DNA of 46,360 nucleotides. It comes from Candidatus Kuenenia stuttgartensis. GTDB lineage: Bacteria; Planctomycetota; Planctomycetia; Pirellulales; UBA1268. Positions 1 through 46,360 of this stretch are shown piece after piece. Numbering within the stretch: the first letter of the stretch is position 1; each line of letters starts with the position of its first letter. Location of the stretch: positions 1-46,360 of the forward strand of contig CAMARC010000001.1 in assembly GCA_945860405.1 (NCBI GenBank), given 5' to 3'. Made by a program: the position numbers and the translations under genes. Under the pieces are notes generated by a model that was given only the letters and a program-made list of their open reading frames with translations, was not told the origin of the DNA and searched no databases.

Positions 1-996
1 ATCAACTGGCTGCTCCTCCTCCCCCGGATCGCCCTCTCGGCGCTGGTTCTCTGGATCCTGGCGATGGCGCCGTACGCGGCGGGCGGGCGGACGATCATCA
101 ATCTCTTCCCGCAGACCGACGTCGACCGGAGCATCCCCAACCTCAACAACCTCGTTGTCTGGCTCGTCGGCTGGTCGATGCTCGCTCCGGCGGTGTGGTA
201 TCTCCCCCGCGTCATCCTCACGACCGTCATGTCGCTCTTCAGCGTGCCATTCTCCTGGCGGCGTGGGACGTTCGCCGCCGAGGTGCCGGAGGTCTACCGG
301 CGGAAGTCGTTCGGGCTCGTCGTCGCCGCAGTGGCCTTCGCGGGGACGTTCATCGCCTGGTTCTTCCCGATTCCAGGCAAGCAGTTCAGTCCGCTGCAAC
401 CGGTCCTCCGCGACAACTTCTGGCTCACAATCCATGTCCTCACGATTGTCTCGAGCTACGCCGCCGGCGCTCTCGCCTGGGGCCTGGGGATCCTGTCGCT
501 GGGCCACTATCTCCTCGGCAGCTATCCGCGCGGAAGCGGGGGAAGATCGCGGCCTCCCGAGGCCTGCGTCGAACTCGCTGGCTACATCTACAAGTCGATG
601 CAGGTGGCGGTGATCCTCCTCGCCGCCGGCACGATCCTCGGCGGCCTGTGGGCCGACGTCTCCTGGGGGAGATTCTGGGGATGGGATCCGAAGGAAGTCT
701 GGGCGCTGGTGTCGCTGCTGGCGTACATCATGATCCTCCACGGCCGCTATGCCGGCTGGATCGGTAACTTCGGCCTCGCTGCCGGCGCCGTCCTCGGCGC
801 GGCGGTGATCGGAATGTCGTGGTATGGCGTCAACTTCCTCCTCGGCGCAGGCCTCCATTCGTATGGCTTTGGCCAGGGGGGCCAGACGGAGTTCTTCGCG
901 TTCCTCGTGGCAAACTTCGTCCTGCTCGCGGCGGCCGGATGGCGGATGAGAAACGAGACCCGGCAACCTGTGGCCGAGACGGTCAAGGCAGCCTGA
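1..996 (+). CDS. ccsA: cytochrome c biogenesis protein CcsA/ResC (System II heme-handling), 5'-partial
   Basis: The frame is open from base 1, with no stop upstream of the ATG at 64, so the gene probably starts outside the window. It has the Trp-rich WWD heme-handling motif WGRFWGWDPKEVWAL, flanking conserved His (LTIHV, ILHGRY) and several hydrophobic helices. Confidence 0.8.
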   Translation: MNWLLLLPRIALSALVLWILAMAPYAAGGRTIINLFPQTDVDRSIPNLNNLVVWLVGWSMLAPAVWYLPRVILTTVMSLFSVPFSWRRGTFAAEVPEVYRRKSFGLVVAAVAFAGTFIAWFFPIPGKQFSPLQPVLRDNFWLTIHVLTIVSSYAAGALAWGLGILSLGHYLLGSYPRGSGGRSRPPEACVELAGYIYKSMQVAVILLAAGTILGGLWADVSWGRFWGWDPKEVWALVSLLAYIMILHGRYAGWIGNFGLAAGAVLGAAVIGMSWYGVNFLLGAGLHSYGFGQGGQTEFFAFLVANFVLLAAAGWRMRNETRQPVAETVKAA

Positions 997-1012
997 TTGC
1001 GAGGAAGAGGCG

Positions 1013-3820
1013 ATGAGCACGGCACAACGGGGTTTGGAACCGCGGATGGGAACGCGCGTCGGCAAGTGGCTGACGGCGGCCGCAGCGCTGCTTTCGCCGC
1101 TCGTGGCCTTCGCGGTGGAGCCCGATCTCGACCCGGCCCGCTTCGAGACGACGACCCTCCTGTCCGGACTCACGCAACCGATGGAACTGGCGATCGCCCC
1201 GGATGGCACCGTCTATTGGATCGAGTTCGGCGGTCGGCTCCGCGCGCTTGAGAGGAATGCCCGCGAGCCGCGGCTCGTCGGTGAGTTGACCGTCACGACA
1301 GCCCAAGAGAACGGCCTCATCGGCCTGGCGCTCGATCCCCACTTCGCCGACAACGGGCATGTGTTTCTCCAGTATTCCCCCCCCGACTTCGAGGGGCAGC
1401 ACGTCAGTCGGTTCACGATCCGTGACGGCCTTCTCGATCTCGCCTCCGAGAGGCTGCTCCTCGAATTCCAGGAGCAACGGAAGGAATGCTGCCACCATGC
1501 CGGATCACTCGCCTTCGGTCCCGATGGCTGCCTGTTCATCGCCACCGGCGACAACACCCATCCCCATGGCGACTCGCAGGGCTTCGCGCCGATCGACGAG
1601 CGCCCGGAGAAGGCCCCCTGGGACGCCCAAAAGTCGTCGGCCAATACCGCGTCGTTGAGCGGCAAAATCCTCCGCATCCGCCCCCGTGCCGACGGCAGCG
1701 TGGAGATCCCCGAGGGAAATCTGTTCCCTCGCGACGGCTCCTCGGGGCGGCCGGAAATCTACTGCATGGGCTGCCGGAATCCATGGAGAATGTCGGTCGA
1801 TTCACAGACCGGCACGGTCTATTGGGGGGAGGTCGGCCCCGACGCCGGCGGCGAGGGCCCGCGTGGCCCGCGCGGCTATGACGAGATCAACCAGGCGAAG
1901 GGACCGGGCAATTTCGGCTGGCCCTACTTCATCGGCGACAACCTCGCCTACGCCGATTACGATTTCGCCACCGGGGCCGTCGGGCCGCTCTTCGATGCGG
2001 CCGCACCGGTCAACGCCTCCCCGAACAATACCGGCTCGAGCGTCCTCCCTCCGGCACGCTCTGCCTTCCTCTGGTATCCCTACGGCGCCTCGGCAGCGTT
2101 CCCGGAACTCGGGGAAGGGGGCCGGACGGCCTGCGCGGGACCGGTCTACCACGAGGCCGACCATGGCGACTCGCCGACGCGCTTCCCCTCCCACTACGAC
2201 AACTGTCTGTTCATCTACGAATGGACGCGGAACTGGATCAAAGTCGTCCGACTGGACGACGAGCAGCGGGTGGCCGGCATCGAGTCGTTCCTCCCCGACC
2301 GGCCGTTCGCGCGGCCAATCGACCTCCAGTTCGCCACCGACGGGGCGCTCTATCTCCTCGAATACGGCGACACGTGGGGAGTGAATGCCAACGCCCGGCT
2401 CGTGCGGATCGACTATGTCCGCGGCAACCGGGCGCCGGTGGCGGTGGCCACCGCGGAAAACAACATCGGCCGTCATCCGCTGACGGTGAAGCTCTCGAGC
2501 GCGGGGACGTTCGACAAGGACGGCGATCGTCTCGACCATCAGTGGCGCATCATCCGCACTCCGGACGGGGAGGCGGCCGCCGCTTCGTCCTTTGGCGAAG
2601 GCGTCCCCGCCGCCGCGACTTTCGAGGTCGCGTCCCGCGAGGCCCATCCCACCCTCTCGTTCACCGAGCCGGGTGTCTATACCGTGGAATTGGTCGTCCG
2701 CGATTCTTCCGGAGCCGAGCGGAGCGCGTCGGTGCCGGTGGTCGTCGGCAACGCCCGTCCCGAGGTCCGCTTCGTGCGCCCTTCCGATGGTGATTTCTTC
2801 GACCCTGAAAAGACGATCGAGTTCCGACTCGTGATCCACGACCACGAGGACGGCACGAACGACACGGCTGCGGCCGATGCCGACGGCCTCGAGGACTTGA
2901 TGTCGGAGGATGTCCCGCGGGCAGCCGTGCAGGCCGGGCATGTCGCCGAGGGGGCTGCGGCCGTGCCCCCCGGGCTCGACCAGATGCGGCGGAGCGACTG
3001 TTTCAATTGCCATGCCGTCGACCAGGCGCGCGTCGGCCCGCCGCTGGTGGAGGTGGCCAACAAGTACCGTGGCAAAGAGGGGGCGCTCGAAGCCTCGGTC
3101 GAGCGCGTTCTCAAGGGCTCAACGGGCGTGTGGGGAAAGATTCCGATGATCCCCCACTCCCACCACACGCCCGACGAGATCCGTGAGATGGTGAGCTGGA
3201 TCTATTCGCTCACCCCCTCGGCACTGACGCGCGTGTTCACCGGCTTTGTCGGGAGCATTCCGGTGACGCCGGAAGAGGCCACCAAGGGGGGCCGCTACCG
3301 GCTCGAGGCAACTTACCTCGACCGCGGCGTTGGCGCGATCCCGGCGCTTGCCGGCACGGCCACGGTGTTTCTCCGGCCGAGGCTCAGCGAGGCCGAGACC
3401 GCCGATGAGATCCACGGTCCCCAGGTGCTCGCCTCCGGCAATGCCGGCGGGGGAAAATTTCTCGGTGCGGTCGATCACGGCCATTGGCTCCTGTTTCGCG
3501 ACGTCCCCCTCGATGCGGTCGGGGGAGCGACGCTGAAGATGGCGTCGGCCGGAGCTGGCGGGGCCGTCGAGCTGCGCCTCGACGCCGGCGACGGGCCGCT
3601 CCTGGCGACGGTGCCGGTCGAGGTCAATGGCCAGTGGGAGGCGTTCTACGAGCGGTCGGCAACCTGGACGCCGGTCGCTGGCCGCCACGATGTCTATATC
3701 CGCTTCCTCCATCCACAACAGGCCGGCGGGATGATGAATCTCGACAGCCTCCACTGGGATGCGACTGGGGATGCGATTGGGGATGCGCTTGATCCGGGCG
3801 GGGATGCCCCGCCGCGGTAA
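1013..3820 (+). CDS. secreted multidomain PQQ-type (glucose/sorbosone) sugar dehydrogenase + PKD + c-type cytochrome + CBM6-like domain protein
   Basis: N-terminal signal-like segment KWLTAAAALLSPLVAFA. SGDH beta-propeller motifs GLIGLALDPHF, HHAGSLAFGPDGCLFIATGD, GKILRIRP and GCRNPWRMSVD. PKD-like HPLTVKLSSAGTFDKDGDRLDHQWRI. Heme-binding CFNCH at nt 2999-3013. C-terminal CBM6/35-like GxHDVYIRF...NLDSLHW. Confidence 0.75.
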   Translation: MSTAQRGLEPRMGTRVGKWLTAAAALLSPLVAFAVEPDLDPARFETTTLLSGLTQPMELAIAPDGTVYWIEFGGRLRALERNAREPRLVGELTVTTAQENGLIGLALDPHFADNGHVFLQYSPPDFEGQHVSRFTIRDGLLDLASERLLLEFQEQRKECCHHAGSLAFGPDGCLFIATGDNTHPHGDSQGFAPIDERPEKAPWDAQKSSANTASLSGKILRIRPRADGSVEIPEGNLFPRDGSSGRPEIYCMGCRNPWRMSVDSQTGTVYWGEVGPDAGGEGPRGPRGYDEINQAKGPGNFGWPYFIGDNLAYADYDFATGAVGPLFDAAAPVNASPNNTGSSVLPPARSAFLWYPYGASAAFPELGEGGRTACAGPVYHEADHGDSPTRFPSHYDNCLFIYEWTRNWIKVVRLDDEQRVAGIESFLPDRPFARPIDLQFATDGALYLLEYGDTWGVNANARLVRIDYVRGNRAPVAVATAENNIGRHPLTVKLSSAGTFDKDGDRLDHQWRIIRTPDGEAAAASSFGEGVPAAATFEVASREAHPTLSFTEPGVYTVELVVRDSSGAERSASVPVVVGNARPEVRFVRPSDGDFFDPEKTIEFRLVIHDHEDGTNDTAAADADGLEDLMSEDVPRAAVQAGHVAEGAAAVPPGLDQMRRSDCFNCHAVDQARVGPPLVEVANKYRGKEGALEASVERVLKGSTGVWGKIPMIPHSHHTPDEIREMVSWIYSLTPSALTRVFTGFVGSIPVTPEEATKGGRYRLEATYLDRGVGAIPALAGTATVFLRPRLSEAETADEIHGPQVLASGNAGGGKFLGAVDHGHWLLFRDVPLDAVGGATLKMASAGAGGAVELRLDAGDGPLLATVPVEVNGQWEAFYERSATWTPVAGRHDVYIRFLHPQQAGGMMNLDSLHWDATGDAIGDALDPGGDAPPR

Positions 3821-3843
3821 TTTCGCCGCGGTAGTTCCCCCGA

Positions 3844-6498
3844 TCAGGGCGCTGCCGGCCCGGACGACGCAGTCGTGGTTGTGGTGGTCGGCGGCGTGAC
3901 GGCTGGCGCTGCCGCGATCGATCGCCACCGTCCCTCGTGGAATTGGCTTCCCTCGGAGCCTGCCGCCGTGAGACGGATCCGCACCGCCCCGTCGGTGCGC
4001 ACGACCCGTGCCGGACGGTCGGCGCCCGCCGCCGTTGCATAGGCCCGGCGCACCTCCTCGAAGCGCGGCCCCGCCGCGCCACTCACGATCACCCACTCGG
4101 GCGCCGTCGCCCGCGCCAAACGCGGGGGCAAGCTCGACGGGCTGCCATGATGGGGGGCGACGAGGAGGTCGCAGGGGCCGGGATCGCCAGCCACGAACCG
4201 GTCGAGTGCGGGCCCTTCGAGGTCACCGGTGAGGAGGGCCCTCCGGCCTGCCGACTCAACCGCCACGACGAGGCTCGTCTCGTTGTCGGGGGAGGGGGGC
4301 ATCGGCCCATCCGCCGCGCGTGGGTGGAGCACGCGGACGCGACAGAGCGGATCGAAGGGAATCTCGTCTCCGGCCGCGACGGCCCGGAGGGGGATTCCCG
4401 CGGCGGCGATCCTCGCCAGAATCTCGGCGACGGCGGGGGCCGGGCTCGCCAGGAAGGCCTCGGGGACAACGATACGGCCGATCTCGAAGCGTTCGAGGAT
4501 ATCGGGAACTCCGTTGAAATGATCGGTGTCGGCATGGGAGATGACGAGCGTGTCGATACGACCGATCCCCTCGCTCCAGAGCAACGCCGAAAGCCCGCGC
4601 CCGGCCGCCACACCGGCGCCGAGCCTTCCGGCGTCGTACACCAAGCAGCGTCCGGCGGGACCGCGGACGACCAGACCGCATCCATGCCCCATCGACGCGG
4701 CGATCACCTCGAGGCTCGCGGCCGGTTCGACCGGGAGCGAGCCGACGAGAAGGCCGACGGCAGCCCACATCCCGGCCGCACACGCCCATGTCCAGGGGCG
4801 AACCAGACGCGCGGTGGCGACGGCGAGCAGGATCGCCACGATTCCGACATACCACCCCGTCGTCCACCAGGCCGGCGGTCCGGCCACCCAATGAAAGGCT
4901 CCGGGGAGCTGCGCGGTGGCATCGACGGCCAGCTCGATCCCTGCCAGAGCCCCGTCGCACACCGCCCCGCCGACAGCCGCGATTGGCCAACAGACCGGGG
5001 CGGCGAGGAGGCAGAGAAATCCCCCCACCATCGCCAGCCCGACCAACGGCGCGATGAGGGGATTGAGGACCAGCCCGGCCGGGCTGAAGACATGGAAGTG
5101 GGCAGCCACCAACGGCGCCGTCGCCAGCCAAACAGCGGCACCGACAAGGAGCGCATCGGCGGCGTCGCGGCCGCGCCGCCGGATCGCTCGATGCACCGGC
5201 GAGCGTGAGCGGTCGATGAGCCTGGCGATCGGGTCGTCGCCGCGACGCCCGGCCGCGATCGCCGTCGCCGCTCCGATGAGGACGGCCGTGGAGAGAAAGG
5301 AGAGCTGGCTGCCGATGCGGAGGATCTCCGGCGGGTGCCAGGCGAGGACGACGATCCCGACCACCGCCAAGGCGTTGAGGCCAGCGGCGCGGCGACCGCA
5401 GGCGGCGCCGAGGCAGGCCAGCCACACCAGGAGCGTCGAGCGGAGAACCGGGGTCTCGCCGCCGACGAGGATCATGTAGAGCCCCGTCGCCACCGCCACC
5501 AGGCCGAGCGTGGCGCCGCGGGGCAGCCGGAGGAGCCTGGCGATTGCGAACAGGCCGGCGGCCAGGAGGGCGACATGGAGGCCCGAAATCGAGAGGATGT
5601 GGACGGTGCCGGTGACCATGAACGACTCGGTCAATTCCGGCTGGAGCGCCTCGCGCGTGCCGAGGAGGAGGGCGGATGCCAGCGCCCCGCGGTCTGCCGA
5701 CACATGCTGCCGCAGCGCGGAAGCCCCCCGATCGCGGATCGCTTCGAGGGCCGCCGCGAGCGTCGGCCAACCTGGCGGGGAAAGCCGCTCAATCGCCTCC
5801 GGCCCCTCGACCCGGATCACCGACAGGCAACGCTCCTGCCGGGCACGGGCACGTTGATCGAACTCGCCAGGATTGCCCGGTCGCCCCGGCCGCACGCCCC
5901 GGCCCCACACGCGGTAGCGCTCCCCGGCAGCGATCCGCGGTGGCGGGCCATCGACGACAAGCACCACACGCCCCGATGACGGGCGCCAGGTCTCACCATT
6001 ACGGACCGCCGTCACCGCCAGGAGGCAGTCGCTCGACGGCGGGCGACCCGCTCCGCGGAGAGGATCGGTCGATCGGGGAAGGGGGCGCGGCGCTGTGACG
6101 AGCGTTCCCTCCACGACCACAGGCAGCGGCCGATCGCCAAGGCTCCAGGCGAGGTCATCGGCCGGAAACAATCGCCATCGGGCCGTGGTCCATCCTGCCC
6201 CGGAGGCCGCGATCGCCACGGCGAGCCACGCGGCAGCAAGCCCTCCGTCTCGACCGGCCGCACGGCTCCAGGCCCACAGCGCCGTCAGGGCAGCGATCCA
6301 GCAGGCGACGGCCGACAGGGGCACGAGAAGCGCCGTGCCGATGCCGGAGAGAAGGATGGCGGCCACCACCACCAGCGGACGGACGGGGAGGGGATCCCGT
6401 CGCCACACCCCACCGTCTCCGAGCGCCGATCGAGCGCCGTCGACGGCACGCCACAGCCATCCGCCGATGCCGCTCCACCACCCTTGCAACGCCTGCAT
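3844..6498 (-). CDS. comEC: DNA internalization-related competence protein ComEC/Rec2
   Basis: Many TM helices (competence domain) plus a C-terminal metallo-beta-lactamase domain (VISHADTDHFNG, LVAPHHGS). The track ORF runs up to 7413, but that N-terminal extension is low-complexity and overlaps prmC in another frame. I take the ATG at 6498 (MQALQGWW...) as the start; the exact start is uncertain. Confidence 0.8.
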   Translation of the reverse strand: MQALQGWWSGIGGWLWRAVDGARSALGDGGVWRRDPLPVRPLVVVAAILLSGIGTALLVPLSAVACWIAALTALWAWSRAAGRDGGLAAAWLAVAIAASGAGWTTARWRLFPADDLAWSLGDRPLPVVVEGTLVTAPRPLPRSTDPLRGAGRPPSSDCLLAVTAVRNGETWRPSSGRVVLVVDGPPPRIAAGERYRVWGRGVRPGRPGNPGEFDQRARARQERCLSVIRVEGPEAIERLSPPGWPTLAAALEAIRDRGASALRQHVSADRGALASALLLGTREALQPELTESFMVTGTVHILSISGLHVALLAAGLFAIARLLRLPRGATLGLVAVATGLYMILVGGETPVLRSTLLVWLACLGAACGRRAAGLNALAVVGIVVLAWHPPEILRIGSQLSFLSTAVLIGAATAIAAGRRGDDPIARLIDRSRSPVHRAIRRRGRDAADALLVGAAVWLATAPLVAAHFHVFSPAGLVLNPLIAPLVGLAMVGGFLCLLAAPVCWPIAAVGGAVCDGALAGIELAVDATAQLPGAFHWVAGPPAWWTTGWYVGIVAILLAVATARLVRPWTWACAAGMWAAVGLLVGSLPVEPAASLEVIAASMGHGCGLVVRGPAGRCLVYDAGRLGAGVAAGRGLSALLWSEGIGRIDTLVISHADTDHFNGVPDILERFEIGRIVVPEAFLASPAPAVAEILARIAAAGIPLRAVAAGDEIPFDPLCRVRVLHPRAADGPMPPSPDNETSLVVAVESAGRRALLTGDLEGPALDRFVAGDPGPCDLLVAPHHGSPSSLPPRLARATAPEWVIVSGAAGPRFEEVRRAYATAAGADRPARVVRTDGAVRIRLTAAGSEGSQFHEGRWRSIAAAPAVTPPTTTTTTASSGPAAP

Positions 6499-6634
6499 CC
6501 CCTCGACTCCCGGTGAGCCGCCGACTGAAATGTCCCTTCTGCCGCCAGTGCGAAAGGGCGATCCTCTGGACAAATGTCCTACCGTCGCGGAGAGGGGGAT
6601 GCAACGCTCCGGCGTGCCACCGCGAAGGAGCGGC

Positions 6635-7501
6635 TCAAAGCTTGCGGGCCTGGACGATCCGGGGCAGGCCAGCCATGTCGGCGAGCGTCGGGCCGGGAAC
6701 GAGCCCGGGCCGACCGGCGATGATCCCCTCGGCCGCAGCCACCGTCGTGGGACCGATCTCCACCAACAGCCATCCCCCCTTTGCCAGCCGGCTCTCGGCC
6801 GCCTCGACGAGCCGCTCGACGACCTCGACACCCGTCGGGCCCGCCACGAGGGCGCTCTTCGGTTCATGGTCGCGGACATCGCGGGGGAGCCCGGCGAACT
6901 CGTCGGCGCGGACGTAGGGGGGATTGCTGACGATGCAGTCGAAGGGCCCGGCCGCCGAGGGGGAATCCAACAGGTCGCAGCCGACCAGTTCGATCCGACT
7001 GTCAACCGCGTGACGGGTGACGTTGACCTGCGCCACCGCGAGGGCGTCGGCGGAGATGTCGGTGGCGACGAGGTGTGCCTTGGGGAGGTGCTTGGCCAGC
7101 GCCACCGCGATGGCGCCGGAACCGGTGCCGACATCGGCGATCCGCGGTGACTCGAGGGGGCGGCACAGATCGATGGCGCGAACGACGAGCCCCTCCGTCT
7201 CCGGGCGGGGGATGAGGACCGCAGGGGAGACGGCCAGGGCCAGCGAGAAAAACTCCCTGCTGCCGACGAGATACGCGACCGGCTCGCCTTCGCCGCGCCG
7301 CTTGACGAGGCCGCGGAAGCGCGTCCGCCCGGCCTCGTCGACCACGTCGTCGAAGGCCGTGTAGAGGGCGATCCGCGGACAGCCGCGAACATGGGCCAGA
7401 AGGACCTCGGCATCGAGCCGGGGGGAGTCGCTCCCCTTGCCGGCGAGCCAGTCAGTCGTCCAGGTGAGCAGGCGCCCCACCGTCCACACGTCCTCGGTCA
7501 T
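6635..7501 (-). CDS. prmC: peptide chain release factor N5-glutamine methyltransferase
   Basis: SAM-binding DVGTGSGAIAV and catalytic NPPY (VSNPPYV). It lies directly downstream of prfA, the classic prfA-prmC arrangement. The ATG at 7501 is chosen because the longer track ORF would overlap the prfA 3' end. Confidence 0.85.
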   Translation of the reverse strand: MTEDVWTVGRLLTWTTDWLAGKGSDSPRLDAEVLLAHVRGCPRIALYTAFDDVVDEAGRTRFRGLVKRRGEGEPVAYLVGSREFFSLALAVSPAVLIPRPETEGLVVRAIDLCRPLESPRIADVGTGSGAIAVALAKHLPKAHLVATDISADALAVAQVNVTRHAVDSRIELVGCDLLDSPSAAGPFDCIVSNPPYVRADEFAGLPRDVRDHEPKSALVAGPTGVEVVERLVEAAESRLAKGGWLLVEIGPTTVAAAEGIIAGRPGLVPGPTLADMAGLPRIVQARKL

Positions 7502-7535
7502 CAAGGATGCTCCGCTTCGTTCGGGGGGGCGACGG

Positions 7536-8621
7536 TCAGGATGTCGCCGGCTTCGAGGATCGTTCCATGTCGGCCCGGCGCTGCTGCCGAGCATGCTCCT
7601 CGATCGCCTGAATCACCAGTCCGAGTCGGCCAGCCATCACCTGATCGAGCGTGAAGCTCTCGTTGATGCGGTGATCGGTCAGCCGGTTCTGCGGAAAATT
7701 GTAGGTCCGGATCCGCTGGCTCCGGTCGCCCGAGCCGACGAGCGTCCGCCGTTCGCTGGCCCGCTTCTCGTGCTCGATGCTGCGGCGGAGCTCGTAGAGC
7801 CGCGCCTTGAGGACGCGCAGCGCCTTGGCGAGATTCTTGTGCTGGCTCTTCTCGTCCTGGCACTGAACCACCAGGCCGCTCTCGAGATGGGTGAGACGGA
7901 CGGCCGAGGCGGTCTTGTTGACGTGCTGGCCACCCGGCCCACTGGCGCAGAACAGATCCTTGCGGTATTCGTCGGGGGCAATCGTCACCTCGACATCCTC
8001 AGGCTCCGGAAGCACCGCCACCGTCGCCGCCGAGGTGTGGATCCGTCCCTTCGTCTCGGTGTCGGGGACGCGCTGCACCCGATGGCCACCGCTCTCCCAC
8101 TGGAGAAGTCGGTAGATCGCATCCCCGGAGAGGCCGAGGACGAGCTCTTTGAATCCCCCGAGCTCGGTCGGACTGGCATCGAGGACCTCGACCTTCCACC
8201 CCTGCTCGGTGGCATGACGCCGATACATCTCGTAGAGATCGCGCACGAAGAGGGCGGCTTCGTCCCCCCCCGTACCGGCCCGGAGTTCCATGACACACCG
8301 GCCGCGATCGGCATCGCCGTCATCGGAACAGAGGTCGAGGAGATCGTCCCACTCCTGCTCCCGACGGGCCCGGAGATCGGGGAGCTCCGCCTCGGCGAGG
8401 CTCTTGAACTCCGGATCGTCTCCGTGGCTGAAGGCGTCGAGCTCGGCAATCTGCCGCTCGAGATCGACAAAGCCCCGGTACCGCAGTGCCAGGCGGGCAA
8501 GCGAGCCATGCTCCCGCGCGACCGCCGCGAGCCGTTGTGGCTGGGCGACTACGTCAGGGTCGATCAACTCCCGTTCGAGTTCTTCGAACCGGGCGAGCTT
8601 CGCTTCGAGCTGGTCGCGCAT
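7536..8621 (-). CDS. prfA: peptide chain release factor 1
   Basis: GGQ motif ([11 protein letters not shown]) and an RF1-type tripeptide region [17 protein letters not shown]. The length (361 aa) and an ATG start fit RF1. Confidence 0.95.
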
Positions 8622-8729
8622 CGTCCGGTGGAGCCTCGATCCGTCGCCAGGGCGCTTGCGCGCGGGATAGCCAGTGCCCCATCGAGGCCGTCAAGCCCCG
8701 TGCTGAGACGACCCTGAGCAGGCAACCGC

Positions 8730-8996
8730 TCAGGACGTCGGTTCTGCGGCAGCAGGAGCCGAGGCGGCCTTCTTCCCCTTCTTGAGGCTCGCGTAGCCGG
8801 CACCAGCGAACTTCGTCTTGAACTTCTCGATCCGGCCGGCCGTATCGACAAACTTCAGCTTCCCCGTGAAGAACGGATGGCAGACGTTGCAAATGTCGAC
8901 CTTCAACTCCGGCATGGTGCTCCGGGTCTGGAAGGTATTGCCGCAGCCACAACGGACAACGGTTTCGATGTAACGGGGGTGGATGTTGTCTTTCAT
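8730..8996 (-). CDS. rpmE: 50S ribosomal protein L31 (zinc-ribbon type A)
   Basis: [22 protein letters not shown]...[11 protein letters not shown] with the CxC...CxxC zinc ligands. The internal ATG at 8996 is taken, because the track ORF's upstream 94 aa are junk-like. Confidence 0.9.
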
Positions 8997-9117
8997 GGCA
9001 TGACTCGGGGCGGGACCCGGACGGGACCGGGCTCGGAAGCGGAGGACGTCAGATAGAAGCCTTCCAATGTAGCTGCTCCCGCCCTGGTCCGCAACGCATC
9101 CTCCCCCAGGCCACGAT

Positions 9118-10887
9118 TCACTGGGGGGGAGCTTCCGTGGGAGGGGGAGCCGAGAGTCGATCGGCCAGCAGACGACTGCCAAACCGCTGTGGCGAGGCGT
9201 CCTCACGGAGCAGGCGGGCCGCCTCGTCACGCTCGCCGAGGGCGAGACGAGCCCGGGCCAAATTCGCTCTCGCGGCATCGGACCAGACCCCCTCGGGGTT
9301 TGCCTGGAGCGTCATCCTGTCGAGGTAGTCGACGGCCGTCTCGTATTCCTTCTCGGAGAGCGTCAGCACGCCGAGCCAGTACGTCGCATCCCCCTTGAGC
9401 TCGTCGTACATCCGCTTCACCTGCTCGGCCTGTGGCGGCGGCAGGCCACGGAGCATCTCCGCAATCACCGCATTTCCGGGACGGGCCGCGAGGTAGGCCA
9501 TCTTCGCCCCATCGGGGCCATCGAGGACGCCGCGAAACTCGCGCAGCCGAGCGGCGTACAGCGGGCGGAACGACCGCGCCTCGCGGTTGGCGTCGGTCTG
9601 CTGGACCGCCACCCCCATGACCGCCAGTTCCTTCCCGAGCGCCGCATCGACCGCCGGGCGAAGCGCGCGGCGGCGGGCGAGCGTCTCCCAGGGAAACTCC
9701 CACAGCCCGCTGGGCCGATCGACGACCGGACTGGCCGGCGGTGGATCGGCGCTCGGGGTGGCGGGGCCCGGGCCCGGCAGGGCGGCGAGGGCCCGTGTCG
9801 CCACCGCCGTGGCATCGATGGCCAGATCAGCGCGGCGAGCGCCGGCGAGTTGTCGATCGAGGAGATGCATCCGCCGCGACAAGCTCCAGGGCGTGGCCGG
9901 AACGAGAACGGTGAGGCGTTCGATGTCGGCTGCCTGGACGGGATAGGGCCGATCGGGGAGGGACATGGCGGCGAGGATCGTGGGATCGCTCGCCGCCTGC
10001 CGGGCCGTCGCCACCCCCTCGCCCCCCGGGCCGGGAATCGGCATCCCATACCCCGGGTCGAAGAGATAGGCGTCGTCCCCACAGAGCACGGCGGGGACCC
10101 AGGGGCGGAGCGTCCCGGCAGCCCGGTCGCCGGTCGCAAGCATGACGCCGTCGAGTCCGGCGTGCCGGATGAGTTCGAGGAACACCCACGCCCGCTGCGG
10201 AGCACTGGCCCGCCCCGCCAGGAGGATCTCTCCGGTCGAGAACCACCGGCTCCCAGGATTGGCGTCGGTGGGCACCATCGGCGGATCACTCGTGGCAGCC
10301 AGCGACCGGATCGTCCAGTCAAACAGGGTGCGGGCGACGGCCAGATCCTCGATCGCGTCGCCGCGGGCCGTGGCGGCCACATCGGCCAACCAGCGTTGAT
10401 CACGGAGCGCGACAACATCGCCCGTGGCATCGAACGCCAGCTCACCGATCCCCTTGGTGACGCCGTCCCCCCGGAGCCGCTCGGGGAGGGTGTCGAGGAG
10501 CGGGTCGAGACGCCAGGCATCGGCGTTCCCCGCCCCCGCCATGGCATGGCTCCACTGGTTGAGGCGGTCGAACACCTGGGGAAAGGCGACCGACTCCTCG
10601 TACGTCTCCAAGTTCCCGAGGACGTCCATCGCCCCTTCGAGGAGTTTGTCACGGACTTCCCGCGACATCGGCTGGGCTGCCGCCACGGCGCCGGCCTGGT
10701 CAGGGGAGGACGCGTTGGCAGTGGGGGCCGAGCGGGGGTCGGCCTTGGTGGTCGGCCGGCCGCGCGTGGCACGGGGGCCGCAGCCAGCCACAGAGACGGC
10801 CAGAAGGATCAGCAGGGCCGTTCCCACGACTGCCCGGGGGAACGGGCCTGACAACGATCGCGATCGGAGAGCGAGGAACGCGATCAT
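9118..10887 (-). CDS. putative lipoprotein with degenerate transglutaminase-like core and C-terminal TPR-like helices
   Basis: Lipobox-like [10 protein letters not shown] after a hydrophobic N-terminus. The central segment [27 protein letters not shown]...[21 protein letters not shown] resembles a transglutaminase-like fold in which the Cys/His positions appear substituted. The C-terminus has TPR-like repeats. The start ATG overlaps the kdsA stop (ATGA at 10884-10887). Confidence 0.55.
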
Positions 10888-11747
10888 GCGCCGACCTCCC
10901 GTTCACCGGCCAAGCGGGCTTCATGGATTCGCAGCACCCTCTCCAGCACCCCCCGAAGCCGGTCGAGCGGCACCATGTTCGGGCCGTCGCTGGGGCTGGA
11001 ATCGGGATCGGGGTGGGTTTCGAGGAACAGGCCATCCACCCCCACGGCGACGGCTGCCCGGGCGAGCGGCTCGACGAGCGTTCGATCCCCCCCGGTGGCA
11101 TCCCCCAGGCTCGCCGGTTGCTGGACGGAATGGGTGGCATCGAAGATCACCGGCACGCCGAAGCTTCGCATCACCGGGAGGCCGGTGAAGTCGTTGACCA
11201 GACGCCCGTAGCCGAAGAACGTGCCCCGTTCGCAGAGCATCACGTCTTGGCAACCGCCTGCGAGCAGTTTCGCGACGGCATGCTTCATGTCGCCGGGGGC
11301 GACGAATTGCCCTTTCTTGACATTCACCGCCTTCCCCGTGGCGGCTGCGGCGAGGAGGAGATCGGTCTGACGGCAAAGGAACGCCGGAATCTGGATCAGG
11401 TCGCAGACGGCACCGATCGCGGCCCCCTGATCGGGGAGATGCATGTCGGTGGTTACCGGGAGCCCCGTGGCCGCCCGCACCTTGTCGAGGATCGCGAGCC
11501 CTTCATCGAGACCGGGGCCGCGGAATGCCCCGGCGCTCGTGCGGTTGGCCTTGTCGAAGGACGCTTTGAAGACGCACCGGATCGGCAAGCTTGCGGCGAT
11601 CGCGGCGAGGGAGTCCGCAACCTGAAGGCACAAGCTCTCGTGCTCCATGACGCACGGCCCCGCGATCACCAGAAGGGGCTCGCCCGGACCGCACCGATGA
11701 GGCCCGACATGAGCGGGGAGACGGGAGATCACGGGCGGCTCCGACAA
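10884..11747 (-). CDS. kdsA: 3-deoxy-8-phosphooctulonate (KDO8P) synthase
   Basis: Motifs [43 protein letters not shown] and [11 protein letters not shown] start as given by the track. Confidence 0.9.
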
Positions 11748-12205
11748 CGTCGCGGGCAGGGGAAAACGCCTTCATGACGGCGCGACAGGAGCCGGGGAAG
11801 GCGACGGCTTTGGCATCATAGCCGTCCGCGGAAAAAGTCATCCACGACCGATCCGGCGGCAGGGGATGTTCCGCGCCGGATCGCTCGATCCCCCGAGACC
11901 GGCCCCCGGATCGACGCCCCCGCACGCTTCTGCGCGCCGCATTCTGCGACGGACCGTATCGGAATGCAGCGCCCGAGGCGCCGCAGTGGTTGGCCGCCGA
12001 CGCCCCGCCCACGTCAGACAATCACGTCTTGGGCCCCGGCCCGTCGCTCGTTTTCACAGCCGAAAATCGACCCTCCAGCCAAAGATTTGCCCCGCGGCCA
12101 GCCGCCCGATCTCAGCCGCCGCAAGCCTTCGCGGTCTTTGGCACGGCGTCTGCACTTCAGGGACGGTGTCGGGCGGCCCTCACCGCTCGACAAACCCACT
12201 CGTAA

Positions 12206-12310
12206 GGTGGGGCCTCTGGCTTCCTCCGGGCGTGCGGTCGCCTTGCCCCTGACCCGCACTCCCATGGCAGGATGCTCCTGCCGGGTCGGAGGCCCCACCT
12301 TTTTTCTTTT
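12206..12310 (+). ncRNA. candidate structured RNA / complex intrinsic terminator (family unassigned)
   Basis: An 11-bp perfect closing helix, GGTGGGGCCTC (12206-12216) with GAGGCCCCACC (12289-12299), encloses two hairpins. These are GTGCGGTC/GACCCGCAC (12232-12259, one bulge) and GGCAGG/CCTGCC (12266-12282). The structure is followed at once by T6CT4 (12300-12310). No convincing gene lies upstream on this strand. Confidence 0.3.
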
Positions 12311-12355
12311 CACCGGTCTGAAGAGTCGGGGGAAAGCCATTTTCCCGGACGACCC

Positions 12356-12385
12356 TTGACGGTGCCCCGGTCCCTGCGCTAATTT
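12356..12385 (+). promoter_or_regulatory. candidate sigma70-like promoter upstream of tRNA-Thr
   Basis: TTGACG (12356-12361), an 18-nt spacer, then TAATTT (12380-12385). It sits in an otherwise GC-rich gene-free region about 145 nt upstream of the tRNA. This is a sequence match only. Confidence 0.3.
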
Positions 12386-12530
12386 TCGGGGTTCCGAACG
12401 ACCGGATCCGCTTCCAGCAGATCCGGCCGGCAGGGCGGTCTTGGGCCGACCGGCCGTGGTCTTCGTTTCGGAAGCGATTCCAAATCCGCTTCCGGCGATC
12501 GTCCGCAGCAGTCGCCCAGCCCGACCACAG

Positions 12531-12604
12531 GCCAGCGTAGCTTCAATTGGCAGAGCACCGCATTCGTAATGCGGGGGTTGCGGGTTCGACTCCCGCCGCT
12601 GGCT
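12531..12604 (+). tRNA. tRNA-Thr (anticodon CGU)
   Basis: A hand-folded 74-nt cloverleaf. The 7-bp acceptor stem is GCCAGCG/CGCTGGC and the D arm is GCTT..GAGC. The anticodon stem CCGCA/TGCGG carries the loop TTCGTAA. The variable loop is 5 nt, and the T arm GCGGG/CCCGC has a TTCGACT loop. CCA is not encoded, and the gene is followed by TTTTTT. Confidence 0.93.
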
Positions 12605-12633
12605 TTTTTCCCTTCTTTCGCTGAAAGGCTGAC

Positions 12634-13977
12634 ATGCCCGCTACCGTCGACGTCCGCGATCTGTTTACCAGCACCGGCCCCTTCGGCCCGACCGAGATCG
12701 CTGGTGTGATCGGACTGCTCGGCAGCGATCCGGCCACCCACCGGGATCTCCGGGCGGCGGTCAAGGAACTCGAGGGGCAGGGGGAGCGCAGCCCCGCGTC
12801 GAGCGTGCGTCTCGGCGTCGGGCAGTATCTCCTCGGCCGCTGGAAGGATGCGATCCAGACGCTCAAGTCGGCCGACGGTGGGGCGGTGGCCCACTACTAC
12901 CAGGCTCGTTCGCTCCTCGCTCTGGCGATGGCCGGCGATCATTCCTCCGACCTCCTCACTCGGGCCACGGAGGCCTTTGCTGCGGCTCAAAAGGGGGGCT
13001 ACGACGGCATCGCCTGCGGCGTGGGGGCCTCTGAGGCCAAGCGCCTTGCCGGCAACTCCAAAGAGGCCGAAAGTGCGCTGTCAAAGCTCGGCACTGGCGC
13101 CGAGGCCTCGGCTGATTTCTGGGCCGAGAAGGCCACGATTGCCGCTGACCTTGGCCTCCCGCTGGCTGACACGATGGTGGCCCTGGAGAAGGCTCTTGCC
13201 CTCGATCCCGGGCATCCCGCCGCGCTGTTCGCGATGGGGGTGATCAACGACCGCGTCGGCAATGATGACGAGGCCAAGGCCTGCTACGAGCGGGCCGTGC
13301 AACGCTATCCGGCGTCGGTTGGGGCCCTCATGAATCTCGGCATCCTCTACGAGGACCGCGACGACTTCATCAACGCCCAGCAGTGCTACAAGCGAATCCT
13401 CCAAGTCTACCCCGACCACCCCCGGGCCCGCCTGTTCCTCAAAGATTCCTCCGCGTCAGGCAACTTGCAGCTCGACGATCAGGATCAAAAGCAGCGTGAT
13501 CGTCTCGATCATGTCCTCGCCCTCCCGGTCAGCGACTTCGAACTCTCGGTGCGAAGTCGCAACTGCCTCCAGAAGATGGGCATCCAAACGCTCGGCGACC
13601 TCGCCCGGACGACCGAGGCGGAGATCCTCGAGAGCAAGAACTTCGGCGAGACGAGCCTCGTTGAGATCAAGGAGATGCTCGCCACGAAGGGGCTGACCCT
13701 CGGCCAACTGGCTGCGGCTTCGGCCACCGAGGAGCCCGCCTACGAACCTGAAGCCCCGTCGGCGGACGATTCCGAAGTGCACTCCCTGCCAATCACCGAT
13801 CTTTCACTCTCGGTTCGGGCCAGGAAGTGCACCACGAAGCTCGGGATCGGAACGATTGGCGAGCTGATCCGCCGGACTGCCGAGGATCTCATGGAATGCA
13901 AGAACTTTGGCGTCACGAGCCTCAACGAGGTTCGGGAAAAGCTTTCCGAACGGGGCCTGAAGCTCCGCGGCGACTGA
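12634..13977 (+). CDS. TPR-repeat protein with two tandem RNA polymerase alpha-subunit C-terminal-domain (alpha-CTD)-like modules
   Basis: TPR-like helices at about aa 170-270. The two alpha-CTD-like HhH repeats are at about nt 13510-13701 (LELSVRSRNCLQKMGIQTLGDLARTTEAEILESKNFGETSLVEIKEMLATKGLTLG) and 13780-13968 (LSLSVRARKCTTKLGIGTIGELIRRTAEDLMECKNFGVTSLNEVREKLSERGLKL). Both closely match the RpoA CTD pattern LELSVRSANCL..IGDL..TE.ELL...N.G.KSL.EIK..L...GL.LG. A GAAAGG RBS lies 7 nt before the ATG. Confidence 0.8.
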   Translation: MPATVDVRDLFTSTGPFGPTEIAGVIGLLGSDPATHRDLRAAVKELEGQGERSPASSVRLGVGQYLLGRWKDAIQTLKSADGGAVAHYYQARSLLALAMAGDHSSDLLTRATEAFAAAQKGGYDGIACGVGASEAKRLAGNSKEAESALSKLGTGAEASADFWAEKATIAADLGLPLADTMVALEKALALDPGHPAALFAMGVINDRVGNDDEAKACYERAVQRYPASVGALMNLGILYEDRDDFINAQQCYKRILQVYPDHPRARLFLKDSSASGNLQLDDQDQKQRDRLDHVLALPVSDFELSVRSRNCLQKMGIQTLGDLARTTEAEILESKNFGETSLVEIKEMLATKGLTLGQLAAASATEEPAYEPEAPSADDSEVHSLPITDLSLSVRARKCTTKLGIGTIGELIRRTAEDLMECKNFGVTSLNEVREKLSERGLKLRGD

Positions 13978-13998
13978 GCTTCGCGCCTCGGTCGGCCC

Positions 13999-15261
13999 AT
14001 GCTGTCCGCTGCGGCGAGGCCTCGAGGAAGGCCGCTTTGGTGGCCAATTCACGCACGAAACGCCTCTTTTGGGGGGATGTTTGTTTGCGTCAGCCTGCCG
14101 TCGTCGGTACCGTGGAGAGGTTGGGCACCGACCTTTTCCCGGGGATTATCCGTGACAGCCGCGAGTCTGAAGCAAAAGCCGGTTCGTGATCTGGCCCGCC
14201 TGGCCAAGCAGCATGGTGTGGCCGGTTGGCACGCGATGCGCAAGGATCAGTTGATCCGGGCCTTGGTGCGAAAGGCCCGGGCCCGGCAGCCGGTTCCGGC
14301 CGCGGCGATGCGTCCCAAGGTCGCCCCGGCCCGACCGCCGGCCGCCGAAACCGCTCCGGCCCGGGACGAAGCTGTGGCGCTGCGGATTCAGGAGGCCCGG
14401 GAACGGATCGCCAAGGCCAAACTGCTCGCCACGCGGCCGGAGAACGGCCGCGCGGCTGCGTCGATGCGTGATCGGATCGTCGTCATGGTGCGCGGGCCCC
14501 ATTGGCTCCACGCCTTCTGGGAGATCACCTCCGCGAGCATTGTCCGCGCTCAGGCTGCCCTCGGTCAGGAGTGGCACGCCGCCCGCCCCATGCTCCGCGT
14601 TCTCCAACTCGAAAACGCCCTCCAGGCTTCACCGTCCGAACGCGTCGTTCGATCGATCGAGATCCATGGCGGCGTGAAGAACTGGTTCGTCGATGTCCGC
14701 GAGCCGATGCGCTGTCGCCTCGAAATCGGCTATCAGGCGCCCCACGGGAAGTTTCAGGCCCTGGCTCGCTCCAACGCCGTGACCGTCCCGGCCAATTCGC
14801 AGGCCGACACCCTCGACACCCACTGGGGGGATATCGCCGCCGACTGCGAGAAGATCTACGCCATGAGTGGCGGCTATTCTCCCGAGCACTCGAGCACCGA
14901 TCTCCAGGAACTCTTCGAAGAGAAGCTGCGGCGGCCGATCGGCCCCCCGGCACAGCGATCGTCGTCTGTCGACGGGGAGTTCAATCCGGAGGAGTCGAGT
15001 GATTTCCAGATTGAGGTCGATGCCGAGATGATCGTCTACGGGGCCACGCAACCCGGCGCCTACGTAACCCTTCAGGGGGAACCGGTCAAAGTCGGCCCGG
15101 ACGGCACCTTCCGCGTCCGCGTCGACCTCCCCAACAAGCGTCAGGTGCTCCCCATCATCGCCAGCAATCCCAACGGTGTGGAACGCCAAACCGTCGTGAT
15201 CGCAGTCGAACGCAACACGAAAACGATGGAAGCGGTCGGCCGGGACGTGGCCGACGTCTGA
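13999..15261 (+). CDS. Rho_N (Rho N-terminal/SAP-like) + DUF4912-like domain protein
   Basis: SLKQKPVRDLARLAKQHGVAGWHAMRKDQLIRALVRKA fits the Rho termination factor N-terminal domain pattern. DRIVVMVRGPHWLHAFWEI fits the DUF4912 N-terminal signature as I recall it. The start is uncertain: in-frame ATG 13999, ATG 14077 and GTG 14152 are all possible, and GTG 14152 would put Rho_N at the N-terminus. Confidence 0.65.
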   Translation: MLSAAARPRGRPLWWPIHARNASFGGMFVCVSLPSSVPWRGWAPTFSRGLSVTAASLKQKPVRDLARLAKQHGVAGWHAMRKDQLIRALVRKARARQPVPAAAMRPKVAPARPPAAETAPARDEAVALRIQEARERIAKAKLLATRPENGRAAASMRDRIVVMVRGPHWLHAFWEITSASIVRAQAALGQEWHAARPMLRVLQLENALQASPSERVVRSIEIHGGVKNWFVDVREPMRCRLEIGYQAPHGKFQALARSNAVTVPANSQADTLDTHWGDIAADCEKIYAMSGGYSPEHSSTDLQELFEEKLRRPIGPPAQRSSSVDGEFNPEESSDFQIEVDAEMIVYGATQPGAYVTLQGEPVKVGPDGTFRVRVDLPNKRQVLPIIASNPNGVERQTVVIAVERNTKTMEAVGRDVADV

Positions 15262-15328
15262 CGCCAGCGTGTATGATGGGAATGTTCCCGTGGGCTCAGG
15301 CTCCCGGGACCTCCAAGGGATCGACCGT

Positions 15329-15446
15329 GGAAACCTCCTCGGAAACCTCCTCGGAAACCTCCTCGGAAACCTCCTCGGAAACTTGTCGAAGACTTTTCGA
15401 AAACTTTTTCGGAAACCTCTTCGGAAGCTTCTTCGAAAACTTGGGG
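15329..15446. repeat. 12-nt tandem repeat array (4 perfect + ~6 degenerate units)
   Basis: GGAAACCTCCTC occurs 4 times perfectly (15329-15376). It is followed by GGAAACTTGTC, GAAGACTTTTC, GAAAACTTTTTC, GGAAACCTCTTC, GGAAGCTTCTTC and GAAAACTTGG. Two of the degenerate units are 11 nt long, so no single reading frame is preserved across the array. Confidence 0.9.
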
Positions 15447-15665
15447 CGATGGGTTTTCTGCCATGTTCGTGCTGCTGTCACACCATGCCGGTGAGCTCTT
15501 ACCGAGGCTCGTTGGGGGCTGATGAATTGTCCCGGCCGCAGGCCATGCCGGAGGCCGACGGATTTCCGTCGGTCGCCCGGATCTCCCGCCCCGGGGTCCA
15601 AGGCCCCCTCGTTTTTATCAACGAGCTCTCCGCATCCCAGACACCACGGCATTGCGGTGGAAAAC

Positions 15666-17657
15666 TCATCGCCCCGCGTTTCCGCCCCGCTTCTTCCCTT
15701 CCCGAGCCAGCCACGCCTCAAAGACCGCAGGGGGCGATCCCTGGAACACACTGGCAAAGGCTGCCTCAAATGGGGCCTCGGCATCGAGTTCGCTGAGGAT
15801 CGCCTTGAGGCGGCTTCCGCCCCCCGAAACGGCTGCGAGGAAGGCCCCGCCCACCGCGGCATCATCCGCTGGCCCGCCCATTCCCTCGACCACCACCGCG
15901 GGCCGCCGCATGCGATGCAGCCGTTCGCCGGCCTGACTGCGCCACTCCTTGGCGAGCGTCGACTTCGCCGCGACCTTCAAGGCCACCGCGCGGCCGGCGC
16001 CGGCCGCGAACCAGTCGGGCGTGCCACGGGCCAGAAATGCCGCGGCGGCGACTTCCTCGGCGATCGCCGCCATCGCATCGGCCCGATCGGCTGCTGAATC
16101 GACCGCCGGGGCGACGAGAGCCCCGTAGACCACGTCTCCGTTCACCCCCGCCTTCCCGGTGAGCCCCTTGGGGCGTTCGTCACCGAGAACATTGACCCAG
16201 AAGTCGGAGTAGTCGTAGGGCTTGTCGAAGACGATCAGGACGATCCCTCCCTTCACCAATGGGCCGCCGGTCGTGCCGAGGGTCTCGGCAACCTCCCCCA
16301 TCGCCTTTTCAGCAAGGTCAGCGAGGCTTTCGAGCCGCGCTTCGGGAACGTTGCCCACGAGGCGGAGATCGCCGCGGGTGACGACCAGGGGTTCCTCGTC
16401 GGCGATCGCCCGCCGCCACACCTCGTCTGTGGCCTCGAAGCGGGCCACGAGGAGATCGGCATGGGAGAGGCTCCGGGCCCGGCCGGCGGCAGCCACGGTC
16501 GCAAGCGGCGTCTGGGCCGTGAGCAGATCGAGCTTCCCCCCCTGATCGACCCACTTCTCGATCGTCGCGATCACCTCCGCGCTGAGCGGAGTCTTCCCGA
16601 GCGGCATCGGCTGCCCATCGATGTCGCGCCCCTTGAGCTTTCTCACCAGCAGGCTCGCGGCTCCTTCGCCGGCGACGATCGGCGCCCCGTTGGCGCCCCC
16701 ACGGAGCAGGGACTCAAGCGACACCATGGAGAGATTGCCGTCGGGCTGCATCGCGTCGTGGCAGCCGCCGCACTGTTTGACGAGCACCGGAGCGACCTCG
16801 AAGGCGAACGACACGTCGCCCGGCTCGAGTTTGACGGCCCCGGCGGGGGATGCAGACGCCGCGACAGTGGCCCCCGGATTCTGCAAAGACACCAACGGAT
16901 CGGCACCATCGAACACCGCTCCCTCGTTGATCCAGGTGACCAGCAGGGCGCACTCGTCGGGCGCCACCTTGCCGCCGCCGCGCGGCATGTCGCCGGTGCG
17001 GATCACCTCGACGAGGCGGCTGTCCGCCCCGGCCCCCTTCTGCACCATTCCGGTCTTCATGAGGGTGTCGTAGGAGGTGAACTGGAAATCTCCCCGCCTG
17101 CCGGCCACATGACAGCCCCCGCAATGGCGCACGAGGATCGGGGCGACCTGCTCGACGAAGCTCACGGCGGTCGAGGCCGGGCCCTTGACCCCCGGGCCGG
17201 TGGGCTTGCCGCCGCCCCCCTTCCTCGCAGTCCCGACCGGCCCCTTGCCCGGCTTCGCCGCGGACTCCCCCTTCGGCTTGGCCGCCGCCCGCGGCAGCGT
17301 GGGGAGCACGATGGCATCGACTTCGACTCCCTGAAGCTCGAGATCGTCGCGCAGCGTCCGGGCGCGGTCGAGCAATCCGCGGGCTGCCGCCGGCGGCGGC
17401 TCCGCGCCGACAAGCGTCGTGAGCGCGTCGATCGCCTTCACAAATCGGTCGCGGGCGGCCCCGGGGCGTTCCGCATCGAGGTCGTCGCGCACGCCATCGA
17501 GCAGCGACTTCACGGCGGCAGCCGTCGGCAGCGCGTCATCCGCTCGGCTCGTCGGCCCGGAGGTCACAAGCGCCATTGCGAGCGTTGCCAGGATCGCCAC
17601 GGCCAACCATCGACGGCTGGTGCCACGGGCAGCCGAAATCACGCCTGGGCCAATCAT
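15666..17657 (-). CDS. secreted protein with two PSCyt1 (planctomycete cytochrome c) domains and an uncharacterised C-terminal domain
   Basis: Signal-like WLAVAILATLAMALV. There are two CXXCH-containing PSCyt1-type segments: VAPILVRHCGGCHVAGRRGDFQFTSYDTLM...WINEGA and VAPVLVKQCGGCHDAMQPDGNLSMVSLESLLRGG...IEKWVDQGG. The ATG at 17657 overlaps the upstream gene's TGA (ATGA). Confidence 0.75.
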   Translation of the reverse strand: MIGPGVISAARGTSRRWLAVAILATLAMALVTSGPTSRADDALPTAAAVKSLLDGVRDDLDAERPGAARDRFVKAIDALTTLVGAEPPPAAARGLLDRARTLRDDLELQGVEVDAIVLPTLPRAAAKPKGESAAKPGKGPVGTARKGGGGKPTGPGVKGPASTAVSFVEQVAPILVRHCGGCHVAGRRGDFQFTSYDTLMKTGMVQKGAGADSRLVEVIRTGDMPRGGGKVAPDECALLVTWINEGAVFDGADPLVSLQNPGATVAASASPAGAVKLEPGDVSFAFEVAPVLVKQCGGCHDAMQPDGNLSMVSLESLLRGGANGAPIVAGEGAASLLVRKLKGRDIDGQPMPLGKTPLSAEVIATIEKWVDQGGKLDLLTAQTPLATVAAAGRARSLSHADLLVARFEATDEVWRRAIADEEPLVVTRGDLRLVGNVPEARLESLADLAEKAMGEVAETLGTTGGPLVKGGIVLIVFDKPYDYSDFWVNVLGDERPKGLTGKAGVNGDVVYGALVAPAVDSAADRADAMAAIAEEVAAAAFLARGTPDWFAAGAGRAVALKVAAKSTLAKEWRSQAGERLHRMRRPAVVVEGMGGPADDAAVGGAFLAAVSGGGSRLKAILSELDAEAPFEAAFASVFQGSPPAVFEAWLAREGKKRGGNAGR

Positions 17658-18073
17658 GATCCACCCCCCCTCGAAGCCCACCAGATCCCTGCAAAAAACG
17701 CCCCCACGGCGAGGAACAGCGATCCCACGCCCCAAGCATACGGAGCCCAGGCCGGAAAGGTCACCATCCGCTGCCGCACCACCGCCGGCGGCCGGGCGGG
17801 GCGCTTCCCTTTCCGACGGCTCTTGCCGCTGACTTTGCGGCTGACTTTGACGGTGAACGGCGCGGCATCGAAGGGCTCGTCCGCGGTCGGGGCCAATGCC
17901 TCGAGCGATGCTTCGATGGCGGCCCCCTCGAAGGACGTGACAACGCCCCCCGCAGCCTCGGCGGGGACCATCACCCGAGTTTCACAGCGGGGACAGACGA
18001 TCGACGTCCCATGCCAGCGAGCCGGCACGTAGAGCTTCGAACGGCATCCCGTGCAGCGGAAGTGGATCGGCAT
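17654..18073 (-). CDS. small zinc-ribbon protein with C-terminal TM helix
   Basis: MPIHFRCTGCRSKLYVPARWHGTSIVCPRCETRV (CxxC...CxxC), with the C-terminal hydrophobic helix GVGSLFLAVGAFFAGIWWA. The ATG at 18073 is preceded by GAGGAG 8 nt upstream. The track start at 18082 is a GTG. Confidence 0.55.
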   Translation of the reverse strand: MPIHFRCTGCRSKLYVPARWHGTSIVCPRCETRVMVPAEAAGGVVTSFEGAAIEASLEALAPTADEPFDAAPFTVKVSRKVSGKSRRKGKRPARPPAVVRQRMVTFPAWAPYAWGVGSLFLAVGAFFAGIWWASRGGGS

Positions 18074-18098
18074 CGCTCGCACTCCTCAGGGCGACGGA

Positions 18099-18599
18099 TC
18101 AGCCCGATCCCGAATCGCTTCCAGTGGCGTGCACGCCATCCCCGTTTCCATCGCCCCATGCATCCTCATGGGAATCCCCCTCCGCGCGGCGGCGCAGCCG
18201 TCGTCGACCATGCCGGCGCGGTCCCTTGCCCGGACGGTGCCGGCGGGGGCCCCCACACCGACGCTTCTCTTCGGCAGCCAAGCTGGCGATCCCGGCCAGA
18301 ACCGCCGTCGCCACGACCGCAAGGAGCCAGACCACCGCCGAGAACAGCGCGATGCGCCCGCAGAAGCGGGCGCCGACGTTATCGCCGAGCGCCGCCAGCA
18401 ACGCCCCCAGCCCAATCACGACCAACGCCAGGATCGGAAGCAGGAGCGAGGAGACGATCCCCCACGAGAGCGCCCGCCGCACGAAGTCGCCCATCGGCCC
18501 GCGCATCAGGTTTGAATCCTCTTCGGAGGCTCGGTGGCGGTAGGGCAGCGCGAGGGAGACACCTCCTCCGCCGGGCGGCTCGCTGGACACCCCGCTCAC
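18099..18599 (-). CDS. hypothetical membrane protein (2 TM helices, charged C-terminal tail)
   Basis: Hydrophobic segments IVSSLLLPILALVVIGLGALLAAL and IALFSAVVWLLAVVATAVLAGIASL. It ends 25 nt upstream of the next gene on the same strand. No family was recognised. The start is uncertain: GTG 18599 or internal ATGs at 18506/18494. Confidence 0.45.
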   Translation of the reverse strand: MSGVSSEPPGGGGVSLALPYRHRASEEDSNLMRGPMGDFVRRALSWGIVSSLLLPILALVVIGLGALLAALGDNVGARFCGRIALFSAVVWLLAVVATAVLAGIASLAAEEKRRCGGPRRHRPGKGPRRHGRRRLRRRAEGDSHEDAWGDGNGDGVHATGSDSGSG

Positions 18600-18852
18600 C
18601 CGGAAGTGTACCGTTCACAGGCTCTGCCGGCGCGCCTCGAATCAGCCCGGTCAGCGGGCGGGTTCCCGGGCAGGGGGAAGCCGGCGTTTTTGGGGCCTCG
18701 TCGTCATGGTGGCCCCTCGTAAGAATCGTGGGCTTCCCGGGGCTTCCGACCGCCCAATCCAGCGGCAGGGCACTTTGTCCTGGGGCCTGCTAAACTGCCG
18801 AAGCGCTCCTTGCGGAGGTATCCGGAGCGCCGAAGGTCATGGAGGACACTCG

Positions 18853-21342
18853 ATGAGACGCCGCGCCGAAGCCGCTCCCCTGCCGGCCTGGCCATGCCGG
18901 ACTTGGGAACGCTCGAGTGGCCCGGCACGTCCTGGCCTGATCCGCGGAACCGGCGGTCTACGAGCGTTTGGCTCGACCCTCGCTTGGGTCGCCCTTCTTT
19001 CGAGCGCCCTGGCTGACCGAGTGGAGATGGCCGACGGACGGATCCTCGAAGGAAGGTTTGCCCTCGTCGCTGGCGTGGCCGTCGATCCGATCGCCGAGGC
19101 AACCAGCAGCCGGACCGCGGGCACACCGGTGCTGATGTGCGACGACGAAATGACCCGGACGTTCGTCTCGCGTCGCCGGGTGGTGAGAGCCGAGGAGCTT
19201 CCGTTCGCGCGACAGCTCGAGCGGATCGAGATCCCGCAGCGCGTGCCGGAGAACGGTCGCCGGGTCGCCTCGATCGGCGGCATCCTCGCGGCCACACCGT
19301 TCGACGAGTTTGGACGCCGCATCCTCACGCTGTCGACGGCCTCCGGCAGGCTCGACGTCGTTCAGGGGATCACCACGATCACCCCCCGTTGGACCCGTGT
19401 CCAGGGCGTCCTCACCGACAACCCGCTCCTCCTCGACATGCGACTTTCGACCGGGGCCATCCCCCGCGATCAGTTGCGGCTCGTCCTCGACCGCCAGACC
19501 GATCCGGCCAGTTCGGAAGAGCGTCTGCGGATCGTGCGACTGTTCCTCCAGGCGGAGCGTTACGAGGAGGCACGGACCGAACTCGACGGCGTCATCCGCG
19601 ATTTCCCCGGTCTGAAAAACCTCGCCGAGGAGCGGCGGAGCCTGGGGGAACTGTCGGCCACGAGGCTCCTCGACGAGGTCCGGCTGCGGGGCCGATCGGG
19701 CCAGGATGCCCTGGCGATGGAGATCCTCGAGAACTTCCCCGCCGACGAGGCCTCAGCCGAGACCGTCGAGGCGATCCGCGAGGCCCGCGATGCCTACCGC
19801 GACCGGCAGGCATCGGCCGAGCGGCTCCTTCGTCTCCTCCAAGAACGCTGCGACGCCCTCGACGACGACGACACCCGCGCCGCCTGCGCGGGTGTTCTCG
19901 ACGAGATCGCCGCGGAGATGACCTTCGCCACGCTCGATCGGCTGTCGGCATTCGAACGGATGGGCACCGAGCCCGACCTCGCCGCCGACCGAGCCCTGGC
20001 GATCGCCATCTCCGGCTGGCTCCAGGGGGCCGCGGCGGCTGGCGAGAATCTCAAACTCGCCCTCTCCGCCGCACATGTCCGCGATCTCCTCCGCGACTAC
20101 CTCCGCAGCGACGATGCCAAAGCCCGCCAAGCCCTGCGTGACCAGGTGGCCGACGAAGAGGCGGGGGATGCGGCGACCATCGCCAGCTTGGCGCGGCAGA
20201 TGCGCCCGCCGCTCGATCCCCCGGAGCCGACGGCCCCGGGGCTCCACGAGTTCGAGTTCACCGGCTCCGATGGGCAGTCGGTGACGTGCCTCGTCCAGGT
20301 GCCGCCGGAGTACGATCCCCTCCGCCGCTATCCGACGGTGGTCTCCCTCCACGCCGCCTTCACGACGCCGGCAGACCAGATCACCTGGTGGGCCGGCCCG
20401 CCGGGGCCTGACGGCCGTCGGATCGGCCAGGCAACCCGCCACGGGTGCATCGTCGTCGCGCCCCGCTGGACAGAGGAAGGGCAGACGACCTACGGCTATT
20501 CGGCCCGCGAACACGCGGCCGTCCTCGGCGCCCTGCGGGAGTCGCAGCGGAGATTCGCGATCGACACCGACCGCGTCTTCCTCTCGGGGCACTCTCTCGG
20601 CGGCGACGCCGCCTGGGACATCGCCCTGGCCCATCCCGATCTGTGGGCGGGGCTCGTGGCGATCACGCCCGGCGCCGGCCGCTACGTCAACCATTACTGG
20701 CAAAACGCCCGCGCGCTCCCGATCTACGTCGTGGGGGGCGAACTCGACAACGGCACCTTTGCCCGCAACGGTATGGACCTCGACCGCTACCTCTCCAAGG
20801 GCTTCGACACCACCTACGTCGAGTACCGGGGCCGTGGCCACGAGCACTTCGCCGACGAGATCCTGCGGATCTTCGATTGGATGCAGCGCCGCAAGCGAAC
20901 GTTCTTCCCCACGACCATCGATGCGGTCTCGATGCGACCGTGGGACAACTTCTTCTGGTGGGTAGAACTCTCCGGCGCTCCTCCCAAGACGGTCGTCCTG
21001 CCATCGCAGTGGCCGCCCGGCCAGGGGGTCAGGCCGTTCACACTCGATGCCAAGACGACGGCCACCAACGGGCTGATCATCCACTGCGGCGCCGAGCGGG
21101 TCCGGGTTTGGCTCTCCCCCGAACTCGTCGATTTCACGCAACCGGTGAACGTCAGCCTCGATGGCCGGAAGCTTTCCCGCGACCCGGTGCAGCCGGACGA
21201 GACGGTGCTTCTGGAGGACCTGCGGACCCGTGGCGACCGCCAGCACCCGTTCTGGGCCGTGCTCGAATCGACCCGTGGCCCCGCAGCTGGCACACCACCT
21301 TCCCGAAAGACGGCGAAGGACAATGCCGCCCAGCCCCCCTGA
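18853..21342 (+). CDS. secreted protein with C-terminal alpha/beta-hydrolase (esterase/peptidase S9-like) domain
   Basis: The ATG at 18853 is preceded by GGAGG (18841-18845), followed by the signal-like LAWVALLSSALA. The C-terminal region has the nucleophile elbow FLSGHSLGGDAAW, an acidic VVGGELDN and a His in RGRGHEHF. The N-terminal 500 aa are helical/TPR-like with no family call. Confidence 0.7.
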   Translation: MRRRAEAAPLPAWPCRTWERSSGPARPGLIRGTGGLRAFGSTLAWVALLSSALADRVEMADGRILEGRFALVAGVAVDPIAEATSSRTAGTPVLMCDDEMTRTFVSRRRVVRAEELPFARQLERIEIPQRVPENGRRVASIGGILAATPFDEFGRRILTLSTASGRLDVVQGITTITPRWTRVQGVLTDNPLLLDMRLSTGAIPRDQLRLVLDRQTDPASSEERLRIVRLFLQAERYEEARTELDGVIRDFPGLKNLAEERRSLGELSATRLLDEVRLRGRSGQDALAMEILENFPADEASAETVEAIREARDAYRDRQASAERLLRLLQERCDALDDDDTRAACAGVLDEIAAEMTFATLDRLSAFERMGTEPDLAADRALAIAISGWLQGAAAAGENLKLALSAAHVRDLLRDYLRSDDAKARQALRDQVADEEAGDAATIASLARQMRPPLDPPEPTAPGLHEFEFTGSDGQSVTCLVQVPPEYDPLRRYPTVVSLHAAFTTPADQITWWAGPPGPDGRRIGQATRHGCIVVAPRWTEEGQTTYGYSAREHAAVLGALRESQRRFAIDTDRVFLSGHSLGGDAAWDIALAHPDLWAGLVAITPGAGRYVNHYWQNARALPIYVVGGELDNGTFARNGMDLDRYLSKGFDTTYVEYRGRGHEHFADEILRIFDWMQRRKRTFFPTTIDAVSMRPWDNFFWWVELSGAPPKTVVLPSQWPPGQGVRPFTLDAKTTATNGLIIHCGAERVRVWLSPELVDFTQPVNVSLDGRKLSRDPVQPDETVLLEDLRTRGDRQHPFWAVLESTRGPAAGTPPSRKTAKDNAAQPP

Positions 21343-21354
21343 TGCCTCGAAACG

Positions 21355-21390
21355 ACAGACGCCGCCGGGATGAATCCCGACGGCGTCTGT
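21355..21390. terminator. GC-rich hairpin between convergent genes (candidate bidirectional terminator)
   Basis: ACAGACGCCG-C-CGGGA-TGAA-TCCCG-A-CGGCGTCTGT gives 15 bp with one 1x1 internal loop. It lies 13 nt after the stop at 21342 and 31 nt after the minus-strand stop at 21422. The flanking U-tracts are weak. Confidence 0.45.
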
Positions 21391-21421
21391 GATCGTGTTC
21401 GTGTGGCAAAACCCCGCGCTG

Positions 21422-23458
21422 TCAGCGTGGAATCGTGTCGGATGGCTCGCGAGCGACGGTGTCGCTGCGACCCTCGCGGGGCAGGGCAACACCAGCGATA
21501 TACCATCCCTCGGGAACCGTCTCCATCCCCACGCCTGCGGCGCCCAGATAGCGTTGGATGACGTCGAACTCGGGCAACGTGCTGCCGTCGATCCGCTGTT
21601 CGCGGATGCTCCCTTCCTTGCCGTCGCCGAGCACGACGTTGAGCAGCTGCCCCATCAGGCTCTTCGACTTCGGCATCTCGCCACGACGGAGCATCTCGTA
21701 GGCCGGGCGAATCGTCTCATCGCCACGCCCGAAGCTCCGCAGCGCCGTCTCCCCGGGGAACAGCCGCGACAGCTCCTCCGTCACGACACCGTAGTCGCCG
21801 GCGTCGGAGAGCGTGCCGTCGGCCTCGGAGGTGGCAAGGACGCGTTCGAGGAAGTCGCGGTGGGAGGCGACGAGGAGATGGCCGTGGGCGATCGTCACGG
21901 CCGAGTGCGGAAGGAGCTTCTCCTCCCGATCGCGGAGCCGTCCCCGACGCCCCTTGGCGTCCGAATCGGCCTCGGAATCGGCATGGGCCGACACGAACCC
22001 GGGGGTCTCGATCTCCAGCTTCGGGATCGCATCCGTGCGGTCGATGAGCTCCCAAATGACGTGGCCGTCGAACTCCACCTTCCGCATGTCCGGGTCGGTC
22101 GACATCGACTTGGCCACCGTCTTTGCCACCTGCTCCGGATTGTGCGTCTCGATGGCGATCACGAGGCGCTCGCTGTCGACGTCGATCGGCATGGTGTGGT
22201 CGCTGATGATCGAAACCCGGGTGCCGAGGCAGCCGACGAGGTCGTTCTCGACGTCGATCTGCGGGCCGTCCGGATCCTCTTTGAGCGACGCGATCACATC
22301 CTCAAACACGCCCTTTTCACCGATGACATCGTCGACGAGCGACTCGGCCGAGGCGAACGCAGTCTTCATGTCCCACTGCATCGTCACCCAGCTCGACACG
22401 TCGCGCGGAACCCACGTCGGGGGATCGAGCCGGGCGGTGTTGGGGAACTGGAGCATGCGGGCGGCGAGCTTGTAGCGGTCGGGGGCAAAGGCCTTCCGCC
22501 CCTCGAGCGGCGGGGCATGGATGAGGGTGTGGTGGCGGAGATCGTGGAGCCCGTCGTCGAGCACGATCACCCCGCCGACGGCCTTCACCGCGTCAAAGCC
22601 CTGGCGACCGAGGATCGCCACGTAGTCGGGGCCCTTGCGCTTCTCGCGGGGGGGATTGGCGGCCTGGACGGCGCGGGCGAAGCCGAGCGGATCGACATAC
22701 CAGCGGATCGGCGCCGCGGTCGCAGAAACCTTGTCGGCGCACCGGTCACAGACCGCCTTGTAGGACGCGACCGTGGCGAGCCCATCGGCCCGGCCCGAAA
22801 GCGACGACGCGGTCTGCATGACGACGGCGGGATCGTCGCCGACGACGAGGGCATCGGGACGAAGGACGATGGCGACGCGCGTGGGAAGTGCGGCCCCCGG
22901 TTCCTGCGGCACATCGTAGACCGTCATCGTGGTGCCGTCGCCCGACGTCGAGGTCGACTTCGTGGCCTTCCGTTCGGCGAGGCGCTCGCCGACCGTCTCG
23001 ACCAGTCGCGTCGCCTCGTCACCGTGGCCGGTGGTGTCGACGAGGATCACCGTGGCCAGTTTGCCGGCGGCCGGCTCGATGACCCCGAGGGCGACCTCTC
23101 CCCCCGGAACGCTGGAGAGATCCTCGAACGAGAGCCCGAGCTTCCCCAGACGCTGCCGACCGGCCTTGCGGGCCTGATCCCGGACGCTCTCCACGAAGGG
23201 ACGCATCTGCGGGTCCCTGAGCAGCTGACCATAGTCGGTGTTGTCGAAGCTTTCCTGGAGCCGACGGGGATCCGGGGTGCTGACCCAGACCCGCGTGGTC
23301 GCCGGGAAGACGGTCTCGCTCGGGGCAAACCCGGCGGCCTCCACCCGAAGAGCCGGGCTGACGGAGGCGACGGCCACCATCCAGACAGCGGCGCGACCTA
23401 GGACTCCAGGGAGGTTCGTTCCCCTCCGTCGACGACCGGCCAACAAGCTACCGTGCAC
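21422..23458 (-). CDS. secreted hypothetical protein (678 aa), possibly last gene of the NRPS transcription unit
   Basis: The GTG start at 23458 is preceded by a strong SD, AAGGAGGAG (complement of 23464-23472, 5-nt spacer). The N-terminus has an Arg cluster followed by the hydrophobic AAVWMVAVASVSPALRVEA. No catalytic motif was recognised. Confidence 0.6.
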   Translation of the reverse strand: MHGSLLAGRRRRGTNLPGVLGRAAVWMVAVASVSPALRVEAAGFAPSETVFPATTRVWVSTPDPRRLQESFDNTDYGQLLRDPQMRPFVESVRDQARKAGRQRLGKLGLSFEDLSSVPGGEVALGVIEPAAGKLATVILVDTTGHGDEATRLVETVGERLAERKATKSTSTSGDGTTMTVYDVPQEPGAALPTRVAIVLRPDALVVGDDPAVVMQTASSLSGRADGLATVASYKAVCDRCADKVSATAAPIRWYVDPLGFARAVQAANPPREKRKGPDYVAILGRQGFDAVKAVGGVIVLDDGLHDLRHHTLIHAPPLEGRKAFAPDRYKLAARMLQFPNTARLDPPTWVPRDVSSWVTMQWDMKTAFASAESLVDDVIGEKGVFEDVIASLKEDPDGPQIDVENDLVGCLGTRVSIISDHTMPIDVDSERLVIAIETHNPEQVAKTVAKSMSTDPDMRKVEFDGHVIWELIDRTDAIPKLEIETPGFVSAHADSEADSDAKGRRGRLRDREEKLLPHSAVTIAHGHLLVASHRDFLERVLATSEADGTLSDAGDYGVVTEELSRLFPGETALRSFGRGDETIRPAYEMLRRGEMPKSKSLMGQLLNVVLGDGKEGSIREQRIDGSTLPEFDVIQRYLGAAGVGMETVPEGWYIAGVALPREGRSDTVAREPSDTIPR

Positions 23459-23618
23459 GAGAACTCCTCCTTGAAGGCACCGCGGGGGCGCGACGGTTGG
23501 TGCGCTCCCCCTCCTTATCGTTCCGGTGCGGCCCGAATCTGGACCCGATCACGGCGGACACACTCCCTTCGCCAACCGGCCGGGAAAGGTGCGCAAGCCC
23601 GGCAAGATCGTCCTCCGC

Positions 23619-24755
23619 TCAGGCCGGCGGGTAGGTCACCACGACCATCCACACCACGACCAGGACGGCGACCACCGCCGCCAGGGCGGTGCCTCCGTCA
23701 GTGCGTCGGCGGACGAGTGACGCCACGCCCCAGGTGATCGCCGCGCTGCCCGCCAGGAGAGCGACCGTTGCCATGGCCCCGGCCGATCGCTCGCGATCAC
23801 TGGCAAGGAGGGCCAGCGCCACCAGGGAGGGCCAGCCGAGGAGGAGGGCGTGAAAGCCGACAGATTCGCTGACCAGATCGGTCATGCCGATTCGCTTCCC
23901 CCCGCCCAGAGGCCGAAGCGGCACCGATTCCAGCAACCGACTCCACCCCCGCCCCAGCGAGACAGGCGTGATCGTCGCTTCGGGAACGGCCAGCGCCACG
24001 AAGCAGGCGACCACCACGATTCGATTGGCGGCAGCCGACTCGGGGGCGAGGAACAAGCAGACGACCATCCCCGTCAGGGCGGCCGCCATGCCCACGAGGT
24101 CGAGCCGCCCCCGTGCCGGTTCACCCGAGGCGATCAGGCGACCAGTCCCGCGCGGCTTCCGGGCAGCGAGGGGCATGCGGGCCACGACCACCGCAACGCC
24201 GATCGCCGCGAGCACGGCAACCAGCACAGCGGCTCGCCCCGCCAGGGAATTGTCTGCAAATCGATGCCACGCTGCGGCTCCTGCCAGTCCTGCTCCCGCG
24301 GTGATCACCAGCGCCCCGCTCGCCACATCCGCCCGGTTGGGTAGCTGGCGCTCGAGGAATGCGACGAGTGCGGCTGCAAAGCCGACTCCCAATAAAAACC
24401 CTGCAAGCGAGTGAAACCCTGCAAGCGAGTGAAACCCTGCAAGCGCCGCGCCCGATGGCCCGGCGGGGCTGGCCAAGGCTCCGACGCATCCTCCGATCAC
24501 CGGCCAGCCGAGCCTGGCAGCGATGGCTGCCATGGCTGCCGCAGGACCGCCGAGATGACCGGCCGGCGCGGGGATCGGGGCCCCAAGCGCGGCCACCGCC
24601 AAAACTCCCCCGAGGAGAAATCCGACCGCCGTCCGGGGACCGCCGACTGCCGGCCCACTCCCTGCGACCGAAACGCCACCGATCGCGGCAAGGAGAAGGA
24701 GATAGGAGGCCGGCCTACGGGCCTCGACCCTGAACAGGATCGCCGCCATGTTCAT
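23619..24755 (-). CDS. polytopic Ala/Gly-rich integral membrane protein, family unrecognised, translationally coupled to the NRPS
   Basis: 378 aa with roughly 9-11 hydrophobic helices. The ATG at 24755 overlaps the NRPS TGA (ATGA, 24752-24755). I could not see any MFS/ABC/RND/MATE signature. Confidence 0.6.
   Translation of the reverse strand: MNMAAILFRVEARRPASYLLLLAAIGGVSVAGSGPAVGGPRTAVGFLLGGVLAVAALGAPIPAPAGHLGGPAAAMAAIAARLGWPVIGGCVGALASPAGPSGAALAGFHSLAGFHSLAGFLLGVGFAAALVAFLERQLPNRADVASGALVITAGAGLAGAAAWHRFADNSLAGRAAVLVAVLAAIGVAVVVARMPLAARKPRGTGRLIASGEPARGRLDLVGMAAALTGMVVCLFLAPESAAANRIVVVACFVALAVPEATITPVSLGRGWSRLLESVPLRPLGGGKRIGMTDLVSESVGFHALLLGWPSLVALALLASDRERSAGAMATVALLAGSAAITWGVASLVRRRTDGGTALAAVVAVLVVVWMVVVTYPPA
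24396..24445. repeat. 18-bp in-frame tandem repeat (2.8 copies) inside the membrane-protein gene
   Basis: AAACCCTGCAAGCGAGTG occurs at 24396-24413 and 24414-24431, with a 14-nt partial third copy. On the minus strand it encodes AGFHSLAGFHSLAGF. Confidence 0.9.
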
Positions 24756-27700
24756 ACCGGTCTCCGTTCAGCGGGCTCGGCCGGGGAACCGGCCTGAGGG
24801 GTGCGATCCCCGCGGATGCCGCGGACGATGTTGGCGATGGTGGCCGCGTTGGCCCCGAAGATGACCTCGTGATGTTCCCCCGGGATCTGATGCACGGTCA
24901 ACCCACCAGCGCACCATCGCTTCCACACCCCGAGAACCGCCGGAAGCGAATCGGCAGCCTGAAAATAGTCGACCTGTCCGCCGTAGGGCAGGGCGCGGTG
25001 CCGCGCCACGAGCGCCCCATGGGAGTCGCCGCGGATCGGATCGACTGCTCTCCACTGCCGGGCGAGCTTGAATCGGGCGGGAAGCACGCGGAGATAACGC
25101 CACACCTGCGACGGCTGGGACGCAAGCCGGCGCAGGTGCTTCCAGACATACTGCCGCCCCAAGGCTCGATCGGCTGCCGCCATAACCTCATCCGGAAGGA
25201 GGCAGTTGATGTGGGTGTCGAACTGCGCGAGCAGCGCCACCTCATGTCCCCCGCGCCGCAAACGCTGGGCCGTCTCATAGGCGAACCATCCCCCCAGCGA
25301 GAAGCCGCCGAGGAAGTAGGGCCCCCGCGGCTGGAAGGCAACGATCTCGGCAGCGTACAGCTCAGCAAACGCCTCGAGCGAGGTCTGCATCTCACCTCCG
25401 TCGCGATCGATGGCCTGGAGGCCGTAGACGGGCACATCCGGCGCGAACGCTCGGGCGAGTTCGAGAGTCTCCGTGACGCCCCCACCGACGCCGTGGAAGA
25501 GAAACAGCGGCGGGCCCACCCCGAGCGGCTGGAGTGGAACGATCGAGCGGAAGCGGGGCGTCCACCCGTCGTCACGGAGAAGTGCCGCCATCGAAGCCAC
25601 GGTGGGGGCCTCGAACACCGCAGCGAGCGGCACCCGGCGGCCGAGCACCGCGGAGAGGTCGGCGACGAGCCGGGCCGCCATGATCGACTGCCCGCCGAGA
25701 TCGTGGAAAAAATGATCCTGGTCGCCGAAGTCGACCCGTCCGAACACGCGCTGCCAGGTGGAGCGAACCTGTGACAGGAACACCGGCAGGACGCCTAGCG
25801 AGCCGGTGGCCTGCGGGGGAGGGACGGGGAGGGCAACGGCTGACTCCGCGATCTGACTGGCGAGTGCGCGCCTGTCGATTTTGCCATTGGCGTTCACCGG
25901 CAGGGCGTCGAGGCAGACAAACCGGCAAGGGACCATCACCTCGGGCAGGCGTTCGGCCGTCCACCGCCTGAGTGTGTCGATATCCAGACCGCTCTCCCGC
26001 GGCACCACCCCGGCGACGAGCGACGACGTCCCGTCTGCCATGACAGGCGTGATCGCCATGACAGGCGTGATCGCCACCACCGCGACCGCCCCGATCTGCG
26101 GATGGCCGGCGAGACAAGCCTCGATCTCTGCCGGCTCGATCCGATGCCCGCGGATCTTCACCTGGGTGTCGTTACGTGCCACGAACTCGAGAAGCCCGTC
26201 GGGCCTCCACCGGCAAACGTCCCCCGTGCGGTACATCCGCTCCCCCGGCCCGGGAAGGAACGGATCGGGGAGGAACCGCGCGGCGGTCAGGTCGGGCCGA
26301 TGGTGGTAGCCGATGGCCAGTTGGGCTCCGCCGATGAAGAGTTCTCCCACCGTTCCCACAGGGACGGGGCGCAAACCGTCATCAAGGACATAGCACCGGA
26401 CGTTGTCGAGCGGGCGGCCGATCGGCGGCCTCTCCGCTCGCTCGCTCCGTCGGCACACCCAGGCGGTGGCCCACACCGTCGCCTCGGTGGGCCCGTAGAC
26501 GTTGACCAATTCAGCGTCTGACCGATCGAGGAACCTCTCCATCAGGCCGGAGGGCATCGCCTCTCCCCCGCAGAAGACGCGACGCAGCGTCGGGCACGCC
26601 GTGAACGATTCGTCGTCGACAAGGAGGGCGAGGAGCGAGGGCACGAACTGGGCCACCGTCACCGTCGCACTCCGCACCAGCTCCGCGATTCGGACCGGAT
26701 CGGTCCGCCCCGGCGGGAGAATCACGACCGCCGCGCCTGCCAGGAGCGGGCCGAAAACCTCATACACCGATATGTCGAACGTCGTCCGAGTGGCATGGAG
26801 ACAGACGTCGGCGGCATCGAGAGGAAAACGCCGCTGCTTCCCACGGAGATAGTTCACGACAGCCGCATGGGGGATCAGGACCCCCTTTGGCTGGCCGGTC
26901 GATCCCGAGGTGTACATCACGTACGCAGCCGCTCCGGGCTCGACGTCGGGGAGATCATCCTCCACTCGATCGCCGAGATCCGCAGCCTCGAGATCGATAA
27001 CAGCCATTCCTTCCGGCCAACCGCCGGCCGCGTGATGGGAGTCGATGATGGCGGAGAGCTGCGCATCGTCGACGATGAACGCCAGACGGGCAGGCGGGGC
27101 ATCCCGGTCGAGAGGTACCCAAGCGGCCCCGCTGCGGAGCACGGCGAGCATGGCGACAGTCGCGTCGATCGATCGGGGCAGCGCGATCCCCACCCGATCG
27201 CCACGCCCGATGCCCAAGCCACGGAGCCTCCTCGCCAGCCGCGCTGACCGCTGCTGAAGCGCCTCGTAGGTGACCTGCGCTTCCCCCTCACGCACCGCGC
27301 AGGCGGATGGCGTCCGCGCGGTCTGCTCCAGCACGAGGTGATGAAGCGTCGTCGCGGGCCCCAGATCGATGTCTGTCTCGTTGAACTCCTCGATCACCCG
27401 TCGTCGATCCGCGTCGGGCAGCATCGCCATCCGATGAATTGGCAGCGTCGGCCGGGCCGCTGCCTCGCCAAGAAACGCCGCGTACCGCGCTGCGAATTGG
27501 GCAACGACGTCTGCGTCGTACCGATCGGGCGGGAACTCGAGCGCTCCCTCCAGGCCGTCGGGCCCGATCTCGAGGGTGAGCGAAAGATCGAAGCGGGCCA
27601 GGCCGGCATCGATGGGCTCCGGCCGGAGGGTGGCAGCGCCGATCGTCCAGGCCCGATCCCCCGTCTCGACGACGGTAAGGAGGACGTTAACGAGGGGCTG

Positions 27701-30700
27701 ACGGCTGCCCTGGCGCGTCGGCATCGCCGCGGCCACGATCTGCTCGAAGGGGAGATCGGCATGGTCGAGCGCGCGGAGGAAGATTCCCTGAACACGCTCC
27801 GCGAGCCCCGGCAGCGTGAGGGGGTCTGCTGACGCCCCCTCGTCGAAGCGCACGCGCACCGGGAGGACATTGATGAGGCAGCCGACTGCAGCGGTCGTTT
27901 CCGCCGCGCCGCGCGTGGCCACCGGCGTACCGATGACGAGATCGCGCTCGCCGGTGATCCGCTGCAGCCAGGCGTGGACGGAGGCCAGGAGAAGATTGAA
28001 CACCATCACGCCGGAACGCTCGGCCAAGCTGCGGAGCCTGTCGAGGGCTTCCCGCTCGACCGTGAACCGGCATTTCCTGCCTCGCGACGACTCGACGACG
28101 GCAGCCACCGATCTCCCGGGGAGCGGCGTCTCGGCAGGAGCGGCGGCGAGCTCCTCACGCCAGAATCGACGATCGCGTTCGATGGCGGCCAAATCCCGGG
28201 CCGACGTCACGACCGGCAGGCTCCGGTCATCGAAGGCGTCGCCGGCGGCGTACGCGGCCGTCAAATCCGCACGGACGATCCCGATCGACCACTCGTCGAT
28301 GATCGCATGATGAAACGTCAGCATCAGCGTCGGCTCGGCCCCGGCGAGGTCGATCCGCACCGCCCGTACGAGCGGCGCGATGGCCAGATCGAACGGAGTG
28401 GAGGCCTCGTGCTCGAGCGCTGCCTGTAGGCCCGATTCCTCCGCGATCGTGACGACGCGCCACGGCACGGCGACAGCAGCGGTCGGCAGGACCCGCTGCA
28501 CGAGGTCACCATCCACCTCCACAAGCGTCGTCCGCAGCGCCGGATGGCGGGCCACAACGGCAGCCAACGACCGCTCCATCCGCGGCCAGTCGATCGGCCC
28601 GTCGACGCGCCACGCGATCGGGACGTTGTAGGTGGCTGGATCGGGGAGCAGCGAATGGAGGATCCACATGCCCCGCTGCGCCGGAAGCGGCCGACAGTCG
28701 ATGACCTCAGCGCCGGCTGGAATCGTTGTCAGGGCCACGGCTGATTCGGGGAGCGCCGCCGGCGGTCGGCTGATCCGGGCGGCAAGCTCGGCGAGCTTCG
28801 GCGTCTCGAACACGGTCTTGACCGGTAGACGGACGTGGAACCTCCGCTCGATCGCCGCCACCAGGCGCATCGACAACAGCGAATGGCCGCCACGCGCGAA
28901 AAATCCGTCGTCGCGCCCCACCGTCGGGATGCCGAGCAGCTCGCACCAGATCGCCGCCAGGGCCTCTTCGGTCTCCCCGACAGGAGCGGACCGGGGCGAA
29001 GCCTCCACCGCTTCGATCGCGGCATCGGGCGAGGGGAGCGCGGCCCGATCGAGCTTGCCGTTGGCGTTCACCGGCAGGGCGTCGACGCGCACGATCCGCC
29101 ACGGCACCATCGCCTCCGGAAGCCGCTCCGCCAGGATCAATTTCAACGCCTCGTCGTTCGGGGCAGAGGGCTCGGCGATGAGGTAGGCGACGAGCCGCCG
29201 GTCGCCGGGGCCGAACTCACGGTCGATGACCACCCCCCGCGTCACCCCCTCGATCCGCTCCAGTTCGGCCTCGATCTCCCCGAGCTCGATACGGACGCCG
29301 CGGATCTTCACTTGCGCGTCGAGCCGGCCGAGGTATTCGATCTCGCCGTCATGACGCCACCGAGCCAGATCGCCGGTGCGGTACATCCGCTCCCCGGGCC
29401 GCTCGAAGAACGGGTCTGAACGAAACCGCTCGGCGGTCAAATCGGGGCGGCCTAGGTAACCCCGCGCCACCCCGACGCCGGCGAGCCACAGCTCTCCTTC
29501 GATTCCCACGCCCATTGGCCGCAGCGCCGCGTCGAGGACATACGTCCGCATGTTCGCGATCGGCCGACCGATCGGCACGGGACCGGGGCGATCGCTGAGC
29601 CGGCATTCGTAGAAGGTTGCTTCGACGGCAGCCTCCGTCGGGCCGTAGAGGTTATGGATCCTGGCGGGCAGCCGCTCCAGGCACAGCCGCGCCGCCCCCT
29701 CCGGTAAAGCCTCCCCACTGCAGAAGACGTGCCGAAGCGTTCGGCACGATCGCTCGAGCCCGGGCACGTCGAGGAACACTTCGAGCATCGAGGGTACGAA
29801 GTGGATCACGGTGATGCCGGTCGCCTCGACCACCTTGGCAATCGCAGAAGGTTCGCGGTGAAGCCCCGGCGGCAACATGACAAGTCGGGCGCCAACAAGG
29901 AGCGGCCAGAAAAACTCCCACACCGAGACATCGAACCCGTAAGGGGTCTTCTGGAGCACGCGATCATCGGCTTCGAGGGCGTGCTTCTGCTGGATCCACC
30001 GCAGCCGGTTGACGATCCCCGCGTGCGTGTTCATCACCCCCTTCGGGGCCCCGGTCGAGCCCGACGTGTAGATCACGTAGGCCAGATCATCCGCCGTGGC
30101 GATGTCGTCGAGTGGTCCGTCGTCGAAGGCGGCGAGTTCCTGCCGCTGGGCATCGACCTGAAACACCTCGCCGACTGCACTCCCGATGGGACCAGCCACC
30201 CGGTCACGAAAACGCTCCTGAACGAGGACCACCGGCGGCGAAGCGCTCGTGAGCATCGTCGAGAGTCTTGCCGGCGGCACCTCCGGGTCGAGCGGCAGAT
30301 ACGCGCCGCCGGCGGCGACGATTCCTAGCAGCGCCACCACCATCTCAACCGACCGCTCCATGCACACGGCCACCGGCACGTCGCGGCCGACGCCCCGTGA
30401 CCTCAGGAACCGGGCCAACCGGTTCACCCGCCCGGCAAGCTCGGCATAGGAGAGGATTTCGTTGCCACTCTCGAGCGCCACCGCCGCCGGCGTGCGGCAA
30501 ACCTGCGCCGAAAAGAGCTCTTGGAGCGTGGCGGGGGGCCCGAGGTCGGTCGCCGTGGCGTTGAAGTCGTGAAGAACCCGCCGCTGCTCGTCGCCAGCGA
30601 GCAGATCGATGTCTCTGATCGCCACGCCCGGATTGGCGGCCACCGCCCCGAGGAGCGAGATGAATCCAGCGACAAACCGCTCGACGTCGGCGCTGACGAG

Positions 30701-33700
30701 AACATCGGTCGAGTACTCCACCGTCCCCTCGATCCCATCGCGGTCCGCCACGAGGGAGAGCGTGAGGTCGAAACGGCTCGTGCCGGTGTCGACGTCGACT
30801 TTCTCCATCCGCGTTGGCCCCACGGTCCACGTCGGTTCGGTCGGCTCGAGGAACACGAACATCACGTTGGTCACCGGATGGCGGCGACCGGCTTGGCGGC
30901 CGGGAACAGAGGTGACGATCTCGTCGAAGGGCAACTGACCGTGGTCGAGGGCCGTGAGGAACGTGTCTCGCACCCGTCGGATCGCAGCGCCGGCCGGGCC
31001 CTGCGCGAGCGCGGGGTCACCTCCCCAGCGGACACGGATGGGAAGCGTGTTGAGGAAACAGCCCACCACTTCTTCGAGGCCTTCCACGCCACGCCCCGCG
31101 ACCGGCGTGGCGATGACCGTGTCCTCGCTGCCGGTGGCCCGATGAACCCACGCGTGAAACGCCGCGAACAGGGCAGAAAAAAGGGTGGCATCAGCCTCCC
31201 GGGCGATCCCCCGCCAGGCGTCGGCGACGGAAACGTCGAGTCGGAAGCGGCGTGTTTTACCCCGAGACGTTGCCGCTTCAGCGTGACCAATCACCCCTGG
31301 CCAACGGACGCCGTCGGGGATCCCCGTCAGCTCGGCAGTCCAAAAGTTCCTATCCGCGACCGGATCGAGTGGCCCGGCGATCGCCGGCACCGCCATCGGA
31401 GCGAAGGCGGTCGATGCGTTGAGAGTCCCTGACGATTCCAGCGACACGTAGGCCCGGCCGAGATCGGCCAGACAGACATCGATCGACCAATCGTCGATGA
31501 TCGCGTGGTGGAAATTGAGGAGGAGAACGCCGTGCGGGGCCGCCGCGGGAAACAGCGTCGCCCGCCACAGCGGCGCCGTCGCCAGGTCAAAGGGAATCCG
31601 GGCGTGGGCCCGCAGCGCCGCCTCAATCCCCGTCTCGTCAACAAAGGGCTCTTCCGACCAGGGCAGCGGCACCCTTTCCACCGGCGCGATCCGCTGCACC
31701 GGGCCATCATCTCCGGCCTCGAGACTGGTTCGCAGCGCTGGATGGCGCGCTAGCACCCGTTGGAGCGCTGCGCGAAAGCGATCCCAGTCGATCGGCCCAT
31801 CGGGGCGGAACCCGAACGGCTGGTTGTAGGTGGCCCGATCGGGAAGCAGCGTCTGGAGAAACCACATCGCTCGCTGCGCGGGAAGAGCCGGCACGGTCGT
31901 AGCGTCTCCGGATACGCCTGCGGTCAGCGACCGCGGAGCGTCAGGCAAGGGGACGGGGGCCGCGCCGAACCAATGGGCTGCGATCGCCGCTACGGTCGGG
32001 TGATCAAAGACATTACGAACCGATGCGTTGATCCCGAATCGCTTCCGAGCCCGCGCCACCAGACGCATCGCTGAGAGCGATGTGCCCCCGGCGTCGAAGA
32101 AGTCGTCGTGACGACGCGGCACGCCTCGGCCGAGCACGGCAAGCCAGAGCTCCGCGATCGCCTGCTCGGCACCATCCAACGGCCTCTCGTCGGTGACGTC
32201 AGCCCCGACCTCCGCTCGCTCCGGAAGCGGGCTTCGTTCGAGGGAATGTCGGTCGAGCTTGCCGTTGGGGGTGAGTGGCAAGCCTTCATGGACGCCGATC
32301 CGGAGGGGAATCATCGCCGCCGGGAGCCGGGCCGCCAGCCAGGCGACAAGTTCGGAGGGGACGATCGCTGTGCCAGGCACAGGCACGACGTGCGCGACGA
32401 GGAACAATGTGCCAGTATCGTCACGCCTGACAACAACGGCCGCCTCGGCGACGAGCGGATGCCCGGCGAGTACCGCCTCGATCTCGTCTGGCTCGACCCG
32501 ATGGCCGCGAATCTTCACCTGCCGATCGGCTCGGCCAAGGTATTCGAGACGGCCGTCTTCGCGCCACCGTCCGATGTCACCGCTGCGGTACATCCGGCGA
32601 CCGGGTTCGGCGGCAAACGGATCGTCGATGAAGCGTTCGGCCGTCAGATCGGCCCTCCCCACGTAACCGCGGGCCAGGCAATCACCGCCGATCCAGATCT
32701 CCCCGGCGACGCCCACTGGCACCGGCTCCATCGCCCCGTCGAGCACCCGGATGGAGGCGCCAGCAACGGGACGGCCGATCACCGGCAGATTGGGCCAATC
32801 GCTCGGGTCGCCGTCGATGATCTGCGAGGTGACGACATGACTCTCCGTCGGGCCGTACTGGTTCCAGAGGATGCAGGCGGGGAGACGCGAGAAGAACCCG
32901 CGGATGGCAGGGCCGATGCGGAGTTGCTCCCCGGCGACGATGACTTCGCGCAGTGACGATGGGAACCGTCCCGTCGCCAGCGCTCCCTCCGCGAGGTGCT
33001 CGAGGACCGCCACCGGCAGGAAGATCCGCTCCACCGCGGAATCGATCAGAAGTTCGAGGAGCAGTGCCGGATCGAGCCTCGCCTCTTCCGGCACGATCAC
33101 GAGTTCACCACCGGACAGCCACGTGGAAAACAGCTCCTGGAAGGAGACGTCGAAGCCGGCACTGGCAAACTGAAGCGTCCGTGCCCCGCGCCCGACGACG
33201 GACTCGCGACACTGCCAGGCAACCAGATTGGCGATGGGACCGACCGGCATCTCCACGCCCTTCGGGACGCCGGTCGACCCCGAGGTGAAAAGGATGTAGG
33301 CGAGGTGGTCGTTGCCCTGGTCGTGCGGCACCTCCCCCGCCGGCTCGGCGGTGACTTCATCTGCCAGAACACCGGAGTCGATCCGCACGGTGCGAGGTCT
33401 GGCCCCCTCGGGCGGAATCGAGTTGCAGAGCGTCTCGACGAGCGCGGCGGTCCGGCTGCCGGACACGATGAACGAACAGCCGGCAATTGCCACCATCGAT
33501 GCGAGTCGTTCCGTGGGCAGCGTCGGATCGAGCGGCACGCAGCAGGCCTTCGTCATGAGCACGCCAAGGATCGCGGCCTGGAGTTCGGGCGAGCGCGGCA
33601 GGCAGATCCCGACAGGCATGCCTTTGGCCGCGCCCGCGTGGCGAAGCCGCGTCGCAATCTGCTCGCCATGCGCGTGCAATTCACGGTAGGTCCAACGCTC

Positions 33701-36700
33701 CGCCCACCATGTCACGGCGATGGCATCGGGGGTCGCCTCCACCTGATCACGGAACGGCTCGAGCAGGCCACCAGACGGGGTTGAGGACTCATCACTGCCG
33801 GCAAGGACCTGGAGCATCTGCTGTCGGCCGGCTGCATCGAGGAGCGACGCCCGCGCGACAGGTGCCGTGGGTGCCGAGAGAACCGAGCGGAGGAAGATGG
33901 AAAACGACGCCGCAAAACCGGCGATCGTCTCGGGATCGAACCGCCTTCGGTCGTACTCGAACGCCCCCTGCAGGACCCTCCCGTCCCCCTCCAGGAAGAG
34001 CGTCAGATCGAACTTCGCCGTCCCCGTTTCGACCAGGATCGGCGCGCAGGAAACGCCATCGAGCAGCGCCGATGCCAGCCCCTTGTCGGTGTGGACAAAG
34101 AGCGTCGTCACGATCGGCGACCTTTCGCCGGCCCGAGCATGGGCCGCTGCGGCCACGATCTCGTCGAACGGCAGATCCCGATGCGAGACGGTGGCAAGGA
34201 ACGTTTTCGTTACCTCCCCGATGAGGTTCGTGAACGTCCTCCGGGCAGCTTCGTCGTCGTCCCAGTGGACGCGGACGGGGAGGGTGTTGAGGAAGCAATT
34301 GACCGACTCTTGAACCTCGGGCGTGCTCCGCAACGACACCGGCGTACCGACAACGATGTCATCGGCACCGGATACGCGATGGAGCCAGCCGTGGAATGCC
34401 GCCAGCAGGATCTGAAAGAGCGTCGCGCCGGTCTCGCGGGAGATTCCATGGAGCGCCGCCGTGAGATCGCTATCGATCAAGAACCGATGAATTCCCCCGG
34501 TCGTCCTGTCCTCCCAGGGAGATGAAAGCCCCGGCCAAGGAAGTTCGCCGGTGGCGTCAGCCAACGTCTTCCGCCAAAACCGAGCGCAGCGATCCCGATC
34601 GGCCGGACCGAGGCCCGGGATACCGAGGTGAGATTCGGCTGCGGCTGGCCGTGCCCCCTCCGATTTCTCTTCCGCCGGTCTGGCAAACTCGCGGAGGAGG
34701 AGTTCGATCGACCAGTCATCGATGATCGCGTGGTGGAACGTGAGGAGCAGGATGCCGTGTGGGGCCGCCTGCGGAAACAGCGTCGCCCGCCACAGCGGCG
34801 CTGTCGCCAGCTCGAAGGGAATCCGGGCGTGGGCCCGCAGCGCCGCCTCAATCCCCGTCTCGTCAACTCCAGGCTCCACCGACCATGGAACCGACACCCG
34901 GTCGATGGACAACACCCTCTGCACCGGGCCACCGTCGTCAGCCTCGAACGCCGATCGCAAGGCCGGATGCCGCACCATCGTCCGGAAAAGCGTCTCCTGA
35001 AATCGCTCCCAGTCGATCGGTCCCTCGGGACGAAACGCAAACGGCTCGTTGTTGGTGGCCCGATCGGGAAGAAGGGCATCGAGGAGCCACATCCCTCGTT
35101 GCGCCGGCAGCGCCGGAAAGATCCGTTCTTCCGTGGGCGGAATCGTGGGGGCCGCTGTGAAGCCTCCGGCGGCCATGCTCCCAGTTCCGTCGGCCACCGC
35201 CGCATCAATCACCGCCGCCAAGCGCGAGACGGTTCTGGTCTCGAAGACCGTGGTAACCGGCAGCCGAACGCGAAACTCGCGCTCGATCGCCGCCATGAGG
35301 CGCATCGCCAGCAGCGAGTGGCCGCCGAGGGTGAAGAAGTCGTCGTCGCGACCGAGGGCCTGACGACGGAGGAGGGCGTGCCACAACGAGGCGACGCGCG
35401 ACTCGGTTCCAGGGCGCGGTCGTTCAACTCTGTCATCCGCAAGAAGGGCGAGAAGGGCCTTGCGATCGACCTTGCCGTTGGTGTTGACCGGCAGGGCGAC
35501 GATCGGCACCAGGCGTGCCGGCACGAACGCCGGCGGGAGGCGGCCCTCGAGCCATGCGTGGAGTCCGTCGATCGGCTGGAGACTGCCATCCCGGCGGGCG
35601 ACGAAAGCCGCCAACGCCGTCTCACCATCATGCCTGAAGGGGAGCACGGCAACGGCTTGCACGGCGGAGTGGCTGAGGAGCGTGTTCTCGATTTCCCCCG
35701 GCTCGACACGGTAGCCGCGGATCTTGACCTGCTGATCCATCCGCTCGACGAAGAGGATCGTGCCGTCGGGGAGGCGCCGGCAACGGTCACCGGATCGGTA
35801 CATCCCTTTCCCCTCACCGTCGGGGCGGGGGTCGGCCACAAACGTGCCCTCGCTGCCGGAGAGATAGCCCTTGGCAACCCCCGAACCACCGATCCAGAGC
35901 TCTCCAGGCTCGCCATCGGAGACGATCTGCCCGTCGGCCGACATGATGAGGCAGGAGGTGTGCGCGAGTGGCCGGCCGATCGGCACCGATCCATGGGGAA
36001 AGGTATCAGCCGGATCGATGACCTGCGTGCAAGCGAAGGTGGTGGTCTCGGTCGGTCCGTAGCCATTCGTAAGACGGATGCCGGGGAGCGCCTCGAACGC
36101 CCGGCGCACATGCGCGACCGAAAGTACATCTCCGCCTGTCAGCACGTGCCGGACCGGGGAGAGGGTCTCCGGGGCTAGATCGATGACACGGTTGAACAGC
36201 CCAGCGGTGAGCCAAAGACAGGTGATCCGCCCTGCCTGCACGACCTCACCGAACCGATGCAGTTCGAAGTACCGGTCGGGGTAGATCACCACCGTGCCGC
36301 CATGGAGCAATGGCCCCCACAGCTCGAACGTCGACGCGTCGAAGGCCGTCGGCGCCGCCATCAAGGTCCGCAGCTCAGGGCCAAAGTCGGCGTAGGTCTG
36401 CCCGATGACCAGCCCAACCACCGCGCGGTGGGGCACCACCACCCCCTTCGGAGTGCCCGTCGAGCCCGACGTGAACATCACATACGCCGGATCCTCCGGG
36501 TCGTAGGCTGGCTCCTCGCCATCCTCGATCCTGTCGAGCCCGGAATCCGTGAGGCACCGGCCGAGTGGGAGGCACGCGAGCCCAGGCCGCGCCCGGAGCA
36601 GGGGAGAGCAGGCCTCGTCCTCTTGCGCGGTCACGATCGCGGTCACCCCCGCAGCGTCAACCATCGATGCGAGGCGCTCGGCCGGATCATCGATTGGCAG

Positions 36701-36997
36701 CGGTGCATAGGCGGCGCCGCAGCGGAGCACGGCGAGGACCGCGACGACGAACTCGACCGATCGCCCGATCCCGATGCCAACGATCGCCCCGGGGCTGACG
36801 CCAGCCCTGCGCAGATCAGCCGCGAAACAGCGACTCGCGGCGGCGATCTCGGCGTAGGTCCACCGTTGCTCGCCGCACTCAATCGCGACCGCATCGGGGC
36901 GGGCGGCCGCCCGCTGATCGAACACCCGATGCACGCACGACCTCCACGCAACGCCGGGCGGTGTGGCAGATGAGTGATCAGCTGGCGGGTTTGACAT
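24752..36997 (-). CDS. non-ribosomal peptide synthetase, 4 modules: A-T-C-A-T-C-A-T-C-A-T-TE (4081 aa)
   Basis: Four adenylation domains, each with core motifs SGSTGxPKGV, NxYGPTE, YR(S/T)GD, QVKIRGxRIExxEIE and NGK(V/L/I)DR. Four carrier domains have phosphopantetheine Ser at aa 561, 1640, 2706 and 3771 (GGHSL, GGTSL, GGHSL, GGQSI). Three condensation domains carry HHAIID(D/E)WS at aa 755, 1830 and 2896. The terminal thioesterase has GFSLGG (Ser 3900) and GEHHE. There is no E, MT, Cy or reductase domain. Confidence 0.95.
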   Translation of the reverse strand: MSNPPADHSSATPPGVAWRSCVHRVFDQRAAARPDAVAIECGEQRWTYAEIAAASRCFAADLRRAGVSPGAIVGIGIGRSVEFVVAVLAVLRCGAAYAPLPIDDPAERLASMVDAAGVTAIVTAQEDEACSPLLRARPGLACLPLGRCLTDSGLDRIEDGEEPAYDPEDPAYVMFTSGSTGTPKGVVVPHRAVVGLVIGQTYADFGPELRTLMAAPTAFDASTFELWGPLLHGGTVVIYPDRYFELHRFGEVVQAGRITCLWLTAGLFNRVIDLAPETLSPVRHVLTGGDVLSVAHVRRAFEALPGIRLTNGYGPTETTTFACTQVIDPADTFPHGSVPIGRPLAHTSCLIMSADGQIVSDGEPGELWIGGSGVAKGYLSGSEGTFVADPRPDGEGKGMYRSGDRCRRLPDGTILFVERMDQQVKIRGYRVEPGEIENTLLSHSAVQAVAVLPFRHDGETALAAFVARRDGSLQPIDGLHAWLEGRLPPAFVPARLVPIVALPVNTNGKVDRKALLALLADDRVERPRPGTESRVASLWHALLRRQALGRDDDFFTLGGHSLLAMRLMAAIEREFRVRLPVTTVFETRTVSRLAAVIDAAVADGTGSMAAGGFTAAPTIPPTEERIFPALPAQRGMWLLDALLPDRATNNEPFAFRPEGPIDWERFQETLFRTMVRHPALRSAFEADDGGPVQRVLSIDRVSVPWSVEPGVDETGIEAALRAHARIPFELATAPLWRATLFPQAAPHGILLLTFHHAIIDDWSIELLLREFARPAEEKSEGARPAAAESHLGIPGLGPADRDRCARFWRKTLADATGELPWPGLSSPWEDRTTGGIHRFLIDSDLTAALHGISRETGATLFQILLAAFHGWLHRVSGADDIVVGTPVSLRSTPEVQESVNCFLNTLPVRVHWDDDEAARRTFTNLIGEVTKTFLATVSHRDLPFDEIVAAAAHARAGERSPIVTTLFVHTDKGLASALLDGVSCAPILVETGTAKFDLTLFLEGDGRVLQGAFEYDRRRFDPETIAGFAASFSIFLRSVLSAPTAPVARASLLDAAGRQQMLQVLAGSDESSTPSGGLLEPFRDQVEATPDAIAVTWWAERWTYRELHAHGEQIATRLRHAGAAKGMPVGICLPRSPELQAAILGVLMTKACCVPLDPTLPTERLASMVAIAGCSFIVSGSRTAALVETLCNSIPPEGARPRTVRIDSGVLADEVTAEPAGEVPHDQGNDHLAYILFTSGSTGVPKGVEMPVGPIANLVAWQCRESVVGRGARTLQFASAGFDVSFQELFSTWLSGGELVIVPEEARLDPALLLELLIDSAVERIFLPVAVLEHLAEGALATGRFPSSLREVIVAGEQLRIGPAIRGFFSRLPACILWNQYGPTESHVVTSQIIDGDPSDWPNLPVIGRPVAGASIRVLDGAMEPVPVGVAGEIWIGGDCLARGYVGRADLTAERFIDDPFAAEPGRRMYRSGDIGRWREDGRLEYLGRADRQVKIRGHRVEPDEIEAVLAGHPLVAEAAVVVRRDDTGTLFLVAHVVPVPGTAIVPSELVAWLAARLPAAMIPLRIGVHEGLPLTPNGKLDRHSLERSPLPERAEVGADVTDERPLDGAEQAIAELWLAVLGRGVPRRHDDFFDAGGTSLSAMRLVARARKRFGINASVRNVFDHPTVAAIAAHWFGAAPVPLPDAPRSLTAGVSGDATTVPALPAQRAMWFLQTLLPDRATYNQPFGFRPDGPIDWDRFRAALQRVLARHPALRTSLEAGDDGPVQRIAPVERVPLPWSEEPFVDETGIEAALRAHARIPFDLATAPLWRATLFPAAAPHGVLLLNFHHAIIDDWSIDVCLADLGRAYVSLESSGTLNASTAFAPMAVPAIAGPLDPVADRNFWTAELTGIPDGVRWPGVIGHAEAATSRGKTRRFRLDVSVADAWRGIAREADATLFSALFAAFHAWVHRATGSEDTVIATPVAGRGVEGLEEVVGCFLNTLPIRVRWGGDPALAQGPAGAAIRRVRDTFLTALDHGQLPFDEIVTSVPGRQAGRRHPVTNVMFVFLEPTEPTWTVGPTRMEKVDVDTGTSRFDLTLSLVADRDGIEGTVEYSTDVLVSADVERFVAGFISLLGAVAANPGVAIRDIDLLAGDEQRRVLHDFNATATDLGPPATLQELFSAQVCRTPAAVALESGNEILSYAELAGRVNRLARFLRSRGVGRDVPVAVCMERSVEMVVALLGIVAAGGAYLPLDPEVPPARLSTMLTSASPPVVLVQERFRDRVAGPIGSAVGEVFQVDAQRQELAAFDDGPLDDIATADDLAYVIYTSGSTGAPKGVMNTHAGIVNRLRWIQQKHALEADDRVLQKTPYGFDVSVWEFFWPLLVGARLVMLPPGLHREPSAIAKVVEATGITVIHFVPSMLEVFLDVPGLERSCRTLRHVFCSGEALPEGAARLCLERLPARIHNLYGPTEAAVEATFYECRLSDRPGPVPIGRPIANMRTYVLDAALRPMGVGIEGELWLAGVGVARGYLGRPDLTAERFRSDPFFERPGERMYRTGDLARWRHDGEIEYLGRLDAQVKIRGVRIELGEIEAELERIEGVTRGVVIDREFGPGDRRLVAYLIAEPSAPNDEALKLILAERLPEAMVPWRIVRVDALPVNANGKLDRAALPSPDAAIEAVEASPRSAPVGETEEALAAIWCELLGIPTVGRDDGFFARGGHSLLSMRLVAAIERRFHVRLPVKTVFETPKLAELAARISRPPAALPESAVALTTIPAGAEVIDCRPLPAQRGMWILHSLLPDPATYNVPIAWRVDGPIDWPRMERSLAAVVARHPALRTTLVEVDGDLVQRVLPTAAVAVPWRVVTIAEESGLQAALEHEASTPFDLAIAPLVRAVRIDLAGAEPTLMLTFHHAIIDEWSIGIVRADLTAAYAAGDAFDDRSLPVVTSARDLAAIERDRRFWREELAAAPAETPLPGRSVAAVVESSRGRKCRFTVEREALDRLRSLAERSGVMVFNLLLASVHAWLQRITGERDLVIGTPVATRGAAETTAAVGCLINVLPVRVRFDEGASADPLTLPGLAERVQGIFLRALDHADLPFEQIVAAAMPTRQGSRQPLVNVLLTVVETGDRAWTIGAATLRPEPIDAGLARFDLSLTLEIGPDGLEGALEFPPDRYDADVVAQFAARYAAFLGEAAARPTLPIHRMAMLPDADRRRVIEEFNETDIDLGPATTLHHLVLEQTARTPSACAVREGEAQVTYEALQQRSARLARRLRGLGIGRGDRVGIALPRSIDATVAMLAVLRSGAAWVPLDRDAPPARLAFIVDDAQLSAIIDSHHAAGGWPEGMAVIDLEAADLGDRVEDDLPDVEPGAAAYVMYTSGSTGQPKGVLIPHAAVVNYLRGKQRRFPLDAADVCLHATRTTFDISVYEVFGPLLAGAAVVILPPGRTDPVRIAELVRSATVTVAQFVPSLLALLVDDESFTACPTLRRVFCGGEAMPSGLMERFLDRSDAELVNVYGPTEATVWATAWVCRRSERAERPPIGRPLDNVRCYVLDDGLRPVPVGTVGELFIGGAQLAIGYHHRPDLTAARFLPDPFLPGPGERMYRTGDVCRWRPDGLLEFVARNDTQVKIRGHRIEPAEIEACLAGHPQIGAVAVVAITPVMAITPVMADGTSSLVAGVVPRESGLDIDTLRRWTAERLPEVMVPCRFVCLDALPVNANGKIDRRALASQIAESAVALPVPPPQATGSLGVLPVFLSQVRSTWQRVFGRVDFGDQDHFFHDLGGQSIMAARLVADLSAVLGRRVPLAAVFEAPTVASMAALLRDDGWTPRFRSIVPLQPLGVGPPLFLFHGVGGGVTETLELARAFAPDVPVYGLQAIDRDGGEMQTSLEAFAELYAAEIVAFQPRGPYFLGGFSLGGWFAYETAQRLRRGGHEVALLAQFDTHINCLLPDEVMAAADRALGRQYVWKHLRRLASQPSQVWRYLRVLPARFKLARQWRAVDPIRGDSHGALVARHRALPYGGQVDYFQAADSLPAVLGVWKRWCAGGLTVHQIPGEHHEVIFGANAATIANIVRGIRGDRTPQAGSPAEPAERRPV
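24818..25525 (-). other. NRPS terminal type I thioesterase domain, boundaries approximate
   Basis: LFLFHGVGGG, GGFSLGGWFAYE (Ser3900 codon at 25298-25300) and a C-terminal IPGEHHEVIF His motif. Confidence 0.8.
25583..28690 (-). other. NRPS module 4 (C3-A4-T4), boundaries approximate
   Basis: C3 spans about aa 2770-3200, A4 about 3215-3712 and T4 about 3735-3805 (Ser3771 codon at 25685-25687). The hand-extracted code is DIYQFGVVWK. Confidence 0.8.
26039..26074. repeat. perfect 18-bp tandem duplication inside NRPS A4
   Basis: CATGACAGGCGTGATCGC occurs at 26039-26056 and again at 26057-26074. On the minus strand it encodes AITPVM AITPVM (aa ~3642-3654), between the A8 (QVKIRGHRIEPAEIE) and A10 (NGKIDR) motifs. 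Confidence 0.95.
28763..31900 (-). other. NRPS module 3 (C2-A3-T3), boundaries approximate
   Basis: C2 spans about aa 1700-2135, A3 about 2155-2655 and T3 about 2675-2745 (Ser2706 codon at 28880-28882). The hand-extracted code is DVWHFSLVEK. Confidence 0.8.
31973..35125 (-). other. NRPS module 2 (C1-A2-T2), boundaries approximate
   Basis: C1 spans about aa 625-1060, A2 about 1075-1585 and T2 about 1605-1675 (Ser1640 codon at 32078-32080). The hand-extracted code is DVQFIAQVVK. Confidence 0.8.
35198..36997 (-). other. NRPS module 1 (A1-T1), boundaries approximate
   Basis: A1 spans about aa 20-515 and T1 about aa 530-600 (Ser561 codon at 35315-35317). There is no starter C domain. The hand-extracted specificity code is DAFWLGGTFK. 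Confidence 0.8.
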
Positions 36998-37126
36998 GAA
37001 GTGGCGGCGACAGGGCCGAAAAGACCGGTGTGAAGACGCGATATTATGACAGTCACCCAGCTCCTATTCCATGGATCGGGGAAGCCCTCGATCCACCAGA
37101 CCATCGATCCTTCGTCCTCATCCACG

Positions 37127-37981
37127 ATGCCCCCCATCCCGCTCCTCCTCGCCGACTGCGACGCCTGGGAGCCGACGGCCTTCGTGGCCAGTCTCTCCGC
37201 CGACGAGCGGGCACGCGCCGATCGCTTCCGGCAGACCGTCGATCGCGATCGCTTCATCGTCCGCCGCGGGCTCCTGCGCCGGCTCCTTGGGGAGCGACTC
37301 GGGGTCGAAGCCTCGCGCGTGCCGCTCGCCCCCGGCCCGGCCGGCAAGCCGACGCTTGCTGCCGCCGAGATCCGCCGCGCGGGAGGAGCCACCGCCGATG
37401 GCGCGCCGTGCTTCAATCTCGCGCGGAGCGGTGGCCTCGCGTTCTATGCATTCCTCTCCCCGGAGGACGCGCGGGCCGTCACCGGCCCCGCCGCCCCCGA
37501 TGGCCTAGCACTCGGCGTCGATCTCGAACGGATCGACACCGACAGGCGCTCGCTTGCCGACCTTCGACGAATCGCCGAGCACTTCGCGCCGGAGGAGACG
37601 AGTTTCTTGCAGTCGCTCCCCGATGCAAGAGCGGCAGAAGTCTTCTACCGGCTCTGGACCTGCAAGGAGGCCTGCCTCAAGTGCCTCGGCACGGGGATCG
37701 GTGGAGGTGGGCCGACACTCGCCGACATCGTCATCGCCCTCAATCCTGACGGCACGGCCAGCGGCGCCGCCAGGACCGCCTCGGGGCAGTCCTGGCGGGT
37801 CGCTTGTTTCGCGCCGTGCGCCGGCTATACCGCAGCGGTCGCGGTGCCGTTCGCGGAGGCGACGAGTGGAGGAAATCTCCCCCTCGAAGTCGCCGTGCAG
37901 CGTGTCGAGCCCGAGGCGGCGGAGCGAGCGGTCAGCCGCGTGGCCGCACCGCCCCCTGAACGCGCCCCGGGAGCCCCATGA
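37127..37981 (+). CDS. Sfp-type 4'-phosphopantetheinyl transferase
   Basis: Motifs ALGVDLERID and FYRLWTCKEACLKCLGTG (W/F-x-x-KE-A-x-x-K), plus the N-terminal ERARADRF..R..FIVRRGLLRRLL pattern. It is divergent from the NRPS. The start may be ATG 37127 (preferred, giving 284 aa) or ATG 37046 as in the track. Confidence 0.8.
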   Translation: MPPIPLLLADCDAWEPTAFVASLSADERARADRFRQTVDRDRFIVRRGLLRRLLGERLGVEASRVPLAPGPAGKPTLAAAEIRRAGGATADGAPCFNLARSGGLAFYAFLSPEDARAVTGPAAPDGLALGVDLERIDTDRRSLADLRRIAEHFAPEETSFLQSLPDARAAEVFYRLWTCKEACLKCLGTGIGGGGPTLADIVIALNPDGTASGAARTASGQSWRVACFAPCAGYTAAVAVPFAEATSGGNLPLEVAVQRVEPEAAERAVSRVAAPPPERAPGAP

Positions 37982-39155
37982 TCCGCAGGAAGCCCTCGGC
38001 ATCGGTCTGGTCGTAGGAACCGCCCCCCTCCATCGACGCGATCGCCGCATCGTAGAGGCTGTTGGGGCTCGTCCGGCTCTTCACGAGCATGTTCCCCTTG
38101 TAGAGGTTGAGCTCGACGGTGCCGGTGACCGGCTTTTGGGCCTCACGGATGAAGGCCGAGAGGGCGTCCATCTTCGCGCAGTACCAGAAGCCGTAATAGA
38201 CCATCTCCGCTACCTCAGGCGCGATCCGGTCGCGGAGGTGGACGAGGTCACGGTCGAGGGTGAGCTGCTCGACAAGCCGGTGGGCCTCGTAGAGGAGCGT
38301 CATGCCCGGCGCCTCGTAGACGCCGCGGCTTTTCATGCCGACGAACCGGTTCTCGACGATGTCAGACCGGCCGACGCCGTTGCGGCCGCCTATTGTATTG
38401 AGCTCGAGGACGATCTCGTGGGGAGCAAGCGCCTTGCCGTTGACCTTCGTCGGCACCCCCGACTCGAAGTCGATCCGCACCGTCTCCGGCTTCTCCGGGG
38501 CCTGTTGCGGCGAGACCGTCATCCCGAACTCGACCAACTCGAAGCCGTCGGTTGTCATCTCCTCGAGGAGGCCGGCTTCGTAGCTGGTGTGGAGGCAGTT
38601 CTCATCAGAGCTATAGGGCTTCCCCTTCGAGGCCTTTACGGGGATGTTGCGCTCGTCGCAGAAATCGATGAGCTCGGTGCGGCCGGGGAAGCGCTCGCGA
38701 AACTCACGGATCCGCCACGGGGCGAGGACGGCGATCTTCGGATCGAGCGCCTCGGCGGCGAGTTGGAAGCGGCACTGGTCGTTCCCCTTGCCGGTGGCGC
38801 CGTGGGCGAACACCGAGGCCCCCTCGCGGTGGGCGATGTCGACGATCACCTTCGAGATCAGTGGCCGGGCGATCGACGTACCGAGGAGGTAGGTTCCCTC
38901 GTAGCGGGCCTGCCACTGAAGGACCGGGAAGGCGAAGTCGCGGCAGAGTTCCTCGCGGACATCGACGATCTCGGCGTGGATGGCGCCGCAGGTGCGGGCT
39001 TTCTCGAGCGTCGCCGCCCGGTCCTCGCAGGGCTGGCCGAGGTCGACGTAGACGGCGATCACGTCATAGCCGCGCTCGATGAGCCAGCCGAGGATCACGG
39101 AGGTGTCGAGCCCCCCCGAATACGCCAGCACACACTTGGTCCGCTTTCCGCTCAC
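37932..39155 (-). CDS. argG: argininosuccinate synthase
   Basis: AYSGGLDTSV ATP-pyrophosphatase motif, GATGKGNDQCRF, and 407 aa of family-typical sequence. GTG start. Confidence 0.95.
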   Translation of the reverse strand: MSGKRTKCVLAYSGGLDTSVILGWLIERGYDVIAVYVDLGQPCEDRAATLEKARTCGAIHAEIVDVREELCRDFAFPVLQWQARYEGTYLLGTSIARPLISKVIVDIAHREGASVFAHGATGKGNDQCRFQLAAEALDPKIAVLAPWRIREFRERFPGRTELIDFCDERNIPVKASKGKPYSSDENCLHTSYEAGLLEEMTTDGFELVEFGMTVSPQQAPEKPETVRIDFESGVPTKVNGKALAPHEIVLELNTIGGRNGVGRSDIVENRFVGMKSRGVYEAPGMTLLYEAHRLVEQLTLDRDLVHLRDRIAPEVAEMVYYGFWYCAKMDALSAFIREAQKPVTGTVELNLYKGNMLVKSRTSPNSLYDAAIASMEGGGSYDQTDAEGFLRIMGLPGRVQGAVRPRG

Positions 39156-39253
39156 GAAGATCCCTCGCTCGATGGTGGTTCGATTCGCCGCCGCCCGGTT
39201 TCCGGTCGTTCCGAGATCGGCATTTCTCCCCCCGGCCGTGAGCCGGAGAGGCG

Positions 39254-40807
39254 TCAGACTTCCTTGACGAGGGCCATATTATGGCCTCCCGTCCCGAAGC
39301 CGACACCCGCCACGAAGACGATTCTGTCTCCTTTGGTGAGCCGTCCGCCGGCCAGGCCCCAGGCGGTGACATGGGCAAAGAGGGCATCGACATCGGTCGA
39401 GACCGTGCCTGCCAGAGGCGTCACTCCCCAGTAGAGGGCCATCTGCCGGAGGGTGGTGACGTTGTCGCTGACCCCGACGGTCGGCACCGCCCCGCGGCGC
39501 TTCGAGCGGGCGATCGCCGTCACGCCCGTCCGGCTGGCGACGACGATGAGGCGGGCGCCGATGTCGGCAGCAATCCGGCCGGCGCCGTCGACGACCGCCT
39601 GGGTGATCGGGTGGAGCCCCTCCGGGGTGACCTCCGGCGTCACCGCATCGACGGCGGCCGCCAACCACGGGGCCCGCTGCCGTTCCTCGAGCGACAGCCA
39701 GCGGTCGGCGAGGTACTGCGACTCGGTCGCCCGGGCGATCCGCCGCATCATTTCGACGACGAGGCGCGGGTGATCGCCGATCGCGGTCTCGCCGGAGAGC
39801 ATGCAGGCGTCGGCGCCGTCGAGGATCGCGTTGGCGACGTCGGTCGCCTCGGCCCGCGTCGGCCGTCGCGAATGTTGCATGCTGTCGAGCATCTGGGTGG
39901 CGACGATCACCGGCTTTTGATATCGCTGGCAGACGCGAATGATCCGCTTTTGCACCATCGGCATCGTGGCGACGTCGATCTCCACGCCGAGATCGCCGCG
40001 GGCGACCATGACGACGTCGGCCGCCTCGACGATTGCTTCCATGGCGTCGACCGCCTCGCGCTTCTCGATCTTGGCGACGACGCGGGCCAACGAGCCGCGC
40101 GTCCGCAGGAGCTCCTTGAGGAGGCGAACCTCGACGGGCGAGCGGACGAACGACAGGCTGACGAAGTCGGCCCCGGCGCCGGCGGCCCACTCGGCATGCT
40201 CCCAGTCGGCGGAGGTCATGGCGGCGACGGAGAGCTTCACGCCGGGAAGATTGACCCCCTGACGACTGCGGACCGTGCCCCCCTGAACGACGCGGCAGAC
40301 GACGCTGTCGGGGCGCCGCTCCTCGACGACCAGCGCCACCGTGCCATCGGCGAGCATCACCGGATCCCCGGGCCCGAGCTCGTCGACGAGCGGCGCGTAG
40401 GTGGTCGTGAAGGTGTCGGTGGTCGATTCCGCGTTGCCGCGGACGAATCGCACCCGTCCCCCCTCGACACACTCCACCCCGCCCCCGGGGAGCTCCCCGA
40501 GGCGGATCTTCGGACCGGCAAGGTCGACAAGCACCCCCACGGGGCGGACCAACTCGTCAGACATCCGCCGGACGCGGTCGAGGGTCGCCTGGTGTTCCGC
40601 CACCGAACCGTGGGCCATGTTGAGGCGGAAGACATCGACGCCAGCTTGGATGAGCCCGCCGATCGCCTGCTCCGACGAGGAGGCCGGGCCGAGCGTCGCG
40701 ACAATCTTCGTGCGGACGAGCTCCGGGTCAGCACCGTGCCGGCGCGCCGAGCCGGCCTCGGCCGAAGCGCGGGAATCCCTGGCTGGATCGGTCGAGGAGG
40801 TGGACAT
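39254..40807 (-). CDS. pyk: pyruvate kinase
   Basis: KIVATLGPAS, FRLNMAHGS, MVARGDLGVEI and VATQMLDSM, with a C-terminal regulatory domain. Confidence 0.93.
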   Translation of the reverse strand: MSTSSTDPARDSRASAEAGSARRHGADPELVRTKIVATLGPASSSEQAIGGLIQAGVDVFRLNMAHGSVAEHQATLDRVRRMSDELVRPVGVLVDLAGPKIRLGELPGGGVECVEGGRVRFVRGNAESTTDTFTTTYAPLVDELGPGDPVMLADGTVALVVEERRPDSVVCRVVQGGTVRSRQGVNLPGVKLSVAAMTSADWEHAEWAAGAGADFVSLSFVRSPVEVRLLKELLRTRGSLARVVAKIEKREAVDAMEAIVEAADVVMVARGDLGVEIDVATMPMVQKRIIRVCQRYQKPVIVATQMLDSMQHSRRPTRAEATDVANAILDGADACMLSGETAIGDHPRLVVEMMRRIARATESQYLADRWLSLEERQRAPWLAAAVDAVTPEVTPEGLHPITQAVVDGAGRIAADIGARLIVVASRTGVTAIARSKRRGAVPTVGVSDNVTTLRQMALYWGVTPLAGTVSTDVDALFAHVTAWGLAGGRLTKGDRIVFVAGVGFGTGGHNMALVKEV

Positions 40808-40944
40808 GGAGCCCTCCGAAGGTGGGATAGGGAAGGGCAGGGGCGGCTGGGTGAGCGCGAAACAGCCTACCGCGGGAGCCAGCGGGCGCGAATCAGGGAC
40901 GCATCCGCCGCCCCGCCATTCGCCGCGCCGCTACACTCCGCTCC

Positions 40945-41823
40945 ATGAACGCCTCATCCAACAGGCCCCGCACATCTTCCTGGCAAGGCCGGCGTGTGAT
41001 CGTCGCCGGGGGCACCAGTGGCTTCGGGCTCGTCCTCGCTCGCCACCTCCTCGAGGCCGGTGCGAGCGTGCTGCTCGTGGGCCGGTCGGCCGATGGTGTT
41101 CGTCGGGCCCTCGAGCGGCTCCCCGAGCCACTGACCGGATCGAAGAGCCTCGGCACCGCCGCCGATCTGGCCCGCCCCGGGGAAGGGGGGCGCGTCGTCG
41201 GGGAGGCCCTCGACCGGCTCGGGGGCGTCGATGACCTGTTCTTTTCCGTCGGCCGATCGGGGAGGGCCCGGATCCTCGACACGTCGGCCGAGCAACTCGC
41301 CGGCTTCCTCGACGCCAATCTCCGCACCGCCGTGGAGATCACCACGGCCGCCGCCGAAGACGTTGCCCGCGCCCAGGGCCACATGGTCTACATCGGAAGT
41401 CTCGCCGGAAAGCTCGTCACGCCGCTGATGGGGCCGTATGCGGTGGCGAAGTCGGCTCTCGCCGCCTACGTCGACGCGGTCCGCCTCGAGATGGCCCCCC
41501 AGGGGACGCACGTGCTCCTGGTATCCCCTGGGCCGATCCGCCGCGAGGACGCGGATGACGACGCCACGTTCGACCGCTACGCCGACGAGGTGGCGGCCGC
41601 CGGCCTGCCGCCCGAGGCGAACCGCCCCGGCGGCGGCGCCCCCTTGAAGCGGCTCGATCCCGACCGCTTGGCGGAGCAGGTTCTCGAGGCCTGCCGGCGG
41701 CGAACGAGCGAGCTGGTCGTCCCCAGAAAAGCGGCCTGGCTCGCCGGGCTCGTGGAGTGGTTCCCCGACTGGGGGAGACGACTGCTCTCGCGCTTCACTC
41801 CCGCGCCGTCGAAGGCCCCGTAA
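40945..41823 (+). CDS. short-chain dehydrogenase/reductase (SDR) family oxidoreductase
   Basis: Gly-rich cofactor motif VAGGTSGFGLVLA and catalytic Ser...YAVAKSAL (YxxxK). The substrate is unknown. Confidence 0.8.
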   Translation: MNASSNRPRTSSWQGRRVIVAGGTSGFGLVLARHLLEAGASVLLVGRSADGVRRALERLPEPLTGSKSLGTAADLARPGEGGRVVGEALDRLGGVDDLFFSVGRSGRARILDTSAEQLAGFLDANLRTAVEITTAAAEDVARAQGHMVYIGSLAGKLVTPLMGPYAVAKSALAAYVDAVRLEMAPQGTHVLLVSPGPIRREDADDDATFDRYADEVAAAGLPPEANRPGGGAPLKRLDPDRLAEQVLEACRRRTSELVVPRKAAWLAGLVEWFPDWGRRLLSRFTPAPSKAP

Positions 41824-41974
41824 AGCCTGTGGCGGTAGGATTGGCCGCGGGCTGGGGCTGACACATGTTTCGGCCTGACGCTACCATCGTCCCGCAGGAC
41901 GGCGCCCGGCGGAGCGGGTCTGTACACTTTCGCGTGCCCAACAGCGGCTCGCGGCATCGGAGGAGATTCGATTC

Positions 41975-43294
41975 ATGGCGGCGAAAGAGGCATTCCCCGG
42001 CATCGGCCCGATCCGTTACGAGGGCCCGGGCACGAAGAACATGCTCGCCTTCCGGCACTACGACGCCAACGTGATCGTCGAAGGCCAGCCGATGCGCGAC
42101 CACTTCCGATTCGCCGTCTCCTACTGGCACACCTTCCGCGGCACAGGCAGCGATCCATTCGGGGCCGCGACGATGATCCGCCCGTGGGAAATCGGTGGCG
42201 ACTCCCTCGCCGCCGCGGTCGCCCGCGTCGATGTCGCTTTCGAGTTCATGGAGAAACTCGGGGTCGGCTTCTACTGCTTCCACGACCGTGACGTCGCCCC
42301 GGAGGGGAAGACCCTCGCCGAGAGTCACACCAACCTCGACACCGTTGCCGCAGCCCTCCGCACCCACCAGGAGCGGACCGGCATCAAGCTCCTCTGGGGC
42401 ACCGCCAATCTCTTCTCCCACCCCCGCTACGTCCACGGCGCGGCCACGAGCTGCAACGCCGAGGTCTTCGCCTACGCAGCGGCCCAGGTGAAGAAGGCCC
42501 TCGAGACGACTCATGCCCTCGGCGGGGCCGGGTACACGTTCTGGGGTGGCCGGGAAGGCTATCAGTGCCTGTGGAACACCGACATGAAGCGCGAGATCGA
42601 CCACCTCGCCAAGTTCATGCACATGGCCGTCGACCATGCCAAGAAGATCGGCTTCACGGGCCAGTTCTACTTCGAACCGAAGCCGCGTGAACCTACCAAG
42701 CACCAATACGACTACGACTGCGCCACCTGCATCAACTTCCTCCAGACCTACGGCCTGGAGAAGTATGTGAAGATGAACATCGAGACCAACCACGCCACGC
42801 TCGCCGGCCACGAGATGCAGCACGAGCTCGAAGTCGCCGGCATGCAGGGCTACCTCGGCTCGATCGACGCCAATACCGGTGACACCCTCGTCGGCTGGGA
42901 TACCGACCAATTCCCCACCGACATCTACCTGACGACGAGGATCATGCTCACGATCCTCAAGTACGGCGGCCTGAACCCCGGCGGCGTCAATTTCGACGCC
43001 AAGGTGCGGCGGGAGAGCTTTGAGCCCATCGACCTCTTCCACGCCCACATCGGCGGCATGGATGCCTTTGCCAGGGGGCTGAAGATCGCCGCGGCGATGC
43101 GGGCCGATGGAGCCCTGCAGAAGCTCATCGACGAGCGCTACGCGAGCTGGTCGGGCCTGCTGGGGCGGCGGATCGATGCCGGGAGCGAGAGCTTCGAATC
43201 GCTTGAAAAGGAGATGCTCGCCAAGGGGGATTCGGCCCCGTGCGGCAGCGGCCGGCAGGAGCTCTTCGAGAACCTCGTCAACACCTACATTTGA
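41975..43294 (+). CDS. xylA: xylose isomerase
   Basis: [32 protein letters not shown] and [27 protein letters not shown] (41959-41965) precedes the ATG. Confidence 0.95.
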
Positions 43295-43341
43295 TCGCCT
43301 CCGAGAGAACCCCGTTGTCCGTCCCCGCGAGCCATTCCCGC

Positions 43342-43944
43342 ATGCAGGCAAAGATCAACGAACATTCCTGCATTCGATCCGTTTCTCCGTCCAACGGCCC
43401 GCCGCTCCCCAGGCGGACGCTGCTGACGGCGGCGTTGGCCGCGGGTCTGGCAACCGTGATCGGCACCGGCGGTTGCGCCGCCCCACGCCGGACCGCGGCG
43501 AAGAAACTCCTCGAATCGATCGCAAAGGCGAACCGCCGGCATTTGATCGCCTTCAAGCAGTTCGAGGACATCGTCGCCGCCCGCCTCGACGAGGGGGACA
43601 CGGCCGCGAATGACGACGTCGTGGCCTCGCTTGAAAAGCTCAAAGCATCGATCGCCACGCAGCTCGAAGAATCCGTGGCTTGGGAAGTGCCCGACACGAC
43701 CGAAGCGACGTCCCTCGTCTCCACCTACCGGCGGGTTGCCACGGCACGACAGAAGCTGATGGTGGATTTCGAGACGCCGTTCCTGGAGACGATCCGCAAT
43801 CCGATCCTTCCTCCGGCCGAGCGGACCAAGAAGGCGGGCCAGCTCTTTCAGTCGATGAGCATCGCCGAAAACTCGCTCCTCATGGATCTCCGCCGCGCCC
43901 AACGCACCTTCGCCGGGGCGATGGGGGTCTTCTCCTACGAATGA
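43342..43944 (+). CDS. hypothetical lipoprotein
   Basis: The internal ATG at 43342 avoids overlap with xylA. The N-terminus PRRTLLTAALAAGLATVIGTGGC looks like a signal peptide with a lipobox Cys. The rest is helical with no family call. Confidence 0.5.
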   Translation: MQAKINEHSCIRSVSPSNGPPLPRRTLLTAALAAGLATVIGTGGCAAPRRTAAKKLLESIAKANRRHLIAFKQFEDIVAARLDEGDTAANDDVVASLEKLKASIATQLEESVAWEVPDTTEATSLVSTYRRVATARQKLMVDFETPFLETIRNPILPPAERTKKAGQLFQSMSIAENSLLMDLRRAQRTFAGAMGVFSYE

Positions 43945-43956
43945 CGTGCCGTTTCG

Positions 43957-43988
43957 CTGGCGGCGGCGATGAACAGCGCCGCCGCCGG
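43957..43988. terminator. GC-rich hairpin between convergent genes (candidate terminator)
   Basis: CTGGCGGCGGCG (43957-43968) pairs with CGCCGCCGCCGG (43977-43988): 12 bp including one G-U, with an 8-nt loop. It lies between the stops at 43944 (+) and 43994 (-). There is no clear U-tract. Confidence 0.4.
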
Positions 43989-43993
43989 ACGCT

Positions 43994-46360
43994 TTAGCGA
44001 CCGGGGGCCGAGGTCACTGCCACCTCGAGCGCCTTGCGAACGCGTTCGAGGCGTTCGACATCGACGATCTTTCCTCCCGTCTGATCGGTGACATGGAATC
44101 CGTCGACCACCTGATCGAGGTAGGTGCCGACCTTTGCCGATCGGACCGACAGCCCGGCGTCAAACAGCGTGGAGGCGATCCGGTAGAGGAGGCCAGGGGC
44201 ATCGGTGGCGAACACCTCGACGATCGTCGAGGTATCCGAACTGGCGTTGTCGATCGCCACCCGGACAGGATGGCCTCCGGCTGGACTGGGGCGCGGAGCG
44301 AGGGGATTGAGGCGGGGAGTGAACGTCGGGGCCCGGTCGGCCTTGATCCCCGCGCGGATCGCCGTGGCGATGTCGGCAAACCGATCAGGGGGCGGAGCGC
44401 CGGTGAAATCGGGATCGAGCACGGTGAAGTGATCGATCACGATCCCGTCGTCGAGGGTGTGGATGCCGGCGGCGAGGATCTCGAGGCGCTGGCTCGTCAG
44501 GGCCCCGGTCACCCGATGGAAAACGCCCGGCGCCACGCTCTCCCTGGTGCCCACCGTGACCGCTACCGTCGAGGTGTCAGGCTGCCACCGGGTGGCGACG
44601 AAGATGCCGTCGGCGGGGAGCCGGGCTAGTTGCACCAACTCCTCGAGAATCTGTTGGGGGGGAAGGTCGCGGAGCGTCGCCGACGGCAATTGCCGACCGA
44701 TCCGCACGACCGGGTCGTCAGGCTCCCATTCCTCGAGGAGCGTTTCGAGCCCGCGCCGGTGATAGTCGGCCGAGAGCGACGGGCCCTCGCCGTCGAGGAC
44801 GCGGAGGGTCCGGGCGTGGAGATCGGCGAGGAGATCTGATTTCCACTCCGTCCACACCCCCGGCCCGACCGCCGTGACGTCGGCGGCGGTGAGGAGCGTG
44901 AGCATCGCGAGCACTTCGGGCGACCCCACCTCGCAGGCGAAGCGAACGACGAGCGCCGGGTCGCTGGAGTCGCGCCGGAAGGCGAGATGGGCCATGACGA
45001 GATGACGATGGACGAGGAAGGAGAGGATCTCCCCCTCGTCGGTGGAAAGACCGAGGCGGACTGCCACGCGCTCGGCGATCCTCCGGCCAACATCGCTGTG
45101 GTCCTCCTCGTACCCCTTCCCGAGATCGTGGATGAGCAGCGCGAGCAGGAGCAGACGCCTCCGCCCCAGATGCCGCCACAGGTTCGCCATCCATCCCTTC
45201 GCGGCGCCGTGGGCGACCGCTGCCTCGACCGCACGGATCGAATGCTCGTCGACGGTGTATTTGTGATAGTTGTTGAATTGGACGAGATCGCGGGCGTGGG
45301 CGAACTCGGGGATGATCCGTTCCAGCAGCCCGATGTCGTGGAGCCGACGGAGGGAGGCGCCGAGCCGCTCGGGCCGGTCGAACAGTGCCAGAAACCCCGC
45401 ACAAACATCGGCGGGGAGCGCCGCTGCGACCGTCCCCCCGGCATCGGCCGACGCCCCGACTGCACCCCGGATCGCATCCCAGGTGTCGCTGTCGATCGGC
45501 CAGCCGTACGCCTGCGAGAGTTCGACGAGACGGAGGATCGCCGCCAGGCTCGCGGCCACCTCGGCGCGCCGGGCCGGCAGGACGGCGACCGTCGTCGGCC
45601 CGACGAGGTAACGATCGTCGACGCGGTGAGAGAGGATTCCGCTCACCCAGGAAACCCGCCGCGGCCGTCGGACCGCCCGGTTGTTGACGTTTTCCACGAT
45701 CCGGACCACGTCGCGGGTATGTCGGAAATACTCCCGCATGAACACCTCGACCGGGAGGAGGCCCGGGGGGGAAGGCAGGCCCCGAGCCTCCGCCAGACGC
45801 TGCTGCTCCGGACGCGTGAGATCGTCCGCTGCCCGGCCGGCGGCGAGATGGAGATCGATGCGGATGCCGGTGAGGTAGTCGAGCGCGGCATCGAGCGCCG
45901 CGACGTCGCGGGGGGCAAGCATGCCGGCCGCGACCAGCGCCGCGTCGTCGGTGGTGCCGTGGGTGACATACCCGAGCCAGTGGACGAGGTGGAGATCGCG
46001 CAAGCCCCCCGGCGATCGCTTCACGTTCGGCTCGAGCAACGCCGCCGACTCTCCGTACCGGGCGGCCTCTTTCCCCCGTGCCTCACAGAGCTTGGCGGCC
46101 ATCCGCTCAGGCGCCCGACGGGCAAGCGCAGCCAGATCGCGGGAGAGCTTGTCGAACGGCTCCCCGGCGCCGGAGGGCCCATCCAGGAGGCGGGCTTCGA
46201 TAAGCGTGCTAAACACCGTGGCGTCGGTCCGGGCCAAGCGGGTCGCCTCCGACACCGTTCGCACGCTCTGCCCCACCTCCAGCCCGATGTCAAAGAGATC
46301 CTGGAGAAGGCGACGCGCCGCGGCCGCGACGACCGAGTCGGCCGAGGGGGGATGGAGGAG
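43994..46360 (-). CDS. glnD: [protein-PII] uridylyltransferase/uridylyl-removing enzyme GlnD, 5'-partial (N-terminus beyond window end)
   Basis: The frame stays open from the track's GTG at 46276 to the window edge (…LFDIGLEVGQSVRT, matching the conserved GlnD LWD.GL.VGHSVRT region). HD domain LLALLIHDLGKG. Two C-terminal ACT domains (…TIVEVFATDAPGLLYRIASTLFDAGLSVRSAKVGT…). Confidence 0.85.
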   Translation of the reverse strand, partial: LLHPPSADSVVAAAARRLLQDLFDIGLEVGQSVRTVSEATRLARTDATVFSTLIEARLLDGPSGAGEPFDKLSRDLAALARRAPERMAAKLCEARGKEAARYGESAALLEPNVKRSPGGLRDLHLVHWLGYVTHGTTDDAALVAAGMLAPRDVAALDAALDYLTGIRIDLHLAAGRAADDLTRPEQQRLAEARGLPSPPGLLPVEVFMREYFRHTRDVVRIVENVNNRAVRRPRRVSWVSGILSHRVDDRYLVGPTTVAVLPARRAEVAASLAAILRLVELSQAYGWPIDSDTWDAIRGAVGASADAGGTVAAALPADVCAGFLALFDRPERLGASLRRLHDIGLLERIIPEFAHARDLVQFNNYHKYTVDEHSIRAVEAAVAHGAAKGWMANLWRHLGRRRLLLLALLIHDLGKGYEEDHSDVGRRIAERVAVRLGLSTDEGEILSFLVHRHLVMAHLAFRRDSSDPALVVRFACEVGSPEVLAMLTLLTAADVTAVGPGVWTEWKSDLLADLHARTLRVLDGEGPSLSADYHRRGLETLLEEWEPDDPVVRIGRQLPSATLRDLPPQQILEELVQLARLPADGIFVATRWQPDTSTVAVTVGTRESVAPGVFHRVTGALTSQRLEILAAGIHTLDDGIVIDHFTVLDPDFTGAPPPDRFADIATAIRAGIKADRAPTFTPRLNPLAPRPSPAGGHPVRVAIDNASSDTSTIVEVFATDAPGLLYRIASTLFDAGLSVRSAKVGTYLDQVVDGFHVTDQTGGKIVDVERLERVRKALEVAVTSAPGR

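Follow-up and report, generated by a model that had tools for sequence, protein, structure and literature searches.

A compact PPTase-NRPS locus flanked by argG and two core genes in an uncultured freshwater planctomycete, very probably a two-gene cassette

Linear (type A) NRPSs, such as surfactin SrfA-C, EntF and the gramicidin/tyrocidine-type synthetases, have the domain order A-T-(C-A-T)n-TE and common core motifs, devote one module to each residue, and are accompanied by a gene for an Sfp-type PPTase. NRPS diversification by recombination has been described for the microcystin, anabaenopeptin and lipopeptide families (PMC8097286; Fewer et al. 2007, PMC2174460), and Baunach et al. 2021 (PMC8097286) report exchange of the Acore with retention of the Asub-T interface. 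The accessible part of a review (PMC12673574) names no NRPS-derived peptide among the characterised planctomycetal compounds. Here we analyzed a stretch of 46,360 nucleotides (the window) from an uncultured lineage; its orphan NRPS is of a known type, and no new export or processing system is seen. The biosynthetic unit is very probably a two-gene cassette, PPTase and NRPS, lying between argG and a pair of core genes; this reading draws on the observed anatomy of the locus, its distribution over relatives, selection measurements and a deletion scar. Coordinates are given in Table 1.

Table 1. Features of the NRPS locus and its neighbors, in window coordinates
Feature	Coordinates	Strand	Remarks
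Perfect 15-bp hairpin	21355..21390		Between the convergent 678-aa gene and an 878-aa esterase-like gene
678-aa exported or N-terminally anchored protein	21422..23458	(-)	Large conserved Planctomycetia family; core gene, not NRPS-specific
378-aa polytopic membrane protein	23619..24755	(-)	Fast-evolving core gene; ATGA overlap with the NRPS gene
NRPS gene, 4081 aa	24752..36997	(-)	A1-T1-C1-A2-T2-C2-A3-T3-C3-A4-T4-TE, from ORF, Pfam and motifs
Thioesterase (release) domain, aa 3830-4081	24755..25510	(-)	Pfam PF00975; GFSLG
Module 4 (C3-A4-T4, aa 2770-3810)	25568..28690	(-)	Gly-like, tentative
Module 3 (C2-A3-T3, aa 1700-2745)	28763..31900	(-)	Ser-type
Module 2 (C1-A2-T2, aa 625-1680)	31958..35125	(-)	Pro-type
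Module 1 (A1-T1, aa 1-605)	35183..36997	(-)	Initiation, without starter C domain; from motif positions, boundaries approximate
NRPS/PPTase divergent intergenic spacer	36998..37126		Presumed bidirectional promoter; AT-rich CATAATAT element
Sfp/HetI-like 4'-phosphopantetheinyl transferase (PPTase)	37046..37981	(+)	Likely true start ATG 37127, 284 aa

The original prediction had read the long ORF as a tetramodular NRPS ending in a thioesterase, and the ORF coordinates, Pfam and the order of the motifs all agree with it. Pfam finds four AMP-binding, four AMP-binding_C, four PP-binding, three Condensation and one Thioesterase stretches, and motifs A3, A5, A7 and A10 occur in four copies each at a regular spacing of about 1060 aa. 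The T-domain serines lie within GGHSL, GGTSL, GGHSL and GGQSI in the four PP-binding stretches, and the thioesterase (aa 3830-4054 in Pfam) carries its nucleophile motif around aa 3901. The C domains read HHAIIDDWS (two copies) and HHAIIDEWS (one copy), with His-His-Asp kept but D or E at the consensus G; the same variant is found in the NRPSs of relatives and is thus conserved. Judged from these motifs, the A, T, C and TE domains all have the features of a type I modular NRPS. Domain boundaries, like the breakpoints described below, are resolved to only about 40-80 residues. A recent tandem duplication of modules was also considered and ruled out, the best DNA stretches between modules being just 60-80% identical.

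The gene had been described as intact rather than a pseudogene, and this holds, with the nuance of the altered C-domain motif. The ORF is open over 12.2 kb in a genome of 68% GC, the catalytic residues are all there, and the dN/dS ratio is 0.22 in the comparison with the related locus L046 (1851 codons) and 0.10-0.26 in every domain, indicating purifying selection. Together with the conservation of the C-motif variant across relatives, these observations make it extremely unlikely that the gene is decaying or silent and no longer yields a product. In favor of such a relic are its dispensability, as close relatives have deleted it, and the missing G of the HHxxxDG consensus in the C domains.

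Substrates were predicted from the Stachelhaus codes of the A domains, numbered against 1AMU. The A1 code, DAFWLGGTFK, exactly matches the code given for Val in PMC9113097; the A2 code, DVQFIAQVVK, agrees at 9 of 10 positions with the published Pro code DVQFVAQVVK; and the A3 code, DVWHFSLVEK, agrees at 9 of 10 with the Ser code, having E instead of D at position 9. The Ser-type domains of relatives carry DVWHFSLVDK, which is exactly the published Ser code (PMC3795760). The A4 code, DIYQFGVVWK, shares about 6-7 of 10 positions with the Gly codes DILQVGLIWK and DILQLGMIWK (pattern DI.Q.G..WK), so that the Gly call is weak and tentative. The predicted product is Val-Pro-Ser-Gly, the residue identities being deduced from the codes. 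The PPTase would prime the four carrier domains, and each module would activate its residue (Val, Pro, Ser, Gly-like) and add it to the chain, presumably with L residues throughout because the NRPS is without an epimerisation domain; the terminal thioesterase would then free the tetrapeptide in a linear or cyclised form. With standard monoisotopic residue masses, [M+H]+ is calculated as 359.193 for linear Val-Pro-Ser-Gly and 341.182 for its cyclic counterpart.

The divergent Sfp-type PPTase had been noted with an ambiguous start, 48-129 nt from the NRPS gene. It resembles the Sfp/HetI-type (group II) PPTases: Pfam ACPS (PF01648) scores 58.5 bits, above the cut-off of 25, the N-terminal half is weak (AASDHPPT_N at 22.7 bits, under the cut-off of 27), and the length, about 284 aa (284-311 aa depending on the start), fits the size range of two-lobed PPTases with an N-terminal pseudo-repeat (about 230-290 aa). 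Since the PPTases of relatives are 284 aa long and the alignments start at residue 25-28, the ATG start listed in Table 1 and the 129-nt spacer are favored. The gene runs toward argG, and the 3' ends of the two share 50 nt; Pfam confirms the assignment of argG and pyk to the far side of the PPTase. A scan for consensus sigma-70 promoters, which was not designed for Planctomycetes, gave no match in the divergent spacer or in the 160-nt gap described below.

Downstream, the stop of the NRPS overlaps the start of the membrane ORF in ATGA, as had been described, and the membrane gene thus appears translationally coupled to the NRPS. The predicted 160-nt gap (23459-23618) and strong Shine-Dalgarno sequence of the 678-aa gene are also seen, AAGGAGG lying 7 nt ahead of the GTG start. 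The dN/dS ratio is 0.21 for the membrane gene and 0.07 for the 678-aa gene, whose family comprises more than 457 clusters and occurs in 164 GTDB species genomes. Neither protein has a Pfam or NCBIfam match, hence none to a known exporter (ABC, MFS, RND or MATE) or peptidase family there. The AF2 model of the 678-aa protein (pLDDT 63) matched no PDB fold at E <= 0.001, and that of the membrane protein (pLDDT 38.7) was unusable. As a hint only, the 678-aa model shows a weak domain-sized likeness to TiME, DcrB, PsbP and Mog1-like periplasmic folds. The hairpin closing the unit has the predicted perfect stem (dG -44.5 kcal/mol; z-score -5.5 relative to shuffled sequences) and is probably a bidirectional terminator. 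According to Pfam, the other large ORFs of the window are housekeeping genes only, none of them recognisable as a tailoring, regulatory or exporter gene, and a six-frame search of the window found no MbtH-like motif; both results agree with what had been noted from the sequence. A PSCyt1 domain was also found by Pfam among the window ORFs, in keeping with an origin from Planctomycetota.

The original prediction had placed the export, processing or target of the peptide in the two unnamed downstream proteins, which would make the locus a dedicated four-gene system. The distribution of these genes in relatives, MAGs from lake series such as Mendota, Rimov and Zurich, does not support this. Membrane orthologs were identified with an HMM for which only membrane proteins next to an NRPS were used; counts are from round 1, as rounds 2-4 caught argG through stop-to-stop ORFs and were left out. 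In 75 loci a membrane ortholog immediately precedes the 678-aa gene, among them 68 of the 69 loci with enough upstream sequence. The 69 locus states are as follows: 49 loci without NRPS and PPTase, 14 with the NRPS, three with a deletion scar and the PPTase, and three with a PPTase-like gene only. Where NRPS and PPTase are both absent, the pair lies directly 3' of argG (49 loci). For example, in L004, which has no NRPS, the end of argG at 8724 is followed by the membrane ortholog from 8751 on; the hhalign comparison of the membrane family with this ORF gave a probability of 96.9% (E 1.3e-10, 320 co-linear columns). Such loci are unlikely to be assembly artefacts, because the same junction occurs in three independent assemblies from different studies, with diverged sequences.

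This distribution already largely refutes the four-gene system, which we consider very unlikely. It can claim that the four genes lie side by side wherever the NRPS is found, that the ATGA overlap of NRPS and membrane gene is conserved, and that the window holds no other exporter. Against it, the pair has the same neighbors in the 49 loci without NRPS and PPTase and stays intact and constrained after NRPS deletion, the membrane protein is 65% identical to that of the window both in the NRPS-bearing L011 and in the NRPS-less L010, and neither protein matches a transporter or peptidase family in Pfam or NCBIfam. Loss of synteny in relatives, which would have told against the original prediction, is not seen, since synteny holds wherever the NRPS exists; the pair is, however, present regardless of the NRPS, so that synteny is uninformative.

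Three loci (L010, L013 and L014) have lost the NRPS by an in-frame deletion that left a 79-codon ORF, in which about 66 N-terminal NRPS codons are fused to about 10 C-terminal codons at a GGGCGATC microhomology. The flanks of the NRPS-bearing L011 and the scar-bearing L013 are 96.0% identical at the nucleotide level. Both pair genes are full length in the three lineages, with dN/dS ratios of 0.20-0.32 (membrane gene) and 0.11-0.14 (678-aa gene), the same range as in NRPS-bearing lineages. The PPTase, too, is kept in the NRPS-deleted lineages with dN/dS of about 0.3 (in L010 its intactness is seen as a single 273-aa HSP), and therefore may also serve other carrier proteins. The ATGA overlap with the membrane gene persists in the scar loci as in every NRPS-bearing locus. 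Such conserved coupling would also fit a functional link, and is equally expected from position alone.

These data are consistent with an ancestral order in which the membrane gene lay within about 26 nt of argG and was displaced by the cassette. The membrane gene is now behind the NRPS, and its expression would probably depend on NRPS transcription and translation. The downstream genes thus look linked to the NRPS because the cassette pushed the membrane gene behind it; the link is positional, not functional.

Two histories of the cassette have to be weighed. According to the first, to which we give nearly an even chance, the cassette is ancient at this site, was present in the ancestor of the family-level clade and was lost many times, so that two NRPS-bearing clades survive. 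Both clades share the arrangement of argG, opposite-strand PPTase, NRPS and membrane gene; deletion is directly documented; and NRPS divergence keeps pace with that of the flanks, A-domain identity being about 65% at a 678-aa protein identity of 76%, and about 50% at 58%. The unusual HHxxxDDWS motif recurs in one C domain of clade II, and the three loci (L043, L048 and L054) in which a PPTase-like gene stands alone adjoin clade II and resemble partial losses; no NRPS scar is recognisable in them, in a comparison without a clade II N-terminus. However, this history needs at least 5-6 independent clean losses that left no scar and brought argG to about 26 nt from the membrane gene, the TE domains are only 32-34% identical across the clades, and the module order differs (X-Pro-Val vs Val-(Pro)-Ser-(Gly)).

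According to the second history, a good possibility although short of an even chance, the NRPS-less state is ancestral and two clades gained the cassette, either independently or by homologous recombination through the conserved flanks. Tree parsimony favors two gains over many losses (the relationship tree is that of a single protein), and argG, whose protein identity is 84-88% for the larger part of the clade and reaches 99% between the nearest loci, would provide good homology arms. Lineages that are 93-96% identical have, moreover, scar and intact alleles intermingled, which points to allele exchange. On the other hand, independent gains at one site and in one orientation would have to be coincidental, and no mobile-element gene, tRNA or direct repeat was found flanking the cassette in the window.

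The two-gene cassette is an accessory element, whose variants arose from module-length indels and Acore-type recombination, and in some cases from in-frame NRPS deletions. The Pro-type module 2 is missing in the three-module relatives L011, L008 and L005, and an A4-type module in L001 and L007; the three-module versions are predicted to make Val-Pro-Ser or Val-Ser-Gly. Several of the relatives' NRPSs reach the locus edge (10-kb flanks), so that module counts, taken from the alignment register, are minimum values. A search with T4-TE, meant as a census of full-length NRPS sizes, returned 15 short fragments only. An apparently dimodular NRPS of 1921 aa in L005 was discarded as a gene-call artefact, frame 1 having no stop over at least 2834 aa from the locus edge. 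Mosaic breakpoints map close behind the A8 hinge and to the C-terminal lobe of the C domains.

A bolder reading, which we consider rather unlikely, is that the cassette has long been polymorphic, in its presence or absence and in its number of modules, among abundant uncultured freshwater Planctomycetia, makes Val-Ser-Gly, Val-Pro-Ser and Val-Pro-Ser-Gly, and has captured the expression of two core envelope genes, the 79-codon remnant being kept as a leader ORF that couples the membrane gene. The NRPS would then be constitutively transcribed, since the cassette would drive the two core genes. If the product predictions are true, the tri- and tetrapeptides could be the first characterised NRPS peptides of Planctomycetota, none having been found in the literature consulted. 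The cassette is compact and tractable (two genes, about 13 kb), and the four-module, three-module and deleted alleles of close relatives form a natural test series for the rules of NRPS module insertion and deletion. More generally, tight linkage, even through a shared ATGA, is no proof of cluster membership; comparative context settled the point here.

In summary, the locus follows the linear NRPSs in its domain order, core motifs, one module per predicted residue and adjacent PPTase gene, and differs from the named systems in lacking starter C, E, MT and Cy domains, in the C motif HHxxxD(D/E)WS and in its host, an uncultured freshwater planctomycete. It had been called an orphan, and indeed reaches no named NRPS equivalog cut-off of NCBIfam: EntF scores 1629 bits against a cut-off of 2400, MxcG 1602 against 2300, AusA 1638 against 2500 and SolG 1814 against 2200. 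Likewise, the best NCBIfam match of the PPTase, HetI, is far under its equivalog cut-off (117.5 vs 370 bits), and in some lineages this PPTase is kept intact without the NRPS. As in the recombining microcystin, anabaenopeptin and lipopeptide families, the substrate-binding Acore is swapped and the Asub-T unit kept among relatives of the window NRPS. Unlike in those families, module number shifts between four and three through module-length indels inside C domains (L011 vs the window), the whole synthetase is also excised in frame, and all of this variation occurs among lineages with flanks 85-96% identical.

ORF listing, Pfam and motif searches recovered every feature of the original prediction at its predicted position. 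In Pfam the NRPS has four AMP-binding/AMP-binding_C, four PP-binding, three Condensation domains and one Thioesterase domain, and the motif positions bear out the order A-T-C-A-T-C-A-T-C-A-T-TE (A, adenylation; T, carrier; C, condensation; TE, thioesterase). The C-domain motifs are HHAIIDDWS, HHAIIDDWS and HHAIIDEWS, with the consensus G replaced by D or E; the T-domain serines lie within GGHSL, GGTSL, GGHSL and GGQSI, and the TE motif is GFSLG. The NRPS stop overlaps the start of the membrane-protein gene in ATGA, a 160-nt gap precedes the 678-aa gene (GTG start, AAGGAGG 7 nt upstream), and the predicted hairpin has a perfect 15-bp stem (z = -5.5). The PPTase ORF matches ACPS in Pfam, its top NCBIfam match being HetI, with a score under the HetI cut-off. 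Since PPTases of relatives have 284 aa and align with it from residue 25-28, ATG 37127 is the likelier start, and the divergent NRPS-PPTase spacer would therefore be 129 nt. PPTase and argG are convergent, and the overlap of their 3' ends fits a cassette tightly wedged against argG.

The MbtH motif is absent from all frames of the window. According to Pfam, its other large ORFs are housekeeping: a CcsA-like protein, GSDH-CBM6, ComEC, a release factor, KdsA-type DAHP_synth_1, an RpoA_CTD-TPR protein, DUF4912, PSCyt1, an esterase-like protein, argG, pyk, SDR and GlnD. The RpoA_CTD-TPR protein joins TPR repeats to two RNA polymerase alpha-subunit C-terminal domains, an unusual combination, and its gene keeps the same position in all related loci; just 5' of it lies a tRNA gene, the sole Rfam match in the window at the gathering threshold.

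Features of the window and of related loci (L-numbers; each with a relative of the 678-aa protein)
Feature	Sequence	Position	Strand	Remark
NRPS	window	24752-36997	-	4081 aa; ORF listing
Membrane-protein ORF	window	23619-24755	-	378 aa; ORF listing
678-aa ORF	window	21422-23458	-	ORF listing
PPTase ORF	window	37046-37981	+	311 aa; ORF listing
PPTase/argG overlap	window	37932-37981		50 nt
GFHSLA-GFHSLA	window	~24405-24440		membrane protein aa 106-117
tRNA gene	window	12531-12604	+	RF00005, 60 bits
RpoA_CTD-TPR gene	window	12634-13977	+	PF03118, 139 bits
Scar mini-ORF	L010	8408-8647		79 codons
Scar mini-ORF	L013	6983-7222		79 codons
Scar mini-ORF	L014	2923-3162		79 codons
PPTase-like gene, no NRPS	L043	7546-8223		between argG and membrane gene
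PPTase-like gene, no NRPS	L048	5842-6519		between argG and membrane gene
PPTase-like gene, no NRPS	L054	7570-8166		between argG and membrane gene
Open NRPS frame	L005	1-8505		from locus edge, at least 2834 aa
Public gene call	L005	2740-8505		1921 aa, too short

The membrane and 678-aa genes had been proposed as coupled export or processing partners of the NRPS. This is not supported, as the pair also occurs without NRPS and PPTase; nor is the proposed novelty of unfamiliar partners. Neither protein matches a Pfam or NCBIfam family. For the 678-aa protein, which is very highly conserved, more than 457 relatives were found, planctomycetal wherever named; for the membrane protein only 27 turned up in a word-based search, and the first impression that it is NRPS-specific was ruled out by genomic context. 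In L004 and GCA_041443025 the gene order is pyk, argG, an ORF of 391/403 aa and the 678-aa homolog (~60% identity), with neither NRPS nor PPTase; the L004 ORF aligns with the membrane-family profile (hhalign probability 96.9%, E 1.3e-10, 320 co-linear columns). The membrane protein is merely fast-evolving: in L005 it shares 33% identity with that of the window, against 76% for the adjoining 678-aa protein. The two genes also differ in dN/dS when the window is compared with L046 (membrane gene 0.21, 678-aa gene 0.07). Such unequal rates of adjacent core genes recur in the L005 and L015 orthologs (31-33% vs 76-83% identity).

Among GTDB species genomes, 164 with a 678-aa relative were detected, and the scan yielded 80 loci, every one from a lake or other freshwater Planctomycetia/Pirellulales MAG. 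In 75 loci, a first-round HMM trained solely on NRPS-linked membrane proteins matched one ORF, which lies directly 5' of the 678-aa gene; these include 68 of the 69 loci whose upstream sequence extends 1.5 kb or more. With the window counted and 16 undeterminable loci set aside, argG is followed directly by the membrane gene in 49 loci, 14 contain the NRPS, three a PPTase and an NRPS scar, and three only a PPTase-like gene. The sole assessable locus without a membrane-gene ortholog is L041 (argG ends at 9602, 678-aa homolog starts at ~9929); as this gap is just 327 nt, the membrane gene is dispensable in at least one lineage. Several loci (L010, L011, L046, L054, L059, L072, L084 and others) are publicly titled 'Candidatus Kuenenia stuttgartiensis' or 'Planctomicrobium piriforme', titles that look mislabelled given their synteny with and identity to 'Pirellulales bacterium' MAGs.

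In L010, L013 and L014 the PPTase is kept (77-80% identical to that of the window) and lies only ~430 nt from the membrane gene. This stretch holds a 79-codon ORF in which the first ~66 NRPS codons (…RRWTYAEIAAAS…) are joined in frame to the last ~10 (…DPRERGRA*), with the ATGA overlap preserved; comparison with the 5' end from the window and the 3' end from L011 reveals GGGCGATC microhomology at the junction. Each of the three loci belongs to a different assembly, and substitutions distinguish them, so the scar is a genuine deletion common to all three. Over 6 kb, the flanks of L011, which bears the NRPS, and L013 are 96.0% identical. In these NRPS-deleted lineages both neighbouring genes are still intact and constrained: dN/dS is 0.20-0.32 for the membrane gene and 0.11-0.14 for the 678-aa gene, against 0.21 and 0.07 where the NRPS is present, so their function is independent of the NRPS. 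The PPTase is also intact (~0.3 in L013 and L014; one unbroken HSP in L010) and may additionally serve other carrier proteins. The mini-ORFs have stayed open in all three of these diverged genomes (dN/dS 0.27-0.73, from few codons) and may be kept as leader ORFs for translational coupling; an NRPS remnant preserving coupling to a core gene is a secondary point of interest.

The membrane and 678-aa proteins are core envelope proteins of the lineage. In the latter, an Arg-rich N-terminus precedes a hydrophobic helix and conservation sets in at residue 44, a layout suggestive of export or N-terminal anchoring; the AF2 model of this protein (pLDDT 63) shows only weak, domain-sized likeness to TiME, DcrB, PsbP and Mog1-type periplasmic folds. 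The membrane protein has ~9-10 hydrophobic helices, and its model was too poor for comparison with known folds. Its tandem six-residue repeat varies among homologs, with one copy in the close homologs P0126, P0135 and P0137 and none in more distant ones.

In a neighbour-joining tree built from the 678-aa protein, NRPS-bearing loci fall into two separate clades amid many NRPS-less lineages, with the NRPS at an identical site and in identical orientation in both. An ancient cassette lost many times and a cassette gained or transferred via the conserved flanks are explanations of comparable weight. Loci with only a PPTase-like gene adjoin the second, divergent clade (L049, L067), to which the L043, L048 and L054 lineages are sister; these genes, 37-39% identical to the window PPTase, may be what is left after a second, independent loss of the NRPS.

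The NRPS itself is under purifying selection (dN/dS 0.22 vs L046 over 1851 codons; 0.10-0.26 for each domain). Specificity codes were numbered on GrsA-PheA, the reference fragment matching 1AMU residues 234-524 exactly. The A1 code, DAFWLGGTFK, is given as a Val code for MlcM (PMC9113097); that of A2, DVQFIAQVVK, matches the Pro code DVQFVAQVVK (PMC9113097) at all but one residue; that of A3 is DVWHFSLVEK, and its counterpart in relatives, DVWHFSLVDK, has been published as specifying Ser (PMC3795760). A4 (DIYQFGVVWK) shares the pattern DI.Q.G..WK with the Gly codes DILQVGLIWK and DILQLGMIWK, so that Gly is tentatively assigned. E, MT and starter-C domains are all missing from the NRPS, so that unmodified all-L Val-Pro-Ser-Gly is predicted as its product, which the TE would free as a linear or cyclic peptide.

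By domain mapping and specificity codes L046 would share this product, L001 and L007 (3006 aa) would make Val-Pro-Ser, and L011, L008 and L005, whose NRPS genes run off the locus edge and whose three modules follow from alignment register, Val-Ser-Gly; the far more divergent synthetase of the second clade (32-51% identical) ends in …Pro-Val-TE. In L005 the public annotation places three small reverse ORFs upstream of its gene call. By tile mapping, a single module-length indel, with ends at equivalent positions within C1 and C2, separates L011 from the window. L001 is a mosaic whose register switches just past the A8 hinge and in the C-domain C-terminal lobe, with Asub-T units retained and Acore units swapped, an exchange described for other NRPS families by Baunach et al. 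(PMC8097286). The window modules were also considered as recent duplicates, and this was rejected. The natural series of four-module, three-module and deleted alleles in close relatives is a further secondary point of interest.

Compared with known systems, the window encodes a canonical linear NRPS with a cognate Sfp-type PPTase, and the NRPS belongs to none of the named NRPS equivalogs of NCBIfam. In the passages covered of a 2025 review (PMC12673574), the characterised planctomycetal compounds listed include no NRPS-derived peptide; the review adds that genome surveys of the phylum have widely counted NRPS clusters.
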